This document shows, piece by piece, positions 1-64,000 of a DNA stretch of 64,000 nt; position 1 is the first letter of the stretch, and the number at the start of each line of letters is the position of its first letter. The DNA lies in IMG/VR virus record IMGVR_UViG_3300031555_004297; one strand, written 5' to 3'. Source of the stretch: a virus (lineage: Duplodnaviria > Caudoviricetes). Under the pieces are notes generated by a model. It had not been told where the DNA came from. It worked only from the letters and a program-made list of their open reading frames with translations, and ran no database searches. The position numbers and the translations under genes were made by a program.

Positions 1-302
1 CTATATTCAGCCTTGATATCTCCTCCTCGATACATATCCCAATAATAAGCTGGTAAAATAGTCCAACTAAAATCAGCTGGTATAAAGAAGTTTCCATCAC
101 CCTCTAATAACTCTTTAGGAATCATATCTAATCTAAACATCAAATCTGTATTTACAAGAAAAGGGACATCTATCTCATGAATACAACATCCGTCATCTGA
201 TGCCCCATAAAGTTTATTGGTTCTCTGCAATAGTATAAACATCTGACATTTACTACACTTTGCCAGATCGCATATATATAGAAAGTCCTTAATTGGTATC
301 AA
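1..302 (-). CDS. hypothetical protein, partial (runs off the window edge)
   Basis: Open frame from TTG at 302-300, just after the polymerase stop, to position 1 with no stop (LIPIKDFLYICDLAKCSKCQ...). Not in the ORF track. Confidence 0.6.
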   Translation of the reverse strand, partial: MIPIKDFLYICDLAKCSKCQMFILLQRTNKLYGASDDGCCIHEIDVPFLVNTDLMFRLDMIPKELLEGDGNFFIPADFSWTILPAYYWDMYRGGDIKAEY

Positions 303-303
303 T

Positions 304-765
304 TCAGAAGAGCTGGTTTGGATGTTGACTAGCATATTTCCTCCATTTCTCCCAAGCTTCAAGATCGGGCTGTATATAAACATCTCTAATAGCGCAAGGA
401 TCATTATTAACATCGAAAATCATAGGCTCATAAAGTAACTTAGGATTTTCAAATACCATAGGCTCAAAGAGGCCTTCTCTATTATAGAATCTAAGCCCAT
501 TATAGGCATTCATCTTCGTCATAAAGAATTCCTCAATCTCATGATATAGAGTCTGATAGTCTGCAAGATGCAACCAACGAGAATTGATCTCGAGCCATAC
601 TTGAGATATCATATCTTCAGTAAATGCTCCAGCTCTTGTCCAACGGTCATCGAGCTTGCATCTATTTTCTTTATCATGAACTTTATTAGGAATATCAATC
701 ATACCAATTTGAGTATGAGGTGCTATATTAAACTGTCTTATTACAGAAGGATACAAACTTGCATA
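304..765 (-). CDS. family B DNA polymerase N-terminal subunit, exon 2
   Basis: Starts YASLYPS. Joined to exon 1 (...DDFD) it restores PolB motif A, D-x-x-SLYPS. Confidence 0.9.
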   Translation of the reverse strand, partial: YASLYPSVIRQFNIAPHTQIGMIDIPNKVHDKENRCKLDDRWTRAGAFTEDMISQVWLEINSRWLHLADYQTLYHEIEEFFMTKMNAYNGLRFYNREGLFEPMVFENPKLLYEPMIFDVNNDPCAIRDVYIQPDLEAWEKWRKYASQHPNQLF

Positions 766-1869
766 CATATTTCTTCATATAAGGTCGTTACTCTTATACC
801 GCCTCCTATCTAGAGACTGCTGTATATTACTATACAGATGAGACTATATCTTTACCTTATTCAGGTACTCCCCATTTCCACTCACTTGAGTGTACTCCCT
901 TTCGGGATAGTCGTTGAACCTTAAAATTTATAGTTTTTGGAAATTCTTGTATAATGCGTTTTCGTATATACTTTTCTTAATGTATCAATGCAACTTTTTG
1001 GATTTTCGAATCCACAGTCTTTTGCTGCAATTTCAACATAAGTTTTAATTCCCATATTTTCTGGCTTTGGGTTTGCTTGAAAGTATTTACATAGTGTGAC
1101 TATTTGCTCATCAGAATATTTTCTTCCTTCTCGATGCTCAAAACTGCAATCTAAAGTAAGATGCTTCCAACTTTCCTTTTTCTTTATAGAATTTACTATG
1201 TTTTCACTAATTCCGAGAATTTGTGCAATTTCTTTACACATATATCTTCCAGACTTAAGCATTTCAACAACTTCTTTAGCTTGTTCTTCAGAAATTGTTG
1301 TAATAGGAATATGCAGTCTTGTTCTATATGCATGCAATATATTCTCAGATCTAGTAGCCCATTCAAGATTCCATTCTGTATTTTCAAATTTATTGCCATT
1401 AAGATGATTTGCCTGATATAAATAATCATTCTCGATTGGCTTAAATACCTTTAAGACTAATCTATTAAGTTGTACTATTTTTGGTCCATTACAAGTTGAT
1501 AGTACTATAAATAGATATCCACTAGTCTCTAGTCCGGGCTTCATAATAATTTCTAAATATCTATGATATACACGTCCATAATTTGATATCATATAGTATG
1601 GATATACTCCAGGAACGTGATCATTTGTTATATATTCAAACTTTTCACCAGGTTGTAATATTGATGGATTTATTACATCCATTGCAATTTGAAGTTTATA
1701 TTTCATAATTTGCCCTCTTTCTATAAATTTTCTTGGCTGCTGATTGTCCAAGATTCATAATTATATTATATAATTATGCCGTAAATTAATGAATTTACAT
1801 CTTGGAGTTTCCAGCAATTAAAGGAGTTTTCACTAACAAATTTCTCTGCTAGGCGACTATATTTAGTTT
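766..1869 (-). mobile_element. group I self-splicing intron (1104 nt) with a homing endonuclease
   Basis: The 5' exon ends in U (1870) and the intron ends in G (766). Core elements on the minus strand: P AATTGCTGGAAAC (~1807-1819), R GTTCAACGACTA (908-919), S AAGATATAGTCT (841-852). Splicing restores frame and motif A. Confidence 0.92.
921..1706 (-). CDS. intron-encoded HNH homing endonuclease (NUMOD4-like N-terminus, HTH C-terminus)
   Basis: YMISNYGRV and ANHLNGNKFEN...NLEWATRSEN motifs. Likely start MKYKLQ at 1706 after AGAGGG. Confidence 0.9.
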   Translation of the reverse strand: MKYKLQIAMDVINPSILQPGEKFEYITNDHVPGVYPYYMISNYGRVYHRYLEIIMKPGLETSGYLFIVLSTCNGPKIVQLNRLVLKVFKPIENDYLYQANHLNGNKFENTEWNLEWATRSENILHAYRTRLHIPITTISEEQAKEVVEMLKSGRYMCKEIAQILGISENIVNSIKKKESWKHLTLDCSFEHREGRKYSDEQIVTLCKYFQANPKPENMGIKTYVEIAAKDCGFENPKSCIDTLRKVYTKTHYTRISKNYKF

Positions 1870-3369
1870 ATCGAAGTCATCCAAGTTATCAAATACGTCA
1901 ATCAATCTTCCATAAATTTTCAGTTTACTATAACCATTAAGTTTCAACGGGTCGGCAACAAAGGCCCCGGGAAACTTTTCTGTAGGTTTCTCGTTAAACT
2001 TATTTACATTATTACCCATTATAAATCCATCCTTCTCAAACTCCTTAACCCCTCGATTGGTTAGGTATACAGTCTGACGATGGGTCTTTGAATAACGAGT
2101 GTTATTAATATTACATTTGCTAAAGACATAGTTTATATCTTGTGTCATAGCCTCAATGCAATACTGAACAATTGTATCCATGATATTATAGAATACAAAA
2201 GTCTTATAGTCTTTATAAGGAAGCTCGGCGATATTAGTTGTAATATGCTTATAATCGAGCTTTCTAACTTTCGCAATAGCTTCACCTATGAAATCCAGAG
2301 TAAAGGAATGGAACTTAGTCTGTCCTTTACGTCTAGATGCAAAGTGTATCATCTGATCCAAAAATACCGAATATGAAGAAATCAATGCAAAGTCGCCACG
2401 TTCAGCAAATTCACTTTTCATTCTTTCATCTACGAAATATTCTGCAACTTTATTTTTGAAATCTTGATGACATACGATATCACAAGGATCATATCCAAGT
2501 CTTTGAATACGTGATAATACATAGGGAACGTCGAATCCCATATTCCATGCCAATACGAAATCTGGCTGAAATGTATTGATAGCATTGAATAGATCTTTAA
2601 TCAGATTAATTTCATCATCTTCATCATAAAAAAGAAAGTTGTAATTGAAATTAATATTATACTTCGCCGCCATCTCGGGTCCACCGACGGCTTGAATTAC
2701 AAATGCTTGTAATTCTGGAAAGATGGATCCATTATTTACCTGCTCCTCAAATTCTGCAATAAGAGGATTTGCTTTATTCCTTAAAAGGAATACATAAACT
2801 TGTTGTTGATCTTGTAAGATTAAAGATACTGCATTAATAGGACACTCTCCTGGTTGTGGGAAGTCGCCCATCATATTAATAGAATCAACCTCGATATCGA
2901 AGAAGGATTTAGATATCGAACAAGGCTCATTCTGATACATTTTTCCGAATCTAAATCTATAGTGATCTTCAATATTCATATCACTATTAAAGATATCCGG
3001 ATGCGTATGAAGTTTTCTATTTGCAGTTCTGTTTCCATTCTTGATATTTTCAAAGAAGAAATCGAGATTTCCTGTACGCTTTGCTATATCTTTCTCAAGC
3101 TCATTATAAGGTACCGTAACTGTCTCAACATCTTCTTTATCAATAAATAATCTCGGATAAGTAGTCCTCTTATCCGACTTAGCAACATAATACTCATACT
3201 CAGGATTTATGATCTCTTCTACATGTTTTATTCCAGTATCACAATCCTTATAAACTAGTGTCAGATATTCTTTATACTTATTATCTTTTGGATCGGTTCT
3301 TCTAAAGAACATGGTATTCATGATCGTTATATTGGAACCAGGTTCTCTTCCTTTAATCATATAAATCAT
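1870..3369 (-). CDS. family B DNA polymerase N-terminal subunit, exon 1 (3'-5' exonuclease domain)
   Basis: ExoI FDIEV, ExoII AWNMGFD, ExoIII YNIMD; FPGAFV precedes motif A. Confidence 0.9.
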
Positions 3370-3399
3370 CCTTTCTGCAAATTATACGACTAAATTATT

Positions 3400-3411
3400 T
3401 AATAATTTGTT
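3400..3411 (-). promoter_or_regulatory. AAC(A/T)-N6-TA phage promoter for the DNA polymerase gene
   Basis: AACA-AATTAT-TA on the minus strand; the same motif recurs at more than 15 intergenic sites. Confidence 0.6.
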
Positions 3412-3460
3412 TTCGTCACAATTATAATATACATTCAACCTTTATTTTAAGTAAAAGATC

Positions 3461-3488
3461 AGAGAGACGGCGCATCGACCGTCTCTCT
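3461..3488. terminator. intrinsic terminator hairpin
   Basis: AGAGAGACGG / CCGTCTCTCT, 10-bp stem. Confidence 0.65.
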
Positions 3489-3629
3489 TTTCCCTCTGGC
3501 GAGATAGAAAAATAAAGGAAAAACATTCACCAATTTCCCATTCATGGATCATGCTTTAAATTTATGTTTATGGCGTTATCAATTAATACTAGAACATTTT
3601 AAATAATAGTATTTATGGAGGTTTATATC

Positions 3630-4613
3630 ATGGACTATTTCAAAAGTTTTGTTAAAGCTTCTGAAGATGATGAAGCTATTGTACCCATGGCATCTGAAGG
3701 AATCGGTGTAAATTTTGGATTCTTTCTTAGCGATGATGCTAGTAAAATTAATTCTGGAAACACCCCTGGTGGTGGAGAAGATAAAAAGAAAAGCAGTAAA
3801 AAGTCCGTTACCGTAAGCGGTAAAGAAGTGGTTGAACGCGCTGCAGCTGGTGGAGTTGTTAATAATAATCCGGCAGTTAATGTAGAGACTGTAGACTATG
3901 CTCAGACATATACAGAAACCAATGCACTTATTAAAGGAGCCATTGCTCAGGCAGATGAACTTAGCATGGATATTAAGAGAGATATCGATGAGATCCGTGC
4001 AAGCAAAACGCTTAAGGGCAAGTATACGTATATTACAAACCTTACATCTTCTGCAAGTTCTCTTCTTAGCACAAAGATCTCTGCTATTAAGGAATTGAAT
4101 AGTACTATTACTCAGGGTCATAATCTCGAACTTAATCGTATGAAAGCTCTTAAGCTCGATGCTCAGAAAGAAGGTAATGATGATATGAGAATTATGGATA
4201 TGTATTCTGCATTCATCAATACTCCTGTTGGAAGTTATACTCCTGCTGTACCTAGTATTCAGGATATTACCCTTGGAGTTAACTCTCAGACTGGTGGAGT
4301 AACTCCTGTAGAAATGTCTGCTCCTAACGGTGTTGGTGGGGCTCCTTTAACTCCTGAGCAGAACCGTATGCTTATGGAATCTAATCCAAATATTCAGGTT
4401 GTTGTAAGATACAATCAGACAACTGGTCAACGTGCATTTGATGTTGTTGATAGAACTACTGGTGTGAGTGTTCCTAACTATCCTTGTCCAGATGCATTCT
4501 TGCTTGAGGATACAACTATCGATGTGCACGCTGGCATTGCAAGAAACAGAAATGTTAATGCAGTATGGCCTCTTATGGTTGAAGGTTCAAATGCATTTGT
4601 TACAGAATATTAA
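3630..4613 (+). CDS. hypothetical phage protein with a central coiled coil
   Basis: Long ORF; GGAGG at 3617 favours the MDYF start at 3630; followed by a terminator. Confidence 0.8.
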   Translation: MDYFKSFVKASEDDEAIVPMASEGIGVNFGFFLSDDASKINSGNTPGGGEDKKKSSKKSVTVSGKEVVERAAAGGVVNNNPAVNVETVDYAQTYTETNALIKGAIAQADELSMDIKRDIDEIRASKTLKGKYTYITNLTSSASSLLSTKISAIKELNSTITQGHNLELNRMKALKLDAQKEGNDDMRIMDMYSAFINTPVGSYTPAVPSIQDITLGVNSQTGGVTPVEMSAPNGVGGAPLTPEQNRMLMESNPNIQVVVRYNQTTGQRAFDVVDRTTGVSVPNYPCPDAFLLEDTTIDVHAGIARNRNVNAVWPLMVEGSNAFVTEY

Positions 4614-4614
4614 A

Positions 4615-5020
4615 AAATCAAGATCCAGAGGTTTTATCCTCTGGATCTCTTTTTGTTGGCTTAGGGTGACGCCTCATAATTAGAATAAAGCCAATTCTAA
4701 TTACTGCGACTGCGTCCTTTCGATCAAAATTTGGTAAAGGAAGTAAATCATCCCTCTGGATAGACAAAAGATCATTTGAACTGATCGACAGATAAACATA
4801 TGATTCAATACATCTAATGTCAAGGTAGCGGAGCCATGGCTCAGTAAAAGTATTGCTATTATTTTTGGAGGGCCGACTTATCGCTTAGAAGCGCGGCGAT
4901 TATCTTTCGCGATAAATCAAAATGACCATAAAGCAAAGTGACGCGGGATCGGGCCCGCAAATTCGAGAGAATTCAAATTAATGAACTTATAAAAACGGAA
5001 GATCGCTTCCGCTACCTTTT
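4615..5020 (-). ncRNA. candidate structured non-coding RNA 1
   Basis: AACT-N6-TA promoter at 5020-5031; 11-bp long-range stem 4822-4832 / 5008-5018; several GC-rich hairpins; no credible ORF; terminator at the end. Confidence 0.5.
4621..4648. terminator. bidirectional intrinsic terminator
   Basis: AGATCCAGAGG / CCTCTGGATCT stem flanked by A- and T-tracts. Confidence 0.8.
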
Positions 5021-5050
5021 ACATAAAAGTTATTTAAGTAAAAATTTACC

Positions 5051-5382
5051 AAAAAAAAGAAAGGCACCCTCTGCCTTTCTCCAAAACTCTCACAGGAGTT
5101 TTGTCATTGTTTCATGTCGCCATGAAATTGTCTGGTTATTTTTTTTCATCCATCATAACCGGGTGCACAAAGTGCAATATGATGGAGCTCTTCATATTCG
5201 TATCGGGATTTCGATACTACGGGCTTAGCCCAACCAGTAAACCCGGCTCCCAGGAGCCTTGGCGTGCCTTTTCTACTAGAGACTTCAGCACATTAAGAAG
5301 AGTTAATACGCATGCTAATAAATTAAGGAGATAAACATGCGTAAGGCAATATTAAAAGAATGAATTGTTACATTCATTCATT
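5051..5382 (-). ncRNA. candidate structured non-coding RNA 2
   Basis: TATATCAT promoter-like site near 5386-5393; about ten hairpins; ends AGAAAGGCA-GAGGG-TGCCTTTCT-T7. Confidence 0.55.
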
Positions 5383-5416
5383 ATTATGATATATACTTAA
5401 AAAATATTTTACTAGC

Positions 5417-5453
5417 GATATGAGAGATAGCTATTATAGCTATCTCTCATATC
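5417..5453. terminator. 17-bp perfect hairpin after sbcC
   Basis: GATATGAGAGATAGCTA-TTA-TAGCTATCTCTCATATC. Confidence 0.75.
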
Positions 5454-5456
5454 ATA

Positions 5457-8159
5457 TTAATATCTCCAGATAATATTTCCTCTATTGTAATCGCTTACAT
5501 TTTCATCATGCTTAAGAAGTATAACGTCTGATTCATCAACTGGAAGTTCTGAGTTGTGCGATATCATAATACACTGCTCTACACCCATAATATCCATAAT
5601 TTTATTAAGCACATCAATAAAATACATTCGATTGCTATAGTCTAAAGGGCCATCAATCTCATCGAGCTTAATAATATTATATTTACTGCTAGAATGGTGT
5701 AATAGTGCAAAACTCAATATCATTGAAATCATCCCTATCTGTGCAGAACTCATAGAAGATATATCGTCATTAATATACCCATTTCCAAGGCAAGGAATTC
5801 TAAATTCTGTCTCATTAATTACGAAGGGCTGTATTACATATTGACCTTTAAACAATAAAGCAAGAAGCTCATTTGCTAATGCAATAATTTTTCCCATATA
5901 TAATTCCATGAAAATCAACTGAATTCCTGTTGTCGGAGATGAATAAAACTTGATAGTTTCGATAAATTCATAATTCTGCTGAAGTTCGTCTCTTTCCTTA
6001 ATATAATCTTTCATCATTTGCACAGAGTGAAGAGCTTTATCCCTCTCCTGCATCAGAGGTGCAAGTTTATACGTGCATTCTTGGATTTTCTTCTTAGCTT
6101 CCTCAGATCTTGTAATAGCTGCATTAATCTCATTCATTTTTCTATTATTCTCTAATAGAATAGAACGGCATTTAGCTATTTGATCAGTAACAGGCTTGAG
6201 TTTATCTTGCTGTGCAAAAATCCCATCATAAACTCCCTCAAGTTCTTGAAGTTGAGCTATTCTGATCTCTCTATCAAGAATTCCTTCTTGAATTGGAGTA
6301 ATCTTATCTGTAATAGAATCTATTGCTTCATGAATTGCTGCAATATCTTCATTAAGAGATTTGATTATCTCAACCTTTCCTTCATATGATTTCATTTCAG
6401 CTAAATATTCTTTATAGATAGCTTCTGTCTGTTTATAGATATCGAATAGGTTTGCAAGATCAATATATTTATATATCTCTCTCATATATTCGAAACTGTA
6501 TCCATTAATAAGCCTTTCAAAGAATATAGGCTTGTCTTTAAACATTTCTCCATTGGGCATTTTGGAGAGAATAGCGCCATTCTTGTCCACTTCTCTTACA
6601 ATCACAGCAAACTGATTTACCGCATTATTGAACTCGCAAGCACTATCTCCTTCTGTCAGTAATCCGAGCCTCTCAGCCTCCAATTCATAAATTAAAGCAT
6701 CGAGATCATCTTTACGTTTTGTAGGATTGGTTTTAGAGAACTCTACAGCTTCTTTAATAAAAGGACATGCATCATTGACACAATCAGAGGGTCTTAATTC
6801 AAGTTGTCCAAGTAAAGACATTTTAGATAGAATTTGAACTTCTTCATTTTTAGCATTTGCAAGTCTTGCATCAATTGCTGTAGTTTCAAATAATCTAGGA
6901 TTAATTCTTTCTGGAATCTTTCCTGTCGATACATATTCAGAGACTATATTTTGTATAAGAACTAAATCATAGCTGGCTTTAAAATTCGAGATATATTGCT
7001 CGAGATCTTTTAAAGTCTCTAAGGCAAGAATATATTCATCTTTACTGATATTCAAGAAATTAGTAATACCAGCCTGTTCAAACTGAAGCTCTATAGATTT
7101 AAGAAGATCTCTATATTCAGCAATCTTCTCTTGTAGACTGTCATAATCATGCTCACTCATAAGAGTCTTAAGGCGCTGAAGTTTTCTACTAAGTTCATCG
7201 GCCTCTGATTCCTTCTGACACATCAAAGAATCAATAGAGTTTCTATCTATCTGATTTTGAATAATCAAAGAGTTCTTAGCATCAATTGTTTTCTTGTATC
7301 CAGCTTCTAAATCACTATCCACATTATTAGATTTTATAAGACTTTCAATGATAGATCTGATCTTTGTAGAATCTTTTTCTGCTAACTCAAGTTCAGCAAT
7401 TACAGTCGTATTTAGATTCTGAATAGACCTATCTGGATCGAGTAGCTGAATAGTAGACTGCTCTTTTGCAAGATCTGCCACAGCTTGATCTTTAGCATCT
7501 TGAATCGTATTAATCTTTGCTTCCAATGCAGCAAGATTATCTGAGATTGTCTTCTCATCTCCAAGAATATTTAGTTTAGCAACAACAGCATTGATCATTG
7601 ATTTAAAATTCGAAGATCTCTTGCTTAAGGTCTTATAAATATTATTATAAGTTTCAAGTGATGAAATAATCGAGTTTACAAATCTTTTTCTATCAGCGGG
7701 GCGTTTGTCAGCTAAACCTCTATCTTCATTGCTCAATTGAGATAGTGCTGAGAAGTTTGAATCTAGTCCTAATTCATTATAAAGAATGTCTTTATAAGAC
7801 GTTACATTTCCATTTTCATTAAGCTCAACCGCTTGACCCATAAAGGTCTTAGTAATATAAGCTTTTGTATTATCTCGTTCTCCATTCGATTTCACATTAT
7901 GAATGAATACGAGCTTGTATAGCGTTTCTCCATCTTGGAGAATAATTTCTTTTCGAGCCGGCAATCCAGGAATAAATGAATCACTAGGATCTGGAAATAG
8001 GCTCATTGCTTTAGATAAAGTTGATTTACCACTACCATTATCTCCACGGATAATGGTAATTCTATTTCTACATTTTGTCATATCGATATGGATCTCAGAA
8101 AGTCCCATACCATTATAAATACCAATATAGTTAGAGAGGTAAATAGACACAAATTTCAT
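5457..8159 (-). CDS. sbcC: SbcC/Rad50-like SMC ATPase
   Basis: Walker A GDNGSGKS, long coiled coil, zinc hook CVNDACP, variant signature MSSAQ, Walker B IIKLDE, ISH. Confidence 0.92.
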   Translation of the reverse strand: MKFVSIYLSNYIGIYNGMGLSEIHIDMTKCRNRITIIRGDNGSGKSTLSKAMSLFPDPSDSFIPGLPARKEIILQDGETLYKLVFIHNVKSNGERDNTKAYITKTFMGQAVELNENGNVTSYKDILYNELGLDSNFSALSQLSNEDRGLADKRPADRKRFVNSIISSLETYNNIYKTLSKRSSNFKSMINAVVAKLNILGDEKTISDNLAALEAKINTIQDAKDQAVADLAKEQSTIQLLDPDRSIQNLNTTVIAELELAEKDSTKIRSIIESLIKSNNVDSDLEAGYKKTIDAKNSLIIQNQIDRNSIDSLMCQKESEADELSRKLQRLKTLMSEHDYDSLQEKIAEYRDLLKSIELQFEQAGITNFLNISKDEYILALETLKDLEQYISNFKASYDLVLIQNIVSEYVSTGKIPERINPRLFETTAIDARLANAKNEEVQILSKMSLLGQLELRPSDCVNDACPFIKEAVEFSKTNPTKRKDDLDALIYELEAERLGLLTEGDSACEFNNAVNQFAVIVREVDKNGAILSKMPNGEMFKDKPIFFERLINGYSFEYMREIYKYIDLANLFDIYKQTEAIYKEYLAEMKSYEGKVEIIKSLNEDIAAIHEAIDSITDKITPIQEGILDREIRIAQLQELEGVYDGIFAQQDKLKPVTDQIAKCRSILLENNRKMNEINAAITRSEEAKKKIQECTYKLAPLMQERDKALHSVQMMKDYIKERDELQQNYEFIETIKFYSSPTTGIQLIFMELYMGKIIALANELLALLFKGQYVIQPFVINETEFRIPCLGNGYINDDISSMSSAQIGMISMILSFALLHHSSSKYNIIKLDEIDGPLDYSNRMYFIDVLNKIMDIMGVEQCIMISHNSELPVDESDVILLKHDENVSDYNRGNIIWRY

Positions 8160-8271
8160 TTTGCCACCTCCTAAACACCTCTTATTAGGTAGTTCTGGGA
8201 ACGTTATATCTATAAAAATTTATATTTAATAGAAAAATCCACTATCCCTTTCGAGGGATAGTGGATTATTT

Positions 8272-8607
8272 TTAATATCCTTCGGCAAATTCTGCAAAGA
8301 ATCTATTTGTACGAAAAGTATCTCTAAGAGGTACTGGAAATCCCATAGTCCAATCTATAACAAATTCCTTTTGACAGGATCTGCATTTCATAAACCTGAT
8401 TTCGTACTTATTAAAGTGTACATCGTATCCTTGCAAGTATGCTTCTACAGCTTCTGAATATCCTTGAGGATAATTATTAAAGCTATATAATTCAATGCGT
8501 CTTGCTTTACAATGAGGACACAAATCGTAGCGTTCGGTGACCACTAACGGATCAATAAGATTCTCTGCGGTAGCTCTACCGACAGTTTGTTCAAACGGAA
8601 CCGCCAT
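8272..8607 (-). CDS. zinc-ribbon protein
   Basis: CPHC...CRSC; ribosome-binding site upstream. Confidence 0.75.
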   Translation of the reverse strand: MAVPFEQTVGRATAENLIDPLVVTERYDLCPHCKARRIELYSFNNYPQGYSEAVEAYLQGYDVHFNKYEIRFMKCRSCQKEFVIDWTMGFPVPLRDTFRTNRFFAEFAEGY

Positions 8608-8624
8608 ATAACCACCGCCTTTCT

Positions 8625-9302
8625 TTAGCTAAGAGCTCTATCTTTCTTAGCAGTCTTAAAGAGCTCAATAGAACTACTGCAGGATACAGCATTGAAGACT
8701 TTCCAGGGCTCATCTGAATATCTTCCAGCACTCATTGATTCAAGAATTGTATTGACATCTGTATCTTCTGTTGCAATAAGCTTATCTTTAATAATCTGCT
8801 CAAAAATACCCCAGTCAAGAGCATTGGGCATTGTAGAGCCAATATGATGGAATGCCACATAAAGCGGAATTACACGAAGATACATTGAATACGGATTATT
8901 TCTTGCAAAACTAAGATCATTATATAACGGATCTTGAGAAACAATTACATCCATATCTTTATAAATCTGACGGATGTATTTTGTAGCAGATTCAATATCC
9001 GAAATCTTAAAAATGTCTTCAGTAAATGTGTCAATATATACCAATCCTTTGTAATCTGCCATTACTCCTGTTTTTAATGGCTTATGCCCATCATCTCCAA
9101 TAAGAGTAATAATATTATTAACAGGATTAAAATTTGTATTTAGATGCGTTCTATATACATCAAATAATGCAATTTTTCTGTTAAATGCCTCATGATACAG
9201 ACCTCTGATTGGATCAACTACATGGCCCGGTGCAGGAGATTCTGTAATGAGTTTATCGAAATGAACTTTTAAGTTTCCATACTTATGATACATAAAATTC
9301 AC
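8625..9302 (-). CDS. hypothetical protein
   Basis: 225-aa ORF overlapping the upstream stop by 4 nt; AAGGA upstream. Confidence 0.75.
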   Translation of the reverse strand: MNFMYHKYGNLKVHFDKLITESPAPGHVVDPIRGLYHEAFNRKIALFDVYRTHLNTNFNPVNNIITLIGDDGHKPLKTGVMADYKGLVYIDTFTEDIFKISDIESATKYIRQIYKDMDVIVSQDPLYNDLSFARNNPYSMYLRVIPLYVAFHHIGSTMPNALDWGIFEQIIKDKLIATEDTDVNTILESMSAGRYSDEPWKVFNAVSCSSSIELFKTAKKDRALS

Positions 9303-9643
9303 TCCTTATCTATGGCAAAAGGATTTTTACCTCCAGCCTTTTCATTTATTTTCCGAACTCTTTCAGCAGCTTCTGCTCTGAGTTCTCCATTCTTAATGAT
9401 GAGGGCGGATCTTCCATAAGGAATATATCCGCCTCCCCATCTTACCATACGGATTTGATTTCCACAGTGCGTACAGATCGCTTTGCATTTAATGCTAGTC
9501 TCATCACTAATAGGAATTCCATCAGGATTCAGCTCCATTACAGTAATTTCAGAATCTGCTACACATAAAGGGCCTGAGCAAATAGGACAGCCACCAGGCC
9601 CATGAAATATCATTGGTTCGAGAAGTGTATCTTTATTATCCAT
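9299..9643 (-). CDS. zinc-finger protein with an N-terminal EPMIF motif
   Basis: CPIC...CTHC; LLEPMIF. Confidence 0.78.
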   Translation of the reverse strand: MDNKDTLLEPMIFHGPGGCPICSGPLCVADSEITVMELNPDGIPISDETSIKCKAICTHCGNQIRMVRWGGGYIPYGRSALIIKNGELRAEAAERVRKINEKAGGKNPFAIDKE

Positions 9644-9645
9644 AA

Positions 9646-9873
9646 TTATCTCCCTTCTGGTAGGGTATATCTCATGGTAGTAGGATCACCCTCGGCAACA
9701 ATTTTTACATCACTATAACGAGAAGTTGGTTTTGATGAAAGTTCTGTAAATGGTTTCTTTATGCCATTAACAATCACGTGACCAACCATAAACTTTTTAC
9801 CCATTTTTGCCTCTATATCTTTACGCAATCTATATTGCTCAGCAGAGTACAAAAAGTATTTAGTCTGTGCCAT
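9646..9873 (-). CDS. small basic hypothetical protein
   Basis: Start MAQTK after GGAGG, overlapping the end of the RNAP gene. Confidence 0.7.
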   Translation of the reverse strand: MAQTKYFLYSAEQYRLRKDIEAKMGKKFMVGHVIVNGIKKPFTELSSKPTSRYSDVKIVAEGDPTTMRYTLPEGR

Positions 9874-11641
9874 AATCGTCATCTTCCTCCATTTCAATAA
9901 TCTCACCTTGATCTGCATTAATTACTGGTTTAATAATTTGTTGCATCGTTGAGATTATTTCGGAGGTCATCTTAATATCCTCTTGACGATCGTGACCAAG
10001 CACTCTTTCTTCAAAGATAAGAGCATCTTTAAGATTGTGTGCTTGTTTATATTCGTCCATAAGAGCCATAAACTCTTGCTCCCATGAATTAGGTTCCTGA
10101 TATTCATCAAAGAAACCATCATAGTTTGGAGCGAAAGGACAAAGTGTTCCAGTAATACCAGGATTGCCGTCGCTCGATGCATCAAGGTCGACTCTTCCTA
10201 CATGACTGGGATGAATGGATCTATAGATATCGGGAATAGAGTTATTAGATCCCTCGCCAAGGCCCGAGACACCTTTATATGTGTATTTCAAAGCCTGCAT
10301 GGAATCCATATCATTTACCATATTTCTATAAGATACCATTTTAGATTTTGTAATAGCCACAAGCAAGTAGTTCGGATCGGTACGAATAGCCTTACGAATA
10401 CTCATAATTGTAGCTTTCTTATTCATATCAGAAACTCTGTAGATACCTCTTGCAATCTTAAATGCATAAAGAGAAGCAATATATTCAGCGAATCTGATTC
10501 TCTTCCATCTAATATCAAGATTGTCTTTCATACGAAGAGCGTTAAACTCTCGCATAATCCATCTTAAAATATGATAGGTGGTTTCCTTATCTTCCATAGG
10601 AAGCTTGATTGAATCTCTTGTACTGATATCATAAATAGACTCGAAAGAATCAAGAATACTAATACCTTTATCAAGAGTATCTGGGGTGCTATCGTCTTCA
10701 GGGTCGTAAATAGCGATCATACGTTCTGCTCCACCACCACTAAATTCAGCACCAAGGCTTCTAAGCCAATAAAGATCTGTAAAATATTCCTCAAAAGCAA
10801 TACCTTCAATAATACTTCCACAAAGAGTAATAACTACAGACTGTAAAAGTACATTTCTATCAAGAAGATATCTGGGAGTGCTTAAGAATGCTCCATCATG
10901 AATACGGAATGTATACATATCTGGATCATGAGGATTATTTCTAGTAAGGTAGATTGCTCCTTCAAGTCCAAAGAATCTCAATCCACCATAAAATCCGAAT
11001 TTAGCAAAGATATACTTTGCCGCAGGAATACCTTTATTAAAGATTCTAGAATGATAATATGTCAGTCTAAGGTCTTCACCTTCGGTTGTTTGAATCATAT
11101 TATAATATCTAGTAACTCTAACAGCCATAAAGATTATCTTAAGAGTAATGCTAGGCACTTTTGCATTCGAGGTTCCATTGTTATAGGTACTTCCATCAAC
11201 AATTTGGAATAGGGTTGAACGCATGATACCATTGATCTTAAAATAATATTTATCTACAACTTTAGGAATAGCAATAAGGACATCAAGATACGTATCCTCA
11301 GCTCTATCCTTAATATAATACGTAACCTTTACAAGACGAATACAAGATTCATTAAGATTAATGCATCCATATTGGTTGTCACGCTTCTTGGTTTTGGATT
11401 TATTCTTAGTAAGGTCTTCATAATAATTATAAAGCATCTCATTAATTCTGTCATAATCATCAATAACCTCATAAGAATGAACCTTAATCGTAAAATACTG
11501 ATTTTCTCTCTGACAAGAGTAGATGACATTCATAAGTTCAGTTACAATTTCATCTTCATCTCGTCTGAAATACATAGGGTTGAATTTAGGCCTATTTTGA
11601 TCGATGAACATCGCCATCGCTTGTCTCTGATTCATCATCAT
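9860..11641 (-). CDS. phage multisubunit RNA polymerase, beta-like N-terminal subunit (probably non-virion)
   Basis: FKING...FQ and RSIHPSHVGRVD...GNPGITGTL match RpoB motifs F-ING-ERV-Q and RDVHPTHYGR...GPNIGL. Confidence 0.85.
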   Translation of the reverse strand: MMMNQRQAMAMFIDQNRPKFNPMYFRRDEDEIVTELMNVIYSCQRENQYFTIKVHSYEVIDDYDRINEMLYNYYEDLTKNKSKTKKRDNQYGCINLNESCIRLVKVTYYIKDRAEDTYLDVLIAIPKVVDKYYFKINGIMRSTLFQIVDGSTYNNGTSNAKVPSITLKIIFMAVRVTRYYNMIQTTEGEDLRLTYYHSRIFNKGIPAAKYIFAKFGFYGGLRFFGLEGAIYLTRNNPHDPDMYTFRIHDGAFLSTPRYLLDRNVLLQSVVITLCGSIIEGIAFEEYFTDLYWLRSLGAEFSGGGAERMIAIYDPEDDSTPDTLDKGISILDSFESIYDISTRDSIKLPMEDKETTYHILRWIMREFNALRMKDNLDIRWKRIRFAEYIASLYAFKIARGIYRVSDMNKKATIMSIRKAIRTDPNYLLVAITKSKMVSYRNMVNDMDSMQALKYTYKGVSGLGEGSNNSIPDIYRSIHPSHVGRVDLDASSDGNPGITGTLCPFAPNYDGFFDEYQEPNSWEQEFMALMDEYKQAHNLKDALIFEERVLGHDRQEDIKMTSEIISTMQQIIKPVINADQGEIIEMEEDDDYGTD

Positions 11642-11644
11642 AGC

Positions 11645-12283
11645 TTATTCCTCCTCATCTACTGTAGCAGTCTCTCCAGTTAATTCAACTGTAATAGACT
11701 TTCCAATAGGATTCGGTACATCACCAGATGCATCTTCGATTGTAATAGTTGCCTTAATATCAAGAGCATTACAAATAGATCTGAGTTTGCCAAATGTAAT
11801 GCTATTTTTCTTGAGAAGACGCTTATCATTATTATAATTAGGACCAAATCTAGGTTCATACTTATCAAGATCGATATGCTTCTCAATAACTGCTTCTTTT
11901 AATGCTTTCATCTCAGGAGTATCATTCTCTTTAATCTCCGGAGCGAATACATTATCAATTGTCGTTAGGACAGTTCTTTCAGCACTTGCAAGTCTCTGCT
12001 GAGTCATAATAATTTCTCTGAGATTTGTTGCATCTCTGAAATTAATTACATTCTGCTGGCTATAGAGACTGGCCTCTCCATATGTCGGAGGCTTAAAGAA
12101 ATCTAATGCGCCAGTCGGATAGAATCCAGGACGAGAATCCGTTCTAGTTCTAATTGGATAAATATATCCATCATCTCCCTTAATAGCTGTATATGAATTC
12201 CAGCCATTGGGGTTTTGATAGAATTCATCTATAGTTATAACATCATAGATGACGTCTTCTATCTTTGCCTTTTCTAAAGACAT
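11645..12283 (-). CDS. hypothetical protein, possible C-terminal XRE-like helix-turn-helix
   Basis: ITFGKLRSICNALDI; AAGGAGG before MSLEK. Confidence 0.7.
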   Translation of the reverse strand: MSLEKAKIEDVIYDVITIDEFYQNPNGWNSYTAIKGDDGYIYPIRTRTDSRPGFYPTGALDFFKPPTYGEASLYSQQNVINFRDATNLREIIMTQQRLASAERTVLTTIDNVFAPEIKENDTPEMKALKEAVIEKHIDLDKYEPRFGPNYNNDKRLLKKNSITFGKLRSICNALDIKATITIEDASGDVPNPIGKSITVELTGETATVDEEE

Positions 12284-12359
12284 AATTTCATCCTCCTTAT
12301 AAATACTAAAAATAAACCGGATGGCGTAAACCATCCGGTTTACACCCGGAGTGATTTAG

Positions 12360-12971
12360 TTACAGTGCAGCATCATTCTTAATGATCTGCTTAATGTACT
12401 CTCCAGGTACGATCGACATAACCTTTACACCACTTTCAATCGCTACAGAAGCGGTAAAGACGCCACGAAGATTTACCGTGACTTCTTCGGTCTCGTTTGC
12501 ATTTACATCGAGGAAACTAACAATGGTATCAATAAGAGTATTGAATACCTGATACATGAGTTCTGTACTACGGAAACGGCCATAGCAGATATTGCTTGCC
12601 TCATTACCTGCACAACGTACGAAGACATCGCTATGATTGTCAACAACCACATCAAGGTCAGTCATATCAGACTCATCAAGAGTCATCTGCAGATACCAGT
12701 TTCCGGAATCTTCTTCGGAGCCCTCTTCAGGCTTCGTGTAAACGAGAATTGCACCAAGCTTAAAATTGCCCTTCTCATCTTTCATAATCATACCAACACG
12801 CTCAGTGTCTTTGGTCTGATGAAGTTTCAGTGTGTCAGCAATTGCTGCGAACATTGCTCTGCACAAATCAGCAGTACGGGTATCCACCCAAAGCATGCCA
12901 AAATTGTCCTTCAGGTTCATCGAGTACTGGCTGGGAATGCTTGTCTGTTCGAATTCAAATGTTTTGCTCAT
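12360..12971 (-). CDS. hypothetical protein with an HU/IHF-like C-terminal pattern
   Basis: GGAGG before MSKTF; ends VTVNLRGVFT...IVPGEYIKQIIK. Confidence 0.7.
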   Translation of the reverse strand: MSKTFEFEQTSIPSQYSMNLKDNFGMLWVDTRTADLCRAMFAAIADTLKLHQTKDTERVGMIMKDEKGNFKLGAILVYTKPEEGSEEDSGNWYLQMTLDESDMTDLDVVVDNHSDVFVRCAGNEASNICYGRFRSTELMYQVFNTLIDTIVSFLDVNANETEEVTVNLRGVFTASVAIESGVKVMSIVPGEYIKQIIKNDAAL

Positions 12972-13085
12972 GGTAAAATTTATCCTCCATTTTTCTTTAT
13001 AATAAAAGCCTCCCAATGAGCTTGAGAGGCTTTGTATTACTTTTATAATATGTGATTAATAGAAAGTTTAACTCGTTGTAAACTT

Positions 13086-15380
13086 TTACAAAATATATTT
13101 GTCTGGATTTAGCTTGAATGCAGCCATGTCTACTATAATTGTTTGATCTCCAACTTTATTAGTTTTAGAGCTGGTAAAGCCTTCATAAGGAACAACCAAG
13201 ATATCTGTATTCTTTGTAACTCCAGCATCACCTCTAGCATCACAACCTCTAGAGGTAAGATATTGTGTCAATTGATCATCTGGGCGACATCCTGTATATC
13301 TGATAATCTTTCCAAATTTCATTCCATAAGAAATTACTATATTGGGAAGATTAATAATCTCAGAAATATCATCAGCAAGATCTCTTCTCTCAGAAACTAT
13401 CGTTTTAGCTGTAACTCCTCCAATACCTTTAATTGCAATCAATTCGCAATACAAGCTATTATCATCCATAACTACAAGCTTATTGAACGGAATCTCATTG
13501 AGAATCTTTTTCCATGTTTCGATAGCGATTCCTGTAAATCCAATAGATCCCATTAATTCATAATCCTTAATAGGTGTTGACTTTACAGCATTGATTCTAT
13601 CTAAAAGTTTTTCTGCAGTTGTAGGTCCTAGTTTCTTTACGTCTTCATAAGTGTAATTCAGAAGCTCTGTTAAACTTTGAGTTCCTAATTCTCTGAAAGT
13701 ACTTTCTCCGAAGTCTTTCAAATTAAGTTTAGACATCATGTTTGTCATTCTCTGAATCGTTCTTTCAGGACATTTCTTATTAGGACAAATTGCAGATTTA
13801 CCAGATTCATTGATTACAATTTCAGCTCCGCAGAATGGACAATTAGTAGGAAATGGTACCGGTTCTCCAGGATTATTGAAATTGTGATCCACTGGTGGTT
13901 TTGTTACATATGGCATTACATCATTCGTATATTCGACTTGAATAATATCTCCGATCTTTAGTCCAAGATCCATAAATCTTTTATATGAATGACCACTAGA
14001 CTTAGTATGAATCGTCCCAATAAATTCTACTGGTGTATAATGAATCATTGGCGTCACAACTCCGTCTTGTCCAACAGTAAAGGTATAGCCTGTAAAGATC
14101 GCTTCTCTAGATAGAGGATTGAACTTGATTGCCATACTATACTTATTAATTGAGTTTTCTCTTCCAAGTGCTTTGATAATTTCAGGATCTCTATAGGATA
14201 TGACTACACCATCATACATAAATGGTAGTACATTTCTCATAGCTTCTGCTTCTTTAACAAATTTATATACCTGGAAAAGAATTTCTGTATAGGTTCCACT
14301 TAGAATTGCATACTTAAGATATACACCAGAATGGTAATATTTATTAAGAAACTCAATCTCAGTGACCCTATCAATATCTTCGATAGAAGTTGCAAGAGGA
14401 ACAAGTGTAATAAGATCTCTATAGTCATAAGCATCAGATGATCCTAGAAGACCAGTCATACCATTTCTACTATTCTTATAAGCTTTTCCTCTTAATCTAC
14501 CCATTTTATCGAGGTTTTCATAAGTCATGATAGCCTCAAATTTCATTCCGAAAGCTTCTGTAGCTGGTATCTCAGGAGCATAGGGAAATACATAGCCGCC
14601 AAGTACTTCAGTCATATCAGCAGCTATATCTGCATTTGCATCACCTCTAGATCTTGCACTCAAGATCTTATTAGTAACATCAGCTTCGACAGATACTCCA
14701 TCATATTTAAGCTCTGCGATAAGCTCAAATGGAGTAGTCATGTCAATAAGACCCATTTGAAGATGCTTGCCTAAGAAATCTCTTTCAAATATCTTGACGT
14801 TGTCATCATCAAATACATCTTTTTCCATTGCTTCTTTATTTAATGTAAACTTACACTTATCAAGCGATCCAACAAGTTTAGGATACATGTGAGGCACATT
14901 TACATTCTTTTTAGCAATCACTTTACCAGAATTTCTATCAATATCCTGATACAATTTCAGATCGATAGGTGGAGCTTTAATAAGATCATCATAATATAAA
15001 CTACCATCTAAAAACTTCTGAGGTTCGTCCATAAATATCATAGGTTCAATAAATTCTCCAGACTTTGTTTCCTCACCATTCTGATTAAATCGAATGACTG
15101 GAGATCCTACTTGGAATTGTTTATCATACTGCTTGTATTTCTCAAGCAAAAGATCATATACTCCATCATCTAGAAAGAGTACAGACCTATCTGTATTATT
15201 GTAGACAATTTGACTGATCATAATAATGGTGCTTGCACACATCTGATCATATTCATCTAAAACTGGTCTATTCAATAGACTTATAGCATAATCAGAAACC
15301 TTAATAATATTATTAGAAGACAGGCATGATAAGTCGGCCTCCATTAATTGATTAAGGATTCTTTTTAGTAATTCATGCAT
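13086..15380 (-). CDS. ligA: NAD-dependent DNA ligase
   Basis: ELKYDG adenylation motif, SRGD, YDGVV, Cys4 zinc finger (CPFC...CPNKKC), HhH repeats, C-terminal BRCT. Confidence 0.93.
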   Translation of the reverse strand: MHELLKRILNQLMEADLSCLSSNNIIKVSDYAISLLNRPVLDEYDQMCASTIIMISQIVYNNTDRSVLFLDDGVYDLLLEKYKQYDKQFQVGSPVIRFNQNGEETKSGEFIEPMIFMDEPQKFLDGSLYYDDLIKAPPIDLKLYQDIDRNSGKVIAKKNVNVPHMYPKLVGSLDKCKFTLNKEAMEKDVFDDDNVKIFERDFLGKHLQMGLIDMTTPFELIAELKYDGVSVEADVTNKILSARSRGDANADIAADMTEVLGGYVFPYAPEIPATEAFGMKFEAIMTYENLDKMGRLRGKAYKNSRNGMTGLLGSSDAYDYRDLITLVPLATSIEDIDRVTEIEFLNKYYHSGVYLKYAILSGTYTEILFQVYKFVKEAEAMRNVLPFMYDGVVISYRDPEIIKALGRENSINKYSMAIKFNPLSREAIFTGYTFTVGQDGVVTPMIHYTPVEFIGTIHTKSSGHSYKRFMDLGLKIGDIIQVEYTNDVMPYVTKPPVDHNFNNPGEPVPFPTNCPFCGAEIVINESGKSAICPNKKCPERTIQRMTNMMSKLNLKDFGESTFRELGTQSLTELLNYTYEDVKKLGPTTAEKLLDRINAVKSTPIKDYELMGSIGFTGIAIETWKKILNEIPFNKLVVMDDNSLYCELIAIKGIGGVTAKTIVSERRDLADDISEIINLPNIVISYGMKFGKIIRYTGCRPDDQLTQYLTSRGCDARGDAGVTKNTDILVVPYEGFTSSKTNKVGDQTIIVDMAAFKLNPDKYIL

Positions 15381-15482
15381 AAAATATTCTCCTTTCTTTT
15401 TATCAAAGGAATAATATATAATCTAAAAATAAATTGTCGTAGAAAGTGGCATAGAGGCATGACACCTCTATGCCATTTACGG

Positions 15483-17726
15483 TTACTTATTATTAGATGC
15501 TGCTTCCTCTTTAGCCTTTTTTGCAGCTTCGAGGGCTTCGCCTTCAAGGAATTCCATAGGATAGATTTCCATAGGCCATTTATAATCCCTTGTTCTAAGA
15601 AGTCTTTGATACTCGGCTTCCATATCGATCTTTTCATCTTTATGATGGAAGACCATAGGTTCTACGAGTCTTCTAGGATCATCCCAGAAATACATAGGAT
15701 CGATAAGCATAGCATGCTCTTTCTTCTTGGCAATCTTATCAAATGTAAGTTTCAATCCCATAGTTTTCAAATAAACATTAAGGATTTCTACATTACGATT
15801 CTTAGATTCCATATCAAGCTTAACGTCGACATTGAATGCATCGCCAGTAAGCATTGATTCAGTAAGACGTCTTGCGTTAGGAGATGTCGAATAGAGCATC
15901 AACATCTGTACAACAAGTTTGGCACCCAGATGAATAAGATTTCCGGTTTCCATGTCTCCAAAGCGTATTGGTGTTCTAGAGAACAAGGCACGATAGTTAT
16001 TACTGGATTTGCTCTTACTATTTTCATTTCTGATATTGGTAGCAGACAAAGATGTTACTGAAAACTTCTCTTCTGCATACTGTTTCAGACGATAGATATA
16101 TTGATATCCGTAAATCATAGGTCTTCTGGAGGGTACGTATTTGATTTCTCCAGCAGAATCCTTGATTGGCATCATCATTCTCTCAGGCTTGGCCCAGGGG
16201 AATGCTTCATAAAGTTGAGCTAGTTTATCAATCGTCATGTTCTCGCTCATCGGTTCGATAACGAGATACATGCATTTTTCCTCAGCATAGACATTTGAGA
16301 TATATGCAATACACTCATCATCTGTCATTCTACTGAACTGCTCTTCTGTAAAATGTACCATTGAAGGAGCCACGATCTGTAACAACTCAAGATACATTTC
16401 AACACATTGACCTACATCGAGCACATTCAGATTTATAAATCTGAGCATTTGCATACAGATATAGGTTAAAGAGATTTCAAACAGCTGACCTGCGTTTTCT
16501 CTACCATATACGCCACACATGTTTAAGATAACATCGATTACCTTTCCATCTATGGTTCTCGGCATTTCGCTATCAGGTTTAACTCTTGCAGTAATACCTT
16601 TACCGCCATATCTATTGGAGAGTTTATCTCCACGAAGCACAGGAATCTCTTCTATAAGAGTAATCTCAAGCTCAATATTCGAGAATACACGTTCAGAAAA
16701 ATACTGCTTACCGCTAAGAATACCTCTGCAATCAGATACAAGCTTTGAAAGATCATAATCGAATCTGCATCCAGCATCTACATAAGGCTGAAGAAGATCA
16801 ATTACTTCATTTGCAAGTCTAATCTTTTCTTCATAATATCTCTTAATCTGAGTATTATGAACATACTCCTCTAGTTTTTCAGGAGCATTAGAATATACAT
16901 CGATATCGACTACTCGACCAGCGACTGTATATCTTTCATCAGAAATTGAAAGCTCTCTAAGTCTAGCATAAGACTGAGAGAACAAGCATTCTTCCTTCTT
17001 CTCTCTACGGAATCCACAAAGAATGCTATTAATTGTTTCTTCACCAATATCTGGGAAGATCTTATAGACCTCCGAATTACCGTAAAGATTAAGGGGAATA
17101 TCGTTATCATTAACGACGATTCTTACTTTCTTCACAAGTGGAGATGCAAGCTTCTTAGAAGCCGATTCAGAAATAACGATAGCATCCTCCATTGTTTCTT
17201 CACATGAAGAATACATTGTCAGAAGGTTTTTGCCATCCATACGATTATCATACTCATCAAATGACATACTCTTTTGAATCACTGTACCTTTGGGAATGAA
17301 GGTACCAGGACTCATATAGTCAATAGCATCATTATTGAGAAGATAGCCATAATTTTCTGTAATGTGTTTATATTCTTTTCTCTCGAAAAGACGGATCTCA
17401 CCAGTTTCTCTATTTAAAGCAAACATGTAATAGTGATGCTTAGGACAGAAAGAAAACTTGGGTATGCATCCGATTACCTCGAGATCATATTCAACCGCAA
17501 TATATGAAGATGAATTTCGTCCAAATTCATTCTCATAGCCAGTCATAATATATGGAACATCGGGAGATATGAGAGATAGTTTCTGCTCAAGCTGGCTTCC
17601 GTACATGAGTTTACGAGAACCCGAGTTTGATGGAGAAAACGGCATCATTGCTCCTTTTCCAAGAATTAAGTCTGGCTTCTCTGTTTGGATACTTTGAATT
17701 TCGTTTCGCAAATTAACTGAAGCCAT
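15483..17726 (-). CDS. phage multisubunit RNA polymerase, beta-like C-terminal subunit (probably non-virion)
   Basis: EDAIVIS, GDKLSNRYGGKG (RpoB GDKMAGRHGNKG), RENAGQLFE, RFGDME. Confidence 0.92.
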   Translation of the reverse strand: MASVNLRNEIQSIQTEKPDLILGKGAMMPFSPSNSGSRKLMYGSQLEQKLSLISPDVPYIMTGYENEFGRNSSSYIAVEYDLEVIGCIPKFSFCPKHHYYMFALNRETGEIRLFERKEYKHITENYGYLLNNDAIDYMSPGTFIPKGTVIQKSMSFDEYDNRMDGKNLLTMYSSCEETMEDAIVISESASKKLASPLVKKVRIVVNDNDIPLNLYGNSEVYKIFPDIGEETINSILCGFRREKKEECLFSQSYARLRELSISDERYTVAGRVVDIDVYSNAPEKLEEYVHNTQIKRYYEEKIRLANEVIDLLQPYVDAGCRFDYDLSKLVSDCRGILSGKQYFSERVFSNIELEITLIEEIPVLRGDKLSNRYGGKGITARVKPDSEMPRTIDGKVIDVILNMCGVYGRENAGQLFEISLTYICMQMLRFINLNVLDVGQCVEMYLELLQIVAPSMVHFTEEQFSRMTDDECIAYISNVYAEEKCMYLVIEPMSENMTIDKLAQLYEAFPWAKPERMMMPIKDSAGEIKYVPSRRPMIYGYQYIYRLKQYAEEKFSVTSLSATNIRNENSKSKSSNNYRALFSRTPIRFGDMETGNLIHLGAKLVVQMLMLYSTSPNARRLTESMLTGDAFNVDVKLDMESKNRNVEILNVYLKTMGLKLTFDKIAKKKEHAMLIDPMYFWDDPRRLVEPMVFHHKDEKIDMEAEYQRLLRTRDYKWPMEIYPMEFLEGEALEAAKKAKEEAASNNK

Positions 17727-17813
17727 AGTTTTATTCTCCTTTATTTCTCTTTAAAAGATCTGATGAGAGTAGACCCTCATCAGATCTATAATATATTTAC
17801 AAACAGCTATTTA

Positions 17814-19064
17814 TTACATTGCTGCTGCAAGTTCTGCATTGATAGCAGAATTAATATCATCTACGATAGAATAATTAAACTCATCAAGAGTTTGTTCTAC
17901 ATCGTATCTATCAAGCTCATCCTTAAGCATTGCCATTACTTCCTGGATAAATGCTTGACGAAGTTCAGGAATCTCTCTAAGCTTTTCTTTGAAAGCCTTC
18001 TGAGAGAACTTGTATTCTGATTTATCTCCAATATATAAGTAAGCTCCAGCACCATTAATTCTCTTGGCATTCTTAAGCATTACAAACAAGGAGAGTTCAG
18101 GATCAAATCCTCTGGTTTGATCAAATACCAAAGTACAGCTCTTTCCGGCTCTATTAGTTCTAGATTTAACAAGAGTCAAATCTACCATATTTCCGGAAAT
18201 ACCAAACGCTTCATCTTCTTTCATCTTTGAATTATCATCGAATCTAAGAAGAAGGTTTGTAAGATAAATTGCAGTATTACCACCAGGAAGCGTCTCATCC
18301 TGTTTGAGATAACTTACCTGCGACTTAGTTCTCTGCATAGGATTAATATCGATCTTCTTATTGATATGATTAATCATAATAAGAATGATATTAGCACTCT
18401 TAAGCATAGGGATAACGCGCTTAAATGTGCTAGAGTTTGTCTTTGATGCTGCAGTTGCACTCATCGACCCGGAAAGTTCCTCCTCCTCAGTATACTTTTC
18501 AGGCATAAGAAGTGCAAGAGAGTCAAGAATATAAACTGTAGGCTCTAGTTTATAAATTCTCTCGCCACGAGAATCGAAATATCCAGTATCATATTCATAA
18601 TCTTCTCTATTCTCAAGTTTAAGATCATGAATCATCTTAATACGCTCATAGAAGTTTTCAGCAGTAATACCAGTATTTCTAGAGATATATTTCTGCTCAA
18701 GAAGTTCTCCATGGAATCCAGAAAGAAGTTCTTTACGATTGGCATCGATACCTCCTTCGATATCATCATGGAAAATACATCCATTAGCAAAAGGTCTTAC
18801 AATGTTTGCAGCTACCTGAACTGCAAATGTGGTTTTACCACATCCAGATCTACCGATAAAACATACGAGAGAACCATCTTGAATACCAGTAGAATAATAA
18901 TTGAACTTTCGTTCATTAGATCTTACATGAACAACCGTTCCATTCATGAAGTCAAAGTTCAGAAATCCAGTAGAATAGCTTGCACCAGCCCCAGATTCTG
19001 CTTTCATGCGATAATCTTTGTGTTTAGACACTGCCTGTCTAAACGTTGTAGCAAGAGTACCCAT
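17814..19064 (-). CDS. uvsX: RecA/UvsX-like recombinase
   Basis: Walker A GRSGCGKT, ILDSLA, INH, LPGG, VKSR. Confidence 0.88.
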   Translation of the reverse strand: MGTLATTFRQAVSKHKDYRMKAESGAGASYSTGFLNFDFMNGTVVHVRSNERKFNYYSTGIQDGSLVCFIGRSGCGKTTFAVQVAANIVRPFANGCIFHDDIEGGIDANRKELLSGFHGELLEQKYISRNTGITAENFYERIKMIHDLKLENREDYEYDTGYFDSRGERIYKLEPTVYILDSLALLMPEKYTEEEELSGSMSATAASKTNSSTFKRVIPMLKSANIILIMINHINKKIDINPMQRTKSQVSYLKQDETLPGGNTAIYLTNLLLRFDDNSKMKEDEAFGISGNMVDLTLVKSRTNRAGKSCTLVFDQTRGFDPELSLFVMLKNAKRINGAGAYLYIGDKSEYKFSQKAFKEKLREIPELRQAFIQEVMAMLKDELDRYDVEQTLDEFNYSIVDDINSAINAELAAAM

Positions 19065-19176
19065 ATTAATTTATCCTCCTTTTAAAGTTACTCATAACTA
19101 TTGTGTTATTAAAAAGTTATGGGCTATATAAATATATAAAAAATAAGAGCGTACCGAAGTACGCTCTTAAAAGATT

Positions 19177-20055
19177 TTACGGAATCTGTTTTCCGTCGGA
19201 CGAAGACAAGTAGTCAACGACCCTCGTGATTTTAGAATAATCTCCGCTTAATGCATGAAGACTAAATCTTACCTGAGGATATCCTGCAAACTCCCATTCT
19301 GCAGCATAACCAATCAATACTTTTCTGATATTCTCAGAAGTCATGTTGTTGAGAATTACCAGAACGGCAAGTCCTACAGTTCCATATACTTCTACAAAAT
19401 TATCACCAAAATCAATCTGCTGACGAAGAGTATAACAGTCAAACATTGTTGCATAAAACAGATCAGAAATTCTATCGAATAGCTTTTCATAAATCCATAC
19501 AATTGTCTGCTCTGTCATGACATCTGGATCTCTCATATAAATAGCAAAATTAAGACGAGCTACATTCGTTCTTTCATTTGCTGAAGAATATCTACAGAGA
19601 GCCAAATTGCATGCGGTATTTTCATCAAGACCAATCGAGATAAGTCTATTGATTGCCTCTCTATTAACAACTCTGCTCATATTCAAGTATTGAAGCTTGA
19701 TATTAGGATCAGGGTTATCAGAAGTAAAGTAATCATAAGTGATCTTGTTACATGCTAGCTTGGTATTATAGTCAATCGGAATAGAATTGATTGCTCTAAT
19801 AAAGCTAGAAATAAATTTTTGGTCTCTAAAAAGAGGGCCATAATCTTGATCATTTTGAAGTATATCCATAGCGATGACATCTATATTATTCTTGATCAGA
19901 ATTGCAAGATTGTGTTCATCCATCTGCGGAATACTAGGAATCGATTGTTTAAAAATATTTCGATTAAGCTGATCGAAACTAGCTGATACTAATTTAGGTG
20001 TAACAGGCTGCATATTCTGCACCTGATTATAAAATCCTTCAAGTGGATAAGGCAT
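19177..20055 (-). CDS. hypothetical protein
   Basis: 292-aa ORF with AGGAGG and an upstream TATATTAT site. Confidence 0.8.
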   Translation of the reverse strand: MPYPLEGFYNQVQNMQPVTPKLVSASFDQLNRNIFKQSIPSIPQMDEHNLAILIKNNIDVIAMDILQNDQDYGPLFRDQKFISSFIRAINSIPIDYNTKLACNKITYDYFTSDNPDPNIKLQYLNMSRVVNREAINRLISIGLDENTACNLALCRYSSANERTNVARLNFAIYMRDPDVMTEQTIVWIYEKLFDRISDLFYATMFDCYTLRQQIDFGDNFVEVYGTVGLAVLVILNNMTSENIRKVLIGYAAEWEFAGYPQVRFSLHALSGDYSKITRVVDYLSSSDGKQIP

Positions 20056-20241
20056 ATATTTTACCTCCTTTATAATATAAAGATTTATGTAATTTCTATA
20101 TTATAATATGTAGTCAAATTATTTTTAAGAAAAAATAAATTTATCTTTTGGGTTAGATAGGAAGGAGCTTGACTCTCCTTCCTATCTATGAGGATAAATT
20201 TAAATGATTTTGATAAGTTGGCAAGCTTATATTCACATCAT

Positions 20242-20778
20242 TTATCTGTAAGTTGGTTGTGCATTATCTTTTAAATATTCTTTTCTATCATTTTCGATAG
20301 CTCTTATGAATGCATTGACTCGATCAGTGGCTCCAAAGAATCCCATCCAATGGTGTTCAAAATCCCACCAGAAATTATTATGGATTCTTCTCCATCTAAG
20401 ATCTTCAATATCTCTTCCTCCATCTGTAAAATGACACCAGAGATAACAAGGTTCTTTTAAACCTCTATCATTTCCTTTTCTGGAATATGCTGCGATAGAA
20501 TTTTGAATAGTTTCGAAATCGTCTTCATGACAGAAGATATAGAAAGGTGTATCTGCCATATTTTTAAGATAAGATTCGCGGAGAGCGTATTTATTATAGT
20601 TCTCCATAATATATTCAAAGCTTCTTCTTGAAGCTCCGAATTCGTATTCTGCTGATCCCATGTAATTGAAATACACGAACTTGTTATTCCCATATCCGAG
20701 GACAATTTCTTCAGATTTGATATCTTTTTCGATCTGACCTGTTTGAATTAGGTAAAATTGCATTACTTGATTACACAT
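20242..20778 (-). CDS. hypothetical protein
   Basis: 178-aa ORF with an AAAGGA ribosome-binding site. Confidence 0.75.
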   Translation of the reverse strand: MCNQVMQFYLIQTGQIEKDIKSEEIVLGYGNNKFVYFNYMGSAEYEFGASRRSFEYIMENYNKYALRESYLKNMADTPFYIFCHEDDFETIQNSIAAYSRKGNDRGLKEPCYLWCHFTDGGRDIEDLRWRRIHNNFWWDFEHHWMGFFGATDRVNAFIRAIENDRKEYLKDNAQPTYR

Positions 20779-20872
20779 TAGAATTGTTCCTTTCTTTTAA
20801 CTACGATGGCCTGCATGCGTAATACTATTTGCAGCATCTTTAGCATTGTTAACTCCTATATTTAAATATGTA

Positions 20873-21760
20873 TTAGTTGTTGGGTACGATATATACGTTG
20901 ATATTGGTATTTGTGATTGCATAGCAAGAGTTGTGTGTAGGGCATGCTATATCAATTGTGCTAGTTCCAAGATAACCCCTATCTTCAACTACATAAAAGC
21001 CATAGCCTTCGATATAGAGGGTGGTTCCAAAAGGAATATTCTCAGGGGCTGCTACACTATACCCACAAATCATGCTTACGCCTGCTGCACCAGTTCCATC
21101 TGTGTTCTCGCAACAGTGCTCACAAGAAGGGGTATAACCTGTGATCTTATAAGATCCAAGTTTTGTGAAATTAGAGGTGTCTACTTTACCAGTATAATTC
21201 TTCATAATCTCATCGAGTTCAGGAACAGTAATATCTACTGCTGGATTAGAACGCTGGCCGTATCTATAAGAGGTCTTGGGGCCTGCTTTGATAGTTTTTC
21301 CAGCCATCTTTTTATTCCATGCTTCAATGTTTTCTGTATTCTCATTCTGGATAGTATCCATAAGAGCTACAAAAGAAGGATCATTTGCATCAGGAATTCT
21401 AAGAGTTTTACCGATATGAAGAATATCGGTTGTCTCCATATTATTAAATCTTGCAAGAGCTTTATAATACAAACCTGTATCATAAAATTTAACGCTGATA
21501 GACCAATAGTTATCGCCAGACTGAACAGTGTAAGACTTGGTTTCGTATGTAATTTCAGGCTGCTTAATGGTTGTGGGTGCTTCTGTTGCGATTATGGTAG
21601 AATTGTTATCGTTAGCATCATCGATATCAGCTTTTTGGCATCCAGATACAATAAGAGTGATAACAAGAACGATTGCAGCAATAGCTACAAGAACAAGTTC
21701 TCCAAAGATAACTTTGATAAGGGTTTCCTGTGTTTTTGTAAAGTTGTTGTGTGTACTCAT
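20873..21760 (-). CDS. membrane-anchored LysM + 3D-domain cell-wall protein
   Basis: N-terminal hydrophobic segment ending SGC; LysM YTVQSGDNYWSIS...LHIGKTLRIP; 3D domain VAAP..IPFGT.LYI....VVEDRG...IDI. Confidence 0.85.
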   Translation of the reverse strand: MSTHNNFTKTQETLIKVIFGELVLVAIAAIVLVITLIVSGCQKADIDDANDNNSTIIATEAPTTIKQPEITYETKSYTVQSGDNYWSISVKFYDTGLYYKALARFNNMETTDILHIGKTLRIPDANDPSFVALMDTIQNENTENIEAWNKKMAGKTIKAGPKTSYRYGQRSNPAVDITVPELDEIMKNYTGKVDTSNFTKLGSYKITGYTPSCEHCCENTDGTGAAGVSMICGYSVAAPENIPFGTTLYIEGYGFYVVEDRGYLGTSTIDIACPTHNSCYAITNTNINVYIVPNN

Positions 21761-21894
21761 TTTGGTTTCTCCTTAATTTTAGAAATAATAATTTTAATGG
21801 TAGTTTCGAATTTAAACTCGTATTAATTTAGGGGGTTGCTTGATACGTAATAAAAATATACCGACAGGGTCTTCTCTCCCTGTCGGTATATTAA

Positions 21895-22056
21895 TTACTT
21901 AGATTGCTTAGTCTTCTGAGGATCCTCAGGCTTATTCGGTGTCTGCGTGGGTTGGGGCTGCTGATTGAGCTCATTTTCTTTTACGGGCTGGAAGCCGAGA
22001 CCGTTACCTACTACAAATCCCTGCTCCTGGATTACTCCATAATTCTTGTTGCTCAT
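21895..22056 (-). CDS. small Q/P/K-rich hypothetical protein
   Basis: AAGGAGG before MSNKNY; AACA-N6-TA promoter at 22083-22094; terminator downstream. Confidence 0.7.
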   Translation of the reverse strand: MSNKNYGVIQEQGFVVGNGLGFQPVKENELNQQPQPTQTPNKPEDPQKTKQSK

Positions 22057-22259
22057 ATAGATAAATTCCTCCTTTCTATATTTAAATAAATGTTGATTTT
22101 TTGACCATTTACTATATGAATCATGATTATAATATATGGTCAAAGAAAGGAAGAATAACGGGGAACATCCCCGTTATTCTATGTGTCATTGAAAAGCGTT
22201 TAAAAATATATGTACGGCAGGAGGTGTACAAACAATTCCGAAAAGCTTTTATTATATGG

Positions 22260-22988
22260 TTATTCCGTTTCTCTTACTATCTTAGCTTGTTTGCCAGCAA
22301 TAGTCTTAGGAAGCATATAATCATGATTCAAAATATTTGTATTAAGAAGAGAAGAGATCATATAAGTATTTAAAGTATTCTTTGCAATAGAATCAACCTC
22401 ATCAATTGGAATATCGTCTTTAGATACTTTACCCATTGTAGAAATAGTCTGATATGCAATAGATTTTGCATTCATATAGTCTGCTCTCCAAGTCGAAAGC
22501 TCATCCATGGTCTTATCAAGACCCATGACGGCCAACGCTTCCATTTCACGGTCACTAGTCTTTCCACCTTTATCAAAGGATACGAGCAGGCCAGATTTCA
22601 TATCTCTATGGTCAATACTAGAAGGTGTAGAGTTCTTCTTTGTAATAAACTGTTTCATCTTCTTAATATGGATATAAATTACCATAGCTTCTTTAGACCA
22701 AACAGGATTGCCATTTTTATCTTTATAAAGGTAAGGAAGTGCTACTTTCTCAAGAAGCGGTACATTAAGCACTTTCAAAGCTTCTTCAATGTCATACATT
22801 TTAGGTTCAACAACAAAAGGTTTTGTATGAAATCTAAAAGGAAGATCCCTTTTACAAAATCTCATAAATTGCTCATCACTCATTTTAGCAAAGAGTGCTT
22901 TATAATAAGAAGAATTATATTCGTCTTTATCAAGCTTATCCATTACTGTATAGATAAGCTCTTCTGCCTTTTTACGTTGTGGTGTCAT
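22260..22988 (-). CDS. RNA polymerase beta extreme C-terminal fragment (probably a virion RNAP subunit)
   Basis: HIKKMKQFITKKNS...KGGKTSDREMEAL aligns with RpoB LKL.H.V..K.HAR...GGQRFGEMEVWAL. The same region is already present in 15483-17726. Confidence 0.7.
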   Translation of the reverse strand: MTPQRKKAEELIYTVMDKLDKDEYNSSYYKALFAKMSDEQFMRFCKRDLPFRFHTKPFVVEPKMYDIEEALKVLNVPLLEKVALPYLYKDKNGNPVWSKEAMVIYIHIKKMKQFITKKNSTPSSIDHRDMKSGLLVSFDKGGKTSDREMEALAVMGLDKTMDELSTWRADYMNAKSIAYQTISTMGKVSKDDIPIDEVDSIAKNTLNTYMISSLLNTNILNHDYMLPKTIAGKQAKIVRETE

Positions 22989-23062
22989 ATATGGTTATCC
23001 TCCATTTCCTATAAAGGATTTATCTATAATTATATTTATGTCCAAAGAAAAATGAAGTAAAT

Positions 23063-23424
23063 TAAAAAGAAAGACACGAGTAGGGCCCTACTCGTGTCTC
23101 CCTCATCAATGACATAAAACAAGAAAGTGTTTATATTAAATCATCAATGAGGATTATATATAAGAAAAGAAACCAATCATAAAATGAATGCGTAAGAGAG
23201 GTGATACGCAGCATGATAAAGGATAGCAGTTATAAAGTAAGAAGTATTAAATTCAGAGGAGATCTCTTAAAATAAATTATACTTTGATAAGGTGAGCCTG
23301 TTACATCGGCTAAAATGTAAAGATAATCTTATTTTGAAAAGATATCTTGAATAAAACCTTTTCTTCGCCGGAAAGGTGTAACTGTTAAATCCCTTAAAGA
23401 TTGAGGGATGATGTAGTTTCTTTT
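23063..23424 (-). ncRNA. candidate non-coding RNA with several anti-SD segments
   Basis: AACA-ATAATA-TA promoter at 23424-23435; hairpins; terminator AGACACGAGTAGGGCCCTACTCGTGTCT followed by a T-tract; no ORF. Confidence 0.45.
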
Positions 23425-23520
23425 ATATTATTGTTAAGAATAATATTGGAATTTTTATTTTTATAATATTTTACTATTTTATTATAATTATAGAAAAAGA
23501 AATCCTCCCGGATTTCTTTC

Positions 23521-23657
23521 CCGTAGTATGGTTTTCCCGTAGTATGGTTTTCCCGTAGTATGGTTTTTCCGTAGTATGGTTTTTCCGTAGTATGGTTTTT
23601 CCGTAGTATGGTTTTTCCGTAGTATGGTTTTTCCGTAGTATGGTTTTTCCGTAGTAT
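23521..23657. repeat. 16-bp tandem repeat CCGTAGTATGGTTTT(C/T), 8 full copies plus a partial ninth
   Basis: Units start at 23521, 23537, 23553, 23569, 23585, 23601, 23617, 23633 and 23649; flanks are very AT-rich. Confidence 0.97.
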
Positions 23658-23908
23658 AATTAATTAATAAGTAGTACTTCGTACCTTTAATTAGTAATTA
23701 GGAAATTAAAAAAAATATGAAATATTTTTGTAATAAAATAAAATCTTACGAACTTTAGAATAAAGCTGGTGGATGAAGGTGGAGAGGTGTGTCACGCTTC
23801 GCCTCTTTCTGGCATCTTGTCATATGGAAACTCCTTTTTTATATTTTTGACATGTACCTTAAAACACAACAAGAACCATAGTAGACAAAAGTCTACTATG
23901 GTTTCTTT

Positions 23909-25096
23909 TTATCTATTACAATTATGGATTGTAAGTGCAAAATACATACGAACAGCTCTTTCATATGCATTTCTTGTAGCAATACGAGAACGACGTCTCA
24001 TATAAGCAGTTCCGGATTCGCATAGCCAAGATTCAATAATCTCTTTCATACGAAGAATTTCTTTTTGCTTTGCATTAGGCTTAGGAGCAATTGTATAGGT
24101 AACAAACTTGATGTCTGAAACCTCTTTTTCTCCAGTAGCAAAATAAAGAGAAATCATAAGAGAAATGAGTTCTTTAATTGTATAAACATTCTCTTTACTT
24201 CCGATAATACTTTCAATTACAGCTTTAACCTCATTAGGAGTAATATCGGTTGTAGAGCAAAGCTTGCATGTACGATAATCAATGCCAGCAGAATTAATAT
24301 GATTTACAGTCTTTTCTGTAATTCTATCAATTCTAAGAGTATCATTATCGGCAAGATGAAAATCATCTGAATCATAAGAATCGGCAGAATATGCAATATA
24401 AAGATCCTTATCTTCATATGCTTCATAGTATTCAATAGCAATATTTTTAACAAAACTTCCTACACGGCTATGAAGCTGCTGAACAAGATAAACAATATCT
24501 TCATCTGCAAGATCTTTAAGTCTTTTATCATAAGTTTCGGCCCATGTAAGTCCAACCGATTTAATAGCACCAAGAACGCTTCCATAAGAAGTGAGATCAA
24601 ATTTCTTGGTAAGTCGATTATTGACGACATATTCCATTACATGTCTTACTGGTACTACTGTAGGATAAGATCTATAGTGGACCGAAGGATAGAACTTTCC
24701 TGAGAATGCTAGATGAATAATAGCAAGTTCTGTTTCTTTTTTCATCTTTGCTTCTGTAAAATATTTAATAATAAGGAGCTGAGTTATTGTAAATTCATGT
24801 TTTGCTGCTAGAGGATTAAAATTCTTAATTCCACCATAATATGTTGCAGCAATTGCTTCTGTAGCATCACTTTTCTTAATTTTCAAAACATCGAAAAGTT
24901 TATCCATTTCTGCTTCAGAACACAGCATTCTATCGCAGGGGATAGTATCATATAGTGCATCAGCTCTATTAGATATAAAATCATTAACGAGTTTTTTATA
25001 TGCGGTTTTTATATTTGGTTTGTCCATAGCAGACTTGACTATCGGCCAGAGTTTTGTTTTAATAGCCGATGTATTAGCATTATAAGTAATAGGCAT
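23909..25096 (-). CDS. hypothetical protein (possibly virion-associated)
   Basis: 395-aa ORF; GAGGTG site; AACA-TTTGAG-TA promoter at 25123-25134. Confidence 0.8.
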   Translation of the reverse strand: MPITYNANTSAIKTKLWPIVKSAMDKPNIKTAYKKLVNDFISNRADALYDTIPCDRMLCSEAEMDKLFDVLKIKKSDATEAIAATYYGGIKNFNPLAAKHEFTITQLLIIKYFTEAKMKKETELAIIHLAFSGKFYPSVHYRSYPTVVPVRHVMEYVVNNRLTKKFDLTSYGSVLGAIKSVGLTWAETYDKRLKDLADEDIVYLVQQLHSRVGSFVKNIAIEYYEAYEDKDLYIAYSADSYDSDDFHLADNDTLRIDRITEKTVNHINSAGIDYRTCKLCSTTDITPNEVKAVIESIIGSKENVYTIKELISLMISLYFATGEKEVSDIKFVTYTIAPKPNAKQKEILRMKEIIESWLCESGTAYMRRRSRIATRNAYERAVRMYFALTIHNCNR

Positions 25097-25149
25097 TTGG
25101 ACACCTCTCTTTTATATATTCTTACTCAAATGTTGAAAAAGAAAAAGCA

Positions 25150-25348
25150 TATAAGAAAAGAGGGGCCGAAGCCCCTCATATTCTTTGAGCCTTGAGTATC
25201 ATATTTAATATAAGACCTTTAAACTTCCGCAGTTTTAATAATCTTACAATTTAAACAAGGTACTCAAAGCTTTAAATTTCTTTGACAAGATATTATGGTA
25301 GATCTTGTCGATATATGAATGAAACTATTTGGGTTTCATTCATAATTA
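25150..25348 (-). ncRNA. candidate small structured RNA
   Basis: TATACTAT promoter-like site near 25349-25356; three stems; GAGGGGC-TTCG-GCCCCTC-TTTT terminator. Confidence 0.45.
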
Positions 25349-25433
25349 TAGTATATAACTCATAAATTTTAATTTTACAAAGAGCTCAATATATTAATAA
25401 AAAAAATAAATCTTATGAAAGGAGATTTAAGTC

Positions 25434-25595
25434 ATGGGATTTGGACCTAGAGAACCTGATCGTTATGATACAAACGACTCCGATGATCGTTCTTTTTCTG
25501 GATATGACAATGATGATGGAACGACTGACTGGTATGATGAAAATGGAGATTTAGATTCTACATCTGAAACTCCTTATGATGAAGATGATGACTAA
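25434..25595 (+). CDS. 53-aa highly acidic protein
   Basis: AAAGGAG site; MGFGPREPDRYDTNDSDDRSFSGYDNDDGTTDWYDENGDLDSTSETPYDEDDD; below the ORF-track cutoff. Confidence 0.75.
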   Translation: MGFGPREPDRYDTNDSDDRSFSGYDNDDGTTDWYDENGDLDSTSETPYDEDDD

Positions 25596-25611
25596 AAAAA
25601 AGGAAGAAGCT

Positions 25612-26214
25612 TTACGCTTCTTCCTTCTTTATTTCACTAAAGTCAAAATCCACTTCAAATTCTTTCATGACTTTATCAATAAATTCGAGATCTAAAGGAG
25701 TAAAGTACTTAGCCTTTTTCTCTCGATTATTCTTCCACCACTCATATGTACTTTCTTTAAAGTTCATACTCATGGCAACCCAGTCACAAATCATTTCAAT
25801 AAATGCTTCATTTGACATAGGAATTATTTTTTCTTTTCCGCCCATTTTAATGAGCCAGTATTCGGGATGATGTTTATTATGAGTATAATGATGTTCCCAA
25901 GCTTTTTCAAACTCTTCTTCAACATTATTATTCATTTGATCCTCATAATACGGATAAAATCTAGCTCTATAAGGCTCAAACTCTGCGTCAGAAAATTTGC
26001 TAGAATCATGACTAGCGATATTCTCTCTTACAGTATTGAAGCTAGCAATGTACTTGCTTTTCTTTTGGGCAGTACGACGACTCGTAACATAGTCGTACAA
26101 TTCTTCACCAAAAAGAGTAAATACTCTAGCTACATTTGAGATGTGATTCTCGATATACTCTGTATATTTTTTCTTAGAATCACTTAAGCTTTCGCACATT
26201 TCTTTGCGAGCCAT
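25612..26214 (-). CDS. HD-superfamily phosphohydrolase (DUF5662-like)
   Basis: H...HDSSK...HHYTHNKHHPEYW...EMICDW. Confidence 0.78.
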   Translation of the reverse strand: MARKEMCESLSDSKKKYTEYIENHISNVARVFTLFGEELYDYVTSRRTAQKKSKYIASFNTVRENIASHDSSKFSDAEFEPYRARFYPYYEDQMNNNVEEEFEKAWEHHYTHNKHHPEYWLIKMGGKEKIIPMSNEAFIEMICDWVAMSMNFKESTYEWWKNNREKKAKYFTPLDLEFIDKVMKEFEVDFDFSEIKKEEA

Positions 26215-26759
26215 TTTCTAATCCTCCAGAATAGTTTCTTCTTAAGTACTTTGATAGCAATATCTGCCTCTTTATCAGTGAGGCAAGTAGCGTCATCAGT
26301 TCCAACGATAAGAGATTCATCGTAATATTCTCTTAGATCGTCTACAAGATTATCGATAATAACGAACGTTTCAGCAGTCTCATTATTGCTTAGAAAATAA
26401 GAAATAAGAAGACCCTTATCTGTGCGATGCTTCGACAATTCTTCATCAGTATGAGCATGAATATTATGCTTGATAAGAATTGTGTTCACATCGTCTAGAC
26501 TGATATTCTTTCCAAAAGGAAGATATCCGTAGATTTCGATTCCTTCAGCTTCAAACATCTTTTCAAGATGCTTTTTAGTTGTAGGTAGGTTTCTCCATGA
26601 AGAGGTGATTACGATCTTGGCATCTGTCATTTCTACGAGTTTACGTAGAGATTCAGCTGCCTCCTTTTTAAGGGTAGTTTCTGGGTAGGTTCTCTTTGCA
26701 AGCCACATACCATCCTTGGCAACCATGACTCCATCGATATCCAAAAATACATACTTCAT
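26184..26759 (-). CDS. HAD-family phosphatase (Swiss Army Knife RNA-repair type HAD)
   Basis: FLDIDGV, IVITSSWR, FVIIDN. Confidence 0.8.
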   Translation of the reverse strand: MKYVFLDIDGVMVAKDGMWLAKRTYPETTLKKEAAESLRKLVEMTDAKIVITSSWRNLPTTKKHLEKMFEAEGIEIYGYLPFGKNISLDDVNTILIKHNIHAHTDEELSKHRTDKGLLISYFLSNNETAETFVIIDNLVDDLREYYDESLIVGTDDATCLTDKEADIAIKVLKKKLFWRIRKWLAKKCAKA

Positions 26760-26825
26760 TTGTCGTTTCTCCTTTATTTTTATTATAAAGGGAGCAAATA
26801 GAAGTACGTACTTGCTCCCTTATTT

Positions 26826-29198
26826 TTACTGATGCTTTTCGATATAACAGTGTAAGATTTTGTTACCACGCGTCGTGAGGACCTTGGTTCCGGTGCTTAT
26901 AGAACTACCGATTTCCAAATCTTCAATTTTCAGCGTCATATCACTATCAGTACACTTAATATGAATAATATCTTGTACATTACCGCTTACAACTCCAGCA
27001 ATGGAATCTCCAGACTTAAGCTTAATAAGATTCAATCCAGATTTTCCTTTACCTGTATTCGGTAATCCGGCCAAAATATTAATTCTATTGATATTGCCTG
27101 ACTCGGTTATTACTGCAATGTCCGTACAGTTATTATGAATTACGCAAACTCCATCTACATGATCAACACCACTGATAGCTTTAGAGCCCTTGGTATTTCT
27201 CTTAAGATAAGGAGCATCATTAACTCCTATAATTACTGCCTTTCTATCAGAATACACAACCAGCGCAAAATTACTATGAGCAATCACAATATCTTTAATA
27301 AAGTCACCATGATCGATCTTAGCATAAAGAATTCCAGAAGGTGGAACAGTTAAGAAGTCATCAAGGTCCATACGCTTAATAAGACCACTATTCGTAAGAG
27401 TAACAAGATAGTGTTTATTATTGTAGCAACCCGTATTAGCAAACTGCTTAAACACGCTTTCTGGAATAATAGTACGAATATTTGCAGTGAGTGCTTTCAC
27501 AAGGAACCTGATATCAATTCCATTACTATTACGATCAGTGAATGGAATAATATGAACAGGAAGTTTAAACACTTTACCCATCTCATCAAAGATAAGAATG
27601 CTATCCGTATTATCGATATGAATCATTGTTCTGATAGCATCATTCTTAAAGGATCCAAGGTTTGCATTTACAGGAACCTTCTTTATGAAGTTCTTCTCTG
27701 TAATTGCTATAACCATTTCTCCCTTAGGAATTTCAGATACTGTATCAGCACTAATGATCTCACAGTTTCTGGGTTTGCCATACTTCTGTTTAATTTCGAG
27801 AAGTTCCTGACGAATATCATTTTCGATAACTCTATCATCCATAATATGCGTCATAAGCTCTCTCTTAATACCCTCAAGCTCAATTGCTTCCTGCTTATAT
27901 TTAGCAAGATAACCCAAAGAAAGCTTCTTAAGGTCAGCCTCGATAATATATTTAGCCTGAAGGTCAGTAATCTTGAGTTTCTTTACAAGATACTCGATCA
28001 GCCCAGTATCATCAACAACTTTCTGTTTTCTGATAATATCGATAATTGTATCAATCTCACCAGATTCCAAAGCTTTGATATAGGCTTCTCTTTCATGAAT
28101 CTTTGTTTGTACTCCTTGGAGTCTGTTCGAATAGACTCTAAACTTGGTCATCTTTCTAAAGTCAATAAAGCTCAAAAGATAAGACTTATATGACATTCTA
28201 AGAGGATTAAGTCCATTAAGAGTCTCGAAGTTTACTCTCAGGATTTGTTCAAGTCCAGTATTCTTATACAATACATCCTTTACATAGTTTGCATCAGATC
28301 CTGGCTTGAGAATAATTACATATCTCATTTCATTGACTGTTGATTCATCAAAGCAGTTTTCGATTTGTACAATCTTTTTCTTCTTGATGAGATCTTCAAT
28401 CTTATCTGTTACATTATTGAGATAGGTAAGATTAGGAACAGATTTGATTACAAGAGCCTTCTTATTCTTATAAGTCTCTTCTACAATCTTTCCTCTAATT
28501 TTATAATGACCAAAACCAGCCTTACAAATCTTAGAGAAATCTGTTTCAATAATTTCACAATTCATACAGTGGTCGGGAATTAATGTGATCTCTGCATTAG
28601 GGTTATCCATTAGCAAAAGAGTTGCATCGATGACTTCTGCAAGATTGTGAGTAGGGATTTCTGCTCTCATTCCAAGCCCAATACCAAAACTTCCATTAAT
28701 AAGAAGAAGCGGCACTTTAACAGGAAGATAATCGGGTTCTTTTGTTACTCCACTATAGGTAGGGCTCCAGTCTACTGCTTCATTGCTATCTATAAGATCG
28801 TCTAAGACATTTTCCATAGCAAATTTAGACAGACGACATTCTGTATAACGTGCTGCGGCTGCTTGGTCACCTTGGAAAGTTCCGAAGTTTCCACCCGGAT
28901 CAATCAAAGGCACATACGTTTCAAACCAGTTAGCCATAGGCTTCATTGTACCATAAATTGCTGCATCACCATGTGGATGGTACAGTTTCATAACATCGCC
29001 GACAACAGCTGCCGACTTAACTCTTTGTCCTACAGCTTTAGTATTCTTAAACATGGCCCAGATAATACGTCTCTGAACTGGTTTAAGACCGTCTCTGTAG
29101 TCTGAAAGAACTCGTCTATATAAGATATAGATACCATATCTAGTATAGTCGCTTTTGAACTGTGTATTAGAAGCTACTTCTAATATTTTTTCAGCCAT
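26826..29198 (-). CDS. gyrA: type IIA topoisomerase subunit A (GyrA/ParC-like)
   Basis: DGLKPVQRR, YHPHGD, catalytic AAARYTE, IPTHNL, C-terminal beta-pinwheel repeats. Confidence 0.93.
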   Translation of the reverse strand: MAEKILEVASNTQFKSDYTRYGIYILYRRVLSDYRDGLKPVQRRIIWAMFKNTKAVGQRVKSAAVVGDVMKLYHPHGDAAIYGTMKPMANWFETYVPLIDPGGNFGTFQGDQAAAARYTECRLSKFAMENVLDDLIDSNEAVDWSPTYSGVTKEPDYLPVKVPLLLINGSFGIGLGMRAEIPTHNLAEVIDATLLLMDNPNAEITLIPDHCMNCEIIETDFSKICKAGFGHYKIRGKIVEETYKNKKALVIKSVPNLTYLNNVTDKIEDLIKKKKIVQIENCFDESTVNEMRYVIILKPGSDANYVKDVLYKNTGLEQILRVNFETLNGLNPLRMSYKSYLLSFIDFRKMTKFRVYSNRLQGVQTKIHEREAYIKALESGEIDTIIDIIRKQKVVDDTGLIEYLVKKLKITDLQAKYIIEADLKKLSLGYLAKYKQEAIELEGIKRELMTHIMDDRVIENDIRQELLEIKQKYGKPRNCEIISADTVSEIPKGEMVIAITEKNFIKKVPVNANLGSFKNDAIRTMIHIDNTDSILIFDEMGKVFKLPVHIIPFTDRNSNGIDIRFLVKALTANIRTIIPESVFKQFANTGCYNNKHYLVTLTNSGLIKRMDLDDFLTVPPSGILYAKIDHGDFIKDIVIAHSNFALVVYSDRKAVIIGVNDAPYLKRNTKGSKAISGVDHVDGVCVIHNNCTDIAVITESGNINRINILAGLPNTGKGKSGLNLIKLKSGDSIAGVVSGNVQDIIHIKCTDSDMTLKIEDLEIGSSISTGTKVLTTRGNKILHCYIEKHQ

Positions 29199-29305
29199 AT
29201 TAAAATAAACCTCCTAGTTACATTTTATTTTCATCTTTATAATATATGATTCAAATAAAATATATGATGAGCCTAAACGACTCATCATATATTCATATGT
29301 AACCG

Positions 29306-29752
29306 TTAGGCTTCCATTGCAGGAATGATATCGAAACTGAGGATAGAATCAACATTTCCATCGCGATTAAGACGAACGCGAGGAACTACAACCATATCAT
29401 CAACGATATTAGCGAACTCGGTATTCTTTCCAATGAATACAAGCTCCATATTACCAGTAGCTACGTCATAAGACTTAATACGTGCTACGTTGATCTGGCC
29501 CTTAAGATCTGCATTATTAAAGCAGATGCTCTTAGCCATAGAAGCGCTGATAGAAAGAATGTCAAAGATCGTGCAATTCTGAATATGCTCAACTCTCTCG
29601 TTAACCTGAGCAGGATCATACTCATTACCGCGAGCATCTCTACCGGTTACTACGAGAGGAAGAACCTTCGTAACGGGAATAATGCGAGGAGTTGCAGACT
29701 TATTGTTTGCATTTCTTGCATTGCTGTTCTTATTGTTGGTGTACTTTGCCAT
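29306..29752 (-). CDS. hypothetical protein
   Basis: 148 aa; AAGGAG; AACT-N6-TA promoter at 29831-29842. Confidence 0.78.
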   Translation of the reverse strand: MAKYTNNKNSNARNANNKSATPRIIPVTKVLPLVVTGRDARGNEYDPAQVNERVEHIQNCTIFDILSISASMAKSICFNNADLKGQINVARIKSYDVATGNMELVFIGKNTEFANIVDDMVVVPRVRLNRDGNVDSILSFDIIPAMEA

Positions 29753-29915
29753 GATGGTTATTCTCCTTTTATTTTAATTTTAGTAGGCTCTAAGTAAGCG
29801 ACCAAATGTATGTTCTGGCCGTATTACGTTTATTTTGAAGTTAAGATATTAATAAATTATTAAAAAATAAAAGCTGGGCGAACCAGCTTTTATTTTAAAT
29901 TTGGATATTATAGAA

Positions 29916-30212
29916 TTATTCGTCATAAATTGCTAAAATTAATCCTATATCGGAGCGCATCTTCAACCCGATATCCGGATTTTGATTATTAATAATCAAA
30001 TCATGAATAAGAGAATTGAGAAGATTTCTAACGGAATTGAAAAATTGATACTCAGAACCGATAGCTGTATCGGCAGATTGTCTAACAGGGACCCCTATAC
30101 TTTCAATCTTATCCAATACGATTCCTCTTGCATCGATGTTGTAAAGTTCTTCTTTGTTTTCATCGATAATCTTGGAAAGCTCTTTTAAAGATGTAATGAT
30201 TTCTGTTTTCAT
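29916..30212 (-). CDS. hypothetical protein
   Basis: 98 aa; GGAGG upstream. Confidence 0.68.
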   Translation of the reverse strand: MKTEIITSLKELSKIIDENKEELYNIDARGIVLDKIESIGVPVRQSADTAIGSEYQFFNSVRNLLNSLIHDLIINNQNPDIGLKMRSDIGLILAIYDE

Positions 30213-30214
30213 TT

Positions 30215-30931
30215 TTATTTATCCTCCGTATTGTATTCTGGTTCTATCGAGAGACGCCTTTCGATAATCGATCTAAGCTTGATTACTAAGCTCATTGCTT
30301 GATTAAAATAATCCAACTCTTCTATCTGGAACATTATATTTGCTCTTAAGAAGAAGTCGAGAGCGTGAAGAATATTGTAATCAAGATCTTTTAGAGTCTT
30401 AATATAGACATGGCTCTGATTATTATCTTTTTGCTCATTAAGCTCTCTCTGTACATATTCGAGAATCTCCATGAGTTTATTAATAACTGCATATCTGCTA
30501 CAGATATCATCTTTCTTTACATCCTTAGTGATAAGAATGAGATCTGTGATATGAGAGTTAATTGCCTTTCTAGCTATATACCTTCTTCTGGCTTCTTCAT
30601 TCGAGATTGTATAATCCTCAAGGATTTCAAGGCATTGATCAATGATAGGCTTACACGTATAGATCAACATTGTAATCTTATCATGAGCATGCTCGATAAC
30701 TCTTACGCATTCTTCAAGAGATACCATAATCATTGTAAGAAGAACGCAAGTATCCCCATTCTTGGGCTCAGATATATTCTTGCCCACATCGATTTCGATT
30801 TTATATTTTATATTTATAATCTTTGCAAAGGTATTTGTAAGTGTATCCTCATCTTTAATACGACTGAACTCGAGACAAGATATATTGTTCGAGATTATTT
30901 TAAGAGACTTTTTGTATTCGATAAGTTCCAT
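30215..30931 (-). CDS. hypothetical helical protein
   Basis: Likely start MELIE after AAAGGA; the longer start lies across a terminator hairpin. Confidence 0.68.
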   Translation of the reverse strand: MELIEYKKSLKIISNNISCLEFSRIKDEDTLTNTFAKIINIKYKIEIDVGKNISEPKNGDTCVLLTMIMVSLEECVRVIEHAHDKITMLIYTCKPIIDQCLEILEDYTISNEEARRRYIARKAINSHITDLILITKDVKKDDICSRYAVINKLMEILEYVQRELNEQKDNNQSHVYIKTLKDLDYNILHALDFFLRANIMFQIEELDYFNQAMSLVIKLRSIIERRLSIEPEYNTEDK

Positions 30932-31008
30932 TTTTATATTTCCTTTCTGTTTAAAATAAAATTGAACCCTCGGAGAATATTTCCTCCGAGGGTTGTTTAT
31001 CTTTATCA

Positions 31009-31650
31009 TCAATCCTTATGATCGAGAATAAAGTTTCCAATATTGGTCCAGAGTTCTTCCCAAAGAGAAGGATCTACTTCACTTCTCTTAGTGATCTTAT
31101 CATTGATCATGTCAATGAACTCGATAGCCTCAGTCCAATGATGACTCTTGTTCTGAAGCATGTAGGCCTGTATTTGGGTAAACTCATTAAGAATGCTAGA
31201 CCTTACATCTTCTCTTGCAAGTTCTAGCTTAGCTTCCTTAATGTAGAATCTCATCTTTTCAAATGTTGCAAGAATATCTTCTTTCTTAATAGCAATCTCC
31301 TCGTCCTTTTTATCTTCAAGGACATTGTAACGTTCAACTTCATCCTTGAAATATCCATCAGACAGATCTTCAAAGAGATCGCTGAACATTTCATAGACAA
31401 ACTTACAGATCTTTCCGATCTTAGTTGCGAACTTGAGACACCAGAATACGAACTTAGATTCGATATCAATGGTGACCTGGTTGTTCATTCTTGCAATCTT
31501 GATTGCACCGGTGTCAATTACATCACCATTCTTCATAAGCTCGGAAGTAGGCTCTGTAATATCAATTGTCGAGAGGTCTGTAGTTGTTTCGAGTACGGAT
31601 TCATTGACGGCCTGGATTTCTTCATTTGTGAGGGTAAGGTTGATTTTCAT
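31009..31650 (-). CDS. hypothetical protein
   Basis: 213 aa; AAGGAG; ATATTAT site upstream. Confidence 0.78.
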   Translation of the reverse strand: MKINLTLTNEEIQAVNESVLETTTDLSTIDITEPTSELMKNGDVIDTGAIKIARMNNQVTIDIESKFVFWCLKFATKIGKICKFVYEMFSDLFEDLSDGYFKDEVERYNVLEDKKDEEIAIKKEDILATFEKMRFYIKEAKLELAREDVRSSILNEFTQIQAYMLQNKSHHWTEAIEFIDMINDKITKRSEVDPSLWEELWTNIGNFILDHKD

Positions 31651-31785
31651 TTTTCATTCTCCTTTAAAATATGTAGTATTATGAGCGGATATTTACTTTG
31701 CTCACTATTATAATATCTTATCATTTGTGAAAGCTTTTACGAAATAAAAAAAAAGAAAGAGGGGCAACCCTCTTTCTTTTAAATA

Positions 31786-32349
31786 TCATTCTTCGGTAGA
31801 ATTTACTGCTGCCTTAAGTTCATCTGCTCCCATTAAAGACTGGAACTTGGTATAAAGCTCAAGATATTCAGTTTTATCAATGGTATCTTCGAAATTGGCA
31901 AAACTAATAGCATGTTGAAGAAGTTCGAAGATTGCAACAATAGATGCAATTACATGAAGAACAGTACCAGATTTATCTTCACTATCAGTCTCATTCATCT
32001 TATTATTGATATAGTAACTAATGGTATAGACAGTAGTATCCCAGAGAGCAAGAGCTGTACGAATAGAATTCGTTACAGGAGAATTTTCCACTTTTGCAAA
32101 AATCTTTACTAGCTCACTATCTGAAATAGCATTAGTAATTGTAATAATATTATTTGCATTGTCTATTGTCATAAATAAAGCACGATTCTCAAATCCTACA
32201 GCAAGAACAGTTTGAAGATCTACAAGAAGATCCATATACTCATTATATGCTTTATCGAAAGCCTTTCTAGGCTCTTCATATCTAGTATTGAGTTCATTGA
32301 GAAACTTTTCTATAGTTTCCTCTTGATTGATGTTGTTCTTTTCTTCCAT
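31786..32349 (-). CDS. hypothetical acidic helical protein
   Basis: 187 aa; GGAGG. Confidence 0.75.
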   Translation of the reverse strand: MEEKNNINQEETIEKFLNELNTRYEEPRKAFDKAYNEYMDLLVDLQTVLAVGFENRALFMTIDNANNIITITNAISDSELVKIFAKVENSPVTNSIRTALALWDTTVYTISYYINNKMNETDSEDKSGTVLHVIASIVAIFELLQHAISFANFEDTIDKTEYLELYTKFQSLMGADELKAAVNSTEE

Positions 32350-32369
32350 TGTTTTATTCCTCCATTTAA

Positions 32370-32642
32370 TTAAATTCTATTATCTTGGATCATGACATAG
32401 ACTCCAGGTTTTACTTCTTTAAGTCTATATCCAAATGGAGTTACAACTCCATATCTACAATTATCAGATATATCTGGACGATCATCTTTATTAATCATCA
32501 TAAATCCCATATTAGACTCATTATTATTAGATTCCGATATAGAAATTAAGCCCAATACTTTCTTCGGATTTTCTGTAATACGATTTCTGAAATTATCTAT
32601 ATTTTCAGATCTCTTTTCAATAGCTTTTAATGTATCAACCAT
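32370..32642 (-). CDS. hypothetical protein
   Basis: 90 aa; GGAGG. Confidence 0.7.
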   Translation of the reverse strand: MVDTLKAIEKRSENIDNFRNRITENPKKVLGLISISESNNNESNMGFMMINKDDRPDISDNCRYGVVTPFGYRLKEVKPGVYVMIQDNRI

Positions 32643-32656
32643 AATTTCCTCCGCAC

Positions 32657-32929
32657 TTAAACAAAGTATTCGTATGGTTCACTATCCCACCTAGCTCCAC
32701 AGGTTTGGCAGCTATAATGGTCAATCCTAAAAGATCTGCTTTTAAAAATTCCTTTAGAAAACGTGGAATATGTAGCATTTAAAATACCACCTGGTTTCTT
32801 ATCTTTAGTAAGAGCGTCCATGAATTTTCTAGTTTCACCGCAAACTGGACATTTATCACATCCAATAGAAGCTCTTTCTTTATTTAATTTTTCTTGAGCT
32901 AATTTATCAGCTCCTTTAGTAATTTTCAT
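32657..32929 (-). CDS. zinc-ribbon protein
   Basis: CPVC...CQTC; GGAG. Confidence 0.72.
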   Translation of the reverse strand: MKITKGADKLAQEKLNKERASIGCDKCPVCGETRKFMDALTKDKKPGGILNATYSTFSKGIFKSRSFRIDHYSCQTCGARWDSEPYEYFV

Positions 32930-32982
32930 AATTTCCTCCGTAAATAAAGAGACGAGAGTGTGAGAACTCTCGTCTCTAAATT

Positions 32983-35601
32983 TTATTCAATATCTGCTTT
33001 AGTAATCTTAACCTCTCTGAGAAGCGAAGCCATACTAGAGTCAATACGACGAAGCGTCTCAATTTCTTCTTTAGCACTTTCGATCGTATATCTAATAAGA
33101 GTTCTATCTCCATCAGGTCTAAGAGCAGATACTCCAAGTTGTTCAGGATTCTGTTCACCTAATCCTTTATAACGAGTAAGCCCAGACGGAATCATCTCGT
33201 CAAACTTACACATTAGGGTATAGATGCTAACAGGCTGTCCATTTACTTGATAGAAAAGATCAGTATTTTGTCTAATCATTGTAAGCAAGGGCATACATGC
33301 AGAGATGAATTTATCGTTAATAAAGACATATTGATACTTCGAATTAACAAGTCCTTCAATTCTGATAACACCATTATTTTCAACAATATCAACGAATCTA
33401 TACTGTTTCTTTAATTCGGATCTTAGGGCTTTTGCACTGAAAGAAGGCTTAAAGTAATACGATACAGAAGCTGACAGAGAATCTTCAGTTACAGGAATTT
33501 CATCGAAATTAATTCCATCTTCTTCATCCTCATCAACTTTCTTAGATACAGTAGCCTTTACTTTAGTAGCTGTTTTCTTTTCAGCCGTAGCCTTAGATGC
33601 AGTAGATTTACTTGTGGATGTTTTCTTAGTGGTTGTAGATTTCTTGGCTGCAGCTGCTACTTTAGCTTTTGCTGCCATACTAGCAACAGATGCAGAGTCT
33701 CCAAATTCTACATAATTGCTAAGGTAATACAATACCGTTTCAAGCAAATCCGGATCAATTGCAAACGTACTTGCTACAAATTCCATTTGGTCTTTATAAT
33801 CTATATTCTTGAAGAATAGATTTGTAGTCTCGGCATTACTAAGTTTACGACCAGTTGAATCTGCAAGAGTATAGGTGTGAGCAAATAGATTTTGCACATA
33901 CTTTGTGAAATCGAGTTTTGTAGTAAAGTACTTATTTCCACCTTTGGATTTAATACCAAATAATGGAGGTACTGCACGATATACTTTTCCTGCCGAGATA
34001 AGTTCTGGTAAATACATAAGAAAGAATCTCAGTAGCAGTGTATCGATGTGAGCCCCATCGGGGTCTGCATCAGCTAGGAAGATAATCTTATCAAACTTAA
34101 CTTTATCAAGCTCAAAATTCTTACCATATCCTCCACCGATAATTGTGATAATAGAGGCAATTTCCTGATTGGCCAAAAACGTAGCACGACTAGTCTTATA
34201 TGCATTCGGAATTTTACCTCTAATTGGGAATATGCCCTGAACTTTAGCATCTCTACTATTTCTAGCAGAGCCCAAAGCGGAATCTCCCTCTACTATGATC
34301 AATTCAAGATTTTTATTTCCCGAAGGAGCTACGTACTTCTTAGGTTTACCTGTCAAAGCACTAGCTTCATAGTTATTTGAAAGCTTGATCTTGCTATCAT
34401 CGCTCTTAGAGCGAATCTCAGCAATTTCTTTGATACATTTACAAACTTTCTGTAAATCTCCAGGAGAGGTTTTGGCCCACTCTTCAAGAGATTTTGTAGT
34501 AAGTTCTTTAATATATTTATGCATATCATCATTTGACAGCAATCCCTTAAACTGTCCTGCAAAGACAGGATTTAAATGAGCTGCTGCAATGACAACTTTA
34601 AGACCAGTTTTTACGTCATTATTAATGACACTAATCTTAGATTTCTCCCCCAAGTAGATTTTATTCATATAATTACGGAAGTAATTACAAACTGCTTCCA
34701 TAAATCCATCTACATGAGTACCACCAGTTGTAGGAGTAAAGTTAGCATAACTAACAATATCCTCCATCTCTGTTAAAGCATCAGCATCATATGTGAATGC
34801 TACTTCTGCTTTCATTTCTCCAGTATCGTCTTGGAAGTGTACAGGAGTTACAATAGGTTTACGAGTTCTCATCATAAGAGAAGTAATGATACCATCTTTA
34901 TTGACAAGCTCCTCGTGATATTTTACTTTACCATTAATATCAATACCTACAAAATCAATTTGATCTCCAATATTGACTAATGGATATACTTTAAGAACAA
35001 GATCTAAGATATCTTCACATGTAAGATGGATATCTTCGAGAACCGAAAGATCTGGTTCCATAGTAATAGTTGTTCCTTGACGCCCAGCTGGACAGGGGAT
35101 ATCAAGCTCTCCTTTATCCCATACATTACCAGAGTCAAAATGAACGTGCTTAGCTCTGCCAAGCACATAAGATTTAATATCAAACGTTTTAGACAGTGCC
35201 ATAGCAACACCAGAACCTACACCATGAACTCCAGACGTATATTCACCTTTTTTCTTAGTATAGTTAGAACTGGTATGTTGGCTTGCATATATAGTAATAA
35301 TCTGACCATGAGGAATTCCTCTACCAGTATCTTCAATTATAGCTCCTTGAGTTTGCTCATTGAACGTAATCTTGACATAATGGCATGGGGATTCTTTTCT
35401 AATCATTTCATCAACAGAGTTCTGAAAGATTTCTCTGATACAAGCTTTCCATCCAGCCGGTCCTTTAGAACCAATATACATTCCTGGAAAGCGTCGAATC
35501 GCTTCTGTAAAGGAGTCGATGTGCTCTATTTTATCTCCATAATTCTTTATGCTCTCTTCAAAGTCGTTGAGAGGTTCAGAAATGACTTGTTTCTTTGCCA
35601 T
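32983..35601 (-). CDS. gyrB: type IIA topoisomerase subunit B (GyrB/ParE-like)
   Basis: RRFPGMYIG, EIFQNSVDE, DTGRGIP, GVHGVG, VEGDSA, PIRGK, DADPDG, RYKGLGE. Confidence 0.94.
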   Translation of the reverse strand: MAKKQVISEPLNDFEESIKNYGDKIEHIDSFTEAIRRFPGMYIGSKGPAGWKACIREIFQNSVDEMIRKESPCHYVKITFNEQTQGAIIEDTGRGIPHGQIITIYASQHTSSNYTKKKGEYTSGVHGVGSGVAMALSKTFDIKSYVLGRAKHVHFDSGNVWDKGELDIPCPAGRQGTTITMEPDLSVLEDIHLTCEDILDLVLKVYPLVNIGDQIDFVGIDINGKVKYHEELVNKDGIITSLMMRTRKPIVTPVHFQDDTGEMKAEVAFTYDADALTEMEDIVSYANFTPTTGGTHVDGFMEAVCNYFRNYMNKIYLGEKSKISVINNDVKTGLKVVIAAAHLNPVFAGQFKGLLSNDDMHKYIKELTTKSLEEWAKTSPGDLQKVCKCIKEIAEIRSKSDDSKIKLSNNYEASALTGKPKKYVAPSGNKNLELIIVEGDSALGSARNSRDAKVQGIFPIRGKIPNAYKTSRATFLANQEIASIITIIGGGYGKNFELDKVKFDKIIFLADADPDGAHIDTLLLRFFLMYLPELISAGKVYRAVPPLFGIKSKGGNKYFTTKLDFTKYVQNLFAHTYTLADSTGRKLSNAETTNLFFKNIDYKDQMEFVASTFAIDPDLLETVLYYLSNYVEFGDSASVASMAAKAKVAAAAKKSTTTKKTSTSKSTASKATAEKKTATKVKATVSKKVDEDEEDGINFDEIPVTEDSLSASVSYYFKPSFSAKALRSELKKQYRFVDIVENNGVIRIEGLVNSKYQYVFINDKFISACMPLLTMIRQNTDLFYQVNGQPVSIYTLMCKFDEMIPSGLTRYKGLGEQNPEQLGVSALRPDGDRTLIRYTIESAKEEIETLRRIDSSMASLLREVKITKADIE

Positions 35602-35652
35602 GTTGATTAATCCTCCTTTTCTATTATTCTTTTGTTATTGAAGCATTAGATT

Positions 35653-35958
35653 CTAAATTATCCATGGATCTGTGACCATTACAAGACAATATGACAGATG
35701 TGCTATCATATGTTTACATATCTCTTCATTGGAACAGTACTTACCCTGAAATATTTCAATAATGCAAATCATACGATTATTGAGTATATCTCTTAGAGTA
35801 ATATCTTCTACCTCTTCCAAGATATATGTTTTTAAACTCTCTAGCTTAGATCGTATTGCCATTCTCTTATTCTTTGGAATTAGTTCCTCATAATGTGAAG
35901 CGCAATAAGATATCAACCAAGTTAATTCTCTTACAAGTTTCTTTTCAGACATTTTCAT
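35653..35958 (-). CDS. hypothetical protein
   Basis: About 100 aa; AAGGAG nearby; start codon uncertain. Confidence 0.62.
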   Translation of the reverse strand: MKMSEKKLVRELTWLISYCASHYEELIPKNKRMAIRSKLESLKTYILEEVEDITLRDILNNRMICIIEIFQGKYCSNEEICKHMIAHLSYCLVMVTDPWII

Positions 35959-36092
35959 TCTCCTTAGAAATTTATTTGTAGTTTATACACAATTATAATA
36001 TGCAACTAAAAATAAAAATAGGAGTTCATGAAACAAGAGGTAGGCAGTCATTATAGACTGCCTACCTCTATGTGGTGGTGTTTCATTATTTC

Positions 36093-36914
36093 TTAGACGT
36101 TGAAGACCTGCTGCTGCTGAACCTCGGCCTGCTGAGGAGCAGGAGCTGCAGCGGGTGCTACAGGCGCTGCAGGAGCCATTCCGGGCATTACACCAGGAGC
36201 AGGAGCTGCTGCAGGAGCGGGAACATTCATGGGCTGACCGTAAGCCATAGGATTAGCACCATAAGCTACGGGCTGAGCGCCATAGTTCATCATAGGCTGC
36301 TGTGCACCATATACAGGAGCCTGAGGAGCTACACCATAACCAGCGGGAACCTGACCATAGCCGGCAGGAACGCCACCCATGTAGGGATTAGTCATGAGCT
36401 GGTTGATAGCTGCAAATCCAGAGTAACCGATAGGATACTGATTCATTGCAGGATTGTAGCCGTCATACTGTGCAAAGTTGCGCATAGCATGGTTCCAGAG
36501 CTTCGGAAGCTTCTCGAGAAGCGGAATCATCTGGAAATACTGAACGATAAGTTCATCGGGAGCATCAAGATATACGGTCTTGCAGGTCTGAAGAGCATCG
36601 ATAATGTTAGATACCGCTGCTTCTACATCAGCCGGGCTAAGATCGCACAGCTTGAAGGTTTTGTGACAGATAGAACAAGTGAAAGTTCCGTCCTCATTTG
36701 CTCTGAGAGCACTCTGGCCGGTCTTTTCCTTGTGAGTACAAGCGGCTGCCCAGAGCTCTTCCTGGGTCACCTTCATATCAAACGCCTCACTATTGGTACG
36801 CAGCTTCTGAATCTGCTCCTGTGTAAGCGGCTGAGTATTACGTGCCTGGGGACGAGCTACTCCGTAGCCAAAGCCATACTGATTGGTACTCTCGGGATTG
36901 TTGTAGGTGAACAT
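36093..36914 (-). CDS. protein with a zinc-binding N-domain and a low-complexity Q/P/A/Y/G C-terminus
   Basis: CTH...CSIC; AYG and PAAAP repeats; AGGAGG; AACT-N6-TA promoter at 36979-36990. Confidence 0.85.
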   Translation of the reverse strand: MFTYNNPESTNQYGFGYGVARPQARNTQPLTQEQIQKLRTNSEAFDMKVTQEELWAAACTHKEKTGQSALRANEDGTFTCSICHKTFKLCDLSPADVEAAVSNIIDALQTCKTVYLDAPDELIVQYFQMIPLLEKLPKLWNHAMRNFAQYDGYNPAMNQYPIGYSGFAAINQLMTNPYMGGVPAGYGQVPAGYGVAPQAPVYGAQQPMMNYGAQPVAYGANPMAYGQPMNVPAPAAAPAPGVMPGMAPAAPVAPAAAPAPQQAEVQQQQVFNV

Positions 36915-37147
36915 TGTTTTTCCTCCTAAAATTTGTTTTTATTTTTTTTTGATTTACTCCTATTAAGAGATTCTCAATTACAAATAAGTTGTCACCAAAT
37001 TAAAATGTAATCTTGAAACTTTAATACTTGTATATCGAGGTCACCATTATAATATACTGTTATTTTTTAGTTTAGTATATCATTTTTTATCATAATTAGG
37101 AAACCTAAAAGTACGGGTTTTTAACCCGTACTTTTATAGTTAGTTCA

Positions 37148-38587
37148 TTATTCAGAAACAACAGAATATCTCTTTGTAACAGCATTATACTTAGCAGTAT
37201 AACCTTCTGCAAGATAATCCGCAAGGATTTCAGTATTGAATCTTCCTCCAGAGATATTGACATTCTCCTTAGCTTCTTCAGGATTGATGACTCCATCCTT
37301 TGTATAGGATTCAAATGCCTTACCATTATCAGAGATAAATTCTCCGCCTGTAATAGTAACCTTCGGATAACCTCCAGGATATCCACAGAAGTCTGCAGTA
37401 ATAGCATCTCCAGTTTCATTAGTACCATTATTATTGAATTCATATACAGCATGAGGTCCAATAGCATGGATCTTTGTAGCTCCAGAGATGTTAAGCTCTC
37501 CTGCTTTAATATAGATACCATTTCCTCCAGTAATAGTAGCATCAGAAATATTCAAAATGCCCTTTTGAGGATGATAGATAGCACTGACATCGCTACCGCA
37601 AGTAATTGTACCACCGATGATATTAATAGTAACACCGGCATCGATGCCATTTCCTTGAATAGCTCCAAAGTCCTTACTATCTGTAATAAGATCTGCAGCT
37701 GTAGTGACAACAGTTCCTTCTCCACGGCAGAATACACAAGGACCGCCATTAGATTTAACTGTTACTCCAGCTCCAAGAGTAAGATTTGCTACTCCATCTT
37801 TAGACTGAGCTCTAAATGCTATACCATCGGTTTCAATAGTTCCCTCGCCATCAATTACAAGCGAACCAGAATTGATAGTGAATACAGGATCGGTTGCAGA
37901 CTTTCTATTAGTTGCTTTAATAGTATTACCTGCCAAATTAATCTTCGCAGTAGCTCCAGATGTAAATACTGCAACATCCTCAGTATCAAGTGCTACATCC
38001 TCTGTTAAAGTAAGCTCTGCACCATCCTGAAGATCAAGAATAGCTTCTTTCATAGATCCATAAGAAGCAGTTGTTCCATCCGCTTTCTTGACTTTAACCT
38101 TAGTAGCCACATACTCCTCACGCTCAATTCTCTTATGAGGCATGGGAATAACTGTAGGATTGGTTTTGAAGAAGGGCTCGGCTTCACGAGGCTGCTGTGC
38201 CTGCATCTGGTTCGAGCGAGCTCTAGTATATTCGATAATAAATTTCTTCTTTTCTTCGCTAAGAAGATCTGCAAGGAATCCCTCATTCAAGAACTTCTCG
38301 AAATTTTCCTGAGAAAATACGCCTTCAATTTTCTGAATAATAGAGAAATCTGTAGAAAGAACCTTAATAGGGAAGCTTGCTTGCGCATTCATGTCCTCAT
38401 TCACAAAGATAGCATGAATAAGCTGTTTCTCCTCATCAAGGATGACACAATCCTTAGAGGTTACGAGATCGATATCTCCATCAAGAATATACCTAATATA
38501 TTCTGAAATGGTCGATGCACGTCCATCGGGCCTATTAGCAGCCTTCAGATATGCTTCGACAATAAGTTTAATTTGTTCGGGTGTCAT
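37148..38587 (-). CDS. protein with a C-terminal right-handed beta-helix (pectin-lyase-like) domain
   Basis: Repeating I-x-GG-T-I and G-x-L-x-I strands; ends ISGGRF...YLAEGY. Confidence 0.72.
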   Translation of the reverse strand: MTPEQIKLIVEAYLKAANRPDGRASTISEYIRYILDGDIDLVTSKDCVILDEEKQLIHAIFVNEDMNAQASFPIKVLSTDFSIIQKIEGVFSQENFEKFLNEGFLADLLSEEKKKFIIEYTRARSNQMQAQQPREAEPFFKTNPTVIPMPHKRIEREEYVATKVKVKKADGTTASYGSMKEAILDLQDGAELTLTEDVALDTEDVAVFTSGATAKINLAGNTIKATNRKSATDPVFTINSGSLVIDGEGTIETDGIAFRAQSKDGVANLTLGAGVTVKSNGGPCVFCRGEGTVVTTAADLITDSKDFGAIQGNGIDAGVTINIIGGTITCGSDVSAIYHPQKGILNISDATITGGNGIYIKAGELNISGATKIHAIGPHAVYEFNNNGTNETGDAITADFCGYPGGYPKVTITGGEFISDNGKAFESYTKDGVINPEEAKENVNISGGRFNTEILADYLAEGYTAKYNAVTKRYSVVSE

Positions 38588-38684
38588 TAAGTAAACCTCC
38601 TTAATTTATTTAAAAAACTAAATAGGCTGAACGAATACAGCACTGGACTTATGAGAGCCCAGTGCTGTATCTCATACATCTTAT

Positions 38685-39074
38685 TTAGATGTTGTACTTA
38701 TATTTCGGCAACTTATTAACCAGATTATACAGAAATCCTGTATCTCCGGTCGTTGCGATGCATCCAAGGACCTCATGAATCAGGTTATAAGCATCAACCT
38801 TCTTCTGGTCATTGAATCTAAGAGCAACTACTCTAGGATCATCACATGATCCATAAGCATATGCCATAGCATTCACATGTACCTGTGCATCAAATAATCT
38901 CTTCTCAACTTCCATAATAGTTGCATTTACGAAAGTGATGTCTCTGAAAACATGTCCATCGTTGTACATGTTGAAATTTCCAAAAGCAATATTTCTGATT
39001 AAACGCATGCCTTCATTGGCCATCGTTTTGGTATTGCTCATTGGGTCTTTCGGTCTTCCATTCTTTTTTGCCAT
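38685..39074 (-). CDS. hypothetical protein
   Basis: 129 aa; AAGGAG. Confidence 0.78.
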   Translation of the reverse strand: MAKKNGRPKDPMSNTKTMANEGMRLIRNIAFGNFNMYNDGHVFRDITFVNATIMEVEKRLFDAQVHVNAMAYAYGSCDDPRVVALRFNDQKKVDAYNLIHEVLGCIATTGDTGFLYNLVNKLPKYKYNI

Positions 39075-39138
39075 AATATTTATTCTCCTTTACGTGAATT
39101 AATTTTTATTATTACATGATTATATTATATAATCAAAT

Positions 39139-39738
39139 TTAGATATTAACCCCTGAATTTCCATCACTATTCCAGTTATTAAACATACGTTCTCTTCTCA
39201 TAGATTCCTCCATCATCTGACGGTATTCCTGTTGTTCAGGTGTCAAATAATTTTGAAGATCTGAGAGCATTGTATTAGGGTCATCTGGGATAGGTGTAGT
39301 GTTGAAATCCTCAATATCGAAGGGGTCATTGGAGTAGTACTCGCTGACCGAAATACAGAAAGAATATATACTTAAACAATCCTCAAGTGCCATAAGAAAG
39401 TACTTTCTGTCACCCGTTTTTGTTTCAGTCTGTTTAGTTTCTGTAATAACCCTCGATCTGTGAATATCTACATTAACTCCGGAAATAAGTTTTTCTTTGA
39501 TATCATTATATGCTTCGGTACGACCAATTCTCACAGAATAAATATTCTCATGCATCGTATCATCATTATCATCGATATCAATTTTATAAAGAATAATATA
39601 AATTTTCTCTTCAATGCCTTTTGTCTTGACATCGAAGTCCATTGGTTTAATGAGGCCATTTTCAGGATTAACCTGTTGAGGATTTGGCTTCTCATCAAAT
39701 ATCATTGGTTCAATTAGATGCTTAGTCTCTTCAGCCAT
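39139..39738 (-). CDS. hypothetical protein with two N-terminal PMxF motifs
   Basis: AGGAGG before MAEET; LIEPMIF and LIKPMDF. Confidence 0.78.
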   Translation of the reverse strand: MAEETKHLIEPMIFDEKPNPQQVNPENGLIKPMDFDVKTKGIEEKIYIILYKIDIDDNDDTMHENIYSVRIGRTEAYNDIKEKLISGVNVDIHRSRVITETKQTETKTGDRKYFLMALEDCLSIYSFCISVSEYYSNDPFDIEDFNTTPIPDDPNTMLSDLQNYLTPEQQEYRQMMEESMRRERMFNNWNSDGNSGVNI

Positions 39739-40027
39739 CTCTTCTCCTCCTTGATTTAGCATATTCTACAATAGAAAATGCATGTCGTTTAATTCCAACA
39801 GCTTTATAGTCTTTTGATAATTCTTCTTTTGCATAATTATACATACGACTATTTATATCTAATGGGTTTGAATGAGGAAGGATAAGAATAATATCTTCAT
39901 CATTAGTTTTATTTGTCATTTCATATCTTGCTAAGAGTATTGCATCGGATTCTATTGTAATATACTCATACAAAACCTGAAATGTACACTCTTTCATATT
40001 AAGTTTTACAATATCATACATAATCAA
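39731..40027 (-). CDS. hypothetical protein
   Basis: 98 aa, in operon; GGAGG. Confidence 0.68.
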   Translation of the reverse strand: MIMYDIVKLNMKECTFQVLYEYITIESDAILLARYEMTNKTNDEDIILILPHSNPLDINSRMYNYAKEELSKDYKAVGIKRHAFSIVEYAKSRRRRDG

Positions 40028-40028
40028 A

Positions 40029-40289
40029 TTACCTCCCTACAGTAAAGATAAAATGTATAAGTTTGATGAACCAATAGAAAATACTAAAGATTGGGCAAAG
40101 CATATTAAATAGAATTGTAAGAAACATGCATCCAATAATATTAACTTCGAATTCTTCATATATCCAAATTGGGCTTAATAAAGAAGTTTTGTCGAAAGGT
40201 CTATATCTATTGGTCCAAATAATACAAAGCGCTAGACCACCAAATATATTCCATACGACTAATAAAGCTATATGCCATGGTAAAATCAT
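40029..40289 (-). CDS. small membrane protein (two transmembrane segments)
   Basis: Two hydrophobic stretches; AGGAGG. Confidence 0.7.
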   Translation of the reverse strand: MILPWHIALLVVWNIFGGLALCIIWTNRYRPFDKTSLLSPIWIYEEFEVNIIGCMFLTILFNMLCPIFSIFYWFIKLIHFIFTVGR

Positions 40290-40301
40290 TTTTTTTCCTC
40301 C

Positions 40302-41519
40302 TTAAAAGTATTTACGATTCTTTTTTACATAAATACACTTATTTGAGAACCTACTTAGTGCCGTATAGTGAAGCTGATTATTATTACTAGGCAGATACTC
40401 TTCAAAGTAAACTCCTGTTCTCCATTGAGATCCTTGAGCTGTATGAACAGTCTGTACATAACCATACTCAAATGCTTCACCATAGCAATAGTTGAAGTTC
40501 TTCATATCTTTGCGTTTATCATGTTCAGATATAAAATACTCCTTATCAATAGGAATATCTATAAATGGTACATTGCTAAGATCTGGCATGAAGTCTATCT
40601 TAAATGATCTTCCATCATCAGAAAAGGATCCAGGACCTGGCTGGTTTAGAACCCTTCCGGTTAGACCATTTGTAAGATTAATACCTCCAGCCTCCATACG
40701 CCAATCATTTACTTTACAAATTAGCTTTTCTCCTTTATCGGGAAAAATACTCTTCTTGCCAAGAATTTGATGGCGCATCATTCTTGTATATTTATCTCTT
40801 GTTTCATTTCTCCCACAGAGCATAACTCCAGCTCTAGGAAGAATTGCATGAGCAATTCCATCAAATTCTTTTTCTTCCATTACGATAACCTCATTTCCAT
40901 AAGTACCACAATGGATAGGAAGTCCTTGTTTTGCTCTTTGGCAGAGATATATAATAGCAGATCCTTTAAACTGACGCATAATTTCATGCAATACATAAAC
41001 TTTACCTTCAGTAAGAAATGCTGGATGGTCACTTACAGGCGGAAGCTGATCTAGATCTCCAGCTACAAGGATCTTTTTGCCCAGCTTCAATAAATCTTTT
41101 CTCATAGAAAAAGGTACAGTCCCAGCCTCATCTATTACTATAAGATCAATATCGGGCAAATCTCTAAGAATTCTTTTATAACGAACTTCTGGCCTATCAA
41201 AATATTTATTCATGATGATTTTACCATTAGAATCACGCAAAGGAACTTCTACATTGTCATAAATCCATGAATGAATAGTTTTAGCATTTGACAGACCTTT
41301 AAGTCTCATATTTATAGCGGCTGCTCCGACATAAGCCATCGGAGCAACACGCTCTCTATCGATACCTATAGCATCAATAATTGCATCCATAACAACCGAT
41401 TTACCGGTTCCAGGATTTCCAGCATATTGAAATATCTGTTCAGATGAATCATGGTACCACTTAACAGCCTCATTTACAATATACTGCTGATGATCTGTTA
41501 ATGCGAACCTTCTTCTCAT
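40302..41519 (-). CDS. SF1B helicase (Dda/RecD-like)
   Basis: GNPGTGKS, TIHS, IDEAG, GDLDQLPPV, RQ, TVHTAQGSQW, YTALSR. Confidence 0.92.
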   Translation of the reverse strand: MRRRFALTDHQQYIVNEAVKWYHDSSEQIFQYAGNPGTGKSVVMDAIIDAIGIDRERVAPMAYVGAAAINMRLKGLSNAKTIHSWIYDNVEVPLRDSNGKIIMNKYFDRPEVRYKRILRDLPDIDLIVIDEAGTVPFSMRKDLLKLGKKILVAGDLDQLPPVSDHPAFLTEGKVYVLHEIMRQFKGSAIIYLCQRAKQGLPIHCGTYGNEVIVMEEKEFDGIAHAILPRAGVMLCGRNETRDKYTRMMRHQILGKKSIFPDKGEKLICKVNDWRMEAGGINLTNGLTGRVLNQPGPGSFSDDGRSFKIDFMPDLSNVPFIDIPIDKEYFISEHDKRKDMKNFNYCYGEAFEYGYVQTVHTAQGSQWRTGVYFEEYLPSNNNQLHYTALSRFSNKCIYVKKNRKYF

Positions 41520-41989
41520 GACTTCTTTGTTCTCCTTTTGACTGTAGGAGCTTCTGGAAGTCCATCATATTCGCTCAGATCTACATCTTCTTCTCCATTA
41601 AGCTGAAGAATAATATCCGCATACTTAAGACTATCTCTAATATACGGCTTAGAGGTGACAAGAGTATTATCGCTCATACGGCACTCAATAGAGCTAGCCT
41701 GGCTTTTTCTATCACCATGTACGTCATAGTAAGTAGAGCAGTCTATACCGCTCTCATCGGCATACTTCTCAAGATACAATCCGAAAAGATTGCCCATAAG
41801 CTTTCTGTTATTATAGGGGTCAAATTCCATATTCTGTCTTCCACAATAAGCTCCGGGAGCAATTAAATAAGAAGTGCCAACGGTCAGCGGAACCCCAGTA
41901 TCTTGATCTACAATTTTATTTCCATGACCAATCTCAAGACCAATCTCTCTCATGATCATAGTATTAATTTCCAAATCTTTCTCGTTCAT
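41516..41989 (-). CDS. hypothetical protein
   Basis: AAAGGA before MNEKD. Confidence 0.72.
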   Translation of the reverse strand: MNEKDLEINTMIMREIGLEIGHGNKIVDQDTGVPLTVGTSYLIAPGAYCGRQNMEFDPYNNRKLMGNLFGLYLEKYADESGIDCSTYYDVHGDRKSQASSIECRMSDNTLVTSKPYIRDSLKYADIILQLNGEEDVDLSEYDGLPEAPTVKRRTKKS

Positions 41990-42121
41990 AATAATTTCCT
42001 TTCTTGAGTTTAAAAGATTCGTTCTTGAGCATCTGCCCAAGAACAATAACCTTTTACTCGAACTATTATTTAATAAATGGTTATTGGTATTATTAAGTTT
42101 TATAAGAGGAGGATAACCCAA

Positions 42122-42538
42122 ATGCTACCTCAAGCTACAAGAACTATTGCTCAGTTTATTGAAGCTGGCAAAGGAGTTACAGTCACCTATTATAATATGT
42201 CTTTCTCAGAAATTCTTTCAAATGGTACTCATGTAAGTACTTTGAATGTAGTTTCCGATTATTTAAATGAATTACGTAATGCATGTGTTACTGTAGAACT
42301 CTCGAAAGAGGAACAGAACGCATACTTTTATAAACCAAAGCTATTGTGCTATGATATATATGGCAACCCGGAACTCTACTTTATCATTCTTCTTATCAAT
42401 GATATTGCAGACGTTAAGGAGTTTACCAAACCGTCCATCAAGATGCTCAAGAAAGAGCATATGAATACTCTTATCAGTTATATTTATAATGCTGAGAAGA
42501 ATGCAATGGATGAGCATAATGCTAATTGGATTAATTAA
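42122..42538 (+). CDS. baseplate wedge protein (T4 gp53-like, LysM-like)
   Basis: KPKLLCYDIYGNPELYFIILLINDI resembles gp53 RP..l...lYG....W.il..N.I; AGGAGG; AACT-N6-TA at 42061-42072. Confidence 0.65.
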   Translation: MLPQATRTIAQFIEAGKGVTVTYYNMSFSEILSNGTHVSTLNVVSDYLNELRNACVTVELSKEEQNAYFYKPKLLCYDIYGNPELYFIILLINDIADVKEFTKPSIKMLKKEHMNTLISYIYNAEKNAMDEHNANWIN

Positions 42539-42601
42539 ATGAAGTCCAGAGGATCGAATCCTCTGGACTCAATCTTTTGGTGTCATACACCTACTACGGA
42601 G

Positions 42602-44371
42602 TTATCCATATAATACCTCCTGCTGCTCTTCAAAGAATATCATTGGTTCAATAAGATTTTCTTGAGACCTCATATCAGCTGCTCCAAGATCATCTATACT
42701 AGTATTCGCAGATACAATTTTTGCAGAGAAGATATTAGGATTATTCGAAGTTGTCTTCGTAATTTGTCCCATATCAACAATTGCATTAGTTTGATACTGC
42801 GATTGCATAGGTAGTCCTGTACCGAATTGAGGTTCTGCTCTCATCGTTGTCTTAAAACTAGCCAGTCCTCCAAAGTCTTCTTTAAGCTTTAGAGTATTAC
42901 CGACAAACGGAAGATATACAAATTCCGTATTTCCGGCATTATATCTAATTTTAATTCTTTGAACACCGAGGAATCTCTCACCAGTATTTGTTGTTTCTGG
43001 TGCAATCAAGAATCCTGCGTCAATATTATTCAAGATAAGCATTGATTCACTGATATTAGATCTTCCAATCAATCTAACCAAGTCAGACTTACTAGCTTTA
43101 CGTCCTTCGTCGATATGCTTAGACGCATCTCTATTAAGCTGAGCTACAGTTATAATCGGAATATCTTTTATTTCAGCATAGGTTTTAAACTCATCTACAA
43201 TCGCACCGTATTCAAGACGAGTATCTTGAAGTCTTTCAGTCGATCTAATACGGCCGATATAGTCCTGAAACATAGCTATTACTTCCATACCCTGATCTTC
43301 AAGATCTTCAGTTAAAGTATAGAGATAACTTGTATCAACAGAGTTTGACGGTTGGAATTTGATAATAATATCAATCGGAGATGCATCCGTCAAATACAGT
43401 TCTCCTTCTTCTCTGAGCATATTTATTGCACCTTCTGGAGAGAAATCTGTCATTGCAGGTCTTCCAGTTGCCATTCCGAACAATCTTTCGACAGACTCTG
43501 TTACAGTGTTCTCCATTGTAAGAAGTACAATACATGGTCTCTTTGTAGGATCTTTTGTTTTATAATCCTTATTATATTTCTTTAACTGATAAATCATATT
43601 AAGTACGACTGATGATTTACCTTCTCCAGGAAGTCCGAAATAGACATAACAACGTCCATTCTCAAAACCTCCACCAAGAAGCTCATTCATACCCTGCATA
43701 CCAGTTACAAGTTTACGTCTCGGAGAATTCAAAGTATTATAAGTATCATACATAATATCTTCGAAATATCCTTCACGCAAACTAAAAATCGCTTCTGTAC
43801 GATCTTCATGCTTTGAACGTCTGAAATCATTCTGAATATTATTAATCGCTTTTTCAAATTCTGCAACTATTTCTGCTTTAGAACCATAATCTGCAGAACG
43901 AATTCTCGAACACAATTCAGCCAATACATCGACGTTATTATACACATGAGTATATTTTAAAGCTTCGGATACCATGTTATTCATCCAGGATAACTCTGCT
44001 CCAGTTAATCCTTTGAATTCATCGAAATTTACAATATCCGAATCAAGAATTCCTCCGTAAATATGAGTCATTATCATATACGGATCAGTCAAATTCATAT
44101 CTAGTCTAGCTTCTATACCTTTCTTAATGAAAGATACACGCTTCGATTTCTCAAAATCATTTATATAACTATCAGGATTGATCAAATGAATCAAATTCCT
44201 TAAGTTAACAAGCTGGCCTCTTCTAATCGTTTGATTATCTGTGACCAAGCTCTTACACATTATATCAAGAGTCCTTAAGTCAAGATTCAAGTCAAGTTGT
44301 TTATTTCCTTTAACAACAGAAGATCCTTGACCCGAGTACTTTGCTCTTCTTTCTAAGTTCAAGAATCTCAC
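42602..44371 (-). CDS. dnaB: DnaB-like replicative helicase
   Basis: GLPGEGKS, LTMEN, QDYI, VAQLNR, ISES. Confidence 0.9.
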   Translation of the reverse strand: MRFLNLERRAKYSGQGSSVVKGNKQLDLNLDLRTLDIMCKSLVTDNQTIRRGQLVNLRNLIHLINPDSYINDFEKSKRVSFIKKGIEARLDMNLTDPYMIMTHIYGGILDSDIVNFDEFKGLTGAELSWMNNMVSEALKYTHVYNNVDVLAELCSRIRSADYGSKAEIVAEFEKAINNIQNDFRRSKHEDRTEAIFSLREGYFEDIMYDTYNTLNSPRRKLVTGMQGMNELLGGGFENGRCYVYFGLPGEGKSSVVLNMIYQLKKYNKDYKTKDPTKRPCIVLLTMENTVTESVERLFGMATGRPAMTDFSPEGAINMLREEGELYLTDASPIDIIIKFQPSNSVDTSYLYTLTEDLEDQGMEVIAMFQDYIGRIRSTERLQDTRLEYGAIVDEFKTYAEIKDIPIITVAQLNRDASKHIDEGRKASKSDLVRLIGRSNISESMLILNNIDAGFLIAPETTNTGERFLGVQRIKIRYNAGNTEFVYLPFVGNTLKLKEDFGGLASFKTTMRAEPQFGTGLPMQSQYQTNAIVDMGQITKTTSNNPNIFSAKIVSANTSIDDLGAADMRSQENLIEPMIFFEEQQEVLYG

Positions 44372-44456
44372 CTACCCATTTTCAATAAGTATTATTATGT
44401 TTCACAACCTGTATTTACCTATTAAATGAGCTATGAGTCGTTATGACCTCTTTTCA

Positions 44457-45599
44457 TTATATTCCTCCTGCTAATACTTCTTTAAGTCTTTCGACTGTGA
44501 TGTATTGCTGTCCCATATTGTGGTTAATAAAATGTACGAACTTTGTATAGCTATCGAGGTTGGGATCGAGAAGAAATCCAAGTTCAGAATACTTTTCTTC
44601 AATCTCAACTGTCGTATTTACTTCAGGGGTTACCGATTTATCTGTGTATCTTTTAATAACCACACTCTGATTATTAGTATAATATTGCTCAACAATTTTT
44701 TGAGTAGATGGTTCATTAAGATCACTAAAATCAATTCGAATATTGTCTATCCCATTTGCTAACAAATTATCCAAATGCTGGATGATTTGATTAGGATCTG
44801 TATATTCAAGAGTTTTGATATTTATTGTATCATATCTAAATGATTTAATTGGAAGGAATGTAAGATTATGAGCATTTGTAATTCTATCATGAATTACAAT
44901 ACAAAAACCTTTTTCTTCCTCTTCTCCAAATCTATATCTTATAGGATTCGAGCAATAATATATGTATCCATTCAAGCACATTGCCTTATGTACATGGCCA
45001 CAAATAATTGGCCCTCTACAACCAGCAAAACTATCAATCGAGAATACTGGATATCTACTCGAGTTAAGGTCTTCTTTAGTAGCTCCATATACAGAACCGA
45101 CAACAGTTCCATGCATAAAAGCTGTATCATAAACGTCGTCCAAAAGAGCTTTGTAATATGCTTCTCCACGCCCATACTCTTCAGGAACACAGAGAATTTT
45201 CAATCCCTGGACGTATTCAAACTGTGCTCTTTCAACAATTCGAATATCTAATCTTTCATCATCTTTATAGCCATAAAAGAGCTTTAGCTGTCCAGCATCA
45301 TGGCTCTCAGTTCCAGCTATAATCATTAAAGTTGCTTGTCTAGCAATACAAAATTCTGCACATATACGAACAAATTCCATCGCATACATTACAGCATCTG
45401 AATTTGCTAAAAGTTTCTTATCGAATATATCCCCATCAATAGATAAGATATCAAAATCAATAGTAGAAATGGGTTTTAAAAATTGCTCATTTAAAATGGC
45501 AAATTGCTTTTGCGGATCTATACTGCCGAAATGGATATCGGCGATGTGTACCTCTACCGCATAATTCTTATACGGCTTTGGCGTTTCATAGTATTTCAT
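44457..45599 (-). CDS. sbcD: SbcD/Mre11-like metallophosphoesterase nuclease
   Basis: ADIH, GDIFD, GTESHD, MHG, GHVH. Confidence 0.88.
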   Translation of the reverse strand: MKYYETPKPYKNYAVEVHIADIHFGSIDPQKQFAILNEQFLKPISTIDFDILSIDGDIFDKKLLANSDAVMYAMEFVRICAEFCIARQATLMIIAGTESHDAGQLKLFYGYKDDERLDIRIVERAQFEYVQGLKILCVPEEYGRGEAYYKALLDDVYDTAFMHGTVVGSVYGATKEDLNSSRYPVFSIDSFAGCRGPIICGHVHKAMCLNGYIYYCSNPIRYRFGEEEEKGFCIVIHDRITNAHNLTFLPIKSFRYDTINIKTLEYTDPNQIIQHLDNLLANGIDNIRIDFSDLNEPSTQKIVEQYYTNNQSVVIKRYTDKSVTPEVNTTVEIEEKYSELGFLLDPNLDSYTKFVHFINHNMGQQYITVERLKEVLAGGI

Positions 45600-45736
45600 A
45601 TAATTATTCTCCTTTTTCGATAAATAAGGATAGACTCCGCCCGAGTCTATCCTTATTTGAAAATGGGTGGAAGCAAGTTAGGAATGTATAGGAAGCCCTA
45701 ACCCACTTACTATTTAGTTGCTGTACAGATAACTTC

Positions 45737-46267
45737 TTACCATCTGTCGTAGTAATAATCGAAAAGATAAAGGATTCGATTATTAATCTTTCTGATAGCA
45801 GATTCGAGGAGCATTTCATCATAAATAGTAGGATCCTCGTCCCACTGCTCCTTTGTGAAAGAAAGCGTAGTCTTGGTAATGTTACATACTCCAGGAGTCG
45901 ATGTACATTTAATTCTATCGATCTCCATAATTACACGCTCAGAATCAGAAATAAGTTTAATTGTGATAACGACCTCTGTATCGTACATCTTGAATCCATT
46001 CTGCCCCTTCGAGAAAGCTCTAGAGGAATATAAACCAAACTCATGATTGTCTAATACATTGGGATAGAAGAAACAGTCTTCAGCAAGTTTAATAAAATCT
46101 GCCATTCTCCAAAGAAGACCAAATCCGGGACTTCCTTCTTTAATATCATTGCGGAATTTCTTTATTTGTTTCTTATACTTAAGCTTCTTAAAAAATCCAC
46201 TTCTAGGTTTGTCATGAATCATACTCATGAACACATTAGTGCTTGCGGGTCTTTGTGCTATTTTCAT
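45737..46267 (-). CDS. hypothetical protein
   Basis: GAGGTG before MKIAQ. Confidence 0.72.
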   Translation of the reverse strand: MKIAQRPASTNVFMSMIHDKPRSGFFKKLKYKKQIKKFRNDIKEGSPGFGLLWRMADFIKLAEDCFFYPNVLDNHEFGLYSSRAFSKGQNGFKMYDTEVVITIKLISDSERVIMEIDRIKCTSTPGVCNITKTTLSFTKEQWDEDPTIYDEMLLESAIRKINNRILYLFDYYYDRW

Positions 46268-46874
46268 GGCTAAGCCACCTCTTTTCCAAACCAGCAATTA
46301 TGTATGAATGGTATACTCTAAATACATTAGGAAGTATAGTCATAGCAATCTGGTTCAGATTCCTTTCTGATTTTGTAATATCTATGTCATTACTAATTCG
46401 AGTACTCTCGATAGTTCTGACTCTTGTATTAGTTCTGCTAAATCGACTATGTGAAGTTTCGTAAGATGCGCGAATCTTACCGTCATAATCCATATCAGAA
46501 CCCATCTCTGCAACAAATTTGCAGATTACTGTAGTATCATTTACATACTCCGATTTCACATTGATTTCTGCAACTGCAGGCCATCGTGAGTTATCGGTTC
46601 CTTTCTTACAAGATATCATATAAGAAGTCGTATCAATACTTACAAGTAATGGTACTTCGAGCTTCATAGTAACTGCAATATCTACGAGTAAAGCCAGATT
46701 AACAAGATCTCTAGCAGTATACTCATCTTGACTATACATAGTACTTTGTTTTTGCTCGAATTCTTTTATTAATTTTTTAATTTTCAGTTTCTTGAAATGC
46801 TTATCGCTATTTAAGATAGCTTTGATATCATAATCAAGCTTAATCAGGAGATCTGCCATAATCTGTCTCATCAC
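46236..46874 (-). CDS. hypothetical protein
   Basis: 212 aa, overlapping its neighbours in an operon. Confidence 0.72.
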   Translation of the reverse strand: MMRQIMADLLIKLDYDIKAILNSDKHFKKLKIKKLIKEFEQKQSTMYSQDEYTARDLVNLALLVDIAVTMKLEVPLLVSIDTTSYMISCKKGTDNSRWPAVAEINVKSEYVNDTTVICKFVAEMGSDMDYDGKIRASYETSHSRFSRTNTRVRTIESTRISNDIDITKSERNLNQIAMTILPNVFRVYHSYIIAGLEKRWLSHENSTKTRKH

Positions 46875-47332
46875 AAGTTATACTGTCTCCTTCCCATGTA
46901 GTATTCTCTATAAGCATAGCACAATACCTCGCATATTGTGTCTATAATAAGAGCTGTTATATGAAGTTCATCATAATGCCGTTCGGCATCTTTATCTGCA
47001 TGATGGCAATGCACCGTGCAGTAATCATATGTATTATAATTTTGAATAAGGATGTAAACAGGCCTTGTAACAATCTCGCATTTATTCTCTGATCTGATAA
47101 TGCGAAACTTATGATCCTTCTTTACATTCAAAATTTCTATATCTTTTAGATCTTCGGAGATAAATTTAATACAACCAATAGCTACATCTTTCGGATTAAC
47201 TTTAGACCATTCCGCATTAGGAAACATGTCTGCTCTAATCTCATAATAGCAATTGATTGGATCATATTTTTTATTTTTGAAATTTGTTTTTATTCTCTCA
47301 TACGCTGTTCGGAAATAAATTCCTATTGCCAT
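46871..47332 (-). CDS. hypothetical protein
   Basis: 153 aa; AAGGAGG. Confidence 0.74.
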   Translation of the reverse strand: MAIGIYFRTAYERIKTNFKNKKYDPINCYYEIRADMFPNAEWSKVNPKDVAIGCIKFISEDLKDIEILNVKKDHKFRIIRSENKCEIVTRPVYILIQNYNTYDYCTVHCHHADKDAERHYDELHITALIIDTICEVLCYAYREYYMGRRQYNL

Positions 47333-47347
47333 TAGAAATTCCCTCCT

Positions 47348-48052
47348 TTAGAATAGCAGGCCGAAATCCTGCTCAGCTTTTTGTACGTTGTAATATGCAT
47401 ATACAAGAGATAAAAAGGTCTCTTCACAATGTCTAAAGAAAGCATTATGCTCTGCATTATGCAAGTCTAGCACATACTCTTTAAACCCAACCTCCATTTT
47501 ATCCAGTTGTAAAACAATTACTCCATCTATGGTAATTCCTTTTTGCTTTAGCATATAATAGTATGCTGCAAGCTGAAGGAAATAAGTAAATGTAACATGA
47601 TTGCTAGTTTTAAAGTCCATCAAATACCATTTATCACCTATTTGCATTAAGCAGTCCATTGTACCGCCAAACCATTCACAGACGAGTTTCTCCTCGACTT
47701 TAATAGGCGTTACATCGAACCCTGCGTCGGTAATGATATTATACCATGACATAAATCCCATGAAAGGGATATTAGTCGGTGTCTCAAGCTTTTGCTTTAA
47801 GTATCTTTCTATAGCTTCGTGAGCCATTGTACCCATAGTAGCCGCATTATCAAGTACCTGCTTATATCTCATTCCTTTAAATCCAAGAGAATTGGCCCAA
47901 TACATGAGTGAATCCTTATGGATCATTCTGGATAAGATTTCAGTAACTCTAGGTACTGTGATTCCATGACTATTTTCATAGGTACTAGTCTTATTTTCTA
48001 TAGAGAAGTTTATAGAATTTAATGCTTCTATCATTAAACTCATAAATGTCAT
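47348..48052 (-). CDS. PD-(D/E)XK (RecB-family) nuclease
   Basis: PRVTEIL, GTMAH, E..., GTMD, DFKTS, QLAAY. Confidence 0.85.
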   Translation of the reverse strand: MTFMSLMIEALNSINFSIENKTSTYENSHGITVPRVTEILSRMIHKDSLMYWANSLGFKGMRYKQVLDNAATMGTMAHEAIERYLKQKLETPTNIPFMGFMSWYNIITDAGFDVTPIKVEEKLVCEWFGGTMDCLMQIGDKWYLMDFKTSNHVTFTYFLQLAAYYYMLKQKGITIDGVIVLQLDKMEVGFKEYVLDLHNAEHNAFFRHCEETFLSLVYAYYNVQKAEQDFGLLF

Positions 48053-48163
48053 CTCCTTTGTTATTTATTACAAAACTGTTCTAGCGCTAGTTTATTATAA
48101 AAATGAACTATAAAGTAAGTAGTTGGATCCCCGTTCAACTATTAATTTTTTTTTGAATAGGAG

Positions 48164-48607
48164 ATGAAGTATATGAAGATTATTAAAGATAAGCGTACAT
48201 TCTATACACTCTCGTTCACTTGGGGAATTATTATGACTATTATTGGTTTTTGTGCTGCTCTATATCTTCTTATTAGAGGATACAAAGCTAGTAAACATGG
48301 CTATTGCTGGTGTTTCAGTAAAGGAGTCGGATGGGGCGGAGTCAGTCTCGGCTTTATCATGATCAAATCAATTGACTGTGGTGATAGAACAAAAAATCAT
48401 GAGCATGGTCATGCAATTCAAAATTGTTATTTTGGGCCTTTACATTGTATATTTTCTCTGATGTCTGCTGCAAGATATCACTATAGAAAACATCTTGTAA
48501 GATGCGGAGAATTAACAGAAGATCAGCTTCCTGACTATGATGAATTCTGGTTTGAGGGTCAGGCTACAGAGGTTGGGGAAGAGCAGATGAAGTATTTAAA
48601 TAGGTAA
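48164..48607 (+). CDS. membrane protein with an HExxH zinc-peptidase-like motif
   Basis: N-terminal transmembrane segment; HEHGHAIQ...FEGQA. Confidence 0.7.
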   Translation: MKYMKIIKDKRTFYTLSFTWGIIMTIIGFCAALYLLIRGYKASKHGYCWCFSKGVGWGGVSLGFIMIKSIDCGDRTKNHEHGHAIQNCYFGPLHCIFSLMSAARYHYRKHLVRCGELTEDQLPDYDEFWFEGQATEVGEEQMKYLNR

Positions 48608-48712
48608 TAAATTCATATCCAGATACCCTAATAATTGGGTATCTGGATTCCTTTTGGCTTATTATAAGGCCAACATTTCATTAAATTAGAAATAATTAAA
48701 GGAGGTTTTGTT

Positions 48713-49663
48713 ATGGCAAAAACATATGCCGCAACGTACCTGTACGGCCAATATAGTGAATACGAAAAGCAGCTCTTTTCTTTTCTTATGAACGGAACCG
48801 AGATCGATAAGGATTCTCCAGATTTCGAGGACGTTGTCTATGATGTAAAGAAGCATCAGGTTAGCAATTCTCTTGTTAACGTGCTCAAGTCTAAAGAAGT
48901 TGTTCTTATGACGAACGATAAACCACTTTCTAAGGCATTCAAAGTATTCTGTGCTAAGGATATTAAAGGTCCGAAGAAGGATAAAATGAAGGTGTTCATC
49001 GACTGCTCGAATATCCTCAAGCTCGATGAGTCTACCGGAAAATATGTATGCAGAGGCAATAACATTGATATCCTTATCTCTTATCTTGTATCTGCTATGC
49101 ATACTCTTATCTACTATGCTGATGAGAATAGAATGATTAATAATGCTAAGGTAATGTCCGTTGGAGCCCAGGCATTTGCATCTCTGTTTACTCATGTAGT
49201 AGACTATACTTGTAAGATCAGTGCAACTCCTGCAATGAAAAATAAGTGTATGTATCTTGCATCGCTTTACTACTTTGCTAATATTCTTGGCAAAGATCAC
49301 ACTAAAGAAGGACCCAGAAATATTGCTAAGAAGGTTTCTGGACTTTCTGATAGAGAGGCTGGAATTGTTGATATCCAGCTCAAATCTGAGTCTATGTTGA
49401 ATATCAAGTACTTTGTAGAATCTTTGTCTGATATTCTGCATGTAAATAAACTTACAAAGGACGTTGTTCTCGAGAGATGGATGACCATTTATGGTACTGG
49501 AACTCAGTTTGCACTTGAACTGTTTCCTGCCTTTGCTACTATGATTACAGATGCTTATGTAGGAGCATACCTTAACAATCAGAAGACGATTGAAAAGGTT
49601 GCTAATACTAGCATGACTGAGTTTACAAAGGCACTTCTTTCGATTGGAGCTGAATCGGTATGA
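48713..49663 (+). CDS. hypothetical protein, probably virion structural
   Basis: 316 aa; AAGGAGG; AACA-TTTCAT-TA promoter at 48672-48683; coupled to the large beta-rich protein downstream. Confidence 0.75.
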   Translation: MAKTYAATYLYGQYSEYEKQLFSFLMNGTEIDKDSPDFEDVVYDVKKHQVSNSLVNVLKSKEVVLMTNDKPLSKAFKVFCAKDIKGPKKDKMKVFIDCSNILKLDESTGKYVCRGNNIDILISYLVSAMHTLIYYADENRMINNAKVMSVGAQAFASLFTHVVDYTCKISATPAMKNKCMYLASLYYFANILGKDHTKEGPRNIAKKVSGLSDREAGIVDIQLKSESMLNIKYFVESLSDILHVNKLTKDVVLERWMTIYGTGTQFALELFPAFATMITDAYVGAYLNNQKTIEKVANTSMTEFTKALLSIGAESV

Positions 49664-52437
49664 GCAATGTGATTGATACTATCAATCGGTATAAGGCTAA
49701 ATCTGCTGACTTGTTACAGAGTCAGCAGGAGGCTTATATACCCAGACTCGAGGACCAGATCGAATATGTTACACAAGCATATACGATCAATAATCAGCGA
49801 GTCGTTATCAACCAGATGTATCATGTATGCTTTAAGCTAAAGTATCTGAAGTGGGGTACTGCTTCTAAGACTACTATTGATACTTATCTTGATTATAAAA
49901 AGAAAAAATCTGTTGGCGTCGATGATATGAGCATTTATAATGAGTACGTTAAGATGAATGGTCTTGAATATAGTATGAAAGATCTCGTCAATAATAAAAT
50001 CATTCGCCCCTTCTTGCTCTTCATCGATGGAGTATTTATCCCTTGGGAGATTATATATATTCATCTTAGCCGTGAGCAGAGCTATCTGACCGTAAAGACT
50101 AATATGCATAAAAATAACAGTGGTAAGTATTTTTATGATGAGAGATTTGGATCTCTTATTAGATCGCCCAGATATGCACAGATTGTATCTATTCCCGATT
50201 ATATCGGTTATACTTCTGGATATAGCGCTCTTGCTGAAGACAAGAAGCCTACTCCTGATGAAATTATCTTCGCCTTCGATCATAGTGGTAAATACAATAC
50301 TGATAATCCTGAGTATGTTTACTACTTTAAAGGTACAAGAACCATCTTCAACACTGTAACTAGAACATGGGCTGCTGAGACTCCACGCATGTATCTTGCC
50401 AGATATTCTGCAGATGGAGTAGGAGTATCTGCTGTTCCCGTATTTGACAATGTTACTGATATTGAAATGGATAGCTCTAATGTATTTCTATTTACTAATG
50501 GTATTCTTACAACTGGAGAAACTTCAGTTCTTAAGATTGCTAAAGAAATTGAAATCGATCAAAATATCAATATTATTGGTATTTATAAGAGCGCTGAAGA
50601 ACTAGAATCTGTGGAAGCAAATGCTGGCGACTATGCTCAGATTTGTATCCATGAGATTCCCGAAGGACAGACTGAGTGTCCTTTTGAAGACTCTTATTAC
50701 AGATATAACGGTTATTCATGGAAACATGTAGATTATATCAGAAAAACTATCTCTGGTCAGGATGTTGATGAGATTGATATTGCAACGCCAATCAAACCCA
50801 ATCCTGAGATCAGATTTGATTCTACCTTGTTGACTATTGGTGATGGAACAAATCGTAATAGCTACAACTATCGTATTTGCGTATTTGCTAATAGAAAGTA
50901 TGATGCAAGTGTAGATAATATTGTTCCTTTCGAAGTAGATCCGTTGTCTGAAGTAGTTGATTCTATCAATAATGGAGGCGAAGCTCCTGCATGGTTTGCA
51001 GATGCAAGCGAACCTTTCCAATTTAAGATGGATCGCACAAAGACTTATGAAGAGAATGTAGCAGATGCTATCAAATATATGATGCATTATAACCCCGCAT
51101 TCTTCGGTACTACCATTTATAACAAGTCCAGACTTGATGTTGAGGAAAAGAGTACAGAATGGATCTATGCTTATATGTCTGATCAGGGAGTTCTAGCTAT
51201 TCCGAGAAGACATTATGAAGGCGATGATGAGTGCATTCTTCTTTTCGTTAACGGAGAGATATACCCTTACATGTCTGCCTCCAGTTATATTGCTAATCAG
51301 TTCATTGTACCTATCAATGGCATTAATAATGGAGACAGAATCGAACTCTGGAGATTTAAAGGCATTAACAACAATACCTATGATATTGTCATCGATGAAG
51401 CTGATGGATTTGCAAATTATAGTCCTGATATTATCAATGATGATATGGTATTATTCTCACCTGTTCCAGATGTAGACTATTTTGATTTCTCTGGAGAATC
51501 CCTACAGCAGTTTCCTGTAGATTATTCTCTTGAAACAGATGCTGATGGAAAGATCAAGATTATCCTTGCAAACAATTTCTATTATGACAAACCTCTTACA
51601 GTTGCTTACAAGAGCAGATATGTACACTATACTTATAGGGTAACTCAAGAGAAACCTGAATTTGCAATTAATCTTGGCAATAGCTTTAAATTCTGTTATG
51701 ATATGAAGAGATATAGCGTATTCTATAATGGACGTAGAATCGATCCTAGTAAGTATAGATTAGTTGTTCCTAACAGCCCTACGCTTCCCTTCGTGCAGTT
51801 TAAACTCTACATGTCTATTCCTGTAATTATGGGAGATCGTGTAGATGTAATTTATTCGCCTATTCAATTTGAAGATGTTGTCATTTATCCTACGATCCCA
51901 ACTTCTGGAGATCTTGTAGTTGAGAAAGATCTTATGGATTATATTCTCAATCCTAATCTCTATATGGTATGGGTAAATGGTAAGAAAGTTCCGGCATCTT
52001 CTATTGCTGTAATTGATTCTACTCATATGAGAATTATGACAGATGAAAATAGTGTTGAATATGTTGCAATTACAAAACAGATTCCTTCAGTAGAAGAGAT
52101 TGCTGATGTATTCCATGAGAATGAATCTCTCTGGGATAGTATTACCAAGCAGCTCTCCGATGAAGAGATCGAACAGTTCTTCGGCATTCCTATTGGAAGC
52201 CTTAGCGCTAATGAGACAAGTATCGTTGCTAATGCTGTTGGAAATAAACAGGTTATGTATGAACTTGTTCGTGAAGAGTATCTTAATAGTTTCAGAGTTG
52301 ATACAACTGAGTCTTTCTTGTACGACTATGAAGATAAGACACTCGTTGAAGAGGATGGAATTATCAATGTCGCAGATGCTAGCATAGATGATAACATTGC
52401 TGAGATTGATAGAGATCCTTATGATGAAAACGTATAA
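49660..52437 (+). CDS. large beta-rich virion (tail/baseplate-type) protein
   Basis: 925 aa with repeated hydrophobic-x-NG modules (LFIDG, LFTNG, LFVNG, VFYNGR, VWVNGK) and GDR-I/V turns. Confidence 0.7.
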   Translation: MSNVIDTINRYKAKSADLLQSQQEAYIPRLEDQIEYVTQAYTINNQRVVINQMYHVCFKLKYLKWGTASKTTIDTYLDYKKKKSVGVDDMSIYNEYVKMNGLEYSMKDLVNNKIIRPFLLFIDGVFIPWEIIYIHLSREQSYLTVKTNMHKNNSGKYFYDERFGSLIRSPRYAQIVSIPDYIGYTSGYSALAEDKKPTPDEIIFAFDHSGKYNTDNPEYVYYFKGTRTIFNTVTRTWAAETPRMYLARYSADGVGVSAVPVFDNVTDIEMDSSNVFLFTNGILTTGETSVLKIAKEIEIDQNINIIGIYKSAEELESVEANAGDYAQICIHEIPEGQTECPFEDSYYRYNGYSWKHVDYIRKTISGQDVDEIDIATPIKPNPEIRFDSTLLTIGDGTNRNSYNYRICVFANRKYDASVDNIVPFEVDPLSEVVDSINNGGEAPAWFADASEPFQFKMDRTKTYEENVADAIKYMMHYNPAFFGTTIYNKSRLDVEEKSTEWIYAYMSDQGVLAIPRRHYEGDDECILLFVNGEIYPYMSASSYIANQFIVPINGINNGDRIELWRFKGINNNTYDIVIDEADGFANYSPDIINDDMVLFSPVPDVDYFDFSGESLQQFPVDYSLETDADGKIKIILANNFYYDKPLTVAYKSRYVHYTYRVTQEKPEFAINLGNSFKFCYDMKRYSVFYNGRRIDPSKYRLVVPNSPTLPFVQFKLYMSIPVIMGDRVDVIYSPIQFEDVVIYPTIPTSGDLVVEKDLMDYILNPNLYMVWVNGKKVPASSIAVIDSTHMRIMTDENSVEYVAITKQIPSVEEIADVFHENESLWDSITKQLSDEEIEQFFGIPIGSLSANETSIVANAVGNKQVMYELVREEYLNSFRVDTTESFLYDYEDKTLVEEDGIINVADASIDDNIAEIDRDPYDENV

Positions 52438-52451
52438 GGAGGAATTGATCC

Positions 52452-60556: not shown

Positions 60557-61096
60557 TTACCACATTGTAATTGGCTCTACTTTTTCTTTTATACTTTTAG
60601 GTCCATGAGCTTCATAATATACCCCATAACGCTCAAATAGATAGCACTTATCTTTATCTGTAGACCTAATCATATAACTAAGTTCATCATCGGGCATATG
60701 TAATCCTTTCTTACTATGAAGAATTCTACTCGACCAGATAAAGTTCATCGAATACAGACGAGTATTGATATCCTTCATTTCGGATTCTGAAAGAATATTT
60801 ATAGCTCTTCCAGGCAACTTACCTTCATATTTATGCTTAATAAGCTTAGCTCTATAAGGTTTAAAAAGCTTCTTCATAGTCTTCTTAAACAATTTAATAT
60901 TAGTGCCTGATGGCTGCATCTTATCAAGAGTGCTACTAATATCTAATGCTATTGACATTAGGAATTTTAATACTAAAATATGATCCTCTTGAGGAATATT
61001 TGACTTGGGCTTAAGCTCGACAGTCCAACCTTCATCATCAGACCAAATAAGTGAACCACAGTTAAATTTATAAACGTTTCTAGATTCTGACTTCAT
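60557..61096 (-). CDS. hypothetical protein
   Basis: 179 aa; GAGGTG. Confidence 0.72.
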   Translation of the reverse strand: MKSESRNVYKFNCGSLIWSDDEGWTVELKPKSNIPQEDHILVLKFLMSIALDISSTLDKMQPSGTNIKLFKKTMKKLFKPYRAKLIKHKYEGKLPGRAINILSESEMKDINTRLYSMNFIWSSRILHSKKGLHMPDDELSYMIRSTDKDKCYLFERYGVYYEAHGPKSIKEKVEPITMW

Positions 61097-61211
61097 ATGT
61101 ATTATTTACACCTCTTTATAAATTATTTTATTAAATTGTGGAAGAAGTATTAGAAATATACTATACTATGACCATAATAATAAAAATAAAGAGAGGAGCG
61201 TATAAATTATT

Positions 61212-61673
61212 ATGTTTATACTTAATAGAATTATTACTACAAGAATAGATAGAGGATTTTGTTTCGATACAGCAAAGCTCTATATATATGATTTCAGAAA
61301 TATGTACAGTCCATCATATAGCTATTATGTAAGTCCATTTCCGATTGAGTTTAATCATATCAAGCATATGTCTGAAGATGCTAAAGAGGTAATTATTGAT
61401 AACGTTTTAAGCGTATATGAGAGGAATAATCTCGGTAAATACGCCTCTACTCTTGATGAAATTATAAAAATGATTCATGATAGCGGAGAAGTTATTATAG
61501 ACGAAGATTTGCAGTATCAAAATGTGCTAAGAAGGCTAGGTGAAGTTATCGATTCATCCAACTCTTCGAATCTTCAGAAATACGCAGATGCTGATAAAAC
61601 ACCATTAAAACCTAGTGGCCATAGTGTAGCAGATTTTGTAGATACTGCAATATCTAATCTTAATAAACTATAA
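61212..61673 (+). CDS. hypothetical protein
   Basis: 153 aa; GAGGAG; terminator at ~61688-61713. Confidence 0.72.
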   Translation: MFILNRIITTRIDRGFCFDTAKLYIYDFRNMYSPSYSYYVSPFPIEFNHIKHMSEDAKEVIIDNVLSVYERNNLGKYASTLDEIIKMIHDSGEVIIDEDLQYQNVLRRLGEVIDSSNSSNLQKYADADKTPLKPSGHSVADFVDTAISNLNKL

Positions 61674-61721
61674 CAAAGAACATGAAAGACTAGAGGGATA
61701 CCTCCCTCTAGTCTTTATATT

Positions 61722-62216
61722 TTACTCATAGATAAGCTCATCGTATTCGATGATACAAATACCCCGAGTAGCAGGATGATCCAAAGTTTCACCAAGACCA
61801 TAAGTAATACCATTAACAGTAAGACCATTAGAGGATTTGAGCTCATCAAATCCGCCATTGGAAATAAGGACTGAACCAAATACAGTCGGCTCTCCAGCAT
61901 GACCGTTTGCTCCAGCATTACCGATAATGATATCATATTTTTCCCCTACACAGAGATTGACAATTGCTTTAACGTACTCAGCATTAGAACCGTTTCCGAG
62001 AGAATTCTTGGATCCGCCTCCGCCAATGAGAGTAATTTTATATTTATAGTCTTTTGCTAATGGTAGAGTTATTGATCTATTTGAATCGACTATAATCTCT
62101 CTGCGAATATAACCAGATATCTGGAAATTATTCTTGACATAGTAGTGCTCCCCTGTATTAGGGTTTACTTTCTCAACATATCCCTTCTTAGGAGGGAGTT
62201 TTGCTACACTAATCAT
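61722..62216 (-). CDS. glycine-rich tail-associated protein
   Basis: LIGGGGS...IIIGNAGANG...TVFG...NGG...GICIIEY pattern of phage glycine-rich domains. Confidence 0.65.
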   Translation of the reverse strand: MISVAKLPPKKGYVEKVNPNTGEHYYVKNNFQISGYIRREIIVDSNRSITLPLAKDYKYKITLIGGGGSKNSLGNGSNAEYVKAIVNLCVGEKYDIIIGNAGANGHAGEPTVFGSVLISNGGFDELKSSNGLTVNGITYGLGETLDHPATRGICIIEYDELIYE

Positions 62217-62239
62217 AATTATATTATACCTCCTAATTA

Positions 62240-64000
62240 TTAAGCTTTAACTTTAATAAACGCATTAGCACCGTCTACAGTGACAATTGGAAGAAATTGA
62301 GCTGTACTCATATACGATACGCTGTTAACATATGTGGTATGGTTTTTATCGAAATTCTCCGAGAGTTTATTAACCAAATTATCACAATCAAGCTTAAGAT
62401 CTTCCTTATTGGCACTAATTTGAAGGATACTTATTTCACTTGAATCATATATTCCAAAGCCTATAGGAGCTGCAAAATCAATCTCATTCATACCTCCCAT
62501 GGTAGCATTTTCAAGTGCGCTAAGTAATCCAGCATTACTTAAAGTACGTTTCGCAGGTGCTGGTTCAGGAAGTGAAAAATCAATAAATTCGCATCCATAA
62601 GAGTTAATCCACATGCCAGAATCGTTACAAGTCATGATATAAAAATCATCTTGAAATTTTATGGAGAACAATTCTGCAATTAATGCACTATAATTTTCTA
62701 CCTCATTTCCATTACCGCACGTATACGATGGTAGATATATTTGATATATTATATCCGTATTTTTATTATTATTAATAATAAGTCCCGTGCTTTCCTGAGA
62801 AAAATCCGTATACCAGTCTGATATTGCTGTAACTAATATACCTCCCCTCAATTTACTCACGGGGAAATAATTAGAGCCAAGACGATCGCCCATCGTACGA
62901 ACGCATCTACCGCCAGTGCCATCAATGTTACATGCAAGTACTGCAGTAGCATGATATCCAAAACCTAGATATACACTTGCGAGCACAATGTTATCATTTG
63001 CGGCAATATCTGACCTTACACTGTTAAGATATAAATAATCGACATTAGATACAGTATTATCAAGTGTAGTTATCGTTGCATCATGTGTATAAATCTTACA
63101 CTCAGTTATAGTATCCGCAAGACTAATTTCCAACAGGTTAAACTTAGCTGTTGCAGTAGGCCTGATACTCGCATCATCGCCTTCTACACCATCTTCTAAT
63201 CCATCTTTACAGAATTCTGCTAAGATTACGAATAGCTTATTATTATAAGCATATGAGCTACAATATCTAGTCAAAGGAACTTGAAGTTCATAGTAACCAG
63301 ACTCTGGTGGTTGCCAATGATATCCATAGGCGCTATTAAGGACTTCTTCCATACCATCATGATCAAGATAATACTCAAATTTAGTTGTCGTATTAAACCA
63401 TGTACCTTCTCCTAGGTATTGTTCTTTATAAACTGTACATATGTGTATAGCAGTAGCTAATCCGCATACTCTACTACCTGTCGACTCATCAATTGTAACA
63501 TAGTCCCACGAAAACTTATCCCAAACATGCATAATATATACATTATTAGAATCATCAGATATAATTTTAGCCTCTCTTAGATTAAGGAAGTTGATATCGT
63601 CCAGTTCTTCACCCATAGACAACTCACCACTGGCAATTACAGTACCCGATACCTGATCTACTTCATACATCCTATAACCAACACCAAAACTACTGTCTGA
63701 GTTATCGTATTGCGTATGGACCCACATAACTCCATTACTATCGACGTATGAAGATAATATTGTCTCATTAGTCTTACTTAAATTAAGAATAGTTTTAAGA
63801 TCTCCAGTATGCTTATAGGCGCTAGAGTCTAGAAAAGACTTGGTACTATTTGGATCTTTATAATCTGCATCAGCAGGAACAGGATCCCCGTTGCATAACG
63901 CCCATTTCTCACCCAACGTATTTCTCGTTGTAATTCTTATATCGCCTACTTTATCCCCGGAATTTCCCGGATTGCTTCGGCTAATAATTCCTTGTCCCAT
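62240..64000 (-). CDS. tail fibre / receptor-binding protein with a split collar-like domain
   Basis: N-terminal KVGDIRIT...WALCNG and C-terminal FLP...AFIKVK flank a beta-rich insert. The ATG is at the window edge, so the start may lie outside. Confidence 0.7.
   Translation of the reverse strand: MGQGIISRSNPGNSGDKVGDIRITTRNTLGEKWALCNGDPVPADADYKDPNSTKSFLDSSAYKHTGDLKTILNLSKTNETILSSYVDSNGVMWVHTQYDNSDSSFGVGYRMYEVDQVSGTVIASGELSMGEELDDINFLNLREAKIISDDSNNVYIMHVWDKFSWDYVTIDESTGSRVCGLATAIHICTVYKEQYLGEGTWFNTTTKFEYYLDHDGMEEVLNSAYGYHWQPPESGYYELQVPLTRYCSSYAYNNKLFVILAEFCKDGLEDGVEGDDASIRPTATAKFNLLEISLADTITECKIYTHDATITTLDNTVSNVDYLYLNSVRSDIAANDNIVLASVYLGFGYHATAVLACNIDGTGGRCVRTMGDRLGSNYFPVSKLRGGILVTAISDWYTDFSQESTGLIINNNKNTDIIYQIYLPSYTCGNGNEVENYSALIAELFSIKFQDDFYIMTCNDSGMWINSYGCEFIDFSLPEPAPAKRTLSNAGLLSALENATMGGMNEIDFAAPIGFGIYDSSEISILQISANKEDLKLDCDNLVNKLSENFDKNHTTYVNSVSYMSTAQFLPIVTVDGANAFIKVKA

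Follow-up and report, generated by a model that had tools for sequence, protein, structure and literature searches.

In an uncultured AR9/PBS1-like jumbo phage from the gut and in its relatives, 18 protein families carry a short hydrophobic peptide tag on inserted loops or on extensions of their termini; each genome has its own wording of the tag, which its unrelated proteins share. We suggest, at a probability of roughly 0.6, that the tag is a clamp-docking motif that co-evolves with a stand-alone phage clamp and works as the clients of T4 gp45 do.

The window analyzed here is a 64,000-nucleotide stretch of this phage's DNA. Its split family-B polymerase, split multisubunit RNA polymerases and divergent DnaB place it among the group-1 (phiKZ/AR9-like) jumbo phages; the DNA polymerase is a split PolB whose N-terminal half (DNAP-N) is itself split by an intron. 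In this genome the tag is a seven-residue hydrophobic-x-[ED]-P-M-x-F (Table 1). An initial sequence-only reading had reported nine copies, and all nine are at the places given, on the minus strand and in frame within long ORFs, although its spans took in just the last five codons of each copy, and the two it assigned to DNA polymerase (LFEPMVF and LYEPMIF) are located more precisely in exon 2 of DNAP-N. PHROG and Pfam support the gene labels in the window, among them the protein names of that reading. A P-M-Y-F at residue 19 of beta-N, a subunit of non-virion RNA polymerase (nvRNAP), was considered as a tag and rejected as a conserved structural site.

Table 1. Tag copies and associated genes in the window.
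Feature	Position	Strand	Remarks
First 111 codons of the 266-aa sliding-clamp-fold protein (candidate hub)	1..335	-	Gene runs off the window
Exon 2 of DNAP-N (motif A and tag-bearing C-terminal extension)	304..768	-	
Tag, DNAP-N C-terminal extension	415..435	-	
Tag, DNAP-N C-terminal extension	451..471	-	
Intron-encoded HNH endonuclease	921..1751	-	No clear tag in window; relatives tagged at N-terminus with own genome's tag
Exon 1 of DNAP-N (PolB exonuclease domain)	1849..3369	-	
Conserved protein, family c9	3615..4613	+	N-terminal tag in relatives; window copy not clear
Weak tag, N-terminus of zinc-ribbon ORF 8272-8607	8539..8559	-	Orthologs bear their genome's tag at same place
Tag, N-terminus of zinc-ribbon ORF 9299-9643	9605..9625	-	
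Degenerate tag slot near C-terminus of nvRNAP beta-N (9860-11641)	9917..9937	-	Clear tag in relatives
Tag in insertion of NAD-dependent ligase (13086-15380)	15033..15053	-	Insertion missing in AR9
Third, weaker tag in nvRNAP beta-C tail	15549..15569	-	Overlooked by sequence-only reading
Tag, nvRNAP beta-C tail	15648..15668	-	
Tag, nvRNAP beta-C tail	15687..15707	-	
Tag, N-terminal region of ORF 39139-39762 (family c18)	39634..39654	-	
Tag, N-terminal region of ORF 39139-39762 (family c18)	39697..39717	-	
Tag, C-terminal tail of divergent DnaB helicase (42602-44371)	42635..42655	-	

The motif might have proved no commoner than expected proteome-wide, as the sequence-only reading allowed; it is far above chance. 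The strict pattern, which was defined post hoc after the copies were noticed, has 9 matches among the 63 proteins of the window vs 0.02 in shuffles (maximum 1 in 1000), and the plain P-M-x-F core 11 vs 0.87 by chance. Selection acts on the peptide, as had been proposed, because synonymous codons match no better than chance: codon agreement among the window copies is 0.45 vs 0.42 +/- 0.06 expected, and is at chance level in 10 genomes, the window and nine more. A DNA repeat or gene conversion that spread the word, with the peptide as a by-product, would fit the near-identical 15-mers common to three window copies, but is refuted by the codon agreement and by the lack of strict copies in other frames or on the opposite strand of the window; we give it practically no weight.

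In 17 relatives the same positions carry another word in each genome (N-P-F-x-H, R-G-M-x-Y, K-x-F-M-x-R and D-P-P-F among them), and even sister genomes bear different words. We derived 13 genome tags from the data. The copies co-vary by genome, with an own-genome rank of 0.234 vs a null of 0.50 +/- 0.01 and 0.496 for control termini; the own genome ranks best in 357 of 899 rows, vs 89 expected, and an unsupervised word search returned the tag as the top word in 9 of 18 proteomes. The tag is also conserved in orthologs, a point on which the sequence-only reading could have failed: at least one loose copy is present in 68 of 74 DnaB tails (7 in shuffles) and 114 of 117 beta-C tails (27 in shuffles).

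A leave-one-family-out scan found the tag in 18 of 86 families, including both DNA polymerase halves, ligase, DnaB, an SF2 helicase, SbcD, four of the five nvRNAP subunits and homing endonucleases. None is a recognized virion protein, which bears out the earlier remark that structural proteins lack the motif; RecA, gyrase, SbcC, primase, the Dda-like helicase and RNase H were also without it in the family scan. The copies are mostly found no more than 45 residues from a terminus (22/28 and 21/25, vs 8.5 and 6.6 expected), with conserved internal copies in insertions of ligase and of DNAP-C, and valency is high, with three copies on beta-C and two to four on DNAP-N. Burial in folded cores, which would have told against a docking motif, is not what we see: the copies occupy terminal extensions and insertions that AR9 lacks, and the beta-C tail with its three copies is modeled by AF2 as coil with no mutual sheet (moderate confidence). 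AR9 itself has neither the tag, the tag-bearing extensions nor a detectable clamp gene, of which a divergent homolog may have escaped detection; the AR9 gene that follows DNAP-N is a DEDD exonuclease and was rejected as a clamp. Pfam, PHROG, NCBIfam and Atlas give no assignment for the tagged ORF 39139, and neither it nor the clamp-fold protein matches any cultured phage. An Atlas shape search returned a single unnamed viral cluster, and Rfam and single-protein locus searches gave no match.

The candidate hub is encoded directly after DNAP-N, overlapping its end, and adjoins DNAP-N in 23 of 23 relatives that have DNAP-N. The gene is stand-alone (175-275 aa), RNase H being a separate family (c59), and forms about 800 clusters at 50% identity; the window's overlap with L209, where the whole 266-aa gene spans 4747-5547, is 335/335 identical. 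The AF2 model (pLDDT 94.9) predicts a two-domain sliding-clamp fold: every one of the first 39 VIA rows is a clamp or processivity factor, with the next unrelated row at Z 3.1, and the best structural match is T4 gp45 (Z 9.0, rmsd 4.1, 188 residues aligned, 9% identity), a score that, at such identity, shows predicted fold rather than function. Foldseek matched the protein to ASFV PCNA (E 1.8e-4), Rhc-type RNase H proteins were weak matches in BFVD, and phiKZ gave no sequence match.

The co-variation across genomes and the clamp-fold candidate give strong indirect support to docking on a common hub, so that this part of the original proposal has been strengthened; the binding we infer. The peptide would hold the phage enzymes that act on DNA to a single hub that the phage encodes, for which the stand-alone clamp-fold protein is the likeliest candidate; the tag would probably lie as an extended strand along the peptide-binding face of that protein, with clamp pocket and tags drifting together and tandem copies adding avidity. 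A peptide carried by the clients is the topology of a clamp, not that of an SSB. The clamp would recruit polymerase, ligase, helicases and late RNA polymerase to the phage's DNA and might, in the manner of T4 gp45, couple late transcription to replication; homing endonucleases would gain access to that DNA by copying the tag.

Several observations count against the clamp. No RFC-type AAA+ loader (gp44/62) was found among the core families, whose Walker-A members are only RecA, SbcC, DnaB and Dda-like, though a degenerate Walker A would escape; given this result, the clamp may act as UL42 or Rhc do, with no loaded ring. DnaB is tagged although replicative helicases are not usual clients of clamps, and RNase H, a proposed gp45 client, is untagged. 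Overall clamp divergence does not track tag similarity in a mirror-tree (rank 49/61, a low-power test on saturated, non-independent pairs) that singled out no plausible hub, and in which the clamp-fold family, the fastest-diverging of the core set, was collected by HMM and synteny, biasing the comparison. Finally, the related phiKZ Rhc clamp domain binds its polymerase via a broad folded interface, with no short motif described (PMC13648687). Modeling the clamp-fold protein in complex with the DnaB tail scored 0.06 (mark 0.32), which we count neither for nor against the clamp.

The tag may instead dock on another phage hub, a DNA-coating or scaffold protein organizing a nucleus-free replication and transcription compartment. 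Co-variation requires just one common phage partner, the valency, extending to four nvRNAP subunits, resembles scaffold-client recruitment, PhuZ is encoded in eleven relatives, and no loader was found; conserved uncharacterized families c40, c41, c7 and c33 are candidates. We nevertheless consider this hub unlikely: RecA, gyrase, SbcC, primase, the Dda-like helicase and RNase H depend on the same DNA yet are untagged, the clamp-fold gene already adjoins the gene of a tagged polymerase tail, and searches of 17 relatives, with completeness of 90% or more in 12, found neither chimallin nor Imp1/PicA, although both were detected in the phiKZ positive control. The same absences take weight from the earlier suggestion of a compartment-targeting signal. 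Family c44, a chimallin candidate by position, was rejected because its match is AR9 gp230, which lies beside a baseplate gene.

Tags that bind each other as homotypic stickers, co-assembling without a separate receptor, would directly yield tandem copies and a genome-wide word, but the central proline of many versions disfavors in-register sheets, the coil predicted for beta-C points the same way, and the fixed position of the clamp gene is left without reason; we find this improbable. Still less probable is a degron or chaperone signal marking early enzymes for turnover or folding by a phage protease or phage GroEL. The tag is hydrophobic and mostly near termini, and relatives encode GroEL, but so does AR9, which lacks the tag; the internal copies in ligase and DNAP-C are conserved, and the tag is restricted to DNA-acting proteins. 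That it binds a host protein such as DnaN, which the sequence-only reading listed among the proteins to screen, is very unlikely: several carriers are typical clamp clients, but no version resembles the conserved Q-L-[SD]-L-F, and a conserved host pocket would not drive sister genomes to different words.

The T4/RB69 clamp gp45, our best structural match, has L-D-F-L-F clients in gp43, gp55, gp33 and ligase gp30, and as here a short hydrophobic motif is found at the C-terminus of the polymerase, within an insertion of the ligase and on late-transcription machinery or a sigma-like subunit (PMC2988020, PMC6212786). Unlike in T4, none of the 13 derived tags resembles L-D-F-L-F, the motif differs between genomes, the candidate client families number about 18 and include DnaB, SF2 helicase, SbcD and homing endonucleases, the phage encodes a multisubunit RNA polymerase, and no RFC-type loader was found. 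Rhc (RNase H-clamp; phiKZ gp155, Goslar gp190) shares a clamp-derived fold, a group-1 host genome, split PolB and no loader (PMC13648687, PMC13648698); here, in contrast, the gene is stand-alone beside DNAP-N without a fused N-terminal RNase HI domain, chimallin was not found, and Rhc has a folded binding interface, with no peptide tag described. The PCNA PIP box, the bacterial beta-clamp motif and herpesvirus UL42/UL44 with polymerase C-terminal peptides likewise join unrelated clients through one short peptide to one clamp-fold hub, and herpesviruses are known to use the fold without a loader (PMC13648687, discussion); those motifs stay conserved across long distances, while this tag is re-worded between sister phages, and the glutamine-led consensus of the PIP box and beta-clamp motif is not found in it. 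Phage-nucleus import (ChmA, Imp1/PicA) also selects DNA-acting proteins, including nvRNAP, but uses surface features, not terminal signals (PMC13282480).

Literature searches found no paper describing the tag system. Group-1 jumbo phages were described as without a sliding clamp (PMC7824862) until October 2026, when chimalliviruses were reported to have a fused, monomeric one; the present clade has a stand-alone clamp-fold gene. The simultaneous re-wording of one motif in 10-20 unrelated genes is a rare natural example of a whole network co-evolving around a hub, offering many candidate orthogonal hub-peptide pairs. The tag looks like a readable client list, marking which uncharacterized proteins act on phage DNA, and late transcription-replication coupling in AR9-like phages becomes directly testable. 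More tentatively, each nucleus-less lineage may have a peptide password of its own, which co-evolves with a clamp-fold adaptor that needs no loader and by which only that lineage's replication and transcription enzymes gain access to its DNA. If so, the password would insulate the phage against co-infecting relatives with no need of a nuclear shell, and resident homing endonucleases would be forced to copy it.

All nine copies of the seven-residue tag, hydrophobic-x-[ED]-P-M-x-F, noted in the sequence-only reading are present, all on the minus strand and read in frame within six long ORFs; the coordinates it gave cover the last five of the seven codons of each copy. The carriers are DNAP-N (one half of a split PolB, interrupted by an intron and tagged in exon 2), a zinc-ribbon protein, the NAD-dependent ligase, the nvRNAP (non-virion RNA polymerase) β-C subunit, which has a weaker third copy, an unknown protein, and a divergent DnaB. 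Matches to the strict pattern number 9 in the window versus 0.02 in shuffled proteins; as this pattern was derived from these same copies, the P-M-x-F core (11 versus 0.87) is the fairer figure. Selection acts on the tag as a peptide, as had been proposed from its differing codons: shared residues use the same codon in 45% of cases, versus 42 ± 6% from codon usage, agreement is at chance in nine further genomes too, and the window holds no off-frame copy. A by-product of a DNA repeat is thereby reduced to a negligible prospect.

For comparison we used 17 IMG/VR relatives, as whole genomes or large portions of them. The window's β-C is 33% identical to that of AR9/PBS1 and about 22-24% to those of phiKZ-like phages among the matches listed, and its DNA occurs in animal gut and faecal metagenomes. 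The tag is conserved in orthologs, with loose copies in 68 of 74 distinct DnaB tails (7 after shuffling) and 114 of 117 distinct β-C tails (27 after shuffling); proline and final aromatic are 79-93% conserved in β-C copies 1 and 3. It also lies outside folded cores, in segments missing from AR9 proteins: the β-C tail, a ligase insertion, a C-terminal extension of DNAP-N with 2-4 copies in tandem, and an insertion after catalytic motif C in DNAP-C, the other PolB half. The β-C copies are coil in an AlphaFold2 model (block pLDDT 53-74), moderate evidence for exposure because this part of β-C normally packs on other subunits.

Distant relatives carry different words in the same slots, each genome reusing its own word in unrelated proteins. 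In 9 of 18 proteomes the tag came out top in an unsupervised search for gapped words common to many proteins: N-P-F-x-H in 15 proteins of its genome (0.11 expected), M-x-x-F-M-x-R in 14 (its variant K-x-F-M-x-R in 17), L-x-x-G-M-x-Y in 13 and K-x-M-C-x-x-V in 10, with D-P-P-F, W-x-P-V-x-F and P-M-V-x-F in other proteomes. Tag words co-vary within genomes: compared pairwise over 14 slots and 18 genomes, with slots picked after the motifs were seen and the word in each not imposed, the own-genome slot ranked 0.234 (null 0.50 ± 0.01) and came first in 357 of 899 rows where 89 would be expected, versus a rank of 0.496 for termini of untagged core proteins. Kinship accounts for little of this similarity, because it follows genome similarity at a rho of 0.24 and sister genomes have differing tags.

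Scanning whole proteins against each genome's tag profile, with the tested family left out, identified 18 tagged families of 86: both DNA polymerase halves, ligase, DnaB, an SF2 helicase and SbcD; nvRNAP β-N, β-C, β'-C and a gp226-like promoter-specificity subunit; and HNH homing endonucleases, two zinc-ribbon proteins and five unknown families. Several homing endonucleases, though mobile, begin with the word of their host genome. Capsid, sheath, terminase and virion RNA polymerase were unflagged, upholding the claim that structural proteins lack the tag, as were GroEL, PhuZ, RecA, gyrase, SbcC, primase, a Dda-like helicase and RNase H. Further genes of the window and its relatives are listed with the candidate partner gene below.

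Positions of features in the window and in related sequences
Feature	Sequence	Position	Strand	Remarks
Clamp-fold gene, first 111 codons	window	335 to 1		full 266-aa gene on another contig of same phage
DNAP-N intron	window	766-1869	minus	splits gene exactly in polymerase motif A; no Rfam match; gene uninterrupted in most relatives
HNH endonuclease ORF	window	921-1751		within DNAP-N intron
Two genes	window	11645-13016	minus	in 17/17 genomes, not detected in AR9; by eye, one resembles a tandem HU/IHF protein, the other has an apparent terminal helix-turn-helix
295-aa ORF	window	56193-57080	plus	glycine-rich loop near end; by eye, resembles a solitary Cas7/RAMP protein; no match in PHROG or NCBIfam; homolog in G001 only among relatives
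HNH-like unknown family c55	L054; L055	13799-14518; 1774-2439		two paralogs per genome, one tagged: a built-in control
Family c40	L053	7656-8447		tagged; conserved, beta-rich, flexible partly acidic tail; may be a single-strand DNA-binding protein
Family c41	L054	2989-3795		as c40, untagged
PhuZ-like tubulin (c76)	G021	30424-31659		in eleven relatives
ThyX thymidylate synthase	L054	12312-13709		in eight relatives; suggests thymine DNA, versus uracil-DNA AR9

A single shared partner changing along with the tags would be the simplest cause of the co-variation. The candidate is a fast-evolving core gene of 175-275 aa directly after DNAP-N, present in 23 of 23 relatives having DNAP-N; neither in AR9 nor in phiKZ was it detected. 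Its product is predicted to have a clamp fold: the 39 best structural matches of the confident model (pLDDT 94.9) comprise only sliding clamps and processivity factors, with T4 gp45 at the top (Z 9.0, rmsd 4.1, 188 residues), the first unrelated match comes at Z 3.1, and Foldseek agrees. The family comprises 807 clusters at 50% identity and has no entry in Pfam or PHROG. It is not Rhc, an RNase H fusion, as the clade's protein is without that fusion.

In T4, gp43, gp55 and gp33 have similar hydrophobic termini that gp45 binds, as it does a loop inserted in the ligase (PMC2988020, PMC6212786), and the clade's tags likewise lie on a polymerase tail, a ligase insertion and a sigma-like subunit. 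This shared layout leads us to favour a clamp-docking motif (probability roughly 0.6), working like gp45, PCNA and β-clamp client systems. It does not belong to the T4 system, from which it departs in consensus and loader. The docking to a shared hub proposed from sequence thus stays the favoured reading, on co-variation, the clamp-fold gene and client layout; binding to the hub is what we infer from these. Against it, the core families yielded no RFC-type loader, clients such as DnaB are unusual, a weak divergence test did not single out the clamp, and the clamp domain of phiKZ Rhc uses a broad folded interface (PMC13648687).

A different phage scaffold could instead be the dock, though we consider this doubtful; association of tags with one another is improbable, a degron or chaperone signal rather more so, and binding to host DnaN would be more surprising still. 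Nuclear import does not describe this system, and targeting to a replication compartment, the other suggestion made at the outset, becomes less likely: neither chimallin nor Imp1 was found in the 17 relatives by searches that did detect the phiKZ control, despite the PhuZ-like tubulin in some of them. The tag itself is real, and our literature search found no paper describing it. If clamp docking is correct, the tag would bind the clamp-fold protein at a docking site, tandem copies would provide avidity, and late transcription might be coupled to replication.
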